Source: Bacteroidota bacterium (lineage in GTDB: Bacteria > Bacteroidota > Bacteroidia > 2-12-FULL-35-15). Taken from it: a stretch of DNA of 30,362 nucleotides. The stretch spans positions 1 through 30,362 of the forward strand of contig JAYVZC010000524.1 of assembly GCA_043783695.1 (NCBI GenBank). The letters are read 5' to 3'. Below, one piece after another: positions 1 to 30,362 of this stretch. Below the pieces are notes generated by a model. The model did not search any database. It worked only from the letters and a program-made list of their open reading frames with translations, and had not been told where the DNA came from. Both the position numbers and the translations under genes were made by a program. The stretch's first letter is position 1, and each line of letters opens with the position of its first letter.

Positions 1-97
1 TGGCTTTTTAGGTGTAGAGATAAAATTAATTACTAAGAAAGAAAAATCTTTTGGAAGAATAGAAGAAAGTGTAATTACAACTAACACTGATGTTAAT

Positions 98-435
98 GGT
101 AATATTTTCAAGTAATGCAAAATTTTGTGAGCCACTTAAAATGTACTTCCCCATTTTTTTTTGCTTATCTATTAAAACTTGTAAATACGAAAAAAGTTGA
201 GGAGCTCGCTGCACCTCATCAATTATTAGCCCTATTGTATATTGAGACAAAAACTGGTCTGGATCGTTTAAAGCCAGTTCTCTTGTTGGTGGGTGCTCTA
301 AATTTACATAGTCGTAATTAGGGAATGTCGCTTTTAGTAAAGTCGTTTTCCCAGACTGCCGAGGCCCTGTTAGTGCAATAGCAGGCATTTTTTTGCCATT
401 AAAAGCAATTGTTTTTTTAAGTCTCGTGTTATCAT
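98..435 (-). pseudogene. Frameshifted, 3'-truncated AAA+ ATP-binding protein (AAA_14/DUF4143-type)
   Basis: ATG at 435 reads MITRDLKKQLLLMA, then needs one more A in the A7 run (+ strand T run 388-394) to join KKMPAIALTGPRQSGKT (Walker A). Walker B is LIIDEVQ, followed by GSQNF. Family-like sequence stops after LLENIT (about 98) and no C-terminal DUF4143 domain follows. Confidence 0.8.
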
Positions 436-438
436 ATC

Positions 439-476
439 TTGCAATTTGGGATTTAGATTCCCAAATTGCAAAGATA
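439..476 (-). promoter_or_regulatory. 13-bp perfect inverted repeat overlapping a Bacteroidota -7 promoter
   Basis: TTGCAATTTGGGA (439-451), 7-nt spacer, TCCCAAATTGCAA (459-471). Minus-strand TATCTTTG (469-476) matches TAnnTTTG and lies just upstream of ATG 435. Confidence 0.6.
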
Positions 477-574
477 TAAAAAATTGAGTTCAAATTATTT
501 AAACAAAAAAATCTCCACCGTTTTTCGACAAGCTCAAAATGGTAAGGGAAGAGATCTTTCACTAGGTTCTCAAT

Positions 575-3500
575 CTATTCGTTACTAGCAAGCAGGGTAA
601 CGTGTCCTGTGTAGTCGTGATATTTTTGAGAAAAATCTCGTAAGCCAATTTTGTAAACGTATACTCCTTGCTCTGCAATTTTATCTCCGTGATTTGCTTT
701 TCCATCCCAACCTTTTGTAATATCATCTGATTGGAAAATTAATTCTCCCCATCTGTCAAAAATCATCATGTTGAATTCAGTTATCTCAATTCCTTTGGCA
801 GCAAAATAATCGTTGTTGCCATTTCCATCGGGAGTAAATGCATTTGGAATATATATAGTAAACACTGGAACAATTTCTACCTGCATTATTCTCAGATCCG
901 TACAACCATTAGTAGTTGTGGTAAGCAAGGTTACTGTATACATTCCTTTACCGGGATAAGTATGCAATGGATTTAATGTTGTAGAACTTGTTCCATCACC
1001 AAATGTCCAATAACGTGTTGCAGCATTTGTTGATTGATCACTGAACTGATACTTCGGACTTAATTCTGTTCCATCAATTCCTTGTGAAGAAAAATTTGCA
1101 ATCGTTCCAGGATATACAACCACAGTACTTGTAGTCGAAGCTGTATTCACACATCCGAAAGGCGATGTAACTGTTACACTAATAATGTATGTTCCACTTG
1201 CAGTATAAGTATTTGAAGGACTCATTTGATTGGAAGTGTTACCATCTCCAAACGACCAGCTATAAATGCTCCCTGTATTTGTTGTTGAATTATCTACGTA
1301 AGTCAAACTTGCCTGTTCACAATTTGTAATCGATTGTGGTGAAAGACTTATCACAGGCAATGGATTAACTGTAACAGGAACACTTGATGTAACTGCGTTT
1401 CCACAGGCATCGGCAACAGTTACTACATACGTTGTAGAAGTTGTTGGAGCAACTGTGAACGGACCATTTCCTGTTCCTAATCCACCACTCCAATTAATTG
1501 TTACCGGACCGGTATTTCCAAAAACATTAGAAAAAATGTTTGTACTATTTCCGAAACAAATTCCGGAAGCAGGAGAAACAGTTAAGTTCGCTAAGGTTAA
1601 AGAGGTAACATTAATTGTAACGGTTGCACTATTTCCAATACAACCATTTGCATCGGTTGCAACCACAACATAATTTGTATTACTTGTTGGGCTCACCACT
1701 TGTGTTGCTCCAGTTCCAACACCTGTCCAGTTAAAAATATAACCGGCAATTCCACCACTAGCACTTGCAGTAATGTTTGTATTTTGTCCCGAACAAATTG
1801 TTGTACTACCAACTGCAGTTGCTACAATGGGTGCTGGTTGAGTAACTACGATACTTGCAGTAATTGTACAACCGTTTGCATCGGTAGCTGTTGCAGTATA
1901 TGTTCCCGGACTTAATGAAGAAGCACTTGCAGTTATTCCTCCACTTGGCAACCATTGATATGAATATGTTGGAGTACCACCGGCAGGAATAATTATCGCT
2001 TGTCCGTTATTTGATCCGTAACATGTTGAAGGAAATCCGGCAGAAGAAATAGTTAATGCAGGAGGTTCCGTAATTGTAATGGAAGAAGTTGCCGAACAAT
2101 TATTTGCATCAGAAACAGTTGCAGTATAGTTACCGGGATTTAAACTCGAAATAGTTTGAGTAAATGTTGCCGGAGATGTATTCCACATATAATTATAAAA
2201 CCCTGTACCGCCTGATGCACCAACGGTTGCAAAGCCATTTGCCATTCCATTACACGAAATATTATTTATGATTATTGCGTTTGCATTCAATGTATTGGGT
2301 TGAGTTGTTGTTACACTTGAAGAAACAGAACAACCATTATTATCGGTTACAACAATGGAGTGAACCCCTGGATTTAAATTTGTTGCAACAGTTGTTGTTT
2401 GTGTTGGTGTTGTGTTCCATAAATATGTGTAAGGACTTGTTCCACCAGAAACGACAATGCTTCCGGTACCATTATCTAAACCGAAACATGTGCTATTTGT
2501 TTGTGATGTAAAATAAGATAATGGATTTGGTGGTTGTGTAATTGTAATCGTGTCGTATTTAACACACCCATTAGCTGTTGTAACGGTTACATAATAAACT
2601 CCGGAAGCTAAACCACTTATTGTGGATGAAGTTGCTCCAGTACTCCAAAGATATGTGTAAGGAGCCATTCCTCCATTAGCATTTGCCGTTGCGATACCAT
2701 TCGTTCCACCGAAGCAGGAAATATTTGTTCCGGTCATATTAACGTTTCCCGGAGCAGCACCTACTCCAATAGTTGCCGTTGCAGAACTCGTACAACCAGC
2801 TGCACCTGTAACATTCACAGTATATGTTCCTGATACAAGTCCGTTTTCACTTGGAGTTGTTCCTCCACTTGGTAACCATTGATAAGTAAATGGTCCTGTT
2901 CCTGTAATGACAGATACGTTAGCAGTTCCGTTTGATGCATTACAATTTGCTGGTGAAGATGTTGTATTTAAAACAATTCCGGAAACGGTAATGCAAAATG
3001 AAAAAGTTTGACTTCCATTGTAAGGACAATTATTATCTTGAACAATAATTGTAAAACAATGACTTGCTCCGCTAATATCAGCAGCAGTTGGCGTCCAAGT
3101 AAATGTTCCTATTGGACGCGCACCACCACTTGATGAGAATGAGGCTCCGGCAATACCGCTGTTCCAAATAATGGTTACGTTTTGTGTAGCATCTGCATCA
3201 TAAGTATTTATTGTAAAATTTATTGGTAAACCTGCACAGGCATTTAAAGTATATATACCGGTATTATCTATTCCAGCAACATACGGATTATTATTTGTAC
3301 AAGTAATTGTTCTCATTTGAATATCACGCACTACACTTCCAACGAGAATTTCATTTCTATACTCTTGAACTAATACAGCACAAACCGTAACTTGAATCAT
3401 TGTTGGTGTCATACACATATCGCCCGTTAAATTATTAAATGTAACTGCCGGAGATGAAGCCAGAGGCTGTGTTGCAGAATATGGCAAAAGATATGTTACA

Positions 3501-4153
3501 GTTGTTGTTGCACTTGTTTGAGGTATAATTAAAGTATAATATAACGAATCGCCATCAGGATCAGATGAACCATTGTTAAAACAATACGGTTGATTCGAAC
3601 AAATAAAAGGAATGGGGTCATTCGAAAAAATGGGAGAACTATTGCATGGAAAATTTAGATTATCCAAATGTGCTTCCACATAAATGCTTTCGCTTGCCGG
3701 ATTAAGGATGGTGCCAATTGATGCATTTCGGCAACACAATGTAAAACTGAATACCCAGTCGGTACAACTAGCGGGCAAAGTAGTGATTCCGCGATAGATG
3801 AATTCTTGCACACCGGGATAAGTTCCTCCTGAGCATTGCGTACTAAGAGCTGTACAGATTGGTGATACATCTATTCCTGTTCCTGGTATTGGATTAAGTG
3901 TAAGGTTGTAATTTTGAGCGCAAGAGGCAGACGCTAAGTTAATTGTTACTATTCCCGGTGCTGCCACACCCGCACAATCGCGGTAGAAAGAAAGCGATAT
4001 TTCGTACTGATTTCCGCCCAGGCAACGATATGTGATATCAGCACTTTGAGCGTGCGATGCAAAAGCTTCGTTTGATGTTTGAATAAACATTAAAATAAAA
4101 CTAAGCCAAGTAAGGAGTCTTGTTAGTAGTTTAGATTCCATGGAGACCTCCAT
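575..4153 (-). CDS. T9SS type-B cargo surface protein (N-terminal YRDC/CCRN domain, SprB-like repeats, PKD domains, CHU_C C-terminal domain)
   Basis: 1192-aa ORF with a signal peptide, repeats of the form GGTxPYTYxWxxGxT...GxYxVTVTDANGC, PKD motifs WSFGDG and WTFGDG, and a C-terminus IPNAFTPDGNGNND...IFDRWGE...WDG. The start may be ATG 4141. Confidence 0.9.
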   Translation of the reverse strand: MEVSMESKLLTRLLTWLSFILMFIQTSNEAFASHAQSADITYRCLGGNQYEISLSFYRDCAGVAAPGIVTINLASASCAQNYNLTLNPIPGTGIDVSPICTALSTQCSGGTYPGVQEFIYRGITTLPASCTDWVFSFTLCCRNASIGTILNPASESIYVEAHLDNLNFPCNSSPIFSNDPIPFICSNQPYCFNNGSSDPDGDSLYYTLIIPQTSATTTVTYLLPYSATQPLASSPAVTFNNLTGDMCMTPTMIQVTVCAVLVQEYRNEILVGSVVRDIQMRTITCTNNNPYVAGIDNTGIYTLNACAGLPINFTINTYDADATQNVTIIWNSGIAGASFSSSGGARPIGTFTWTPTAADISGASHCFTIIVQDNNCPYNGSQTFSFCITVSGIVLNTTSSPANCNASNGTANVSVITGTGPFTYQWLPSGGTTPSENGLVSGTYTVNVTGAAGCTSSATATIGVGAAPGNVNMTGTNISCFGGTNGIATANANGGMAPYTYLWSTGATSSTISGLASGVYYVTVTTANGCVKYDTITITQPPNPLSYFTSQTNSTCFGLDNGTGSIVVSGGTSPYTYLWNTTPTQTTTVATNLNPGVHSIVVTDNNGCSVSSSVTTTQPNTLNANAIIINNISCNGMANGFATVGASGGTGFYNYMWNTSPATFTQTISSLNPGNYTATVSDANNCSATSSITITEPPALTISSAGFPSTCYGSNNGQAIIIPAGGTPTYSYQWLPSGGITASASSLSPGTYTATATDANGCTITASIVVTQPAPIVATAVGSTTICSGQNTNITASASGGIAGYIFNWTGVGTGATQVVSPTSNTNYVVVATDANGCIGNSATVTINVTSLTLANLTVSPASGICFGNSTNIFSNVFGNTGPVTINWSGGLGTGNGPFTVAPTTSTTYVVTVADACGNAVTSSVPVTVNPLPVISLSPQSITNCEQASLTYVDNSTTNTGSIYSWSFGDGNTSNQMSPSNTYTASGTYIISVTVTSPFGCVNTASTTSTVVVYPGTIANFSSQGIDGTELSPKYQFSDQSTNAATRYWTFGDGTSSTTLNPLHTYPGKGMYTVTLLTTTTNGCTDLRIMQVEIVPVFTIYIPNAFTPDGNGNNDYFAAKGIEITEFNMMIFDRWGELIFQSDDITKGWDGKANHGDKIAEQGVYVYKIGLRDFSQKYHDYTGHVTLLASNE

Positions 4154-4443
4154 TTTTTAAAATGAGAACAATAAATTTAAGAACTAGCTATTTTAACGCC
4201 TCTAAAATGAAAGGGTTTCATAAATATCAATAATAACTCAAAGGCTATGAGAGTGACTGCTAATAATTTAGAGTATAATTGAATGGAAATTATTAAAAAA
4301 AATACAATCCTCCTTTCGCTGATATCCTATGCTATGATGGGAATTTTCGGACTTCGGTGCCATTTTCATGCATTCGAGAAACCTCCTATTTGAGGCATAA
4401 ATATTCTACTCGAAAACATATTTAAAGTTCATAAATTTTTAGT

Positions 4444-6651
4444 CTAAATTCTCACTCCTATTATTACAACATCATCCACTTGCTCTAATTCACCTTTCCA
4501 GTAATCGAATGCGTTTGCAAGTTTTTGTTTTTGTTCTTCAATAGGAAGTAAATAATTTTTATAAAGCAATTCTTTTAATTGATTGTATTTATATTTCTTT
4601 CCTCTTGGCCCACCAAATTGATCCGCATATCCATCACTGAAAAGATAAACACAATCTCCTTTTTTCAATTGAACTGTATGATTTGTATAGCTATCAACCT
4701 TTCCATCGATGTTTACGCCTATCGGAAATTTATCAGATTTAATTTCTTTAAAAATGCCACTCTCAATATAATACAAAGAATTATATGCTCCGGCATATTG
4801 CAATTCGTTTGTTTTTAAATTTAAAGAACACAAAGACAAATCCATTCCGTCTTTTACACCTTTGCCATCTTCTGACTGTCGCAATGTTTTTGTTACACCA
4901 TAATCCAAATGTTTTAATATCTCTGACGGAATAGTTAAACTCATTTCATTTACTGCCTGAGTCAATAAATTAAATCCGACAACACTCATTAATGCCCCAG
5001 GAACACCATGTCCGGTACAATCTACAGCTGCAAAACAAACAGAATCATTTTTTTGTTCTATCCAATAAAAATCTCCACTTACAATATCTTTGGGGCGATA
5101 AAAAATAAAACTATCCGGTAAACAATTTTTCCAGTAAGAATCTGGCGGTAAAATAGATTCCTGAATTCGTTTAGCATAATTAATACTATCGGTAATTTCT
5201 TTTTTACGTGTTTCTAATTCCTCTTTTTGTAAAAGAACAGCATTGTTAGAGATCGTCAATTGCTCATTGGTTTTCTTTCTTTGTCGGTTTGCTCTCACTA
5301 CTAAAAAAACAATAATCAATAAAATCAACGTTCCTGAAACAGCAACATATACAACTCTTTTAAAGCGTTCGTCTGATAACTCTTGTAAGAGGACTGCTTC
5401 TTTTTGTTTGCTTTCAAATTGATAATTTAATTCCAATTCTGTCATTTTTTGAGCATTACTACTATTGTAAACCGAATCGCTGAACTGTTTGTATAGTTTG
5501 TAATTCTGATAAGCTTTTTCATAGTCTTTTGTCTCTTCATATAATCGCGATAAATTTTGATGTATTTCAATCAAGTCTTCCAATGATTGCATTTCCTGAG
5601 CCATCGGCAACGATTTATTAAAATATTCCAATGCCTTATCGTACTGCTTTGCATTAAGATAATCAACACCAATAGCGCTGTAACAAATTGTTAGTCCTTG
5701 TTTGTCGCCAATCTCATTAAATATTCTAACTGCTTCCAATTGCAACTCCATCGCTTTTTCTGTATCACCCATATCAGCATATACATTTCCCATATTTCCA
5801 AGAGTCCCAGCATAGGTATTTTTACTCCCGTATGTACTGCAAAAACTTTTAATCTTCTCATACATTTTAAGAGCGGATGTGTATTCCTTGTCATAATAAT
5901 AACTATTTGCAATATATGTATAAACATTAATAAGTAGAGATGTGTCTTGCATTTTTTCAGCCGCTTTAGCTGTTTTTGAAAGATATTCCATTCCTAATTT
6001 TTTATTGATTCCATCGGAATAAAGAGCACCAATAAACAGTGTTGCTTCCATTGCCAATTTATCTTTTTTTAAATTTTGTGCAATATTTAAAGCCGATTGA
6101 TAATATTCCAATGCTTTGGTGTTGTTCCCCATGTTTTCATACGCACGTCCTAAATACATATTATTTTCACAAATTTGAATTTGCTTGTTTAATTCTTTTG
6201 ACAACACATTCGACTTCTCGTAATTTTCTATTGATCCAATATAATCACCAACAGCTATGCAATTTAATCCATAAAAACTGTAGGCATCTGCTAATTCTTC
6301 CTTTAAATTATTTTCCCGAAGCAGAGGAATAACAGCTTTAAAACTTTGAGTTGCTTTTTTATTGTCATTGTCATTGTAAAAAACAATCGCTTTCATAAAC
6401 GCTGTTTTGGCAGCAATAGTCGGTGTATTTATTTGTGAGCTTATCTCAACACATTTTAAATAATAAGTCTTTGTTTGTACGTTTCTTGTGCTTGATAATA
6501 CTCTAACAAGATCATAACCGATTTTAAATTTTTCTGTTAGATCCGTTGTTTTTTCAAAAACATTTTTTAAACTGTCCAGATTGTTATCTGACCAGCCTTT
6601 AAAAGTAAAAGCAAAGAGGAGTATAAAAAGAAAATAAAATTTATTTTTCAC
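4444..6651 (-). CDS. Tetratricopeptide-repeat sensor, transmembrane helix and SpoIIE/PP2C phosphatase
   Basis: Signal peptide, several TPRs (e.g. GNMGNVYADMGDTEKAM), one TM segment (VVYVAVSGTLILLIIVFLVV), and PP2C motifs VSGDFYW, DCTGHGVPGA, DGMD, SDGYADQFGG, DDV. GTG start. Confidence 0.9.
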   Translation of the reverse strand: MKNKFYFLFILLFAFTFKGWSDNNLDSLKNVFEKTTDLTEKFKIGYDLVRVLSSTRNVQTKTYYLKCVEISSQINTPTIAAKTAFMKAIVFYNDNDNKKATQSFKAVIPLLRENNLKEELADAYSFYGLNCIAVGDYIGSIENYEKSNVLSKELNKQIQICENNMYLGRAYENMGNNTKALEYYQSALNIAQNLKKDKLAMEATLFIGALYSDGINKKLGMEYLSKTAKAAEKMQDTSLLINVYTYIANSYYYDKEYTSALKMYEKIKSFCSTYGSKNTYAGTLGNMGNVYADMGDTEKAMELQLEAVRIFNEIGDKQGLTICYSAIGVDYLNAKQYDKALEYFNKSLPMAQEMQSLEDLIEIHQNLSRLYEETKDYEKAYQNYKLYKQFSDSVYNSSNAQKMTELELNYQFESKQKEAVLLQELSDERFKRVVYVAVSGTLILLIIVFLVVRANRQRKKTNEQLTISNNAVLLQKEELETRKKEITDSINYAKRIQESILPPDSYWKNCLPDSFIFYRPKDIVSGDFYWIEQKNDSVCFAAVDCTGHGVPGALMSVVGFNLLTQAVNEMSLTIPSEILKHLDYGVTKTLRQSEDGKGVKDGMDLSLCSLNLKTNELQYAGAYNSLYYIESGIFKEIKSDKFPIGVNIDGKVDSYTNHTVQLKKGDCVYLFSDGYADQFGGPRGKKYKYNQLKELLYKNYLLPIEEQKQKLANAFDYWKGELEQVDDVVIIGVRI

Positions 6652-6714
6652 AGATTTAATTTAAGCATCCAATATTACAACATTATTAGAAAAATAGCAC
6701 CTTAATTTCCCAAT

Positions 6715-7749
6715 TTAAACAGTTGCAGATTCTAAAAGTTTTATTATTCCTTCCGAAGCATCCATTTCGGCATTTATTCCAATCGGGACAGTGTATTTAT
6801 TTGCAATGTGTCCGATCATCGCTCCGTAAAAAGCCGGAATCGCCAAAGGTTTAATGTGTTGTTCCAAAACTTGCTGCAATGTAAATGCTTTTTCGGGTTC
6901 TTCGGCTTCACATTTTACGCATTTACCAAATACAAATCCACTAATATTTTTTAATACTCCCGCTAATTTCAGTTGTGTTAACATTCTATCAATGCGATAA
7001 GGTTCTTCACCTGTTTCTTCCAAAAAAAGAATTTTATTTTTCCAATCAGGTAAATATTCCGAACCAATCATTCCTGCTAAGACTGTTAAATTTCCTCCAA
7101 CTAAAATACCATTTGCTTTACCTTCAGTGATTGTATAATGTTTATCCGTATCATCTTCCGGATAAGCATACTCAACCTTTTCCTTTTCAAACAAAATACG
7201 TTTTACATAATCTAAAGTAAAATCGTTCCAGCCACTATTTCCAACCGGACCATGAAATGTAATTAATCCGGTCTTAGAATTTATCGCAATTAATAATGAT
7301 GTGATATCACTAAAACCGATAAGTACTTTGGGATTATTTTTTATTATCTCATAATTTAACTTATCTAATATTCTTGCACAACCCCATCCGCCTTTTATGC
7401 AAAAGATGGCTTTTACTTCTTTGTCGAGAAAAAAATTATTTAGTTCACTTGCCCGCAATTCATCTGTCCCTGCAAAATAACCATACTTTTGTTTTAGAGT
7501 TTCCCCAAGTTTTACTTTGAAGCCAAGATTTTGAAGAATAAAAATAAATTTTTCGATTTGAGAATCCTCCCAAACTGCTCCGGCAGGTGAACTTATCGCA
7601 ATAGTATCTCCTTGCTTTAATGCACTAGGTTTTATGATTGCCAAACCAATTTTATCATCTTGCAATGAATTATTTTTCATTCCTAAAAATGGAATAGAAA
7701 GCGAAGCCAAAGCAGTAGTTGTAATAAATTGTCGTCTGTTATGTTTCAT
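6715..7749 (-). CDS. LD-carboxypeptidase (peptidase S66) with twin-arginine-like leader
   Basis: GGWG, GFSDIT (Ser), LEETGEEPYRIDRML (Glu) and GH (His) motifs. N-terminus is MKHNRRQFI. Confidence 0.9.
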   Translation of the reverse strand: MKHNRRQFITTTALASLSIPFLGMKNNSLQDDKIGLAIIKPSALKQGDTIAISSPAGAVWEDSQIEKFIFILQNLGFKVKLGETLKQKYGYFAGTDELRASELNNFFLDKEVKAIFCIKGGWGCARILDKLNYEIIKNNPKVLIGFSDITSLLIAINSKTGLITFHGPVGNSGWNDFTLDYVKRILFEKEKVEYAYPEDDTDKHYTITEGKANGILVGGNLTVLAGMIGSEYLPDWKNKILFLEETGEEPYRIDRMLTQLKLAGVLKNISGFVFGKCVKCEAEEPEKAFTLQQVLEQHIKPLAIPAFYGAMIGHIANKYTVPIGINAEMDASEGIIKLLESATV

Positions 7750-8060
7750 TAAATGTTTAAACTATTGTCAAAGGCAATCAAAGATTGTGAGAGTTGCGAG
7801 AGTGAAATCGGTCAAGTATAAAATATGGGAAATTGCCCATATCTCTTACCGTGGTTGAAAAATCATTATAATCATTATAACTTGTTAGGTTGTTCAATGC
7901 TAATAAAATCAAGGTAAAATAAATTAACTTATCTAAAGGTGGATAAGCAGTTTTTATAATTTACAATGGTATAACAAGAATGGGAAAAGAGAAAGGAGTA
8001 AAAACAATCATTCATTAATTAGGCAAAATTGTCCTTCGCAATGAATGCGCTAAAACAAAA

Positions 8061-10223
8061 CTACCTTACCAACGTTACTCTTCCAATGTATTGATGATTT
8101 ATGTTTTTAACATCATCTCTGAAGTTAATTTTATACACAAATACATCGTTGGTGCATAATCTTCCTTTAAAATAACCATTCCAGCCTACTTCTTCGTTGT
8201 TGGTTTCAAATATTTTTTCTCCCCAACGATCAAAAACCAAAAATGAATAATCGTGTACACCCAATAATTTTGGTTTAAACACATCGTTTAATTCGTTTCC
8301 ATTTGGAGTGAATGCATTAGGAATCCAAAATAAAAATTCGGGACGAATAATCACATCTATTTTTGCAGTATCTCTACATCCATTGGCATTTACAACCACT
8401 TGCATAATGGTATATGTTCCGGGTGCTGAATATGCATGCGAAGTATCACAATTGCTATTACTTGTCCCATCGCCCCAATAAATGGTACAATCAATGGCAC
8501 CTGTACTCAAATCAAATGCTGTTACAAGAGGATAAAAAATAGAAGTGTCTTTTGGTGTTGCATTTATTCCCGCTATTGGTGATGGAAAAACAGCAACCGG
8601 TGATGGCAGTGCAAAAGTATCTTTACAGCCGTAAATAGTTGAGACAATTATACTACTCGGATAATTTCCAATTGCGGGATACGTATGAAATGGATTTTGC
8701 AAAGTGGAAGTTCCACCATCACCAAAAGTCCATAGATATGTTAATGGAGGACTAATAGAAGCATCTATAAAACTTACCGGTTGCAAATCGCAAGCAGTGG
8801 AAGTAGCTAAAGTATAATCAGCAATTGGTTTTGGGTATACCACCACATTTGCTGTAACTGTTTCGGAACACCCATTTTCAGTTATTGTGAATGAGACAGG
8901 GAATGTTCCGGCAGAATCGTACACAATATTTGTTGGGTTAAGACTAGTACTTGTTGTAGGACTTGCATTGGCACCAAAATTCCAAGAAAACGTTCCATTG
9001 CCCATAAATGCCCCTCCACCTGTGAAATTGTAACTGTTATCATAAACGCATTCTCCGGGAGGAGGTGAAAATAATGGATCCAATAATGGAAATATATAAA
9101 ATATGTTTGTTTGAGTATCAGCACACATGCTTCCCGGATTGATAATTAACATTACCTGATAAGTTCCTGAATCAGCGTATGTCCACGAGGGATTTAAGAC
9201 ATTAGAAGTATCCAATGTTGTTGTTGGATCACCAAAATCCCAGTGATAAGAAAAAGCATTGAGACTTGCTTGTGTAAAATTTACATTGTAACCAAAGCAA
9301 AAAGTTGTTTGCAAAGGAATGGATGCAACAGGTAAGCCGGGGCAAGTAACAACATTGAATTGGAAATCTCTTTTGTTAACATCAATTAAAACACCGGCAC
9401 GATATTCACTCACGCAAACTCCCACAACCCATTGTCCTACCATGTTTGGAGTCCCAGTCATTAATCCCGTAACCGGATTTACAGCAATTATTGGAGAGGC
9501 ACTCATTGGATAAGTTGCATTGTATGGTACTTGCCAGGGAACAAAAGCATAAGGCGGTGGAGAAGCAATATTGGGACAACCAGCTCCCACACTTGCTCCA
9601 AGCATAGGACAAGCAGTAGTTAAACCAGTGTATGGATCACATAACTCATAATACAACGAATCGCCATCGGGATCGGTAGCAGAATGATCAAAAAACAAAG
9701 GAACACCTGCACACAAAAAAATGGGTGGAAAATTTGTGTAACGCGGACTACTATTTCCGGGAGCAATAGTATTATCAGTAATATGACACATGTATGTTGA
9801 CCCAACATCTCCTGGAAGTACTAAATTTAAAATGGTTCCATTTCTACAACAACGTTGATAGGTTATGTTATAACCACCTGGGATGTTCGGCAAATTAACA
9901 ACCGTCTGATAAATTGCTTCTTCTACACAAATATTTGCAGGAGGCGTAAAGCAGGGATTATTAATTGTGGGAGGCACAATTGCTGTACCGGGAAGCGGGA
10001 TCTCGACACTATCGATAAATGTACCGGCACTATTAAAAATAAAGATACTCGCAGGATTATCGAATGTAATGCCTGTGCAATCGCGGTATACTTTTAACGT
10101 GATTCGATAATTATTTCCACCCAAATTATCATAATAAATTTCGCCACCTACAATGTGAGTAGCAAAATTTTTTAATGATAAAATCATTAAAAATAATAAT
10201 ATGACAAACCGTTTTGTTTTCAT
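8061..10223 (-). CDS. T9SS type-B cargo protein (YRDC/CCRN domain, PKD repeats, CHU_C C-terminal domain)
   Basis: ATG 10223 gives MKTKRF plus a signal peptide (the ORF track extends to TTG 10241). Motifs HIVGGEI, YRDC, CCRN, DPDGDSL; PKD WDFGD/WTFGDG; C-terminal IPNAFTPNGN...FDRWGE...WNG. Confidence 0.9.
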   Translation of the reverse strand: MKTKRFVILLFLMILSLKNFATHIVGGEIYYDNLGGNNYRITLKVYRDCTGITFDNPASIFIFNSAGTFIDSVEIPLPGTAIVPPTINNPCFTPPANICVEEAIYQTVVNLPNIPGGYNITYQRCCRNGTILNLVLPGDVGSTYMCHITDNTIAPGNSSPRYTNFPPIFLCAGVPLFFDHSATDPDGDSLYYELCDPYTGLTTACPMLGASVGAGCPNIASPPPYAFVPWQVPYNATYPMSASPIIAVNPVTGLMTGTPNMVGQWVVGVCVSEYRAGVLIDVNKRDFQFNVVTCPGLPVASIPLQTTFCFGYNVNFTQASLNAFSYHWDFGDPTTTLDTSNVLNPSWTYADSGTYQVMLIINPGSMCADTQTNIFYIFPLLDPLFSPPPGECVYDNSYNFTGGGAFMGNGTFSWNFGANASPTTSTSLNPTNIVYDSAGTFPVSFTITENGCSETVTANVVVYPKPIADYTLATSTACDLQPVSFIDASISPPLTYLWTFGDGGTSTLQNPFHTYPAIGNYPSSIIVSTIYGCKDTFALPSPVAVFPSPIAGINATPKDTSIFYPLVTAFDLSTGAIDCTIYWGDGTSNSNCDTSHAYSAPGTYTIMQVVVNANGCRDTAKIDVIIRPEFLFWIPNAFTPNGNELNDVFKPKLLGVHDYSFLVFDRWGEKIFETNNEEVGWNGYFKGRLCTNDVFVYKINFRDDVKNINHQYIGRVTLVR

Positions 10224-10752
10224 TTTAACAACCTCATACAAATGGGTACTAAGTATTTTATCCTGTATTTTTAAAAAATTATTTTTTTTCTATTGCAATC
10301 TGAATATCAAACAAATATATCAAAAAGCAAGTAAAATTTTGCCATTAAACGTATCTTTTTATTAATTCATTGAAAAAAAACAATGACTAAAAAAAAGAAC
10401 CAATTGCCCCTCTGTATACGTTAATAAGATACGCTTTTCACGAAAATGGTTGCAACCCAAACGCCTATTTTCATACTAAAACCCTCTTTTTATAGTAAAT
10501 AAGCTCCACTTTTAGTCTAAAAAAGCAAGTCCAATAGGAATTTACGCTTTTTATTAGCTGAATCTCTAAATTGGATTAAAAAGTTTAATAAATCATAAAA
10601 TTGAATATTTACGGGTGTTTTCAATGAAATACCATTTAAAGCAATTAGCATTCAACCTAGAATGATTGGGTTTACATTTTTGATGAAAAATATGGAATAA
10701 AAATAATTGCAAAAAGATATCAAAAATAATTGCAAATTTGTGACTCTTAAAA

Positions 10753-10813
10753 AAAGTTCAAAGTTCAAAGTTCAAAGTTTTAAAGTTTTAAAGTTTTAAA
10801 AGTTTTAAAAGTC
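10753..10813 (+). repeat. Short tandem repeat array AAAGTTC/AAAGTTTT/AAAAGTTTT
   Basis: (AAAGTTC)x3, (AAAGTTTT)x3, AAAAGTTTT, AAAAGTC read directly from the sequence. Confidence 0.9.
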
Positions 10814-10836
10814 AACTATTATAAATTTCAACTATT

Positions 10837-12213
10837 ATGATAAATCCAAACATTAACTCTTATATCGAAAAAAACAAACAACGTTTTTTAGACGAGCTTT
10901 TCGAATTATTGAGAATCCCCTCTGTAAGTGCAGATCCCAAATACAAAGCAGAAGTAGTAAAAACTGCGGCAGCCATAAAAGAAAAATTAATTGCAGCAGG
11001 AGCAGAGAAAGTAGAAATATGTGAAACAGCCGGCTATCCAATTGTGTACGGAGAGAAAATAATTGATACAAAATTACCAACAGTTTTAGTGTATGGTCAT
11101 TATGATGTACAACCGGCCGATCCAATTGAATTGTGGACATCGGGACCATTTGAACCGATTATCAAAGATGGAAAAATTTATGCTCGTGGTGCATGTGATG
11201 ATAAAGGACAAATGTATATGCATGTGAAAGCATTTGAATTGATGATGCAAACAAATTCACTTCCATGCAATGTAAAATTTATGGTTGAAGGAGAAGAAGA
11301 AGTTGGTTCAAACAATTTAGGAACATTTGTAAAAGCAAATAAAGAAAAATTGAAAGCTGATGTAATTCTGATTTCCGATACAGGAATTATTGCAAATGAT
11401 ATTCCATCAATCACAGTTGGATTGCGTGGTTTGAGTTATATTGAAGTTGAAGTAACAGGACCCAATCGTGATTTACATTCAGGATTGTACGGAGGAGCCG
11501 TTGCTAATCCAATCAATATTTTATGTGAGATGGTTGCAAAAATGAAAGATGACAAAGATCATATTACTATTCCGGGATTTTATGATGATGTAGAAATATT
11601 AAGTGCGACAGAAAGAGCAGAAATGGCAAAAGCACCATTTAGTTTAGATGAATATAAAAAAGCCTTGGACTTATCCGACATTCACGGTGAAGAAGGATAT
11701 ACTACGAATGAAAGAAATTCCATTCGTCCGACTTTGGATGTAAATGGTATTTGGGGCGGATATCAAGGTGAAGGAGCAAAAACAGTAATTGCATCCAAAG
11801 CATATGCGAAAATTTCTATGCGATTAGTTCCACATCAAAACAGCGATAAAATCACAAAAATATTTACAGATTATTTTAAAAGCATTGCACCAAAATCGGT
11901 GAAAGTAAAAGTTACTCCACATCACGGAGGAGAACCCGTAGTTACTCCAAGTACAACGGCAGCCTACAAAGCAGCAAGTATGGCAATGGAAACTACATTT
12001 GGTAAAAAACCAGTCCCTGTTCGCAGTGGAGGAAGTATTCCCATTGTTGCTATGTTTAAATCTGAATTAGGATTAGATTCGGTATTGATGGGATTTGGTT
12101 TGGATTCTGATGCTATTCATTCACCAAATGAACATTACGGAGTATTTAATTATTTAAAAGGCATTGAAACCATTCCTTATTTCTTTAAGAATTTTGCTGA
12201 TTTAAGTAAATAG
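10837..12213 (+). CDS. M20 family dipeptidase
   Basis: Metal-binding motifs GHYDVQP, RGACDDKGQ, EGEEE, SDT and HSPNE; 458 aa. Confidence 0.92.
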   Translation: MINPNINSYIEKNKQRFLDELFELLRIPSVSADPKYKAEVVKTAAAIKEKLIAAGAEKVEICETAGYPIVYGEKIIDTKLPTVLVYGHYDVQPADPIELWTSGPFEPIIKDGKIYARGACDDKGQMYMHVKAFELMMQTNSLPCNVKFMVEGEEEVGSNNLGTFVKANKEKLKADVILISDTGIIANDIPSITVGLRGLSYIEVEVTGPNRDLHSGLYGGAVANPINILCEMVAKMKDDKDHITIPGFYDDVEILSATERAEMAKAPFSLDEYKKALDLSDIHGEEGYTTNERNSIRPTLDVNGIWGGYQGEGAKTVIASKAYAKISMRLVPHQNSDKITKIFTDYFKSIAPKSVKVKVTPHHGGEPVVTPSTTAAYKAASMAMETTFGKKPVPVRSGGSIPIVAMFKSELGLDSVLMGFGLDSDAIHSPNEHYGVFNYLKGIETIPYFFKNFADLSK

Positions 12214-12243
12214 TACTGATAACTAATCATTCCGAATTATACG

Positions 12244-12268
12244 CTTCTCGACTCCGCTCGAAGTGACA
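12244..12268 (+). repeat. REP-like palindrome, family 2 (TGTCAC-tagged on the minus strand)
   Basis: CTTCTCGACTCCGCTCGAAGTGACA shares TCGACTCCGCTC-N3-GTGACA with the copy inside tsaB at 17636. Confidence 0.8.
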
Positions 12269-12337
12269 AGCTTTGGGTTACAGTTATAGTATTAATTTGT
12301 TTGTTAAAAGGGAATCAAGAACTGACGATAATCTATT

Positions 12338-12365
12338 CCCCTCTTGAGAGGGGCTATGGGCGTGT
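12338..12365 (+). repeat. GC-rich hairpin repeat, divergent family 1 copy
   Basis: CCCCTCT-TG-AGAGGGG followed by the tail CTATGGGCGTGT, similar to the hairpin and G-rich tail of the metH cassette ends. Confidence 0.55.
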
Positions 12366-12387
12366 CTTTGTTTTAAAAATGTTTATT

Positions 12388-12852
12388 ATGAAAAAATATA
12401 TTTTTATTCTTATTATTTTTTGCGGAGCATTCTTTTCTTCTTGTGGCGATTTCCAGGAAGTAACATTCAGTGGAATAGAAAGTATGAAACTAACGAAGAT
12501 CTCTCAGCAAGGAGCTGAAGCAGAAATGGTGGTCAAGATTAAAAACCCAAACAAAACTGCTTTCACAATTTATAAATCCGATTTCGATGTTTCCCTAAAT
12601 GGTATTAATGGTGGCAAAGCACATTTATCGGATAACGTAAAGATAAAAGCGAATTCAGAGCAGACTTATACTTTCAAAATAAAATCTGACTTTTCATCTA
12701 TAAGCATGAATGACCTTCCTAAATTAATGTCGTTGGCAAGTAGTAAAAATATGAAAATAGGATTAAAAGGAAATCTTAAAGTTGGAAAATTATTTGTGAG
12801 GAAAAATTATCCTGTAGAGATGAGCGAAAGTGTTCCTTTGAGTCTGAATTAA
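12388..12852 (+). CDS. LEA type 2 (WHy domain) lipoprotein
   Basis: ATG 12388 gives MKKYIFILIIFCGAFFSSC, a lipoprotein-type signal, and the LEA_2 motif VKIKNPN. The longer ORF-track start at 12301 runs through a repeat and is probably not real. Confidence 0.8.
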   Translation: MKKYIFILIIFCGAFFSSCGDFQEVTFSGIESMKLTKISQQGAEAEMVVKIKNPNKTAFTIYKSDFDVSLNGINGGKAHLSDNVKIKANSEQTYTFKIKSDFSSISMNDLPKLMSLASSKNMKIGLKGNLKVGKLFVRKNYPVEMSESVPLSLN

Positions 12853-14147
12853 TTATCCCATTTACAATTATCAATTCTGTCCAGCCCAAATAATCCGGTG
12901 CTTTTCGTAACTTCTATTTTTTTTGCAGAAAAAATATTTCCTTTGCTTGCTTCCAAACATGTAGCAACATTTCTTTCTAAAGAAGAACTATTTCCATCTC
13001 CAACAAGTGTAATTTCCAATCCTTGACTTCCGTTTTTAATAGAAACAATATCGTATGTTGTTGATGATGTTTTAATGGGAATAAGCATATTCAAACAAAA
13101 GATAATATTAATCAAGCACATTCCAAATCCAGAAAAAGCATACATAGAAAACTGGTGATATTCCATATCTAAATATTCTTTCACATATTTCCATTGTATC
13201 AATCCAAGTACACCACATAAAAAAAGCATAATAAATACTCCGCCAATACTAATAACTGTTGTTGACCAAAACCATATCAATAAAGGGATTCCTGCAAACA
13301 ATCCAAGAAACGTGGAGGTCATTGCAATATAAATTCCATTTCTTTGAATGGTTGTTTGTAATAATGAAAAACGTTCATCAATATGAGAATTATTGATGAT
13401 AGATTGATTCAAATCTGATTCTCCTTTTCGGTACGAAGTTTCAAAAACGGCAACTGCTCTTTCAGCATATACCCTTACTTGATAATCACCTTTAACGTTT
13501 GCAGGGTCTTGATTTAACATCAGCATCAAAAAATTAAAAAGATGAGGCAATTCTTTTCTGAATTCTTTGGGGGCTTCAAAAAAATGTTCGACACAAACTG
13601 CAAAAAACTCATGCATGTTTGTTCCGCCATAGTCTCTTAAAAAAGTAATTCGTTGTTCTTTTAAATCGTGATAGTCCTTTGTAGCAACCTCTTCCCACTT
13701 TTCAAAATATGTGGAAAAATGTTCGTCATAATTACCTTCTTCATCCAAATCAATATACAATGCGTGGGCTAATTCATGTAATCCCAAATTAATTTTATCG
13801 TCATCTACAGCATAACCTTCTTTAAAATCATTCCAAGAAAGAGACAACACTCCACTTTGAGTATTTAATCCTTTTAAATTGGTGTTCAAAAATTTAGAAA
13901 AGAAGATGCGAGGAAAAACATTTATTGCATATAAATGAGAAATCATATAATCTTTCAACCCGAACGTTAACTGAATGGCAGCAGCTGAAATCAACACTTT
14001 TATTTCATCGGTAATGACAATTCCTTCTCTTCCAATAAATTTTTTGTCTTCCATAAAATGGAATAGTCGAGCGACAAAAATTTCCTGAGCATCGGGAGAA
14101 AGATTTTTGAAATAGGTATTTTTTTGCTTTAATAGATTATAAGGCAC
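12849..14147 (-). CDS. Zinc-dependent peptidase, MtfA/M90 family, fused to a C-terminal membrane domain
   Basis: LHELAHAL (HExxH), YGGTNMHEFFAVCVEHFFEAP and SAAAIQLTFGL, followed by about three predicted TM helices. Confidence 0.8.
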   Translation of the reverse strand: MPYNLLKQKNTYFKNLSPDAQEIFVARLFHFMEDKKFIGREGIVITDEIKVLISAAAIQLTFGLKDYMISHLYAINVFPRIFFSKFLNTNLKGLNTQSGVLSLSWNDFKEGYAVDDDKINLGLHELAHALYIDLDEEGNYDEHFSTYFEKWEEVATKDYHDLKEQRITFLRDYGGTNMHEFFAVCVEHFFEAPKEFRKELPHLFNFLMLMLNQDPANVKGDYQVRVYAERAVAVFETSYRKGESDLNQSIINNSHIDERFSLLQTTIQRNGIYIAMTSTFLGLFAGIPLLIWFWSTTVISIGGVFIMLFLCGVLGLIQWKYVKEYLDMEYHQFSMYAFSGFGMCLINIIFCLNMLIPIKTSSTTYDIVSIKNGSQGLEITLVGDGNSSSLERNVATCLEASKGNIFSAKKIEVTKSTGLFGLDRIDNCKWDN

Positions 14148-14204
14148 GGATGAAATTAAAAATTATAATTGATAAATAAAAATTATAGTTTGTATTTTTA
14201 TAAA

Positions 14205-16238
14205 ATGAAAGAATTTTCTGAAAAATACACCAACTCCTTAATTCACGAAAGCAGTCCTTATTTACTGCAACATGCGCACAATCCGGTAAATTGGTATGCC
14301 TGGAGTAATGATACATTAGAAAAAGCAAAATCGGAAAATAAATTAATCCTGATAAGTGTTGGTTATTCGGCTTGCCATTGGTGCCATGTGATGGAACACG
14401 AATGTTTTGAAGATGAAGAAGTAGCAAAACTCATGAACGATTATTTTATCTGCATAAAAGTAGACAGAGAAGAACGACCGGATATTGATCAAGTTTATAT
14501 GATGGCTGTTCAATTAATGACGGGACAAGGCGGTTGGCCACTCAACTGTTTTGCTTTGCCGGATGGACGGCCTATTTATGGCGGAACATATTTTCCAAAA
14601 CAAAATTGGATGAACATTTTATTGAACTTGGCAGATACCTACAAACATGAGCCTGAAAAAGTTTTGGATTATGCAAAACAATTAACCGAAGGAGTAAAAT
14701 TAGCGGAGCTTGTAAAAATTAATTTAGAAGAAAAGGAATTTACAATTGATACTCTACATAAAAGTGTAAACACGTGGAAACAACGATTTGATGGAGAAGA
14801 TGGCGGTCCGAGTAAAGCACCTAAATTTCCTTTACCAAACAATTATCAATTTCTGCAACACTATGTTTATCATACAAAAGATGAAACGGTAGAAAAACAC
14901 ATAGAGCTCACTTTAAAAAAGATGGCTTATGGTGGAATCTATGATCAAATCGGAGGCGGATTTTCTCGTTACTCGGTTGACCATTTTTGGAAAGTTCCGC
15001 ATTTTGAAAAGATGCTTTACGATAATGCTCAATTGGTGACACTTTATTCTGAGGCCTATCAGAAAACTAAAAATCCCTTGTACAAACAAATTGTTTTTGA
15101 AACATTGGCATTTGTAGAACGAGAATTAACATCTCCCGAAGGAGGCTTTTACGCTGCACTGGATGCTGATTCAGAAGGTGTGGAAGGGAAATATTATGTC
15201 TGGACAAAAGAAGAATTACAAACTATCCTGCAAGAAAAATTTGATGTGTTTACAGATTACTACAATGTAAATGCAAGAGGACTGTGGGAGCACGAAAATT
15301 ATATTTTATTGAGAAACGATGATGATGCGATTGTTGCTGAAAGAAATAAAATAAGTTTAGAAGAATTACAAAAAACAATTGAAGCTTGTAAAAAACAACT
15401 TTTACCAATAAGAGAAAGACGTATTCATCCTGGATTAGACAATAAAATACTTACTTCTTGGAACGCCTTGATGTTAAAAGCATACATTGATGCATACAAT
15501 GTGTTTGATGAACCACATTTTTTAGATGTTGCTTTAAAGAATGTCAACTTCTTAATACAAAATTCATTTGTCAAAAATCAATTGCTTCATCTTGCAGAAT
15601 CAAATCAGAAAATAAATGGATTTCTGGAAGATTATGCATTTATTATAGAAGCACTCATTTCTCTCTTTGAAACAACATTGGATGAAAAGCATCTTCACAA
15701 AGCAAACGATTTGATGAGGTATACCATTGAACATTTTCAGGATAAAAATTCAGGAATGTTTTATTTTACTTCAGATGATGACAAGGAGCTTATTACAAGA
15801 AAAATGGAATTATCAGATAATGTAATTCCGGCATCCAACTCCAGTATTGCTAAGTTACTCTTTGTTTTGGGGCATCATTTTGAATCGGAGGAGTATGTTT
15901 CTATGAGTAAAAAAATGTTAAATAATATGCTTACTGAAATTGAAAATTATGGTTCAGGATACAGTAATTGGGCGACATTATTGCTTTATTTTAGCTGTCC
16001 TTTTTATGAGTTGGCAATTGTTGGTAAATCTGTTGATGAAAAAAGGAAAAACCTCAATAAACATTACCATCCAAATAGGATATTTGCTGGAAGTGTTTCT
16101 GAAAGTTCCTTACCACTGCTAAAAAACAGGTTTGTTAAAGACGAAACACTCGTCTATATTTGTAAAGGGAAAACCTGTTTACAACCGGTAAAAGAAGTAG
16201 AGGAAGCATTGAAATGCCTCAGCCCAACTTTTCCTTAA
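14205..16238 (+). CDS. Thioredoxin-domain protein, YyaL/SPATA20 family
   Basis: [44 protein letters not shown] and [13 protein letters not shown] 14205 is the preferred start. Confidence 0.92.
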
Positions 16239-16251
16239 AGGAGAAGAAGTT
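16217..16251 (+). repeat. Degenerate family 1 hairpin repeat overlapping the yyaL 3' end
   Basis: CCTCAGCCCAACTTTTCCTTAAAGGAGAAGAAG resembles the consensus CCTCACCC-N3-CCCTCTCC-N3-5-GGAGAGGG. Confidence 0.5.
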
Positions 16252-16280
16252 GAGACGGACTTATTATTTAATAATATCAT

Positions 16281-17264
16281 TTGAAAAAATATTTTTTTGC
16301 ATACATTTTCCTTTTTGCAATTCATCATTGCAACGCTCAACTGGTAAGCACCAAACCAGTTGAGATAAATGTTGGTCCCACTAACTTCAATTCTACAGTT
16401 GTCAAACAAAATAAAATAAAAAAAATTGATGTTGTCATTGTCGATAAACCTGATGGACAAATGATTATTGACAAAGGTGCAAGTGAGGGTTATCAATTTG
16501 ATAGCCTCGGCAGAGTTACCCGTTATTATTATACGATATTTCATTCGGCAGAAAGAGAAGAAGTGGATGTTCCTGCCATAAAAAAGAAAGGGCGAATTAT
16601 TCGTCAAGCCACTACAAAAACTGTTACCAAATATTTTAATGATACCATTTTTGCATATATTTTTTACGACAACAAAAACAGAGTTGTTTCCAAACGGGTT
16701 AGAACCGGAGATTATTACGATGCGTATTATTATGAATACAATGAGCAAGGACAAATAAAAAAAGAAATGCATTTCAAGGAAACGAATGAAAGTGAAAATA
16801 AAAACGAATTTAAGTTAGGCGTTCAAAGTCTTTTGTCAACTGAATCATTCGAATATATAGTTCTCACTCCTACTCAAATTAAAAAAAAATGCCTGAATGA
16901 TGAAGGGCGAGAATATAAAAAAGCAATCATCAATTACGATGTAAAAGAAAATAAACTATCGGAGAGCTATGAATTTATTGTAAGCTGGATGCGACAAGAA
17001 AATGTTTATCAATACGATTCAAATGGCAGGCTCCTTGAACGAACATATACCAGCAATGAAAGCGGAGAAGTAAAAGAATACACCGCTTATCAATACAATC
17101 CAAACGGGGTTTTGTTGGAGGAGAAAAAGTTTAAAAATGATGTTTTATTATTTGAAATAAGTTCTTTGTATGACGAAACAAATAATCTGATAAAATCAAA
17201 GGTTATTCGCGATCACAAAAATACTTCTATTGGAATTGTGAAATTTGGATATAGTTTTTATTAA
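16281..17264 (+). CDS. Secreted hypothetical protein with YD/RHS-like repeats
   Basis: TTG start, signal peptide, and repeats YEYNEQGQIKKE, YQYDSNGRLLE, YQYNPNGVLLEE. Confidence 0.7.
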   Translation: MKKYFFAYIFLFAIHHCNAQLVSTKPVEINVGPTNFNSTVVKQNKIKKIDVVIVDKPDGQMIIDKGASEGYQFDSLGRVTRYYYTIFHSAEREEVDVPAIKKKGRIIRQATTKTVTKYFNDTIFAYIFYDNKNRVVSKRVRTGDYYDAYYYEYNEQGQIKKEMHFKETNESENKNEFKLGVQSLLSTESFEYIVLTPTQIKKKCLNDEGREYKKAIINYDVKENKLSESYEFIVSWMRQENVYQYDSNGRLLERTYTSNESGEVKEYTAYQYNPNGVLLEEKKFKNDVLLFEISSLYDETNNLIKSKVIRDHKNTSIGIVKFGYSFY

Positions 17265-18022
17265 ACTTCGCCTTTCTTCTTCCCAGCAACAAAATCCTTC
17301 AAGTAAAACGGTTCAAAATAAGCAACATTTTCAAATTGCTTAGCATTGTATGCTTGCTCGGATAGTCCAATCATCTCTTTCGCAGAAGGAACAACATCGT
17401 CTATAAAAATAGTATTTGAATTTTGAGAAAATGTTTCTTTGCATTTAGCAGCTCCATCTCCGAAAAAAACAATTTTATTCGTTTTAAAAATATCTGAAAA
17501 AGAATGTTCATCAATAATTTCTGCAGCAGTTGGTTTTATTTCTTTTCCCACTGAATCATAAATGGCACAATACACTTCCATTCTGCGAGCATCTAACATT
17601 GGACAAAAAAATGTTGGTTGTCCAGCGTCCACTCGCCCTTCGACTCCGCTCAGGGTGACAGCTCGGGATGACCGACCTTCGGTCGCACTCAGGGTGATGT
17701 AACGAGAAGATGTTGCTAAGGAAAGGTATTTTAGAGTGTCCACAGCAACCAAAGGTTTATCCAAAGAATAACACAATCCTTTTGCTGTACTAACTCCAAT
17801 TCTTAATCCTGTATAGGAGCCTGGACCTTTACTAACGGCTATTGCCTCAATATCGGAAAGTTTAACATTTCCTTGCTTGCAAACATTTTCAATAAATAGG
17901 GTTAGATTTTCGGCATGAGAATAATTACCGTTCTGTTCTTTGAGTGCAATTAATTTTCCATCTTTCGCAAGAGAAACACTGCAAACAGTAGTTGCTGTTT
18001 CTAAGTTTAAGATAAGTGCCAT
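17261..18022 (-). CDS. tsaB: tRNA threonylcarbamoyladenosine biosynthesis protein TsaB, with an in-frame repeat insertion
   Basis: ILNLETATTVCSV, GPGSYTGLRIGVSTAKGL, PMLDARRMEVY and EPFYLK. Confidence 0.93.
   Translation of the reverse strand: MALILNLETATTVCSVSLAKDGKLIALKEQNGNYSHAENLTLFIENVCKQGNVKLSDIEAIAVSKGPGSYTGLRIGVSTAKGLCYSLDKPLVAVDTLKYLSLATSSRYITLSATEGRSSRAVTLSGVEGRVDAGQPTFFCPMLDARRMEVYCAIYDSVGKEIKPTAAEIIDEHSFSDIFKTNKIVFFGDGAAKCKETFSQNSNTIFIDDVVPSAKEMIGLSEQAYNAKQFENVAYFEPFYLKDFVAGKKKGEV
17636..17697 (-). repeat. Tandem pair of family 2 REP-like palindromes inside tsaB
   Basis: Minus strand TCACCCTGAGTGCGACCGAAGG and TGTCACCCTGAGCGGAGTCGAAGGG, 39 nt apart, translated as ITLSATEGR and VTLSGVEGR. 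Confidence 0.85.
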
Positions 18023-18030
18023 TTGTTAAT

Positions 18031-19404
18031 TTATTTTTTGGTAACAGTAAACAATTCCGATTTATCTACTTTATTTACCACATCACCATCTTTTAACTCT
18101 TTGGCAATAGCACTATACGGAGCAGATATAATTTCATCTCCTACTTTTACTCCGGAAATAATTTCAATAAAATTATTATCCTGAATTCCGGTTTTTACTG
18201 CCAGCCTTTTCACTTTTCCTTCAGCTATATCGTAAACAAAAACACATTCTTCAATTTTTATCAAGGCATCATTGTTTTGTGTTTTATCATTTTCGTTTTT
18301 CACAACAATATCCTCATTGTCCTCTGCGCCATCTTTTTGTTTGTTCTTTTCCTTGAATGCCGTACTATCACTTCTAGTCGTAACCGATTGAATAGGAACC
18401 GTAATAACATTACTTACTTTTTTGGTTTGAATATCAACTGTTGCACTCATTCCTGGACGAAAAGGAGCGATGTTATTGTTTGCTGTTAACAAATCCATAT
18501 ATGATTCTTGCAGGATTCTAATCTTCACAACAAAATTTGTTACTTGTTCAGCTGTAACACCAGAAGTATTTGCAGAATTAGCAATCTCTGTTACTATACC
18601 TTTGAATTTTCTTCCTAAATAAGCATCCACTTCAATTGCAGAAGTATCACCATTGTGCACTCTTACAATATCATTTTCATTTACTTCAACACTAACTTCC
18701 ATTTCATTCAAATTCGCCAAACGCATAATTTCTGTTCCTTCCATTTGAGCAGTTCCCACAACACGTTCACCTTTTTCTTTGTTTAATTTAGAAACCGTTC
18801 CATTTACCGGAGAATAAATATTTGTTTTCGCCAAATTATCATTTGCTTCTTTCAAAGAGGCCTCTGTGCTTTTAACATTGTAATCAGAAGCATCCACATT
18901 ATCTTCCGCACCTTTCACATCTGCTTTTGCTCCTTCATAAGTGGCTTTAGCTGCATCAAAATCCGATTGAGAAATAGCGCCCTGATCAAACAATTTTTTG
19001 TTACGATTAAAAGAAGCTTCCGAATTTACAAAGGCCGCTTTTATTTGTTCCAAACGTGCTTTTGAATTTGATAAATTTGCTTTTGCTCCGTTTAATGTAG
19101 CCACCATTCTACTGGAATTTGATTCATAAATTAATGGATTTATTTTACACAACAAATCCCCTTTCTTAACCTGATCGCCTTCTTTTACAAGCAATTCAAC
19201 AATCTCTCCCGATACATCCGAACTAATTTTCACTTCCACTTCCGGCTGAATTTTCCCATTTGCTGAAACAGATTCCACAATGTTCCGTTTAGCAGCTGCT
19301 TCTGTTGCTACTTTTATTTCTTTATTCCCGGAACAGTTTTTTAACATCATAATTGATACTAAAAAAACTACTCCTGCAACGATAATCCAAATTATTTTTT
19401 TCAT
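18031..19404 (-). CDS. Efflux periplasmic adaptor (MFP/HlyD family)
   Basis: SANGKIQPEVEVKISSDVSGEI, VKEGDQVKKGDLL, a coiled-coil hairpin, IYSPVNGTV and FRPGMSATVDI. Confidence 0.9.
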   Translation of the reverse strand: MKKIIWIIVAGVVFLVSIMMLKNCSGNKEIKVATEAAAKRNIVESVSANGKIQPEVEVKISSDVSGEIVELLVKEGDQVKKGDLLCKINPLIYESNSSRMVATLNGAKANLSNSKARLEQIKAAFVNSEASFNRNKKLFDQGAISQSDFDAAKATYEGAKADVKGAEDNVDASDYNVKSTEASLKEANDNLAKTNIYSPVNGTVSKLNKEKGERVVGTAQMEGTEIMRLANLNEMEVSVEVNENDIVRVHNGDTSAIEVDAYLGRKFKGIVTEIANSANTSGVTAEQVTNFVVKIRILQESYMDLLTANNNIAPFRPGMSATVDIQTKKVSNVITVPIQSVTTRSDSTAFKEKNKQKDGAEDNEDIVVKNENDKTQNNDALIKIEECVFVYDIAEGKVKRLAVKTGIQDNNFIEIISGVKVGDEIISAPYSAIAKELKDGDVVNKVDKSELFTVTKK

Positions 19405-19426
19405 ATGACTTCTGTTTTATCACAGA

Positions 19427-19442
19427 CCTGCCGGCAGGCAGG
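19427..19442. repeat. GC-rich palindrome CCTGCCGGCAGGCAGG (third repeat type)
   Basis: Perfect 12-bp palindrome CCTGCCGGCAGG (19427-19438) plus CAGG within an AT-rich intergenic region. Confidence 0.65.
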
Positions 19443-19523
19443 TTACTCAGATTTTTTATTTAAAATTTTTCTGTATTTATCTAAGTTATCTGATTCTTTC
19501 TAATATTTTTTTAACGCCTTGCC

Positions 19524-19559
19524 CCCCTCTCCAAATGGAGAGGGGATAAAGGGTGAGGT
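19524..19559 (-). repeat. Family 1 hairpin repeat directly after the tolC stop codon
   Basis: Minus strand ACCTCACCCTTTATCCCCTCTCCATTTGGAGAGGGG, with stem CCCCTCTCC/GGAGAGGGG. Confidence 0.85.
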
Positions 19560-21014
19560 TTAGAATTTCAATGGTTTTCCTTGATAAAAGTCAAGCACTT
19601 TTGTTTTAAATACATATTCATATTTTGCTTGCAACAAATCACTTTGTGCTTTGATTAATTTATTTTTAGCATCGTTGTAAACATTGGTATTCAGTAATCC
19701 AACATTAAATTTTTGTTCGGTATACTTAAACGATTCTTGCATTGCCTCAATTGCTTTTAAAGATGCATTGTATTTCTTCAGTCCTGCGCTTGCATCTGCA
19801 TAAGCCTGTTGCACATTTTTTTGGATTGTCAACTTAGTCGACTCAACAGTTAAATCAGCATTCAACTTTTGAATACGAGCTCTATCAATAGACGTTTTTA
19901 TTTGAAAACGATTGAAGATTGGAACAGTCAAATAAAACCCGAAGGATTTATTTACGTTATCACTGTATTGGTTAGCAAAAGGCGTTTTTTCATACGTCCC
20001 GCTTGAAAACAATGGAGACAAAACAGTGTCACCGGCAGAAGTAATATCTCCATTAGCACCGTACCCTTGAAAAGCAGGCAAAGTTGAAAAACGCTGACTA
20101 GCTCCTGAATAACCTGTTCCATAAGATGCGCTAAATGTTAAGCGAGGACTCAATCCTCCCCAGGCAACATCCACATTTTTTTCAGCACTCTTCACCTTGT
20201 ACTCAGCACTTTTAATTTCCGGCAAATTACTTACTGCCGAATTATATATTTGAGTTGATGTTACAGTTAACAATGCATCTGTTCCGATATTCAATTCAGG
20301 TTTCACTATTGTTAAGCCATCCGCTGAAGGCATATTCAATAATTGGGCTAAATTCAAATACGAAATGTCTAATTGATTTTGTCCATTTGTTACATTTAAT
20401 TCTTCCAATGCCAATTGCGATTGAATGTCTAACAATGTTCCTTTTGCTAAAGACCCTGCATCAACTAATATTTTTGTTCTGTCGACCTGGGCAGCGGTTA
20501 TTCCCATTTGGTTTTTAGCATTGTCTACTATTTCAATGCTATACAATATTTGCAAATAGGCAGTAGCAATATTTAATGAGACATCGTTCTTCATCTTTTC
20601 GATATCGTATTTACCCGCCAGGTAAGTAAATTTATTTTGCTGGATGGTGTTTATGTTTTGAAAACCACTAAACAATGTAACATCCGTGCTCAATCCAAAA
20701 TTCTGAGAAAGTACTTGTGCATCGGCAAACTGATTTGTAAACCTGTCAACTGTTCTTCCTATATTATAAGAATGGGAAGCATTCGCATTTAAGGACGGCA
20801 AAAGATTGGCTTTACTTTGAGTTAAAGTTACTTGTGATAATTCAGTATTTAATTCCGATTGTTTAATTTGAATATTATTTTTTAATGCATAGTCGATGCA
20901 TTGCTCCAAAGTCATAGTTTGATTTGTTGCAGACGGAGTTTGTGCATTTGAATTAAATGCGAACAGTGCGGCCAAAAATGAACTCAAAATAAATCTATTT
21001 CTCAGAAAATTCAT
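19560..21014 (-). CDS. TolC family outer-membrane efflux protein
   Basis: Signal peptide from ATG 21014; LEQCIDYALKNN, LLPSLN, LTVPIF, YEYVFKTKVLDFYQG. A minus-strand TAAATTTG -7 element lies at 21032-21039. Confidence 0.9.
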   Translation of the reverse strand: MNFLRNRFILSSFLAALFAFNSNAQTPSATNQTMTLEQCIDYALKNNIQIKQSELNTELSQVTLTQSKANLLPSLNANASHSYNIGRTVDRFTNQFADAQVLSQNFGLSTDVTLFSGFQNINTIQQNKFTYLAGKYDIEKMKNDVSLNIATAYLQILYSIEIVDNAKNQMGITAAQVDRTKILVDAGSLAKGTLLDIQSQLALEELNVTNGQNQLDISYLNLAQLLNMPSADGLTIVKPELNIGTDALLTVTSTQIYNSAVSNLPEIKSAEYKVKSAEKNVDVAWGGLSPRLTFSASYGTGYSGASQRFSTLPAFQGYGANGDITSAGDTVLSPLFSSGTYEKTPFANQYSDNVNKSFGFYLTVPIFNRFQIKTSIDRARIQKLNADLTVESTKLTIQKNVQQAYADASAGLKKYNASLKAIEAMQESFKYTEQKFNVGLLNTNVYNDAKNKLIKAQSDLLQAKYEYVFKTKVLDFYQGKPLKF

Positions 21015-21109
21015 ATGCATCAGATGAGCCACAAATTTAAAAATAGAATTCGATATTTGAAGGATAAATCTCTAATTTAGTAATTGACCAAAAAAACAAA
21101 GGAAACCCG

Positions 21110-23035
21110 CTATGAGATGAACTCCCAAGCCGATTTGTAAGCTCCGATAGACTCGGTATAATCTAAGAATTCCTTATAAAAAGAGTGATTTCCTATCGTT
21201 GCGCTGTCGCCAATTACCACCAGCTTTTTCTTTGCTCTTGTTAAAGCGACATTCATTCTTCGAATATCATTCAAAAATCCAATCTCTCTCAGGTCGTTAC
21301 TTCTTACCATGCTGATGTAAATAATGTCACGTTCCTGTCCTTGAAATCCATCTACTGTTTTTATAGCAATTTGTGATTTGTATTTTTCTAATTCTTCGTC
21401 CTCTGCAATTTTTGCAGTTAAATATTGAACTTGTTCTTTATACGGAGAAATAATTCCTATGCTGATACGTTTGGAAGAATCTTTACAAAGATCATATTGA
21501 GTCAAAAGCATTTTCAAATGTTTTATCAATAATTGCGCTTCCTCCGGATTTGCAATACTCAAACTTTCGGGGTTTACAATTTCGCTGTAACCGCAACCTG
21601 CAGTATCAATAAATTCGACAGCCGTATTCAATAAAAGATCTTGTGTATCTAAAAGTGTTTCTTTCACAGAAATATCCGCTTTCAAATTTCCTTCATAAAA
21701 TTTCTTATTGGAAAAATTCATGATGTTCTCATGCATTCGATATTGTGTGTTTAGCATCACTGCGACATTTTCTATTTTCACGCAACGTTCAAACAATGTT
21801 TCTTTCAAACCTTGTGCTTCAGCAACTTTTGATTTCACTGTCGGAGGCAATTGAAAATGGTCTCCGGCAAAAATTACTCTATTACTTCTGGAGATCGGGA
21901 TCCAACACATTGGCTCAAGGGCTTGTGCAGCTTCATCAATGAACACAGTTGTAAAATGTTTGTCGCGCATCATTCTGCCTGCTGAAACAACCGGTGTGCA
22001 GGCAATCACTTGTGCTTTATCAAATTGTTCATTAATGATATAATCTTCCAATACTCTTGCATCATGTAAAATTTTTCTTGCTTCCTGATAGAATAATTGT
22101 CGCTGTTCACGTTCTTCTTTTCCAAAAGTGCGTTTGTATTTTCCAGCCATTCTAAAATATTCTTCCGCAGTTTTACGATAGCTTTTTAAATCTTTATAAG
22201 ATTCATGAGCCGCAACCTTCGCATCCAAAGTATTCATCAAGACTTCCTCCGAAATACGGGCAGGATTTCCCAGTCGCAAAACCGTAATTCCTTCACGATG
22301 TAATTTTTCAGTCAATAAATCTACAGCGGTGTTGCTCGGACTGCATACCAACACTTGCTTTTCGGTAAATAGCGTTTGTCGGATTACCTGAACAAGTGTT
22401 GTAGTTTTTCCTGTTCCTGGTGGTCCGTGAATAATGGCAATATCTTTTGCAGCAAGAACTTTCTGCACAGCTGAATTTTGTGATTTGTTTAATCCGGTAA
22501 TGTGAAGCGATTCATCGATCTTTTCAAAGACAGGAGGTTTGATTTCATACATCACATCCCGCAAATGTGCCAAACGACTATTAGAAGCATTCATTACTTT
22601 TTCCAAAGCAATGTCCATTTCCTTATAACTGGTTTCATCAAACAATAAATTTATTCCCAATTTTCCATCATCGCACCAGTCGGGAAGTTCATCAATGTTT
22701 AAAGAAAGGCGAATTTTATTTGGACCTAAAACTTTAATTGTTCCATTTAAACTTCCTGATTCAGAATTATTGTTAGAGAAAAGAGAGGCTACTTTTCCAC
22801 CCGAAAATTGATGTGGCTCATTGTGATTGGTAGTTCGTTCAATATCAACAGAAATATATTCTCCCAATCCAATTTCGGTATTTGTAATAACTATTGGATA
22901 CCAAGTAACACCGTTTTGTTTTCGGTGATTAATATTGTTGCGGGAAAAATGTTGTTTGTATTGTGCGAAATCTTCGTCTCTCTCAATTTTTAGAAGTTTT
23001 CGTAATTGTTGTAATCGTTCAAAATTGGGTTCCAT
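21110..23035 (-). CDS. SF1 helicase, IGHMBP2/DNA2-NAM7 family
   Basis: GPPGTGKT, SNTAVD, IDEAAQ, GDHFQLPP, QYRM, TVDGFQGQE and RRMNVALTRAK. Confidence 0.92.
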   Translation of the reverse strand: MEPNFERLQQLRKLLKIERDEDFAQYKQHFSRNNINHRKQNGVTWYPIVITNTEIGLGEYISVDIERTTNHNEPHQFSGGKVASLFSNNNSESGSLNGTIKVLGPNKIRLSLNIDELPDWCDDGKLGINLLFDETSYKEMDIALEKVMNASNSRLAHLRDVMYEIKPPVFEKIDESLHITGLNKSQNSAVQKVLAAKDIAIIHGPPGTGKTTTLVQVIRQTLFTEKQVLVCSPSNTAVDLLTEKLHREGITVLRLGNPARISEEVLMNTLDAKVAAHESYKDLKSYRKTAEEYFRMAGKYKRTFGKEEREQRQLFYQEARKILHDARVLEDYIINEQFDKAQVIACTPVVSAGRMMRDKHFTTVFIDEAAQALEPMCWIPISRSNRVIFAGDHFQLPPTVKSKVAEAQGLKETLFERCVKIENVAVMLNTQYRMHENIMNFSNKKFYEGNLKADISVKETLLDTQDLLLNTAVEFIDTAGCGYSEIVNPESLSIANPEEAQLLIKHLKMLLTQYDLCKDSSKRISIGIISPYKEQVQYLTAKIAEDEELEKYKSQIAIKTVDGFQGQERDIIYISMVRSNDLREIGFLNDIRRMNVALTRAKKKLVVIGDSATIGNHSFYKEFLDYTESIGAYKSAWEFIS

Positions 23036-23064
23036 CAGCAACAATTATGAATAGAATTAAAAAT

Positions 23065-23496
23065 TTATTTTTCAGGAGCAGGCTTTGGGTCATTCATTGG
23101 AACACGATTTCCTAGTCGGTCCATATAATATTCTTCTCCTTCAAGTAAAACTTTTGCTTTCCCATTTACAAAATCATAAATAGCAACAAAGGTTGGCTTA
23201 ATAATAACTGTTCCTTTTGTATCCACCAATCCCCATTTTCTGGACACTCTAACTTTTGCCAGACCATCAACAAAATTTGAAACTTCATCGTATTTAGGAG
23301 GAACTACCACATTTCCTGTTGTATCCACAAAACCCCATTTGTGATTTGACTTTATTTTTGCCAAACCTTGAAAATACGCTCCTTGATAATCATACTTAGA
23401 TGATTTCTCTTTAGTTTTTGATTTTCCTTTTTGTGCAAACGATGTGCTTACAGAAAAAAGGATAACCAATAAAAAGTAAAAGTGTTTTAATTTCAT
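23065..23496 (-). CDS. WG-repeat secreted protein
   Basis: Signal peptide and repeats GLAKIK...KWGFVDTTG, GLAKVR...KWGLVDTKG. A TAAATTTG -7 element lies at 23501-23508 on the minus strand. Confidence 0.85.
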   Translation of the reverse strand: MKLKHFYFLLVILFSVSTSFAQKGKSKTKEKSSKYDYQGAYFQGLAKIKSNHKWGFVDTTGNVVVPPKYDEVSNFVDGLAKVRVSRKWGLVDTKGTVIIKPTFVAIYDFVNGKAKVLLEGEEYYMDRLGNRVPMNDPKPAPEK

Positions 23497-23738
23497 TTTA
23501 CAAATTTAAGGAAAAACTGAAGGCATTAGTTGGCTAAATTTGGTTCAATACTATCTCAAAAAAATTCAAATATCCACAGATAAAATAGAACAATTATAAT
23601 TGCATCCATCATAAAATAGATGTTCTAATAATGGAAGATTAAAGCTTTAAAATTTCTTAAAAGCATCTGTTTTTAATAAGATTCATTTTCCCTTAAAATT
23701 TTAATTATTTGATAATCAACAATTTAAAACAAATACAA

Positions 23739-23789
23739 ATACATAATCTACAGATACATAATATTCTTATGTATATTTGCGTTATGTAT
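23739..23789 (+). promoter_or_regulatory. padR promoter with a putative operator
   Basis: ATACATAA-N5-TTATGTAT perfect inverted repeat (23754-23774) overlapping TATATTTG (23772-23779). Extra half-sites at 23739 and 23782. Confidence 0.65.
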
Positions 23790-24122
23790 TCATCAGAACT
23801 AATAAAAGGGACTTTAAAAACGATAGTTTTAAAGTTGTTATCCGAAACAGAAAGAATGTACGGATATGAGATCACTCAAAAAGTGAAAGAATTAACAAGC
23901 GACAAAATTCAAATCACAGAAGGAGCGCTTTATCCTACACTTCATTCTTTGGAAAAAGACGGAGTTGTAACTACAGAAGTAGTGAAAATCGGAAAACGTA
24001 TAAGAAAATATTATACGCTCACTCCTAAAGGAAAATTAAATGCAACTGAAAAAGTAAATGAATTTGCAGATTACATGAATACCATGAGATTTTTACTTGA
24101 CATAAAACCACAAGTAAGATAA
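23784..24122 (+). CDS. PadR family transcriptional regulator
   Basis: MYSSELIKGTLKTIVLKLL...MYGYEI...GALYPTLHSLEKDG...RKYYTLT. ATG 23784 is the likely start. Confidence 0.9.
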   Translation: MYSSELIKGTLKTIVLKLLSETERMYGYEITQKVKELTSDKIQITEGALYPTLHSLEKDGVVTTEVVKIGKRIRKYYTLTPKGKLNATEKVNEFADYMNTMRFLLDIKPQVR

Positions 24123-25297
24123 TGTATGCATTGAGTGAAAAACAAATTGATTTTATTCTCAACGATATCAAAATTCGCGGTGTTGAGATGGAGGACCTGC
24201 AGCTAAACCTCCTTGATCATATTTGTTGTGTAATTGAATGTGAACTTGACAACGATGGCGATTTTGACAATTTCTATCAAAAAACAATTCCCAGACTTTT
24301 TAAAAAAGAATTGAAAGAGATTGAAGAAGAAACCATTCTATTACTAACCTTTAAAAACTATTATGCCATGAAAAAAGCAATGATAAGAACGGGATTCTTT
24401 TCTGTTATCACAATTATATGGGGTTCGCTTTCAAAACTAATGCACTGGCCCGGTTCAGCCCCTATGCTAATCCTCGGAGTCGGAAGTCTTGCATTAATTT
24501 TTATTCCGTTAATGTTCATTTTAAAAACAAAAGATGAAAGCAGCAAGCGCGATAAATTAATTCTGGGGCTCGCCTCACTAATCGGAATTTCCTTGTGCCT
24601 TGCTACACTGTTTACTGTCATGCATTGGCCAACTCCAACCAATGGCTTCTTTTGGTTTGCCGCGATCTGCATTTCAGCGTTCATTTTTATTCCTGTTTAT
24701 TTTTTCACAGGCATCCGAAATCCTGACACAAAGCTTAACACCATTGTTACCACAGTTATACTTATAGGCGCAACCGGCCTACAATTTACAATGGTAAATA
24801 TGAGACCTGCATTAAAGCTTACGCAGATAAAGATGTACAACTACATTCAAAGTGAAGAGCTTCTGAAAAAAATTCAGACCAATTCAAAAAACCCAGACAA
24901 CGGCCAAAATAAATTGGTAAACGAGATCAATTCAAAAGCAGAGGAGATAAAAAGCATGATCCTAGAAAATGCTATTGGTGAAAAAATAATTCCAAAAGAT
25001 TTTGAAAGCAAAAATATAGAAATGCTGGAAGGTAACTTAGGAGGTGGATTTCACGACAATGGAAATGGGATATCTGAGAATGGAATTCTAGTGCTTAAAG
25101 ACCTGAAAATAGCAATACAAAAATACAATTCATTAGGAACTACAAATGAAGAAAATAAAATTCCCGTGGATCATTCTATTTTAGATATTGAATTTAACAA
25201 AATCGAACGATACAGTAATTATTCTGTATTGAACAACATCACACAAATTCAAATGTATTTGGCAACAGCCGAAAATAAAGTAACAGCTTATAAATAG
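24122..25297 (+). CDS. PadR-coupled membrane protein (GldL-N-like TM segments)
   Basis: Start overlaps the padR stop; N-terminal LLDHICCVIE motif; repeated xMHWPx TM hairpins; soluble C-terminal tail. Confidence 0.7.
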   Translation: MYALSEKQIDFILNDIKIRGVEMEDLQLNLLDHICCVIECELDNDGDFDNFYQKTIPRLFKKELKEIEEETILLLTFKNYYAMKKAMIRTGFFSVITIIWGSLSKLMHWPGSAPMLILGVGSLALIFIPLMFILKTKDESSKRDKLILGLASLIGISLCLATLFTVMHWPTPTNGFFWFAAICISAFIFIPVYFFTGIRNPDTKLNTIVTTVILIGATGLQFTMVNMRPALKLTQIKMYNYIQSEELLKKIQTNSKNPDNGQNKLVNEINSKAEEIKSMILENAIGEKIIPKDFESKNIEMLEGNLGGGFHDNGNGISENGILVLKDLKIAIQKYNSLGTTNEENKIPVDHSILDIEFNKIERYSNYSVLNNITQIQMYLATAENKVTAYK

Positions 25298-25353
25298 ATT
25301 TTGATCTTCAAAAACATTTCAGATTGCTGTCATGCAAAAAAAGCATCTGAAAT

Positions 25354-25390
25354 AAAAAATCCCCGTTTCGTAGCATGGCGGGGATTTTTT
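25354..25390. terminator. Bidirectional intrinsic terminator
   Basis: AAAAAATCCCCG / CGGGGATTTTTT stem between convergent genes. Confidence 0.85.
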
Positions 25391-25397
25391 GCTTTTA

Positions 25398-28300
25398 TTA
25401 ATAAGCCAAATTCGGACCTAACCAACGTTCTGCTTTATCCAAACTCATTCCTTTTCTTTTAGCATAATCTACTACTTGATCTTGTTTAATTTTGCCAATT
25501 CCAAAATAGTGCGATTGAGGATGAGCAAAATATAAACCACTAACAGCAGCTGTTGGAAACATAGCCATGCTTTCTGTTAAAATCATTCCAGTATTTTTTT
25601 CTACATCCAATAATTTCCAGATAGTTGGTTTCTCGGTATGATCGGGTTGTGCCGGATAACCTGGAGCTGGACGAATTCCCGCGTATTCTTCCTTTATTAA
25701 TTCTTCATTTTTCAAATTCTCCTCTTTTGCATATCCCCAGAATTCTTTTCTCACTTTTTTATGCATCAACTCAGCAAAAGCTTCCGCCAAACGATCGGCC
25801 AATGCTTTTAACATGATGGCAGAATAATCGTCATGGTCTTTTTCGAAACGGGAAACGTGTTCATCAATTCCAATTCCGGTTGTGAGGGCAAAGGATCCAA
25901 TGTAATCAGACCTCACCCCCGGCCCCTCTCCGAAGGAGAGGGGTGCGAGTTCCTCTTTAATTTTTTTGATTACTTCATCTATGGAAGTTAAAACAGATTT
26001 GTTGGAAAAACGGATTACTCTGTATCCGATATCTTCAAGCATATACGTTCTCCCATCATCATATTCTTTTTGATGATTGTGAATCTCTCCATCAACTTCA
26101 ACAATTAGTTTCTCTTCAATACAAATAAAATCCGCTATAAATTGTCCTATTGGATGTTGTCTTCTAAACTTCGATTCTAATTTACGATTACGTAACTCTT
26201 GCCATAATTTTTCTTCCGCTGGAGTTGGTGATTTACGCATACTTTTCGCATGAAGAATATTTCGACTCCAATTTTCCCAATCTGCAGTATGATATCTCGG
26301 AACGCCTCCCCTCTCCTTCGGAGAGGGGCTGGGGGTGAGGTCTTTTGGCAAAACAAAATCCGACAAAGCAACATTATATTGTCCGGCTGGTTTTTTTGTT
26401 TGCTGGCGCAATGAATGAAAAGTTGTTTTTATTTCTTTTCTACTTTCATCAGTATAAACTTCTATATCATCTGAATTGATTTGATTAGCAGGATAAATTC
26501 CAATCACAGCATTTGCCTTCAGCCATTTTTCATCAATAATCTTTTTTAACATGGCTTGAGCATCGTCAAATAATTTACGTGCTTCTTCTCCACGAGTTGG
26601 GTCTTTTAATATTTTTGGATAAGAACCTTTCATTTCCCAAGAGATGAAGAAAGGTGTCCAGTCAATGTATTCAGCTATTTCCGATAAAGGATAATCATTG
26701 ATGACTTTATTTCCAATGAAAGATGGTTTTACAATTTCTGTTTTATTCCAATCAATTGGAAATTTATTTTCGCGTGCTTCTGCTATTGAAATAAATTTAT
26801 TTTGTGATTGAGCATTTTTATTTTGTTCGCGAACACGGTCATAATCCTTAGTGATTTCAACCATAAAAGCATCACGCAATTCATCCGAAATTAAACTACT
26901 AGCAACTGGAACTGATTTACTAGCATCGTTCACATGTACAACAGGACCAGAATAATTTTGAGCAATTTTTACAGCCGTATGCACTTTAGAAGTTGTTGCG
27001 CCACCAATTAATAAAGGAGTTTTAAATCCTAAACGTTCCATTTCTTTGGCAACATGAACCATTTCATCCAACGATGGTGTAATCAATCCGCTCAAACCAA
27101 TTATATCGACATCATGTTTTTTTGCTTCCTCTAAAATTTTATCAGCAGAAACCATTACACCTAAATCAATGATTTCATAATTGTTACAAGCCAATACCAC
27201 TCCGACAATATTTTTTCCAATATCGTGAACATCACCTTTTACCGTTGCCATTAATATTTTTCCGCGCCCCCTAGCCCCACCCGACCTCCCCAAAGGGGAG
27301 GAGCTGGATTTCGAGTCTAAGAATGATTTGATTTTAGCTAATACATTGTCTGTGTCAACGAGAACTTCTTCATTAGTAAATCGAATTACTTTGTATCCTT
27401 TTTCTTCCAACCAGCTAGTTCTTTGAGCATCATTTTCTATATTTTCTGGTAATTGATGAATTAAGCCATCAATTTCAATTATTAGTTTTTTTGATAAACA
27501 AACTAGGTCAGCAATATATTTTCCTATTATATGTTGTCTTCTAAATTTATGCTCCCCTAATTTTTTTCCTTTAACTAAACTCCATAAGGCATTCTCTGCT
27601 TCAGTGGGATTGCTTCTATGTTTTTCAGCAAACTCCTTCAAAAGTGGATATAAAATTGGATCCGCTGTTTCATAATCATGACGATGAGCAGCTCCCTTTC
27701 CTTCGGAAAGGGCTAGGGATAGGCTTTTTTCTTTTTCGGCTTGAAGATAGGGCTCTAAATATGCAACTGCTTTTTTCATAACACGTGCACTCTTCACCAC
27801 TTGAGGTAAAAACATTTTTCCGCTTCCAAACAAATCACCCACCACATTCATTCCATCCATCAATGGTCCTTCAATAACATGCAAGGGCCGGCCTAATTTT
27901 AATCTTGCCTCTTCTGTATCTACATCAATATATTCTACAAGTCCTTTTACAAGAGCATGACTCAAACGTTCCTCCACTGTTCCTTTTCTCCATTCTTCAT
28001 TTTTCTCCGCTTTTTCTTTTGTAATTCCTTTCAATGATTCAGCATGGTCAACTAATCTTTCTGTAGCATCATCTCTTCTGTTCAATAAAACATCTTCTAC
28101 CAATTCCAATAATGTTTTATCAATATCATCATACACTTGCAATTGTGCAGGATTTACAATTCCCATATCCATTCCTGCTTTTACAGCATGATATAAAAAT
28201 GCACCGTGAATTGCTTCACGCACATGATCATTCCCTCTGAAAGAAAATGAAACATTACTAACTCCTCCGCTCACTTTTGCAAACGGAAGATTTTCCTTGA

Positions 28301-30014
28301 TCCATTTTGTTGCGTTGAAAAAATCGAGTGCATTTAACCGATGTTCTTCCATTCCGGTTGCAACGGGAAAAATATTCGGATCGAAAATAATATCTTGCGG
28401 AGGAAAATGAACTTTATCTACAAGCACATCATAAGCTCGTTTGCAAATATCAATTCTGCGTTGCAATGTATCTGCTTGTCCTTGTTCATCAAAAGCCATA
28501 ACAATTACAGCGGCACCGTATTGTTTTATTTTATTGGCTTGTTCAATAAATTTTTCTTCTCCTTCTTTTAAAGAGATGGAATTTACAATTGCTTTTCCTT
28601 GAACACATTTTAAGCCTGCTTCAATCACACTCCATTTAGAAGAGTCGATCATTATCGGCACTTTACTGATATCCGGTTCAGATGCAATGAGATTTAAGAA
28701 CTTGGTCATTGCTGCTTCACTGTCCAACATTCCTTCATCCATGTTCACGTCAATTACCTGAGCTCCACCATCTACTTGATCTTTCGCAATAGACAATGCC
28801 TCTTCGTAATTTCCTTCGTTGATCAAACGCAAGAATTTTTTGGAACCTGTAACGTTTGTCCGTTCACCCACATTCATAAAATTACTTTCGGGACGAAGTG
28901 TTAATGGTTCCAATCCGCTCAAGTGCATTAATGTATCGGCTGCAGGTATTTTACGAGGCTTTGACTCTTTTGCCAATTCAGCAATCCGTTTGATATGTTC
29001 AGGAGTTGTTCCACAACATCCACCAACAATATTTAAAAATCCGGCACGTAAAAAATCTTCGATCTGATGTCCCATTTCATGAGCATCCTGATCGTATTCA
29101 CCAAACTGATTGGGCAATCCTGCATTGGGATATGCACTTACATAAAAAGGAGCTTTGTTTGAAAGCTCTTCTAAATAAGGACGCATATCTTTTGCACCCA
29201 AAGCACAATTTAAACCAACGCTTAATAAATCGACATGTGAAATAGAATTTAAAAATGCTTCCGTAGTTTGTCCAGATAATGTTCTACCACTTGCATCGGT
29301 AATTGTTCCCGACACCATTACTGGCATCATAATATTTTTTTCTTTGCAAACATTTTGAATAGCAAACAAAGCTGCTTTTGCATTCAAAGTATCAAAAATG
29401 GTTTCAACCAATAACAAATCTGCACCGCCTTCAATCAATCCACGAGCTTGTTCTGAATAAGCAACAACTAACTCATCAAAAGTAGTAGCACGAAATCCTG
29501 GATCGTTTACGTTTGGAGAAAGTGAAAGCGTTCTGTTGGTCGGGCCAAAAGCTCCTGCCACAAATACCCCACCCCTGCCCTCCCCAAAGGGGAGGGAGTT
29601 GATTTCTGCTAAATATTCTGCAACGGCTTCTTTTGCAATTTTTGCTGACTCGTAATTTAATTCATAAGCAAGCTCTTGCATGTCATAATCCGCCATTGCA
29701 ATTGTAGTTGCACTAAAAGTATTTGTTTCAATAATATCAGCTCCTGCTTTTAGATATTCTTTATGAATGGCTTTAATAATTTGCGGTTGAGTTATCGACA
29801 ATAAATCGTTATTCCCTTTCAAGTCTTTATGCCAATCTGCAAAGCGTTTGCTTCTGAAATCTTTTTCTTCCAGCTTATATTGTTGAATCATGGTACCCAT
29901 TGCACCATCAATTACCAAAATGCGTTTTTCTAATTCTTTTTTTATATCAGACCCCTCTCTAGTTCTCTCCATTGGGGAGAGAGGGTTGCCTTCACTTATC
30001 TTTATCGTATTCAT
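25398..30014 (-). CDS. metH: B12-dependent methionine synthase with two in-frame DUF559 insertions
   Basis: [34 protein letters not shown], pterin domain, [20 protein letters not shown] and GIRPAPGYP motifs. At 1538 aa it is longer than the about 1230 aa typical of the family. Confidence 0.95.
25908..26343 (-). mobile_element. Putative DUF559 endonuclease cassette B with 36-bp terminal inverted repeats, in frame in metH
   Basis: Inverted repeats at 25908-25943 and 26308-26343 match at 35 of 36 positions. The interior encodes PTPAEEKLW...[15 protein letters not shown]...[10 protein letters not shown]...GYRVIRFSN. The mobility is inferred. Confidence 0.8.
27264..27725 (-). mobile_element. Putative DUF559 endonuclease cassette A flanked by inverted family 1 hairpins, in frame in metH
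   Basis: Hairpins CCTCCCC-AAA-GGGGAGG (27285-27301) and CCCTTTCC-TTC-GGAAAGGG (27694-27712) in inverted orientation. The interior encodes PTEAENALW...[15 protein letters not shown]...[10 protein letters not shown]...GYKVIRFTN. Confidence 0.78.
29566..29597 (+). repeat. Solo family 1 hairpin, in frame in metH
   Basis: ACCCCACCCCTGCCCTCCCCAAAGGGGAGGGA, translated on the minus strand as [11 protein letters not shown]. Confidence 0.88.
29950..29985 (+). repeat. Degenerate solo family 1 hairpin in the metH N-terminal extension
   Basis: GACCCCTCTCTAGTTCTCTCCATTGGGGAGAGAGGG with stem TCTCTCC/GGAGAGA, translated as [12 protein letters not shown]. Confidence 0.7.
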
Positions 30015-30038
30015 ATTGCGGTTGTTCTATAAAGCAGT

Positions 30039-30177
30039 TTAGTGTAGTTCTCCGTAGTATAACTTTATATCATACTCAATTGTAACTTGTCCCTTTTCAG
30101 CAAAGCGAGTAAATATTTTTTTTCAAAACGCTCATCATAAAATTAAAATTCTTATGTCCTTCTGTAGACATATAAGA
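30039..30177 (-). pseudogene. Remnant C-terminus of a class I SAM-dependent methyltransferase
   Basis: Manual translation SYMSTEGHKNFNFMMSVL, then a +1 frameshift in an A8 run, then KKIFTRFAEKGQVTIEYDIKLYYGELH*. An upstream in-frame stop is present. The family assignment is from recalled similarity only. Confidence 0.55.
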
Positions 30178-30211
30178 TTATTTGAAAAGCGATTTAATGT
30201 GTTCCTATAAT

Positions 30212-30246
30212 CTCACTCTAATCCTCTCCTTGCAAAAGGAAAGGGA
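30212..30246 (+). repeat. Degenerate family 1 hairpin in the metH leader
   Basis: CTCACTCTAATCCTCTCCTTGCAAAAGGAAAGGGA; 8 of 9 stem positions pair. Confidence 0.6.
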
Positions 30247-30248
30247 AT

Positions 30249-30285
30249 AAAAAAAACTCCTCTCACTTTTACAGTCAGAGGAGTT
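30249..30285 (-). terminator. Intrinsic terminator of the riboswitch expression platform
   Basis: Minus strand AACTCCTCT...AGAGGAGTT followed by a U-run. Confidence 0.8.
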
Positions 30286-30324
30286 ATATAATTTTGTTTT
30301 TTATTTTCAAAAAAATTACTCTGA

Positions 30325-30362
30325 CTTATCTGTTCTCACAATTAAGTGAGACAGGAATTAGC
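30325..30362 (-). ncRNA. SAM-I (S-box) riboswitch, 3' part, truncated by the window edge
   Basis: Minus strand GCTAATTCC-TGTCTCAC-TTAATT-GTGAGAACA-GATAAG matches the J3/4, P4 and P1-3' pattern. It lies upstream of metH with a downstream terminator. Confidence 0.75.

Follow-up and report, generated by a model that had tools for sequence, protein, structure and literature searches.

Triplex-type DNA modules dispersed through the genome of a Bacteroidota MAG (34% G+C) are probably the ends of small mobile units, some of them carrying a DUF559 nuclease gene, that lie in frame in metH and other genes. Each module spans about 27–36 nt and consists of a 5' homopyrimidine arm, a loop of 3–7 nt, a homopurine arm, a linker of 2–5 nt and a G-rich mirror tail. 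The features found in the window, the whole stretch of 30,362 nt that was analysed, are collected in Table 1.

Table 1. Modules and related features of the window, in order of position.
Feature	Position	Strand	Remarks
Intergenic member of 38-copy subfamily, 6-bp stem, GGGGTGTGT tail	12338..12364	+	tail with two changes
Decayed copy	16222..16262	-	family-type tail GGGCTGAGG (minus strand) beside decayed stem
Intergenic module: pyrimidine arm, 4-nt loop, purine arm, linker, mirror tail	19523..19558	+	9/10 stem pairs, 9/10 triplets
ACC[TC]CACCC match	19551-19559	-
metH, cobalamin-dependent methionine synthase	25398..30014	-	1538 aa, against ~1230-1260 in relatives
ACC[TC]CACCC match	25910-25918	+
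Cassette 2 module, downstream end in metH sense, translated	25911..25943	-	9-bp stem, 9/9 tail triplets
DUF559 domain 2 (Vsr-like PD-(D/E)xK), in frame, metH activation domain	25947..26255	-	126 bits
Cassette 2 module, upstream end in metH sense, translated	26308..26340	+	9-bp stem, 9/9 triplets
ACC[TC]CACCC match	26333-26341	-
Cassette 1 module, downstream end, stem CCTCCCC, tail GGTGGGG	27275..27301	-	7/7, 7/7
DUF559 domain 1, in frame, linker between metH cap and cobalamin-binding domains	27318..27638	-	122 bits
Cassette 1 module, upstream end, stem CCCTTTCC, tail GGGATAGG	27694..27723	+	8/8, 8/8
ACC[TC]CACCC match	29566-29574	+
Solo module in frame, metH homocysteine-binding domain	29567..29596	-	8/8
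Degenerate module, 5' end of metH frame	29954..29983	-	one stem mismatch or wobble
Degenerate intergenic module	30209..30244	-	8 pairs + 1 wobble, 7/9 triplets

The dispersed family of ten hairpins described in the initial annotation (its family 1) is real, but only four of its ten sites match ACC[TC]CACCC to the letter (0.10 expected). Six copies are perfect or near-perfect, two (29950 and 30212) are degenerate, and the two decayed ones (12338 and 16217) score within background when stems and triplets are counted copy by copy. Five of the six good copies have a 3-nt linker. For the intergenic module at 19523..19558 the DNA hairpin fold amounts to -9.7 kcal/mol, and its tail ends 1 nt from the stop codon of a TolC-like ORF (19560-21032, minus strand). 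The decayed copy at 16222..16262 provides the final seven codons and the stop of an ORF on the plus strand (14169-16238), and the other decayed copy belongs to a subfamily of 38 copies with the form CCCCTC-N4-GAGGGG followed by a GGGGTGTGT tail. Of the two cassettes in metH, cassette 2 ends in inverted copies of one module, and the ends of cassette 1 are unlike in stem subtype. An ATG in the loop of the degenerate module at the 5' end of the metH frame aligns with the metH start codon of relatives.

The compensatory stem changes first noted in the window are confirmed by a set of 16 copies of the same geometry (alignment A5), which was used for the pair counts; 20 modules of mixed geometry aligned with MAFFT showed register shifts and did not enter these counts. 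In A5, 97.7% of the stem cells are paired, six of the eight pairs have changed on both sides and none on one side only. Not one of 500 shuffles reaches this pairing, and at most 76% of cells pair when the partner is slid. A fixed unpaired tag about 3 nt from the stem had also been claimed, and here the data disagree: the tail is a mirror of the purine arm and changes with the stem. All three segments covary, the stem always exchanging C-G for T-A and the tail placing G opposite G, and A or T opposite A. Perfect hairpins of 7 bp or more number 122 in the genome; among 113 hairpins picked by stem criteria only, an exact mirror tail lies within 8 nt in 86 and a direct copy in 6, and the table of arm class against tail class is block-diagonal. 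Counting triplets gives 710 G.G, 150 A.A, 71 with T opposite A and 25 others, so that 931 of 956 are canonical. The tail of A5 is triplet-compatible in 91.4% of cells when in register versus at most 60% when slid, a value matched by none of 1000 shuffles. A search that started from the tail returned 180 purine mirror repeats, compared with one to three in Markov genomes, and 86 of the 180 have a perfect complementary arm, in nine arm types. Polarity is equally strict, with 110 pyrimidine-first hairpins against a single purine-first one, and the reversed pattern had no match across 41 genomes.

To a protein that reads B-DNA or a free strand, a mirror tail would be meaningless, but it is just what an intramolecular triple helix requires, and as a sequence pattern it is characteristic of a class II purine-motif intrastrand DNA triplex. 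The three-way covariation across stem subtypes, which is new here, constitutes comparative evidence for selection on the predicted triplex geometry. We would give about an even chance to such a fold occurring in vivo and mattering there. The same pattern might also arise as a by-product of G-quadruplex formation or of protein-level selection for Pro/Ser/Gly-rich linkers, given that the tails are G-runs, that the purine runs could form quadruplexes and that in-frame copies encode linker-like peptides (for example PLSFGEGxGVR). We consider this highly improbable: three quarters of the copies are untranslated, the translated ones use different frames, and a quadruplex has no need for the A and T positions of the tail to mirror the arm, as they do.

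At least 150 modules are present in the genome versus none in Markov controls; strict modules number 114 in 3.09 Mb versus 0 in each of five third-order Markov genomes. Some stand alone, and some consist of one hairpin flanked by two tails; others form inverted doublets whose tails point outward, or inverted pairs around DUF559 genes. Most strict modules (86 of 114) are intergenic and only a few nucleotides away from gene ends, some of them within the atp and nuo operons. Such positions would suit elements acting at the RNA level, namely hairpins that act as terminators or stabilise the 3' ends of mRNAs, a role proposed for REPs, and whose tail would be incidental. This reading is very unlikely, however, as the stem changes bypass G-U without one-sided steps, and the tail follows the rule of the purine motif, which does not form in RNA (PMC4666352). 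Module orientation, moreover, follows the body of the neighbouring gene independently of transcription direction, about 20 copies are translated, and Rfam, scanned with the window at E<=1, gave just two weak, unrelated matches. Tails abutting genes are most simply understood as tails-outward units occupying short intergenic gaps.

The translated copies lie in frame within housekeeping genes, and their read-through hosts include UvrA, HutU, TrpA, AspRS, LeuRS, ValRS, DnaG, HemB and AnmK, among others. Poverty in stop codons had been suggested to favour in-frame survival, and both elements of this idea stand: 4.8 of six frames are open compared with 3.6 for random 29-mers, and the roughly 20 copies inside genes are read through. 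Purely pyrimidine or purely purine arms carry no stop codon, so insertions in surface loops can be read through. In metH, two cassettes and two solo modules are accommodated without a stop codon. Across 31 copies of the DUF559 domain, among them domain 2 of metH, the E, D, D and R of the catalytic core are invariant and the H is near-invariant. We rejected the possibility that the cassettes are inteins, because a Pfam scan of the 1538-aa protein returned MetH domains and DUF559 but no Hint or intein domain, and because the cassette junctions are module-encoded peptides.

When metH from 20 genomes was aligned, cassettes and solo modules proved to be present or absent at the same sites; G014 has a cassette with an internal deletion, and G004 a solo end. 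At the site of the solo module in the homocysteine-binding domain, G018 and G016 likewise have an insertion and 16 other relatives have none. Six public runs were matched, all of DNA and none recorded as RNA; contigs of four of them contain joints, for example 27264>27729, from a relative that lacks cassette 1, and 25943>26308, whose sides of 26-60 nt match at 85% likeness and which support no claim to an exact empty-site junction or excision product. Module counts range from 0 to 80 per genome within the genus, and from this variation together with presence and absence at the same site it follows that the modules are, or recently were, mobile. The congener G017 has undergone a burst of 71 CCTCCCC-type modules. 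Its doublets of about 125 nt are REPIN-like and share the ends AAGCCCCTCCC.../...GGGAGGGGCTT; no target-site duplication is visible in 12 that were aligned, and no autonomous partner or DUF559 cassette with matching ends was found in the 72%-complete assembly. The intergenic pairs of G000 were also considered as one MITE family, which was rejected, their spacers being AT-rich and unrelated.

A link to DUF559 had been proposed as well, and all five genes for this Vsr-like nuclease in the genome, the two metH cassettes included, are indeed bracketed by inverted module pairs. Bracketing extends to 24 of 32 DUF559 loci in the genus. Among 80 loci from other bacteria, which span many Bacteroidota families, Ignavibacteria, Chloroflexi, a Nitrospinaceae and a cyanobacterium, a module adjoins the nuclease in 67, the rest of these loci having 0.07 modules per 400 nt. 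The contig scan used an alignment of nine DUF559 sequences, a profile of all 31 copies being too diverse. Bracketing modules usually share their stem subtype on both sides. DUF559 matches and module counts correlate with a Spearman coefficient of 0.49, to which the cassettes themselves contribute two modules each and in which phylogeny is ignored. No gene other than DUF559 emerged as a candidate between the module pairs of this genome. The regular bracketing of DUF559 genes is new and provides a concrete candidate partner of the repeats.

The initial annotation had envisaged a protein that reads a hairpin plus a single-stranded tag at a fixed distance, as in REP/RAYT systems, where the protein is a Y1 (HUH) transposase. 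The arrangement of a hairpin with a nearby conserved stretch, the REPIN-like doublets of G017 and three Y1_Tnp matches in the genome agree with it. None of the three Y1_Tnp genes is flanked by modules, however, the nearest lying about 1.3 kb away; the tail varies with the stem; and the GTAG/CGTC foot of the REP superfamilies (PMC3733652) is absent. This reading fails, leaving a chance we regard as minimal, and survives as an analogy. The modules do resemble REP/REPIN-RAYT systems in being short dispersed palindromes with inverted doublets as the likely replicating unit and a bracketed single-domain nuclease gene. They differ in that this gene is PD-(D/E)xK Vsr-like and not HUH Y1, the flank is a mirror repeat, no fixed tetranucleotide foot exists and many copies lie inside genes.

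In the explanation we favour, that of mobile units with triplex-type ends, each end would fold in single-stranded or supercoiled DNA as a hairpin with its tail in the major groove. The in-frame cassettes would behave as unspliced homing-endonuclease inserts, each nuclease clade being bound to one host gene and site; the clades found are specific in this way for LeuRS, IleRS, MetH, Acs, chorismate synthase, RecG, Lhr and others. As the two end hairpins are palindromic, they are also direct repeats, and slippage between them could delete the cargo and leave a two-tailed hairpin, from which further decay might produce solo modules. The bracketed DUF559 protein is a predicted enzyme that may act on or at module ends, a role to which we assign slightly less than an even chance.

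The modules could instead be primary, moved by another enzyme or by recombination or replication slippage at non-B DNA, with DUF559 a passenger homing endonuclease gene that settles between or beside them and so gains stop-free flanks coding for flexible linkers. At least 150 modules stand against five nucleases in the genome, G017 had its burst without a matching cassette, and another congener, G031, has 29 modules and no DUF559 match. The nuclease clades track host gene and site like ordinary homing endonucleases, and local genomic instability has been connected with triplex motifs without recourse to an enzyme (PMC4666352). Yet the bracketing seems too regular for a passenger (67 of 80 loci, mostly with the same stem subtype on both sides), it reaches from Bacteroidota to E. 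coli, and no other candidate gene lies between the module pairs here; we consider a passenger role unlikely. A more far-reaching form of the favoured explanation appears doubtful in its turn: an intramolecular DNA triplex would be the recognised end structure, and DUF559 the missing BoxC/PIT/TM partner from E. coli (ycjD) to Bacteroidota, with intein-less cassettes homing into, and translated within, essential genes. If true, orphan BoxC/PIT/TM repeats would gain partner enzymes. The read-through cassettes exemplify a selfish nuclease living without splicing in essential enzymes such as MetH and aminoacyl-tRNA synthetases. Genome annotation is affected, the cassettes yielding over-long 'fusion' proteins, and there is relevance to domain-insertion engineering and to the understanding of homing elements.

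Rickettsia palindromic elements (RPE) likewise lie in frame in housekeeping genes and are retained in the protein, but they are unrelated in sequence and have neither mirror tail nor nuclease cassette. A review treats them among prokaryotic MITEs (PMC10969869). Small nucleases of the Vsr/DUF559 superfamily in selfish inserts of conserved genes have precedents in the 'EDxHD' homing endonucleases, such as I-Bth0305I (PMC3239194) and those of fractured genes (PMC2677866), and the ShiLan HNH enzyme is encoded by an unspliced, stop-free homing insert in the host frame of a phage methylase (PMC11855218). Those nucleases are intronic, placed between split inteins, or out of frame. The DUF559 cassettes, by contrast, share the reading frame of their host gene, have triplex-type hairpin modules on both sides and show no intein or Hint domain.

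Known since the 1990s, BoxC/PIT/TM repeats have, to our knowledge, been assigned no function or enzyme. The family 1 hairpins belong, by sequence, to the wider BoxC/PIT/TM class of G/C-rich class II intrastrand triplex motifs, with which they share the pyrimidine/purine hairpin, the mirror G-rich third segment and class II polarity. For the E. coli BoxC/PIT/TMECO repeats, triplex formation was demonstrated in vitro by CD and NMR, and a consensus with second loops TTA or CCG was described (Holder et al. 2015, PMC4666352, which cites earlier work by Hoyne/Maher). That paper ties the motifs to local genomic instability, and in a term search its text proved to be silent on endonucleases, on Bacteroidetes and on insertions within coding sequence. 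The strict 9-nt TMECO consensus, CCCTCNCCC-N3-6-GGGNGAGGG-N3-GGGNGAGGG, has no match in our genome and an 8-nt version has 22, which places the modules in the wider class and not in TMECO proper. Both have a C-rich arm, a 3-6-nt loop, a G-rich arm, a loop of about 3 nt and a G-rich mirror segment, with near-identical words (GGAGAGGG/GGGTGAGG here, GGGNGAGGG there) and the second loops TTA and CCG. Many dispersed copies, sharp differences in number between close relatives and occasional two-tailed 'palindromic' copies are further common traits. The modules differ from TMECO in their several stem subtypes with three-way covariation, their Bacteroidota host, their in-frame copies and their role as inverted ends of DUF559 cassettes and doublets. 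The literature searched, though not exhaustively, contained no paper linking ycjD or DUF559 to BoxC. In E. coli, a match to the TMECO consensus lies 168 nt from the ycjD stop codon, placing a BoxC repeat beside this gene.

From their sequences, the modules of this genome (pyrimidine arm, loop, purine arm, linker and a G-rich tail mirroring the purine arm) appear to be members of the wider intrastrand triplex motif class, which is defined by a homopurine/homopyrimidine inverted repeat with an adjoining mirror repeat. The E. coli BoxC/PIT element TMECO is described as a class II purine-motif triplex with the consensus CCCTCNCCC-N3-6-GGGNGAGGG-N3-GGGNGAGGG and second loops TTA or CCG, and the purine motif forms in DNA, not in RNA (Holder et al. 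2015, PMC4666352). Like TMECO, the modules have the same order, polarity and loops, and nearly the same words. As the genome contains no match to the strict 9-nt TMECO consensus and 22 matches to an 8-nt version, we place them in the wider class and outside TMECO proper. The source genome is a Bacteroidota MAG of 3.09 Mb (34% G+C, 531 contigs), whose closest relatives among named genomes are of the uncultured “Bacteroidetes bacterium RIFCSPLOWO2_12_FULL_35_15” type, and DNA of the window is present in sediment metagenomes.

Across the 122 perfect hairpins of the genome that have a pyrimidine 5′ arm and a stem of 7 bp or more, the flank varies with the stem: GGGGAGG precedes GGAGGGG or GGTGGGG, GAGGGGG precedes GGGGGAG, GGGGAGAG precedes GAGAGGGG, and GGAGAGGGG precedes GGGGTGAGG. 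In a set of 113 hairpins with asymmetric arms, picked by stem alone, an exact mirror tail lies within 8 nt in 86 and a direct copy in 6, and the table of arm class against tail class is block-diagonal. The initial annotation had taken the tail for a fixed conserved motif; it alters instead with the stem, as its mirror. In the third strand of this set, G faces G 710 times, and A is faced by A 150 times and by T 71 times; 25 letters fall outside these combinations. It is the T or A opposite A, together with the absence of G-U intermediates, that fits the purine motif.

The proposed covariation of the stems holds. A gap-free alignment of 16 copies gave a stem pairing of 97.7%, with six of eight pairs altered on both sides and no one-sided changes, a value reached in 0 of 500 shuffles. 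In the same alignment, 91.4% of tail cells are triplet-compatible in register versus at most 60% when the tail is slid, and none of 1000 shuffles attained the observed compatibility. A tail-first search of the genome returned 180 purine mirror repeats (1–3 in Markov genomes); nine arm types are represented among the 86 that have a perfectly complementary arm. Polarity is almost uniform, with 110 pyrimidine-first hairpins versus 1 purine-first, and the reversed-polarity pattern has no match in 41 genomes. The strict module finder identified 114 modules, compared to none in five Markov genomes; with a 38-copy subfamily, the total is at least about 150.

Of the ten copies initially grouped as one family, six are perfect or near-perfect modules, two are degenerate, and two score within background (see table). 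Despite its score, the copy at 12338 belongs to the 38-copy subfamily (6-bp stem, GGGGTGTGT tail). Four of the ten places contain the literal tail motif ACC[TC]CACCC, with 0.1 expected. An ATG that aligns with the metH start codon of the relatives lies in the loop of one degenerate module, and the true metH start may thus be located ~14 codons downstream of the start of the annotated 1538-aa frame.

Features of the window and their positions
Feature	Position	Remark
Perfect or near-perfect modules	19523, 25911, 26308, 27275, 27694, 29567	read and scored per copy
Degenerate modules	29954, 30209	scored per copy
Scores within background	12338, 16217	scored per copy; at 16217, decayed stem adjoining a retained family tail
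Decayed module	16222-16262	the copy at 16217; last seven codons (CLSPTFP) and TAA of the thioredoxin-domain ORF; the TAA stop sits in the loop
Thioredoxin-domain ORF	14169-16238	689 aa
Degenerate module with aligned ATG	29954-29983	ATG in loop
metH ORF	25398-30014 (-)	1538 aa, two DUF559 domains in frame
DUF559, cassette 1	27318-27638
DUF559, cassette 2	25947-26255
Cassette leaders	26256-26307, 27639-27693	~35 aa
Second palindromic family	17630-17705, 12244-12270	unrelated to the modules
Large secreted proteins	575-4153, 8061-10241	repeated beta-rich domains

Strict modules are intergenic in 86 of 114 cases; the other 28 fall in called genes (21 of them well inside). ORFs of 150 aa or more contain 83% of randomly chosen positions. 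The hosts of internal modules are UvrA, HutU (two), TrpA, AspRS, LeuRS (two), a FadB-like enzyme, DnaG, ValRS, HemB, AnmK, an RlmD-like methylase and others. The copies are indeed poor in stop codons, as had been suggested, with 4.8 of six frames open versus 3.6 in random 29-mers. For intergenic copies, the median distance to a gene boundary is 4 nt on the tail side and 80 nt on the hairpin side, probably because units with outward tails occupy short intergenic gaps. The congener G017 carries 71 CCTCCCC-type modules in ~125-nt doublets with common ends and a central hairpin, and no target duplication is visible in 12 aligned doublets. Twelve of these loci (L176-L187) are REPIN-like, in the order tail, hairpin, 45-nt spacer, hairpin, tail; the spacer has its own hairpin and two sub-types, the ends read AAGCCCCTCCC.../...GGGAGGGGCTT, and the terminal A(A) is often shared with the stop codon of the preceding gene. 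Nine hairpins of the source genome (contigs C11, C142, C166, C251, C305, C387, C391 and C429) have a mirror tail on both sides, which is what slippage between the two terminal hairpins of a cassette or doublet would leave if it removed the cargo.

Each DUF559 domain of metH is bracketed by inverted modules with their tails outward, and alignment to solved MetH structures spans both insertion junctions. The end modules are translated as linkers, of one sequence type plus a PLSFGEGxGVR-like one. Of the 19 relatives, G017 alone has cassette 1. At the site of cassette 2, G017 and G007 have a cassette of the same type as here and G008 has another variant; G014 has an internally deleted remnant that keeps both ends, and G004 a solo end. 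Solo module 29567 is common to the window, G018 and G016, and solo modules lie in other metH loops of other species. The G014 remnant (L038, contig C5, metH residues ~1072-1130) is a natural deletion derivative that retains the end modules and ~40 nuclease-leader residues in frame, the nuclease core being gone. The leader, with a Y-x-T-A-D...W motif, is common to in-frame cassettes of the window and their homologues, where it separates the DUF559 core from the upstream module; it is missing from free-standing copies.

The tie to DUF559 noted initially extends beyond metH, as the other three DUF559 genes of the genome, which are free-standing, are also bracketed, with tails inward. Across the genus, open frames of 300-1542 aa contain ~30 of the ~85 DUF559 matches, and strict modules occur at the nuclease in 24 of the 32 loci examined. 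A wider set of 80 loci covered many Bacteroidota families, Ignavibacteria, Chloroflexi, a Nitrospinaceae and a cyanobacterium; here a module adjoins the nuclease in 67 (on both sides in 43), against a density elsewhere in these loci of 0.07 per 400 nt, and DUF559 is embedded in long frames in 68. Hosts include LeuRS (two sites), IleRS, MetH (two sites), acetyl-CoA synthetase, chorismate synthase, a PurL-type amidotransferase, RecG, Lhr, a DNA methylase, TsaB/D and a PaaZ-like enzyme, with one host site per nuclease clade. The nuclease core is kept (E, D, D and R invariant, H near-invariant). The nearest printed case is the ShiLan HNH element, a homing insert that is unspliced and stop-free (PMC11855218). 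In the E. coli K-12 region examined, a TMECO consensus match lies 168 nt past the stop of the DUF559 gene ycjD and adjoins a partial second copy of the 3′ end of that gene. At this locus (L092, 7280-7465), a 24-nt stretch of that end (GAATATTCTCCAGCACCGTCTCC) recurs ~100 nt downstream, between ycjD and BoxC, and the last ycjD codons overlap a partial purine/pyrimidine hairpin.

As to what moves the modules, the REP/RAYT-type link proposed at first finds no support, since the Y1 transposase genes of the genome show no association with them. Module counts rise with DUF559 matches across 41 congeners (Spearman 0.49, uncorrected for phylogeny), from a median of 1.5 per genome without DUF559 to 13 with it; these counts and the genus tallies include the unpublished G052 (locus L070), on which no claim hinges. 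No cassette with ends matching the G017 burst was found in the G017 assembly, which is 72% complete, and one congener has 29 modules and no DUF559 match, as a passenger would allow. Taking these observations together, we give somewhat less than an even chance to DUF559 being an enzyme that acts on the modules, and consider the passenger role rather improbable.

Members of the second palindromic family have the core TCGACTCCGCTC in common, and ...CAGGGTGAC... lies close by. One copy is intergenic, and two in tandem are translated in frame as part of tsaB (ATEGRSS...SGVEGRVDAG). A TsaB/TsaD-family gene of G017 contains a DUF559 cassette (L065). The C-terminal domain of both large secreted proteins resembles, by eye only, the gliding-motility/T9SS sorting type.

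Follow-up and report, generated by a model that had tools for sequence, protein, structure and literature searches.

In-frame DUF559 nuclease cassettes with hairpin-repeat ends in metH of a sediment Bacteroidota bacterium: a candidate homing-like element

By the usual view, a selfish nuclease lodged in an essential gene requires an intron or an intein for the host protein to survive. The metH gene of an uncultured sediment Bacteroidota bacterium, located in the 30,362-nucleotide stretch of DNA that was analyzed as a whole (the window), raises the question of how two nuclease domains came to lie in the reading frame of a housekeeping enzyme, and whether they move. A first-pass annotation of the window had proposed that these related domains are inserted in frame into metH without inteins, each between inverted copies of one hairpin-plus-tail repeat. 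The features on which our analysis is based are listed below.

25398-30014, minus strand: metH, cobalamin-dependent methionine synthase, 1538 aa; hosts all the insertions
25908-26342, minus strand: cassette B (lineage alpha), 435 nt or 145 codons, aa 1225-1369, in the activation-domain loop PK..DYIG
25947-26255, minus strand: DUF559 nuclease domain of cassette B (126 bits; 3HRL, E 1.2e-21; pLDDT 91-97; predicted fold matches 3hrl and 3r3p)
26307-26342, minus strand: tail-plus-hairpin unit that forms the left end of cassette B and encodes 12 residues
25908-25946, minus strand: right end of cassette B, hairpin, CCG loop and G-rich tail, translated as 13 residues
27261-27725, minus strand: cassette A, 465 nt or 155 codons, aa 764-918, in the linker from the B12 cap to the B12-binding domain
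27318-27638, minus strand: DUF559 nuclease domain of cassette A (122 bits)
27690-27725, minus strand: stem variant CCCTTTCC at the left end of cassette A, encoding 12 residues
27261-27308, minus strand: stem variant CCTCCCC with G-rich tail at the right end of cassette A, encoding 16 residues
29565-29600, minus strand: solo repeat, 12 residues, in the loop before VAGAFGP
29949-29987, minus strand: degenerate solo repeat, 13 residues, in the N-terminal extension of MetH
30213-30245 (approximate), minus strand: degenerate repeat copy directly upstream of metH
19523-19557, plus strand: intergenic solo copy of the same repeat family as the metH copies
12338-12353, plus strand: short hairpin, a variant that flanks a free-standing DUF559 gene on contig C406

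Translated cassettes and solo repeats in metH

A Pfam scan of the whole 1538-aa protein found the full MetH domain set (S-methyl_trans, Pterin_bind, B12-binding_2, B12-binding and Met_synt_B12, the latter split in two), as well as DUF559 (PF04480) in two stretches (E 5.6e-71; 235.8 bits versus a curated cut-off of 20.6). The two nuclease domains are 44% identical, in line with the earlier estimate of about 45%. As the first-pass annotation had claimed, all insertions in metH keep the frame, and alignment with the cassette-free MetH of 50 relatives places the internal ones in variable loops or linkers; the two solo repeats at 29949-29987 and 29565-29600 indeed lie in the translated reading frame. 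An assembly chimera, the artifact that the annotation had asked to be considered, is ruled out because independent contigs of two sediment runs span every host-cassette junction with zero differences. The sequencing runs that contain the locus are DNA runs only, with zero RNA runs among them. We conclude that two in-frame DUF559 cassettes and two translated solo repeats in MetH are real.

The cassettes are about 430-470 bp in size, and the DUF559 frame, which has no start or stop codon of its own, is the only frame inside them; a DDE or HUH enzyme is absent. Cassette B carries terminal inverted repeats, a hallmark of MITE/TIR transposons, which are 36 nt long and 97% complementary, each arm consisting of a 9-bp hairpin and a G-rich tail that points outward. 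The annotated arrangement of inverted ends with inward-facing hairpins therefore holds for cassette B, but applies to cassette A in part: its ends are still three-block hairpin-plus-tail units, yet they belong to different subtypes, and the aligner's inverted match between them covers 9 nt only. No direct repeat that would indicate a target-site duplication was found at the 25 junction pairs examined.

The DUF559 motifs D-F-x-C, E-x-D-G-x-x-H and R-F are kept in all copies except one decayed allele (G055). Together with the PF04480 score above the cut-off and the alignment of the cassette B domain to 3HRL, they agree with the annotated membership in the Vsr-like PD-(D/E)XK group. With a dN/dS of about 0.08-0.10, at saturated dS, the nuclease is under purifying selection. 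Its structural model superposes on 3hrl with a TM-score of 0.83, and a match to the catalytic domain of I-Bth0305I (3r3p; TM-score 0.74, E 3e-3) gives it the predicted fold of a proven homing endonuclease, although no DUF559 member has been shown to home. A model of MetH residues 1040-1538 matches activation-domain structures (6bm5, TM-score 0.84); in this model, the activation-domain fold is intact and low-confidence linkers lie on both sides of the nuclease.

The label REP, which the first-pass annotation had given to the end repeat, could not be maintained in the RAYT sense: around the Y1 transposase genes of this genome (three Y1_Tnp matches), the palindromes are other ones. Instead, the six copies in metH, like the one at 19523, are all built from a C-stem, a complementary G-stem and a mirrored second G-block, and the second loops of the metH repeats, CCG and TTA, match published BoxC/PIT/TMECO ones. 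Judged by its sequence, the end repeat thus has the three-block architecture of the published BoxC/PIT/TMECO intrastrand-triplex motif. The published strict TMECO consensus (CCCTCNCCC N3-6 GGGNGAGGG N3 GGGNGAGGG) has zero matches in the window because the stems are shifted by one base, and a relaxed TMECO-type pattern caught only two of the copies because of its one-base gap limit. A mirror-versus-direct control of triplex potential (123 versus 70 hits) discriminates weakly, since the G-rich blocks are nearly symmetric. Where four further copies had been annotated elsewhere in the window, we found three (12338-12353, 19523-19557 and the degenerate one at about 30213-30245).

None of the seven Pfam families of the whole MetH protein is a Hint or intein family. 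The cassette junctions (marked by slashes) read PK/DLTP...GVRS/DYIG and EKEK/SLSL...GRG/KILM, and neither a splicing nucleophile (Cys, Ser or Thr) nor a His-Asn pair is conserved there across lineages; an intein signal is thus absent. Signs of a group I or group II intron are likewise absent: across the whole window, every Rfam family stays below its gathering score, and the inserts are in frame and stop-free. The earlier claim of insertion without an intein is thus supported.

Gain, replacement and decay of cassettes among relatives

We searched 61 genomes of the genus and based the MetH tree and alignment on 50 genomes; one of the 61, G056, in which metH is broken at contig ends, was excluded from all alignments and trees. 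Site 2 of metH is empty in most of the 61 genomes, whereas it holds a cassette of lineage alpha in eight and of lineage beta in seven. These lineages are 42-45% identical to each other, while their hosts are up to 98% identical. On the MetH tree the states are scattered: the eight alpha rows require eight changes, the seven beta rows seven, and site 2 requires at least 12 state changes. In one sister pair (G008 with beta, G070 with alpha), the hosts are 98% and the cassettes 44% identical; in another, G045 carries beta and G020 is empty. Such sporadic presence, incongruent with the host phylogeny, is the distribution expected of homing endonuclease genes. Moreover, cassette and host divergence are uncoupled (r 0.30 and 0.12), and at third codon positions the cassettes are more similar to each other than the hosts are.

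Site 2 also contains degraded forms, comprising a cassette with an internal deletion (G014), solo ends (G004, G068 and G024), a tail only (G018), an alpha/beta chimera (G060) and an allele from which the catalytic motif and the repeats are both gone (G055). Vertical inheritance of the fusion, named by the first-pass annotation as a finding that would speak against its reading, does not apply, because the states are scattered and alpha and beta lineages occupy one site in hosts that are 98% identical. All cassettes are old, with no near-identical pair between species. Co-conversion was not detected, as the host flanks of alleles with the same cassette are not extra similar in sliding 40-codon windows along metH, but the species, at about 78% nucleotide identity, are too diverged for short tracts to be seen. 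These observations show that cassettes come and go at the same metH loops among close relatives, that distinct nuclease lineages replace each other at one site, and that cassettes decay into internally deleted and solo-repeat remnants. Mobility of the cassette is therefore well supported.

Across Bacteroidota, many housekeeping genes contain in-frame cassettes of this kind. In metH, MAGs of Mesohalobacter and Saprospiraceae have a cassette at site 1, and a Lewinellaceae MAG has one at site 2. Site 2 thus harbors three nuclease lineages, and the nuclease most closely related to the Lewinellaceae one occupies site 1 in a Saprospiraceae MAG; therefore, the nuclease does not strictly specify its host site. 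Other in-frame DUF559 cassettes reside in the genes for LeuRS, IleRS, acetyl-CoA synthetase, RecJ, chorismate synthase and HsdR, among others, and an isolate, Hymenobacter terrenus MIMtkLc17, has a cassette too, with 51-nt ends, in an FGAM-synthase-like gene. The 41 relatives yielded about 80 DUF559 matches, of which about 30 fall within long open frames; these belong to at least 14 host genes, and the insertions are without exception sense-strand, in frame and stop-free over about 145 codons (in genomes of 34% G+C). Long proteins make up about one third of the best 150 matches among 1.84 billion representative proteins. In the DUF559 tree, the in-frame copies form one group (SH-aLRT 88), and clades follow the host gene or site.

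The association of DUF559 with the repeat, which the first-pass annotation had proposed to examine across genomes, is strong. Inverted-repeat scores of at least 30 occur at 37 of 46 DUF559 places versus 4 of 1000 control positions, and repeat number tracks DUF559 presence across genomes (Spearman 0.56). A separate clade of free-standing DUF559 genes also has flanking inverted repeats, with the opposite end geometry. The repeat pattern has 308 matches in the 41 genomes and, as a control, none when read backwards; with 82 nucleases in these genomes, repeats are about four times as numerous, and one genome (G019) has 22 repeats and no detectable DUF559. In G010, an unusual AATT loop is common to solo copies and cassette ends. 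One MetH loop carries solo repeats in several genomes and never a cassette among the 50 genomes, and 16 of 91 hairpins of the source genome sit alone inside long open frames. The E. coli DUF559 gene ycjD has a BoxC/TMECO-type motif about 170 nt downstream.

Explanations for the spread and persistence of the cassettes

We suggest that the insertions represent a selfish, homing-like DUF559 nuclease cassette that is tolerated as a protein insertion, an explanation to which we assign about an even chance of being right. A DUF559 frame bounded by two inverted GC-rich hairpin-plus-tail repeats of the triplex type would constitute a small selfish element. It would be translated as an extra MetH domain, tethered by two flexible Pro/Gly/Ser linkers that the repeats encode, and an intron or intein would then be unnecessary. 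The nuclease, possibly while embedded in the host protein, might break cassette-free alleles or solo repeats, and recombinational repair from a filled copy would then spread or restore the cassette, giving a homing-like cycle of gain, fixation, decay and loss. Solo repeats may in part be scars of lost cassettes and in part small non-autonomous relatives, perhaps moved by the same machinery. We infer, as the first-pass annotation did in calling the element autonomous and a permanent protein fusion, that the cassette mobilizes itself and that it is retained in the mature protein.

Self-mobilization would not apply if mobility resided in the hairpin-plus-tail repeat, with a host process or an unlinked enzyme moving it, and DUF559 were a captured passenger serving repair, defence or nothing. 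The roughly 4 to 1 excess of repeats over nucleases, the 22 repeats of G019 with zero DUF559, the MetH loop with recurrent solo repeats that is cassette-free in 50 genomes, the 16 of 91 hairpins alone in long open frames and the related E. coli motif without a known enzyme partner all fit a passenger. We nevertheless consider such capture unlikely, given that 37 of 46 DUF559 genes are flanked, versus 0.4% of controls, including a free-standing clade of opposite end geometry; that the nuclease is under strong purifying selection; that its in-frame copies form one tree group, which is not expected from repeated random capture; and that the nuclease motif and the ends decay together in G055. Purifying selection could also signify host recruitment, in which the nuclease domains would benefit the cell, for instance through a regulatory or moonlighting role within housekeeping enzymes, and insertions do recur in several orders at identical loops of essential enzymes. 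However, most close relatives lack the cassette, the host genes are functionally unrelated and decayed copies are common, making recruitment quite improbable.

Retention in the mature protein would fail if the cassette were removed before the enzyme works, by an unrecognised intron, by ribosomal bypass across the end stem or by a new kind of protein splicing, leaving mature MetH without it. In the transcript, the two cassette ends could pair as a 36-bp stem and draw the junctions close to each other; yet removal would require none of the features shared by the roughly 30 insertions in at least 14 host genes, which are all sense, in frame and stop-free over about 145 codons. A Hint domain, conserved junction Cys/Ser/Thr residues and an Rfam family are all absent, and in the model the cassette is a folded domain, connected by linkers to a host fold that is itself intact, so that we regard removal as improbable. 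Very improbable, in our view, are ancient domain fusions that descended vertically with many losses and no current mobility. The age of the cassettes, their saturated dS, the clades that track host gene or site and the absent co-conversion signal would accord with such fusions, but they are contradicted by the alpha/beta sister pairs, with 44%-identical lineages at one site in 98%-identical hosts, by the at least 12 state changes and the chimeric allele, and by cassette distances uncoupled from host distances.

The homing-like cassette might also be part of something broader. DUF559 nucleases could be the missing enzyme partner of BoxC/PIT/TMECO-type triplex repeats across bacteria; the nuclease would recognize hairpin or triplex ends as a DNA structure and drive an undescribed form of transposition or homing, it would be expressed only when embedded in essential host proteins, and solo repeats would be its non-autonomous copies. 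We hold this wider scheme to be possible, if doubtful; triplex-forming bacterial repeats, long known as a class but unexplained, would gain a candidate enzyme. Translation appears to be what lets the element itself survive, the flexible linkers being encoded by its own end repeats. If true, a third mode of residence inside conserved genes would exist for nuclease genes, and it would account for many 'DUF559 fusion' architectures in databases. Natural permissive sites for domain insertion would be available in MetH, aminoacyl-tRNA synthetases and other enzymes, and the metH series of the genus (empty, alpha, beta, chimeric, deleted and solo) would be a ready test system.

Relation to known mobile elements

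In the literature on DUF559, ycjD, intein-less homing, MITEs and triplex repeats, we found no published description of this element. Rickettsia palindromic elements are reportedly short in-frame palindromes of about 100-150 bp that are translated as surface loops; they are said to lack an enzyme gene, and no case is known in which they enclose a nuclease. The solo metH repeats appear to resemble them in being in frame and translated in a host gene, but the metH repeats are shorter and bracket a nuclease. Like REP/RAYT elements and MITEs, the repeats are short, GC-rich, multi-copy hairpins with genome-specific variants, and a larger, enzyme-carrying element exists beside short, enzyme-less copies; unlike in those systems, the Y1 genes have other palindromes, the cassette lacks a DDE/HUH enzyme and a target-site duplication is not visible.

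BoxC/PIT/TMECO elements are intrastrand-triplex repeats found in intergenic regions of Proteobacteria, for which neither a nuclease partner nor translated copies have been described (Holder et al. 2015, PMC4666352). The metH repeats share with them the C-rich stem, the G-rich stem, the mirrored second G-rich block and the second loops CCG and TTA, as well as frequent inverted pairs, copy numbers that vary between close relatives and local instability. In contrast, the metH repeats miss the strict consensus, their stem register being different, are translated and bracket a nuclease.

ShiLan, an insertion in an actinophage DNA methylase gene, carries an HNH nuclease in another frame and adds no more than a loop to the product of the host frame (Arsenault et al. 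2025, PMC11855218). It resembles the metH cassettes in its in-frame read-through with the host gene, its homing-like distribution and in being neither intein nor intron. In the cassettes, however, the in-frame product is the nuclease domain itself and belongs to a different nuclease family; moreover, the cassettes are lodged in cellular housekeeping genes and end in repeats.

Homing endonuclease genes are known from inteins and group I introns and, in the case of the Vsr-like EDxHD family, from 'fractured genes' (Dassa et al. 2009, PMC2677866). The cassettes likewise place a selfish nuclease, as we propose, at conserved sites of essential genes, with a patchy distribution, occupation of the same site in distant hosts, and decay and loss; their predicted catalytic fold superposes on that of the EDxHD enzyme I-Bth0305I (3r3p) with the above TM-score of 0.74. 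Unlike homing endonuclease genes, they involve no intron, intein or split gene, the nuclease frame being continuous with the host frame, and unlike the EDxHD family, their nuclease belongs to the Pfam family DUF559. They further differ in that their ends are inverted hairpin repeats, which homing does not need, and in that several nuclease lineages occupy one site.

Two DUF559 cassettes in the metH frame

The genome that contains the window (G000) is a 3.09-Mb metagenome-assembled genome of 531 contigs with 34% G+C, and the DNA of the window is present in sediment metagenome runs. A single 1538-aa frame encodes MetH and, as the first-pass annotation had proposed, two nuclease domains, both of which are DUF559 domains. 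The features concerned are the following.

Features of metH in the window
25398-30014, minus strand: metH, 1538-aa MetH with the complete usual domain set plus two DUF559 domains
27261-27725, minus strand: cassette A (site 1), between the B12 cap and the B12-binding domain
25908-26342, minus strand: cassette B (site 2), interrupting the activation domain
29565-29600, minus strand: solo repeat unit translated within MetH
29949-29987, minus strand: solo repeat unit translated within MetH

The DUF559 frame of neither cassette has a start or stop codon of its own. Each cassette is flanked by two inverted units whose tails point outward; a unit consists of a C-rich stem, a loop, a G-rich stem and a second G-rich tail. 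The two ends of cassette B are inverted copies over 36 nt with 97% complementarity; those of cassette A belong to different subtypes. The two translated solo copies had been recognized before, but elsewhere in the window we find three further copies rather than the four then claimed.

Contigs assembled independently from two sediment runs (25908-27839 in one piece; 25617-26326 plus 26297-27839) show zero differences from the window and span both cassettes, thus bridging them and their host junctions. The cassettes in metH are not an artefact, and the assembly chimera that had been considered earlier is excluded. Read depth is raised nowhere except at the repeats, where repeated words would be expected to raise it.

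The cassette nuclease domain matches the structural-genomics protein 3HRL with an E value of 1e-21. In an AlphaFold model of residues 1040-1538 (mean pLDDT 76), the nuclease forms a domain of its own, modelled with confidence (pLDDT 91-97), and the low-confidence linkers coincide exactly with the translated repeats. The host part of the model resembles MetH activation-domain structures (TM-score 0.84), and the insert resembles 3hrl (0.83) and the homing endonuclease I-Bth0305I (catalytic domain, 0.74). A Hint domain, a junction nucleophile and an intron model were all sought for the metH insertions, and none was found. We suggest that the cassette may be translated as part of the host protein.

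Turnover of the cassette at metH

The cassette is a discrete unit that has been gained, replaced, degraded and lost at recurrent loops of conserved genes. We surveyed the metH state in 61 genomes of the genus, retrieving and aligning complete genes from 50 genomes. G000 and its relative G017 alone have a cassette at both sites; a further 13 genomes have one at site 2 only, and the remainder carry no cassette. Site 2, a variable loop between PK and DYIG, occurs in a series of states, with two nuclease lineages, alpha (which includes cassette B) and beta.

States of metH site 2 in the genus
Lineage alpha: 8 genomes
Lineage beta, with its own end type: 7 genomes
Beta copy with nuclease core deleted: G014
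Solo right end plus last nuclease codons: G004, G068
Tail-hairpin-tail palindrome: G024
Lone tail: G018
Chimera, left end alpha and body beta: G060

Alpha and beta are 42-45% identical, their hosts 83-98%. The sisters G008 and G070, whose MetH proteins are 98% identical, carry beta and alpha, respectively, and the MetH tree requires a separate change for every one of the 8 alpha and 7 beta rows; vertical inheritance of the fusion, raised earlier as an alternative, is therefore contradicted. Cassette and host distances are nearly uncorrelated, and mean likeness at third codon positions is 0.585 for cassettes versus 0.535 for hosts. No co-conversion signal was found in the metH flanks. Cassettes of different species are never near-identical, which means that these events are not recent.

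The cassette-encoded nuclease is maintained by selection. With dS saturated, alpha and beta have a dN/dS of about 0.08-0.10, versus 0.04-0.05 for MetH, and the conserved nuclease motifs are retained except in the decayed copy of G055, the ends of which have decayed too. In a nuclease tree, many forks of which are unresolved because the alignment is short, in-frame DUF559 copies form one group (SH-aLRT 88) and cluster by host gene and site, not by genome, and a free-standing, tails-inward clade is separate (support 99). Mesohalobacter and Saprospiraceae MAGs have a cassette at exactly the position of site 1, and a Lewinellaceae MAG has one at that of site 2. Fidelity to a site has exceptions: three nuclease lineages occupy site 2, and the site-2 nuclease of Lewinellaceae is most similar (67%) to the one found at site 1 in Saprospiraceae.

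Solo repeats also lie in a third MetH loop, which follows DDIEVY near residue 1192 of the protein encoded in the window, in four relatives (loci L039 of G007, L098 of G050, L074 of G018 and L113 of G006). The alpha cassette of G007 lacks a repeat at its left junction and has the upstream DDIEVY-loop unit as its only left-hand partner. The MetH loop before VAGAFGP is a general hot spot for small repeats: in the window it carries a solo triplex-type repeat, and in two relatives (L102 of G045, L071 of G044) an unrelated palindromic repeat, noted earlier as family 2 and translated there as VTLSGVEG. This second repeat (core CTTCGACTCCGCTCAGGGTGA) also occurs at 17630-17705, in tandem around 17634-17697, and at 12242-12266 of the window.

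Repeat units and their link to DUF559

The cassette is tightly linked to its end repeats. Inverted units bracket all five DUF559 copies of G000, and in its three free-standing DUF559 genes the tails point inward, opposite to the metH cassettes. As had been anticipated, repeats are enriched beside DUF559: across 41 related genomes, a flanking inverted repeat scoring at least 30 is found at 37 of 46 distinct DUF559 places, compared with 4 of 1000 places drawn at random from the same loci. The related genomes hold 0 to 42 repeats each (none in a backwards control), and repeat count tracks DUF559 presence (Spearman 0.56; median 5 versus 0), with p-values that overstate the significance because kin are not independent. 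Repeat variants are genome-specific, and in G010 an unusual AATT loop is common to solo copies and cassette ends. The exception is G019 (completeness 91%), with 22 repeats and no detectable DUF559.

G000 contains about 90 triplex-type hairpins, 16 of them well within open frames of at least 250 aa; in-frame solo copies are thus common. The earlier label REP does not hold, as the repeat is unconnected to the RAYT-type transposases of G000; this link was rejected because other palindromes flank those genes. RAYT-like Y1 transposase genes lie on the G000 contigs C485 (4487-5062) and C255 (104-782), each within its own long palindromes (33 and 54 nt), in what looks like the ordinary REP/RAYT arrangement, apart from the DUF559 repeats.

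Several other repeat arrangements were observed. On the G000 contig C406 (2000-2720), a free-standing DUF559 gene lies within two nested inverted-repeat pairs, as might result from insertion of an element into another or from duplication of the ends. Inverted unit pairs 73-81 nt apart, with cassette geometry and no nuclease between them (G000 contigs C494:3236-3353; C429:1758-1869 and 4249-4358), look like MITE-like derivatives. A third hairpin family (stem CAGGCAGG/CCTGCCTG) occurs at 19425-19444 of the window and at about 54 places across the genome, adjoining a triplex-type repeat on contig C224. Diverged direct repeats of several families (periods about 230-920 nt) on the minus-strand coding side at 900-2900 and 8661-8732 of the window probably belong to a large repetitive surface protein.

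ycjD, the sole DUF559 gene of E. coli K-12, has a degenerate motif copy at its end and a full TMECO about 170 nt downstream, a proximity that is a lead and not a test. In the downstream region (NC_000913.3 1351040-1351410; L177), the degenerate motif, located at the stop codon, is followed by a partial duplicate (about 45 nt) of the 3' end of ycjD and then by the full TMECO/BoxC unit.

Other hosts, spread and known systems

The 41 relatives have about 80 DUF559 matches, of which about 30 fall within long open frames; the hosts include MetH, LeuRS (two sites), an IcmF-like mutase (two sites), IleRS, acetyl-CoA synthetase, HsdR, RecJ, a TsaB-like protein, CoA-transferase, an aldehyde dehydrogenase-MaoC fusion and SpoIIE sensors. 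Searching 1.84 billion representative proteins yielded 23,768 matches; of the best 150, about one third are long proteins that enclose DUF559, and hosts among these 150 include PheRS beta, Tgt, UvrC, Lhr, Mur ligase, SpoIID, glycosyltransferase, trehalase and restriction-modification enzymes. Two matched proteins carry multiple domains: P0002 (377 aa) consists of three tandem DUF559 domains, and P0003 (1214 aa) is an Eco57I-type restriction-modification enzyme with two. Named genome records place the cassette in Chitinophagaceae, Saprospiraceae, Lewinellaceae, Flavobacteriales and Cytophagales; the isolate Hymenobacter terrenus has it in a GATase_5-domain gene, with 51-nt ends.

We suggest that the nuclease may drive spread of the cassette via break-induced recombination; the whole chain, from translation within the host protein to nuclease-driven spread, could equally prove right or wrong. 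According to the main rival explanation, some other mechanism moves the repeats, and the nuclease is carried along as a passenger. We consider this improbable, and it keeps some weight because solo repeats are in excess, G019 has repeats without DUF559 and certain loops hold solo copies only. In a candidate landing-pad version, small repeats would enter permissive loops first and nuclease cassettes would home into them afterwards, which would reconcile the homing and passenger readings and account for several lineages at one site.

Literature searches found no published description of the cassette element. Rickettsia palindromic elements are among the nearest known systems. The nearest published systems also include Vsr-like homing endonucleases (PMC2677866), the ShiLan in-frame insertion with its hidden HNH (PMC11855218) and the BoxC/PIT/TMECO intrastrand-triplex repeats of E. 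coli (PMC4666352). The cassette repeat does not match the strict published TMECO consensus, since its stems are shifted by one base, but it shares the three-block architecture and matches both second-loop types (CCG, TTA).

Follow-up and report, generated by a model that had tools for sequence, protein, structure and literature searches.

Cassette B, an insert in the gene for methionine synthase (metH) of a Bacteroidota genome, is probably a long-established copy, passed on vertically, of a mobile nuclease cassette that is read in the frame of its host gene and consists of a DUF559 domain between inverted triplex-type modules. The window, i.e. the whole stretch of DNA analysed, is 30,362 nt long (contig JAYVZC010000524.1 of assembly GCA_043783695.1); the genome carrying it is referred to as G000, and the other labels beginning with G, L or P designate genomes, loci and proteins of relatives. 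The features discussed are as follows:

25398-30014, minus strand: metH, encoding cobalamin-dependent methionine synthase, the host gene (ORF, Pfam, NCBIfam)
29578-29596, minus strand: solo module translated within metH (11 residues), given for context (ORF translation, tail mirror)
27264-27725, minus strand: cassette A, another DUF559 cassette in frame with metH, located between its cap and cobalamin domains (Pfam, module layout)
25908-26342, minus strand: cassette B, 435 nt or 145 codons, in frame with metH (stop-free translation, omega)
26308-26343, minus strand: 5' end module of cassette B in the coding sense, with tail (26331-26342), 2-nt spacer and hairpin (26308-26328)
26256-26307, minus strand: cassette-specific N-terminal extension from the 5' module to the DUF559 core, 18 residues given (ORF translation)
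25947-26255, minus strand: core of the DUF559 (Vsr-like PD-(D/E)xK) nuclease (Pfam PF04480, PDB 3HRL, motif)
25908-25943, minus strand: 3' end module of cassette B in the coding sense, with hairpin (25923-25943), 2-nt spacer and tail (25909-25920)

The metH reading frame encodes 1538 aa, versus a usual length of about 1230 aa, and all five MetH domains were found in it with Pfam. The NCBIfam metH equivalogs score above their cut-offs (2087.8 bits versus 1497), and the invariant residues of the activation domain, including RPAPGYP, are retained in the cassette-bearing protein. An earlier note on this DNA had described a block of 435 bp (145 codons) lying between ...VLPK and DYIG...; this block is indeed open and leaves the frame of metH unbroken, with K|DLTP and VRS|DYIG as junction residues. 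The short loop that the note expected at this point (PKLSGKADY in the E. coli protein) corresponds in an alignment to E. coli MetH (PDB 3BUL) to the three-residue loop of the reactivation domain between APK(402) and KADY(406). Each end module is translated as 12 residues, and the two appear to form linkers rich in Pro, Ser and Gly in a surface loop of MetH; because the modules become linkers translated with MetH, neither an intron nor an intein is needed. The full MetH-cassette fusion protein is probably translated, given the open frame and the selection described below. A predicted structure of the activation domain with the cassette is a poor model (mean pLDDT 53.9), the linker stretches being of low confidence. 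No target-site duplication was seen at cassette B, either directly or by comparison with empty alleles; the note had likewise seen none. Its inverted repeats apart, the insert lacks the characteristics of a DDE-type IS or MITE: none of the junctions read has a duplication, and no transposase was found. Neither a shared target sequence nor a duplication was seen across the junctions of 26 cassettes.

The core of cassette B matches PF04480 with an E value of 1e-36 and a score of 125.5 bits (cut-off 20.6), and PDB entry 3HRL with an E value of 1.7e-21. The putative catalytic D, E-x-D-G and H residues pointed out in the note are all in place: the family motif, D1295, E1306-x-D1308-G and H1312 (26132-26079; reading EVDGEIH), is intact, with codons at 26132-26130 (D), 26099-26097 (E), 26093-26091 (D) and 26081-26079 (H), and the D/E-x-D-G/H motif is invariant among 17 orthologous cassettes. 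Omega is 0.12-0.16 relative to the orthologues, and the nuclease is evidently under purifying selection, which acts on the codons of the host frame from one end of the cassette to the other. Cassette B does not reach the YcjD equivalog (NCBIfam NF007294; 78 bits versus a cut-off of 218), 3R3P (I-Bth0305I) is absent from its PDB matches at E <= 1, the EDxHD motif is not present, and the PADLOC defence models gave no match. In the literature, no published nuclease activity, cut site or target was found for any DUF559 protein, nor any published description of this cassette type.

The cassette has near-perfect 36-bp inverted ends with a single mismatch, as first described: the arms (25908-25943 and 26308-26343, with 364 nt between them) are complementary at 35/36 positions (97%), base 36 of the repeat being the final base of a Lys codon, and the reported 9-bp stem with its 3-nt loop is found in each arm. 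These arms are by far the best inverted repeat of the whole window, and the hairpin core occurs four times (two sites, both strands), versus 0 expected from 100 shuffles. An end module of this kind, roughly 35 nt long, consists of a homopyrimidine/homopurine hairpin and a G-rich tail in mirror symmetry with the purine arm, at 9/9 positions at both ends of cassette B. Such a tail accompanies 48 of the 52 Y/R hairpins found genome-wide in G000, and tails covary with stems across five stem classes (0/2000 permutations attain the observed score). By their layout, the ends of cassette B are a class II intrastrand-triplex motif of the BoxC/PIT/TM type. The G000 genome contains about 50 copies of the module, 13/52 being in frame within other genes, and mini-elements of 116-159 nt have cassette-type ends but no nuclease. 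Among orthologous cassettes with a dS >1, hardly any change is seen in stems and tails, variation being found in the 3-nt loop and the 2-nt spacer; the conservation of stems and tails is one of nucleic-acid structure. Concerted evolution of the two ends, suggested by the agreement of the arms in G000 (35/36) and G017 (36/36), was considered and rejected, as the ends of L077, L078, P0003 and P0005 differ in the loop or spacer.

Cassette B is present at the identical metH site in three sister species (G023, G017 and G007) and in further MAGs (L077, L078 and others). The dS of the cassette between G000 and G023 is 0.55, versus 0.64/0.86 for flanking metH; the corresponding values are 1.06 versus 1.19/1.81 for G017 and 1.81 versus 1.56/1.31 for G007, and third-position identity does not differ between cassette and flanks for any of these three species. 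As judged from these comparisons, cassette B is an old copy that has been inherited vertically and has co-diverged with metH in its lineage. The insertion had been thought to be probably recent, a view that finds no support, given the orthologues at the same site and a cassette dS equal to that of flanking metH. The earlier note had also named two outcomes that would tell against its reading, close relatives all carrying the insert with eroded ends, or an inactive domain evolving neutrally; an insert with eroded ends was found in G023, the nearest relative, but other close relatives have no insert and the domain is not neutral. The ends look fresh because their stems and tails are conserved. 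In G017, which is separated from G000 by a dS of about 1, the arms are identical at 36/36 positions, so the identity of the ends is no measure of age; near-perfect inverted repeats cannot date an insertion when the repeats are themselves under selection. The nearest approach to a G000 cassette closer to another cassette than its flanks are is a borderline one, G000 versus P0003, with 0.69 for the cassette and 0.53 for the flanks (p = 7e-4).

Cassettes of the family have evidently moved horizontally between diverged metH alleles, into exactly the site occupied by cassette B. In the P0003/P0006 pair, identity is 92% in the cassette (third positions 0.83), versus 79% for the remainder of metH (0.54; flanks 0.50; p = 1.6e-12), and in the P0005/P0010 pair it is 92% identical (0.84), versus 81% for metH (0.60; flanks 0.57; p = 3e-9); in both pairs, the high-identity blocks stop no more than about 15 nt from where the modules end. 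No such transfer signal was seen for the G000 copy itself. A second subfamily (type 2) has invaded the same metH loop independently: the G008 cassette in this loop groups with a cassette of IleRS, apart from type 1, and L077 and L078 have a type-2 tail remnant 3' of their type-1 cassettes. The type-2 parts of G008 and G014, which are 90% identical versus 74-79% for the flanks, were examined as a further transfer, and rejected because the excess is not significant outside the conserved modules. Eroded, deleted, solo-end and empty states of the metH site are found in sister species: of a type-1 cassette, G004 has kept one end and G018 the other, the G014 cassette has an internal deletion, and alleles without a cassette occur at the same site in relatives. 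The cassettes group according to host site rather than genome. In the contigs of the source metagenome, in which rare forms are invisible, cassette B has 0 differences, no joint skips it, and neither an empty site nor an excised form was seen; the joint 26343->27274 connects one repeat to another and has a side of 29 nt. Taken together, frame retention, transfers, invasion and decay products resemble the stages through which a homing element passes.

Cassette A, which is 50% identical to cassette B, has the same tail-hairpin...hairpin-tail layout but different stems, and is skipped in the run X3 contigs of relatives (27233->27769 and 27245->27749). Related cassettes are found in LeuRS, Acs, IcmF, RecJ, IleRS, HsdR and other proteins; carriers of the LeuRS cassette include Nonlabens spongiae and Flavobacterium zepuense. 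The tail-hairpin/DUF559/hairpin-tail order holds for 41/42 modules of 26 in-frame cassettes, and the 5' hairpin lies 71-84 nt ahead of the DUF559 core in nearly all of them. Modules flank all DUF559 genes of G000 (5/5) and 17/20 of the free-standing ones among relatives, and module and DUF559 counts are correlated over 41 genomes (Spearman 0.57), although these genomes are related. The repeats that flank the RAYT-type (Y1_Tnp) transposase genes of G000 are different ones. The numbers of modules and nucleases are far from equal, with about 50 modules for five nucleases in G000 and 31 modules for no DUF559 in G019. In G008, the type-2 cassette is intact, but the only type-2 modules are the two ends of this cassette, with no solo copies. 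Cognate amplification, in which a cassette type would give rise to many solo modules of its own type, is therefore unsupported.

In the mechanism that we propose, the nuclease, produced as a domain of MetH, would nick or cut the structured modules or the empty site, and host recombination or repair would thereafter copy the cassette into the target. Copying of this kind would account for the lack of target duplication. We infer that the nuclease itself is the driver of movement. Some observations run counter to nuclease-driven homing: ordinary recombination within the conserved modules could have exchanged the cassettes, with the nuclease uninvolved; solo modules outnumber nucleases, G019 has modules without DUF559 and G008 has a nuclease without solo modules of its type; and there is no sign of recent intragenomic jumping in G000, where no two cassettes are more than 50% identical.

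These observations bring into consideration a different, rather unlikely explanation, according to which the active or recombinogenic entities would be the triplex-hairpin modules, spread by the host, by another factor or by recombination, and DUF559 would travel as cargo that has its own function in repair, defence or repeat maintenance. The great excess of solo modules, a quarter of those in G000 being in frame in other genes (13/52), the nuclease-free mini-elements with the same ends, the modules of G019, the lack of cognate amplification in G008 and the position of the transfer block edges, which is compatible with recombination inside modules, would all fit such a passenger role. It accounts less readily for the fact that pairs of modules with their tails outwards always enclose DUF559, at a fixed distance and in a fixed orientation (41/42), for the flanking of nearly all DUF559 genes by modules, in G000 and in relatives, and for the correlation of the two counts over related genomes; the RAYT-type transposases of G000 bear different repeats, and purifying selection on the nuclease persists within unrelated host proteins. 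A mobile cassette that includes its nuclease is the reading preferred here.

Three further readings concern the copy in metH and have much less to commend them. A recent insertion into metH of G000, with ends still near-identical for want of time, is suggested by the 35/36 arms and the intact motif, but is very unlikely in view of the orthologous cassettes at the same junction in G023, G017, G007, L077, L078 and others, a dS equal to that of the flanks at values of up to 1.8, third-position identities no different from those of the flanks, and the perfect arms of G017 at such a distance from G000. Long-term purifying selection (omega 0.12-0.16) is also what would be expected of a nuclease fold that had been recruited to a host function in MetH and was selfish no longer; such domestication seems highly improbable, however, as many unrelated enzymes carry the same cassette type, it occurs patchily among the sister species, some of which have empty or decayed sites, horizontal replacement is documented and the conservation of the ends is seen in the DNA itself. 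The 36-nt arms could pair within the mRNA, and the insert might then be removed before or during protein synthesis, as an intein, an intron or by ribosomal bypass over the paired ends, to yield a mature MetH without it. This is the least probable reading of all: no intein/Hint domain was found with Pfam (E <= 0.01), the junctions do not have the Cys/Ser/Thr or His-Asn residues, no Rfam intron family was found in 25300-27900 (two sub-threshold sRNA matches lie outside the cassette), the take-off and landing codons do not match, and selection at the codon level extends in the host frame across the entire cassette.

The mobile nuclease cassette thus favoured has features in common with several known systems. 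Like homing endonuclease genes in inteins and group I introns, such as that of I-Bth0305I, it is a nuclease ORF that occupies a single exact position in a conserved housekeeping gene (Taylor, 2011, PMC3239194; Dassa, 2009, PMC2677866), with patchy presence and empty sites, site-bound lineages, horizontal spread to the same site, and decay and loss. I-Bth0305I belongs to the same Vsr-like fold group (Taylor, 2011; PMC3239194), but has the motif EDxHD rather than ExDGxxH; the cassette has no splicing element, such that the insert stays in the protein, and its ends are structured inverted repeats, which homing elements are not known to have. ShiLan, in phage DNA methylase genes, is likewise an in-frame non-splicing insert with homing-like evolution in a tolerated loop, but it hides an out-of-frame HNH gene, whereas the cassette nuclease is in the host frame, with no start codon of its own and with hairpin-triplex ends (Arsenault, 2025; PMC11855218). 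REPtrons (REP/REPIN plus RAYT) also have a single-copy-type enzyme gene between inverted dispersed hairpin repeats, and doublet mini-elements; their enzyme is a Y1/HUH transposase rather than a PD-(D/E)xK hydrolase, and the cassette repeats are of the triplex type, without the GTAG/CGTC tag. Rickettsia palindromic elements and in-ORF REPs are, like the modules, short palindromes in frame in loops of functional proteins, but the Rickettsia elements are geneless, whereas the module pair carries a nuclease domain (Di Nocera, 2013; PMC3733652). The ends themselves resemble the BoxC/PIT/TM repeats (Hoyne and Maher, 2000, as cited in Holder, 2015; PMC4666352), termed TMECO in E. coli, with which they share the class II layout of pyrimidine arm, loop, purine arm, loop and reverse-Hoogsteen tail (G.G, A.A, T.A), the variability of the loops and a dispersed distribution. 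TMECO are reported to be always intergenic, with no mobility gene found, and are the only ones of these repeats for which triplex formation has been demonstrated in vitro (Holder, 2015; PMC4666352); the cassette modules, by contrast, bracket a nuclease gene and are translated inside proteins.

It is conceivable, as a more tentative proposal, that DUF559 nucleases supply the protein partner so far lacking for the BoxC/PIT/TM repeats, structure-specific recognition of the folded ends or the empty site driving homing, free of introns and inteins, in loops of essential enzymes, with solo repeats and mini-elements as decay products or non-autonomous riders. If true, selfish nuclease genes would have a third lodging in essential genes besides introns and inteins, that of a permanent extra domain, and the BoxC/PIT triplex repeats would acquire a function and a candidate enzyme. 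To our knowledge, these repeats have been without an explanation since the 1990s. When unusually long versions of MetH, LeuRS and comparable proteins are annotated, in Bacteroidota as in other phyla, they would have to be taken as host enzymes with a cassette rather than new domain fusions. The repeats are also present in E. coli K-12, in which ycjD, the sole DUF559 gene of this strain, is followed 168 nt downstream by one of the 23 TMECO.

Cassette B lies in the reactivation domain of a complete cobalamin-dependent methionine synthase (Pfam; NCBIfam equivalog cut-offs), the product of an open reading frame containing two extra DUF559 domains. The features concerned are:

25398-30014, minus strand: host open reading frame metH, 1538 aa, holding both arms of the inverted repeat
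25908-26342, minus strand: cassette B, exactly 145 codons in the host frame
25908-25943 and 26308-26343: inverted repeat of cassette B, 36-nt arms, 35/36 complementary, 364 nt between them
25947-26255: DUF559 core (Pfam DUF559, E 1e-36)

This inverted repeat is the one outstanding repeat of its kind within the window, and its 21-nt hairpin core was obtained in 0 of 100 shuffles, so it is not expected by chance. The near-perfect 36-bp arms described in the earlier note are borne out, as are the 9-bp stem and 3-nt loop, which were found in the fold of each arm. The in-frame block of 145 codons had also been placed in a short MetH loop; the reading frame agrees, and alignment with E. coli MetH (3BUL) shows the insert to stand in place of the 3 loop residues that separate APK(402) from KADY(406). 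The core matches 3HRL, the only solved DUF559 protein (E 1.7e-21), and the putative catalytic residues are indeed intact: the family motif D...ExDGxxH is present, and invariant across 17 orthologous cassettes. An intein was ruled out, as there is no Hint domain (Pfam) and the junctions are K/DLTP and VRS/DYIG; no Rfam intron family matched cassette B. Omega is 0.12-0.16 over the whole cassette, versus 0.04-0.14 for the flanks, so codons read in the host frame are under purifying selection, and we infer that MetH probably contains cassette B as a translated internal domain.

The cassette ends, or modules, have homopyrimidine/homopurine stems, and the adjoining tail mirrors the purine arm (rule G.G, A.A, T.A), at 9/9 positions in both ends of cassette B. 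This layout is the same as the class II intrastrand-triplex layout of the BoxC/PIT/TM repeats, for which triplex formation has been demonstrated in vitro in E. coli; the E. coli repeats are reported to be always intergenic, and that study found no mobility function in their vicinity (Holder 2015, PMC4666352). A hairpin search of the host genome, G000 (3.09 Mb, 34% GC), identified 87 GC-rich hairpins, 52 of them modules of this type (48/52 with a full mirror tail), 13 of the 52 being located within long open frames. The tail covaries with the stem across five stem classes, and a direct-repeat rule fits much less well than the mirror rule (0.59 vs 0.94 of arm length); none of 2000 tail permutations reached the observed score, although the copies are related and this figure is not a probability. 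One solo type-1 module (9-bp stem, mirror tail) lies at 19524-19545 in the window, just downstream of an ORF (19560-21032). A second family of GC-rich hairpins in G000, with the stem CCTGCCTGCC/GGCAGGCAGG and about 30 copies (e.g. C42:1538, C79:4433, C153:2417), is not homopurine/homopyrimidine. Just after the metH stop codon, 25316-25408 gives a weak, sub-threshold Rfam match to BSnc120 (28.5 bits vs a gathering score of 114) and is probably another structured repeat or terminator.

Modules flank all five DUF559 genes of G000. In 26 in-frame cassettes from G000 and related genomes, the layout tail-hairpin, nuclease, hairpin-tail holds for 41 of 42 modules, with 71-84 nt from the 5' hairpin to the core in nearly all cassettes. 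Free-standing DUF559 genes mostly have the opposite arrangement, hairpin-tail, gene, tail-hairpin (18/23 modules), and the three free-standing copies of G000 form a clade separate from the in-frame cassettes (support 100/100). All seven pairs of oppositely oriented modules less than 1 kb apart in G000 are tails-out, and six are nuclease-free mini-elements of 116-159 nt with tails-out module ends like those of cassette B (C429:1735-1885, C429:4226-4374, C251:2928, C305:3273, C485:3219, C494:3236). The inner sequence is common to the two on contig C429, both of which take up an intergenic spacer of their own. G000 also has three Y1-transposase (RAYT/IS200-like) genes (C485:4480-5070, C255:100-790, C190:508-864), flanked by repeats other than triplex modules; those on C485 and C255 are bracketed by their own inverted palindromic repeats, unrelated to the modules.

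The earlier note had also considered the insertion to be probably recent, and this does not hold. The same cassette was found at the same junction in three of 24 same-genus species searched (G023, G017 and G007) and in several other Bacteroidia MAGs, including RIFCSPLOWO2_12_FULL_35_15, and cassette dS agrees with flank dS.

Cassette and flank dS between G000 and three relatives
G000-G023: cassette 0.55; flanks 0.64 / 0.86
G000-G017: cassette 1.06; flanks 1.19 / 1.81
G000-G007: cassette 1.81; flanks 1.56 / 1.31

Third-position identity likewise does not differ between cassette and flanks in these comparisons. The G000 cassette is therefore older than these speciations. The youthful look of its ends results from conservation: across nine orthologues, the 11-nt tail and the two 9-nt arms hardly vary, and it is in the loop (GAA/AAA) and in the spacer of 2-3 nt that differences fall. 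In G017, the arms are 36/36 identical, despite a dS of about 1 from G000. True erosion is seen in the nearest relative, G023, where one end has two mismatches in its stem and the other a 6-nt deletion in its tail, and G007 has lost one end.

The MetH loop has had a varied history in the genus, all genomes compared being MAGs. Four species have the type-1 cassette, whereas G008 has a second subfamily (type 2) with a different stem and a nuclease 44% identical to that of type 1 and grouping with an IleRS cassette. In G014 the type-2 ends remain but the nuclease between them is deleted, in G024 a type-2 module stands alone, the sister species G004 and G018 retain only a type-1 3' module and 5' tail, respectively, and the loop is short and empty in G020, G003, G001 and G022. 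The flank tree does not unite the carriers in one clade, although its deep nodes are weak (trees were built on 345 and 105 columns). In two loci (L077, L078) the remnant of a type-2 tail directly follows the type-1 cassette on its 3' side, which indicates that the loop was occupied successively. Comparison of G017 with the empty G020 allele revealed no target duplication at the junction, as the earlier note had observed. In G016 (L036) this site is occupied by an unrelated peptide insert (..GDSFASLGMT..) characteristic of a different family of translated repeats, so inserts of several kinds are tolerated here. Alleles of metH free of the second cassette, cassette A, were found in contigs of related organisms from run X3, in which 27233 is joined directly to 27769, and 27245 to 27749 (window 27233-27769); the source-metagenome data consisted of contigs only.

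Among 17 filled alleles, the cassette is usually less conserved than its flanks (67% vs 74% protein identity), with two strongly outlying allele pairs, at 4.7 and 4.0 sd.

Nucleotide and third-position identity in the two outlying pairs
P0003 / P0006: cassette 92%, 0.83; rest of metH 79%, 0.54; flank third positions 0.50; Fisher p 1.6e-12
P0005 / P0010: cassette 92%, 0.84; rest of metH 81%, 0.60; flank third positions 0.57; Fisher p 3e-9

Because cassette identity exceeds that of the rest of metH in both pairs, cassette DNA has been transferred at least twice from one metH allele to another, diverged one, each time into exactly this site. The edges of the high-identity block lie about 15 nt or less from the module ends in P0003/P0006. 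De novo insertion, double-strand-break homing by very short tracts and a recombination swap within the conserved modules all fit. In P0005 and P0010 (L145/L146), a further solo module occupies a different activation-domain loop, about 35 codons upstream, and the cassette is followed on its 3' side by additional G-rich sequence.

Within the same taxonomic class, in-frame DUF559 cassettes are present at several sites of LeuRS and in acetyl-CoA synthetase, IcmF-type mutase, RecJ, IleRS, HsdR, an aldehyde dehydrogenase fusion, a CoA-transferase and a SpoIIE sensor. Further hosts are helicases, PriA and methylases. Flavobacterium, Nonlabens and Hymenobacter are among the carriers, and MAGs of other phyla also contain relatives of the cassette. 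It is the host site, not the genome, by which cassettes cluster, and this is how homing elements behave rather than transposons jumping within a genome. The best supported reading is a selfish cassette that would persist in essential genes by being translated, spread site-specifically and decay to solo modules. Its movement may be driven by its own nuclease, as suggested by the strict nuclease-module architecture and the selection on the nuclease. The main rival has the modules as the active part and the nuclease as cargo. Module and DUF559 counts are correlated across 41 related genomes (Spearman 0.57), with exceptions such as G019, which has 31 modules and no DUF559; this genome, the surplus of solo modules and the absence of cognate amplification from G008 argue for the rival, and the invariable cargo and geometry argue against it. 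No in-frame nuclease cassette of this type was found in the literature searched, the nearest systems being the I-Bth0305I family, the ShiLan in-frame insertion (PMC11855218), REPs inside ORFs (PMC3733652) and triplex repeats (PMC4666352). The orientation rule separating in-frame from free-standing DUF559 genes, the decay series at one site, the dating of the G000 copy and the two transfers, with edges near the modules where read, are new in this analysis.

A search for BoxC/PIT/TM-type (TMECO) repeats in E. coli K-12 returned exactly 23 sites, the published set. One of them, a full motif, is found 168 nt downstream of ycjD, which is this strain's sole DUF559 gene (NC_000913, 1351205-1351420; L142 6190-6420), and it is unlikely (roughly 0.005) that one of 23 sites would lie so near one gene by chance. 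The stop codon of ycjD falls within a degenerate module, which is separated from the full motif by a duplicated 3' fragment of ycjD. Five close inverted doublets (164547/164598, 624579/624642, 3045989/3046053, 3239599/3239663, 3781029/3781121), four tails-in and one tails-out, resemble DUF559 brackets minus the gene.

Follow-up and report, generated by a model that had tools for sequence, protein, structure and literature searches.

The metH gene and its source genome

The window analyzed here, a stretch of 30,362 nucleotides, carries on its reverse strand a metH gene (25398–30014, delimited by its open reading frame and translation) that encodes a cobalamin-dependent methionine synthase of 1538 aa. 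All other features described below are on the reverse strand as well. Pfam assigns to the product the domains S-methyl_trans, Pterin_bind, B12-binding_2, B12-binding and Met_synt_B12, together with two DUF559 domains. The gene contains two cassettes, which we refer to as A and B, and at least one solo repeat. The latter, a tail + hairpin unit at 29569–29606, was found by repeat search (family D3) and nhmmer; it lies within the Hcy domain, is read in frame, is 79% identical to 27275–27312 and falls into the subfamily that also includes the downstream end of cassette A.

The source genome (G000) is a fragmented metagenome-assembled genome (MAG) of a sediment bacterium, consisting of 531 contigs. 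Such fragmentation, together with two cassettes and at least one repeat in a single gene, could point to an assembly chimera or to a metH pseudogene that tolerates junk. We consider this scarcely credible. The metH ORF is unbroken and retains the Zn-ligand motifs GLNCALG and GGCCGT as well as DxHxxG, GLSGL, GGATTS and RPAPGYP. Neither MetE nor a second MetH was found in the 88%-complete MAG, so that metH is the only methionine synthase found there. Contigs of two sequencing runs cover positions 26400–27839 with zero differences and span both junctions of cassette A, and related nuclease cores are found in frame in more than 1000 database proteins. Cassette A is not an assembly artefact.

Cassette A replaces the native Cap:Cob linker

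Cassette A (27264–27725), delimited from its sequence and from empty alleles, comprises 462 nt, or 154 codons, corresponding to residues S764–R917. The first-pass annotation had placed an insert of about 150 residues in the linker between the cap and cobalamin domains (Cap:Cob), and this is where we find it, between K763 and G918. The same annotation had described this linker as moving during catalysis, in agreement with the literature: uncapping of MetH is mediated by Linker III, to which the Cap:Cob linker corresponds (bioRxiv 10.1101/2024.08.29.610163). The native linker of 45 nt (15 codons) has been replaced by cassette A plus the K763 codon (27726–27728). In seven species of the same genus, the empty alleles read EKE-ANRLAGIVGDGRSNA-GKIL, and contigs of relatives from two other sequencing runs skip from 27264 to 27729. 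The cassette is in frame at both junctions, starting with SLSL and ending with GARGR just before the host glycine, and has neither an in-frame Met codon nor a stop.

Three familiar kinds of element were rejected as explanations for this arrangement. An IS/MITE-type element is at odds with the unequal inverted ends, the replacement of 45 nt of host DNA and the lack of both a transposase and a duplication; no target-site duplication was found at cassette A, the flanking GAAAAA being native and present in empty alleles too. An intein was dismissed because there is no match to a HINT family in Pfam and there are no splice-junction residues, and an intron or ribozyme because Rfam gave no match inside metH.

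The upstream junction varies by up to ~10 residues between lineages, and the insertion point falls within a poorly conserved linker. These features do not fit a classical sequence-specific homing site. The junction of G017, another species of the genus, is unlike that of G000 in that it is without QAEKE. No co-conversion tract was detected beside cassette A at 90-nt resolution: identity between G000 and G023 is 90–92% up to both junctions, as in the rest of the gene.

The nuclease domain of cassette A and its predicted structure

The insert scores 121.5 bits (E = 1.8e-35) with the DUF559 profile (PF04480), whose curated cut-off is 20.6. The Pfam match, matches to PDB sequences and an AF2 model together define a Vsr-like PD-(D/E)XK nuclease core at residues ~781–899 (27318–27674). 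Assignment of the fold is based on sequence matches of the core to PDB entries, namely 3hrl (E = 7.6e-18) and 3r3p, which is I-Bth0305I (E = 1.4e-4), and on the AF2 secondary structure. The putative active-site codons are located at 27429–27596 and encode E807 (27594–27596), D836 (27507–27509), E847 (27474–27476), D849 (27468–27470), H853 (27456–27458) and D862 (27429–27431), all of which are invariant in 40 linker-site cassettes. E807, D836, D849, H853 and D862 match the EDxHD residues E170, D196, N208, H213 and D222 of I-Bth0305I (PMC3239194), with D849, H853 and D862 mapped by alignment and E807 and D836, more tentatively, by position. By this mapping, none of the residues that correspond to the EDxHD active site has been lost from the nuclease core of cassette A. 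An N-terminal Y-x-T-A-D motif had been reported at first pass to be common to the two nucleases; it reads YETAD in A and YHTAD in B. The dN/dS values, ~0.1 for cassette A and 0.05 for cassette B, indicate that the nuclease core of A is under purifying selection.

No DNA-binding module of the NUMOD or HTH kind was found in the 154 residues, for which Pfam gives DUF559 and MTES_1575 only. Cassette A thus encodes a catalytic domain alone, of ~120 aa. In the AF2 structure model, a check that the first-pass annotation had suggested, the insert forms a folded domain between two disordered tethers: block-mean pLDDT is mostly 80–95 for the domain and below 50 for residues 765–780 and 902–915. The two end units of the cassette are both translated, with pLDDT <50 at each, and are predicted to be disordered tethers of ~15 residues on either side of the folded domain. 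This suggests how a moving hinge would be able to carry the insert. For protein engineering, a Cap:Cob linker that takes a 154-residue insert represents a permissive site in a much-studied dynamic enzyme. To our knowledge, DUF559 proteins have yet to be assigned an activity, a cut site or a target.

End units and the tail + hairpin repeats of the genome

The ends of cassette A represent two variants, as had been recognized at first pass. The gene-upstream end unit (27689–27725) consists of a tail, GCCTATCCCTAG (27714–27725), a hairpin, CCCTTTCC-TTCG-GGAAAGGG (27694–27713), and an inner CAGCTC (27689–27694). The gene-downstream end unit (27264–27316) has the tail GCGCCCCCTAGCCCCACCCGA (27264–27284), the hairpin CCTCCCC-AAA-GGGGAGG (27285–27301) and an inner extension, AGCTGGATTTCG, reaching to ~27316. 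In a TMECO-like manner, the tail mirrors a stem arm in both units (matches of 7/8 upstream and 6/7 downstream). The folding energy of the hairpins is unremarkable (z from −0.65 to −2.0), and we therefore took conservation and covariation as the evidence beyond chance. Eleven linker-site cassettes, taken from different genomes, share the tail + hairpin plan at both ends, and changes in the tail are accompanied by changes in both the 5′ and the 3′ arm. Among all strand-oriented hairpins of the genome, a mirror tail (match ≥85%) accompanies 32%, compared with 0% at controls 200 nt away. Of 26 in-frame copies, 15 have their tails facing outward, an orientation that no stand-alone gene shows.

The inward hexamer said to be shared by the two ends does exist (GAGCTG at 27301–27306 and CAGCTC at 27689–27694), but it is weak evidence, since at the 27301 end it is part of the consensus sequence of the resident CCTCCCC subfamily and since it is missing from the matching ends of P0014 and P0013. 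This subfamily, GCCCCACCCGA-CCTCCCC-RAA-GGGGAGG-AGCT, is abundant in the genome and counts the downstream end of A among its members; GGGGAGG-AGCT is likewise the sequence of solo copies on C104, C194 and C217.

The mismatch between the ends had been taken as a sign of age or of local assembly from two pre-existing repeats. This explanation does not stand. P0014, a MetH from a metagenome whose host sequence is ~92% identical, combines CCCTTTCC upstream with CCTCCCC downstream just as A does. The same asymmetry between upstream and downstream ends is seen in P0013/G373, G071 and G085, and in cassettes residing in IcmF, ALDH-MaoC and IleRS. Judging from these comparisons, unequal ends are inherited within a cassette lineage.

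The source genome contains 118 tailed units and 5 DUF559 genes. With solo end units outnumbering nuclease genes ~20 to 1, mobility or recombinogenic behavior could belong to the repeats, with the nuclease carried along as a passenger, which counts against the explanation that we favor below. In a REPtron-like scenario of this kind, the tail + hairpin repeat, of the intrastrand-triplex type, would be mobile, DUF559 would be either trapped cargo or a repeat-maintaining enzyme, and cassette A would have formed where two repeats and a nuclease gene met. The downstream end of A indeed belongs to the most abundant resident subfamily, AGCT extension included, and the ends are much more conserved than the core: the upstream end units of A and P0014 are alike at ~33/34 nt, as opposed to 61% amino-acid identity of their cores. 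Solo units are also translated elsewhere in metH, and triplex motifs have been tied to genome instability in E. coli (PMC4666352). Nevertheless, we regard this scenario as rather unlikely. The same unequal pair of ends and a core of the same clade are inherited across species and host genes, implying that the three parts travel as one, and the core persists where the hairpins have decayed, for example in Winogradskyella. Moreover, within the genus, the linker of empty alleles contains no solo repeat that might have served as a landing pad or seed.

Distribution and turnover of the linker-site cassette

Across species, the linker site is filled rarely and patchily, and hosts that are closely related either lack a cassette or have cassettes that differ greatly. 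Among 24 other species drawn from the genus, only G017 is filled besides G000. A filled site is found in 6 of 400 genomes of the class (5 of 199 genera, G000 among them) and in 7 of 400 genomes of the phylum, five of these in other classes. As a background, in a near-random sample of MetH genes picked by their flanks, the linker is 32–43 residues long in 72 of 76 cases, and two are filled. The host tree implies at least four changes of state, in which gain and loss cannot be strictly separated since the tree has no root with respect to state and filled relatives were picked by an insert-containing query. G000 itself is placed among empty alleles, and the sister pair G017/G010 (support 100/99) has one filled and one empty member.

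The identity of cassettes to A does not follow that of their hosts to G000 (r = −0.13). Host pairs that are 96% identical may have cassettes only 60–61% identical, although the plateau of cassette identity at ~60% over long range could partly reflect saturation rather than transfer. The core nearest to that of A among 5.8 billion proteins is 75% identical.

At short range, cassette and host co-diverge (median cassette identity is 0.88–0.99 for hosts ≥90% identical). This, along with the low dN/dS and a strongly conserved core whose active-site residues are kept across classes, might be expected of an old, vertically inherited domain that is now a useful part of MetH (e.g., regulatory or DNA-associated) and has been lost in many lineages. 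Such exaptation seems to us very improbable, as the cassette is present in only 1.5–1.75% of sampled genomes, near-identical hosts have 60%-identical cassettes, and the same cassette clade occurs in unrelated enzymes. In addition, both states coexist within one genus, and the absent state is an intact native linker.

Relationship between cassettes A and B

Cassette B (25908–26343), the second DUF559 cassette of the gene, was defined by its repeats and by the tree and resides in the reactivation domain. Its terminal inverted repeats are 36 nt long and 97% complementary. Cassettes A and B are 49% identical. In the tree, B groups with B-site cassettes of sister species (91% identity to that of G023, SH-aLRT 98), and A belongs to a clade of 86 entries (support 97) in which all linker-site cassettes, but not B, are found. 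Both the low identity and the tree placement speak against A being a local duplication of B, even though this origin is not formally rejected, with the AU test giving p = 0.099 for the sisterhood of A and B (lnL difference 62.8).

The first-pass annotation had proposed that A was an independent and probably older event. The identity of the two cassettes and their separate places in the tree agree with independence, subject to the AU result just given, but the greater age finds no support, as the nearest hosts are empty: G023 and G020, whose MetH is 95% identical, have the native linker ANRLAGIVGDGRSNA. For the G000–G023 pair, dS is 0.74 for cassette B (dN/dS 0.05) and 0.60 for the host, so that B has been resident at least since these lineages split. 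Cassette A is probably the later arrival, since the nearest relatives keep the native linker, whereas one of them also has B, with a synonymous divergence similar to that of the host. The locus offers a test system, as its metH is filled at the linker, sister species provide naturally empty alleles and the gene holds an older cassette besides.

The same class of cassette in other genes

The same plan was found in frame in IcmF, ALDH-MaoC, SpoIIE, IleRS, Acs, LeuRS, RecJ, HsdR and MetRS. A few cassettes from other enzymes nest within the linker-site clade, so that the lineage changes hosts. Proteins with such cassettes are at present named either DUF559 proteins or dihydropteroate synthase, so that database names are distorted. 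Our literature search found no paper describing an in-frame selfish nuclease cassette of this kind and none naming both DUF559 and methionine synthase, and the titles and abstracts of the literature mentioning DUF559 contain no description of in-frame cassettes.

A model for the origin and spread of cassette A

We think it likely that cassette A is a selfish, non-splicing, in-frame nuclease cassette that has been spread by recombination and is bounded by inverted hairpin units. The cassette consists of a DUF559 gene (Vsr-like, EDxHD-type) without start or stop, located inside the reading frame of the host. Its bounds are two inverted GC-rich units, each composed of a C-rich tail mirroring the stem and then a hairpin, with the tails pointing outward. 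According to this model, the nuclease would be expressed solely as an internal domain of MetH. Spread might occur when the nuclease nicks or cuts either empty alleles or its own hairpin/triplex-type ends, followed by recombinational repair. The G000 lineage may have acquired the cassette from a filled metH allele through recombination, once it had separated from its nearest sampled relatives and independently of B. The nuclease of A may drive the movement of A; presence/absence polymorphism and the discordance between host and cassette provide indirect evidence for cleavage of empty alleles and copying by repair. Several observations given above speak against the model: the lack of a DNA-binding module and of any known DUF559 activity, the poorly conserved insertion point with its variable upstream junction, the absence of both a co-conversion tract and a target-site duplication, and the possible saturation of cassette identity.

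A further-reaching version of this model, which we put forward only tentatively and consider somewhat doubtful, is that of an autonomous homing-type element without an intron or intein. Here, the MetH-internal nuclease, tethered by the peptides encoded in its ends, would cut empty metH or the triplex-forming ends and thereby drive gene conversion. If true, it would account for repeated colonization and replacement both at the Cap:Cob linker and in many housekeeping genes.

Comparison with known systems

Cassette A resembles I-Bth0305I (3r3p; PMC3239194) in nuclease fold, in the conserved set of acidic and histidine residues and in the location of the gene inside a conserved host gene. EDxHD homing endonucleases of this type also share its patchy distribution, suggesting horizontal spread. 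However, I-Bth0305I is encoded within a group I intron, and its N-terminal region is a DNA-binding one of the NUMOD/HTH kind (PMC3239194), whereas cassette A consists of the catalytic domain only, has no intron or intein, is translated in the frame of the host and lies between hairpin repeats. The spliceless insertions of the ShiLan type in actinophage DNA methylases (PMC11855218) are similar in that the host frame stays open, there are no detectable splicing domains and the peptide is predicted to loop out. In ShiLan, the HNH nuclease occupies a frame different from that of the host gene and has a GTG start and a stop codon of its own (PMC11855218), and the host is a phage; in cassette A, DUF559 shares the host frame and has neither start nor stop, the host is a cellular organism and GC-rich hairpins form the ends.

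Regarding the end units, a parallel in plan is provided by the intrastrand triplex motifs TMECO, BoxC and PIT (PMC4666352), in which a G/C-rich hairpin follows a pyrimidine tract mirroring the stem, and which are present in many copies per genome and associated with rearrangements. These motifs are intergenic repeats with no associated enzyme, the word 'endonuclease' being absent from the text (PMC4666352), whereas the units of cassette A, which resemble them in sequence, are translated and lie on either side of a nuclease. This association may point to an enzyme that acts together with G/C-rich triplex-type repeats, a group of unexplained biology.

Like inteins with a homing endonuclease, cassette A would be a selfish nuclease gene expressed through an essential host protein, with conserved housekeeping enzymes as the preferred hosts. 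Unlike inteins, it has neither a HINT domain nor splice-junction residues, and the insert is expected to remain in the mature protein. In REP/RAYT systems (REPtrons), the RAYTs are HUH transposases lying between genes. The likeness is that an enzyme gene is flanked by inverted hairpin repeats that also occur as many solo copies; the difference is that the enzyme of cassette A is a PD-(D/E)XK-type nuclease and that the whole unit is inside a reading frame. Rickettsia palindromic elements (RPEs), reportedly described by Ogata and colleagues in 2000, are said to be palindromic repeats that stand in frame in essential genes, are translated as surface or linker peptides and are tolerated. Much as in RPEs, repeat DNA is read through in frame in an intact metH, at both end units of cassette A and at the solo unit, and it is tolerated, a comparison of plan and not of sequence kinship. 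In contrast to cassette A, with its two mirror-tailed units bracketing a nuclease domain, RPEs carry no gene. If our reading holds, cassette A would represent a third strategy for selfish nucleases in essential genes, one that uses neither RNA splicing, as introns do, nor protein splicing, as inteins do, but stays in the host protein as a tethered extra domain.

A nuclease domain replaces the MetH hinge linker

The metH gene (25398–30014, minus strand) is an ORF of 1538 aa, and Pfam recognizes in its product the five usual MetH modules and two DUF559 domains. One of these belongs to cassette A, a 462-nt in-frame insert (27264–27725, minus strand; residues S764–R917) in the Cap:Cob linker, located between two flanking MetH peptides just as the first-pass annotation had placed it. 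The other belongs to cassette B (25908–26343) in the reactivation domain. Cassette A contains neither an in-frame Met codon nor a stop codon and is thus expressible solely as part of MetH. Across contigs of two sequencing runs, the cassette and both its junctions show zero differences. The translated gene retains the MetH catalytic motifs, no MetE or second MetH was found in the 88%-complete MAG, leaving metH as the sole methionine synthase detected, and we infer that the enzyme is functional. A degenerate repeat unit (29950–29985) lies within the N-terminal extension of the annotated ORF, and the true start codon may be downstream of it. Weak Rfam matches at the gene edges (25316–25408 and 30250–30312; BSnc120, 28.5 bits, and tsr31, 31 bits) are far under the gathering scores and probably arise by chance.

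The empty linker site could be read in seven species of the same genus, indicating that cassette A replaces a native 15-codon linker and is not an addition to it. In two additional runs of the same study, contigs from relatives match both flanks of the cassette and jump from 27264 to 27729. There is no target-site duplication at cassette A, as the GAAAAA flanking both sides is native sequence. A co-conversion tract next to the cassette was undetectable when the source genome (G000) was compared with its nearest relative along metH: identity directly beside the junctions is 90–92%, the same as in the rest of the gene. The site corresponds to Linker III, the segment that mediates cap-on/cap-off motion (bioRxiv 10.1101/2024.08.29.610163), in agreement with the earlier remark that this linker moves during catalysis. 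Linker III measures 32–43 residues in 72 of 76 genes forming a near-random sample of bacterial MetH. In two Planctomycetota MAGs (loci L025 and L059), the Cap:Cob linker is stretched to 83 and 67 residues, respectively, by other repeat-like GC-rich DNA without a nuclease; judging by these linkers, the MetH hinge tolerates unrelated inserts too.

The nuclease domain is conserved

Sequence comparison with PDB entries linked the cassette A core to 3hrl, a DUF559 structure (E 7.6e-18), and to 3r3p, the homing endonuclease I-Bth0305I (E 1.4e-4). Six residues (E807, D836, E847, D849, H853 and D862) do not vary among 40 linker-site cassettes, and five of them are counterparts of the EDxHD active site reported for Vsr and I-Bth0305I (PMC3239194). 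The dN/dS ratio is ~0.1 for cassette A (G000 versus its congener G017, with dS saturated) and 0.05 for cassette B. AlphaFold2 modeling, which the first-pass annotation had proposed, gave a folded alpha/beta core (block-mean pLDDT mostly 80–95) and pLDDT below 50 for the stretches derived from the DNA ends (residues ~765–780 and ~902–915). The insert is predicted to be a compact domain on two flexible tethers of ~15 residues each.

Cassettes A and B probably have separate histories

Both nucleases have the Y-x-T-A-D motif noticed in the sequence. In a tree of 128 DUF559 domains, cassette A is inside an 86-row clade (support 97) that includes all linker-site cassettes and excludes B, while B joins the cassettes found at the B site in G023 (91% identical), G017 and G007. 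This placement, together with only 49% identity between the two, supports the suggestion that A is independent of B, although forcing them together, which is 62.8 log-likelihood units worse, gives an AU test p of 0.099 and so no formal rejection of sisterhood.

Cassette A had also been considered probably the older of the two, but the reverse is more likely. Between G000 and G023, dS is 0.74 for B versus 0.60 for the host gene, so B has been resident at least since their split. Despite this divergence from the G023 locus (L013), the 36-nt inverted repeats of B are near-perfect in G000. Matched ends at host-like dS mean that perfect ends are no sign of recent insertion; something keeps them matched. 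Cassette A has no counterpart like that of B in G023, and its closest hosts are empty. It is thus more likely that A arrived later than B in the G000 lineage.

Filled linker sites are rare and turn over

All 120 top matches in a linker-region search were MetH proteins with PF04480 at the same site, with source names including Chitinophagaceae, Pedobacter, Sphingobacteriia, Flavobacteriales, Ignavibacteria and Verrucomicrobia. Under even sampling the filled state is rare. Among 24 other species drawn from the genus, only G017 is filled; the class draw yielded 6 of 400 genomes (5 of 199 genera, G000 included) and the phylum draw 7 of 400, five from other classes. MetH itself was present in 39 of the 41 genomes of the first draw.

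With the inserts left out, the host MetH tree places G000 among empty alleles, with G023 and G020 (95% identical) as its closest hosts, and pairs filled G017 with empty G010 as sisters (support 100/99). A minimum of four state changes is needed to explain this tree. Host identity to G000 does not track cassette identity to A (r −0.13): hosts 88–93% identical carry cassettes 60–70% identical, and those of hosts 62–75% identical are just as near. Over all host pairs, near hosts mostly have near cassettes, suggesting vertical descent over short times; clear exceptions are 96%-identical hosts with 60–61%-identical cassettes. The G017 junction is unlike that of G000, as it lacks QAEKE. Among 5.8 billion proteins, the nearest match to the cassette A core is 75% identical. 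Taken together, these findings point to repeated gain or replacement of linker-site cassettes by recombination between alleles, with gain and loss not strictly separable; the leveling off of cassette identity near 60% at long range may partly reflect saturation.

Related cassettes occur in frame in other genes

In-frame cassettes share one plan, with a tail-out unit at either end and, between them, Y-x-T-A-D followed by the DUF559 core. Among relatives their hosts are IcmF (two sites), an ALDH-MaoC fusion, SpoIIE phosphatase, IleRS, Acs, LeuRS (two sites), RecJ, HsdR and MetRS. Tails point outward in 15 of 26 in-frame copies and inward in none; in stand-alone DUF559 genes they point inward in 6 of 21 and outward in none (loci L099–L137 in relatives plus G000 contigs C55, C136 and C406). 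The profile's initial Y-x-T-A-D is missing from the stand-alone copies. Some other-host cassettes are nested within the linker-site clade, so the lineage is able to change genes. Cores 63–70% identical to that of cassette A, which puts them level with most MetH cassettes, occur in some twenty methionyl-tRNA synthetases (for example, P0123, P0132, P0133, P0140, P0144 and P0165), a number of them labeled Ferruginibacter.

Chitinophagaceae-type MetH proteins and G008 (P0002–P0011, P0087, P0111 and L118) likewise have a filled B site (…ADFVxP | DYxGxF…), occupied there by members of the linker-site clade outside the G000 B clade. One permissive site is reused by different cassette lineages. In P0009 the two cassettes are sisters, the second occupying a nearby but different site. 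P0122 (1702 aa), P0012 (1642 aa), P0025 (1621 aa) and P0083 appear to be MetH proteins with three cassettes, or with cassettes and many solo units; one of these sites falls within the Hcy domain, ahead of MVSGTITD. In G007 metH (L119), a loop located ~25 residues before the B site holds a solo unit, and the upstream unit of the B cassette itself is missing; the solo unit may be a rearranged cassette end.

Unequal ends are a lineage trait

Direct reading identified the two hairpins with unlike stems reported at the cassette A ends: CCTCCCC-AAA-GGGGAGG at the low-coordinate end (27285–27301) and CCCTTTCC-TTCG-GGAAAGGG at the high-coordinate end (27694–27713). In each end unit, a short spacer separates a C-rich tail from a hairpin, and the tail mirrors the pyrimidine arm of that hairpin. 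The tail is CCTATCCC in the upstream unit (arms CCCTTTCC and GGAAAGGG) and CCCCACCC in the downstream one (arms CCTCCCC and GGGGAGG). Tail and both arms co-vary across 11 linker-site cassettes: C6 tails occur with C6 stems, CCCCATCCC with CCTTCCCC, and CCCCCTCTC with TCTCCCCC. Tailed units number 118 in the G000 genome and form several subfamilies; among strand-oriented cases, 32% show a mirror match of 85% or more, versus 0% at control positions. Each subfamily has its own inner extension, as in CCTCCCCCTG-CCCCCTC...GGGGG-ACAnGCTCCGAAA, the type flanking the stand-alone DUF559 gene on C55. At the sequence level, the units share the architecture of intrastrand triplex motifs (PMC4666352).

The mismatched ends had raised the idea that A was assembled from two pre-existing repeats. 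However, P0014 has both stems in near-identical DNA (~33/34 nt upstream) around a core merely 61% identical, and a TT-type stem upstream with a CCTCCCC-type downstream recurs in P0013/G373, G071 and G085, as well as in same-clade cassettes of IcmF, ALDH-MaoC and IleRS. Unequal ends are therefore a trait of the lineage, neither a clock nor evidence of local assembly. The GAGCTG/CAGCTC pair is present as described; the AGCT after the downstream hairpin is part of a resident repeat subfamily consensus, and the matching upstream CAGCTC is missing in P0014 and P0013.

Comparison with known systems

Overall, the initial observation of cassette A was borne out, and the insert is best explained as a selfish, in-frame nuclease cassette that does not splice. 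It would have replaced the MetH hinge by recombination, whichever mechanism drove the exchange. Movement by its own nuclease seems rather unlikely: an intact active site and turnover favor it, set against the lack of a DNA-binding module, a conserved target or co-conversion. Rickettsia palindromic elements are among the closest published systems. Our literature search found no paper with both DUF559 and methionine synthase; also among the closest are I-Bth0305I (PMC3239194), the ShiLan spliceless insertion with its out-of-frame HNH nuclease (PMC11855218) and bacterial triplex repeats (PMC4666352).
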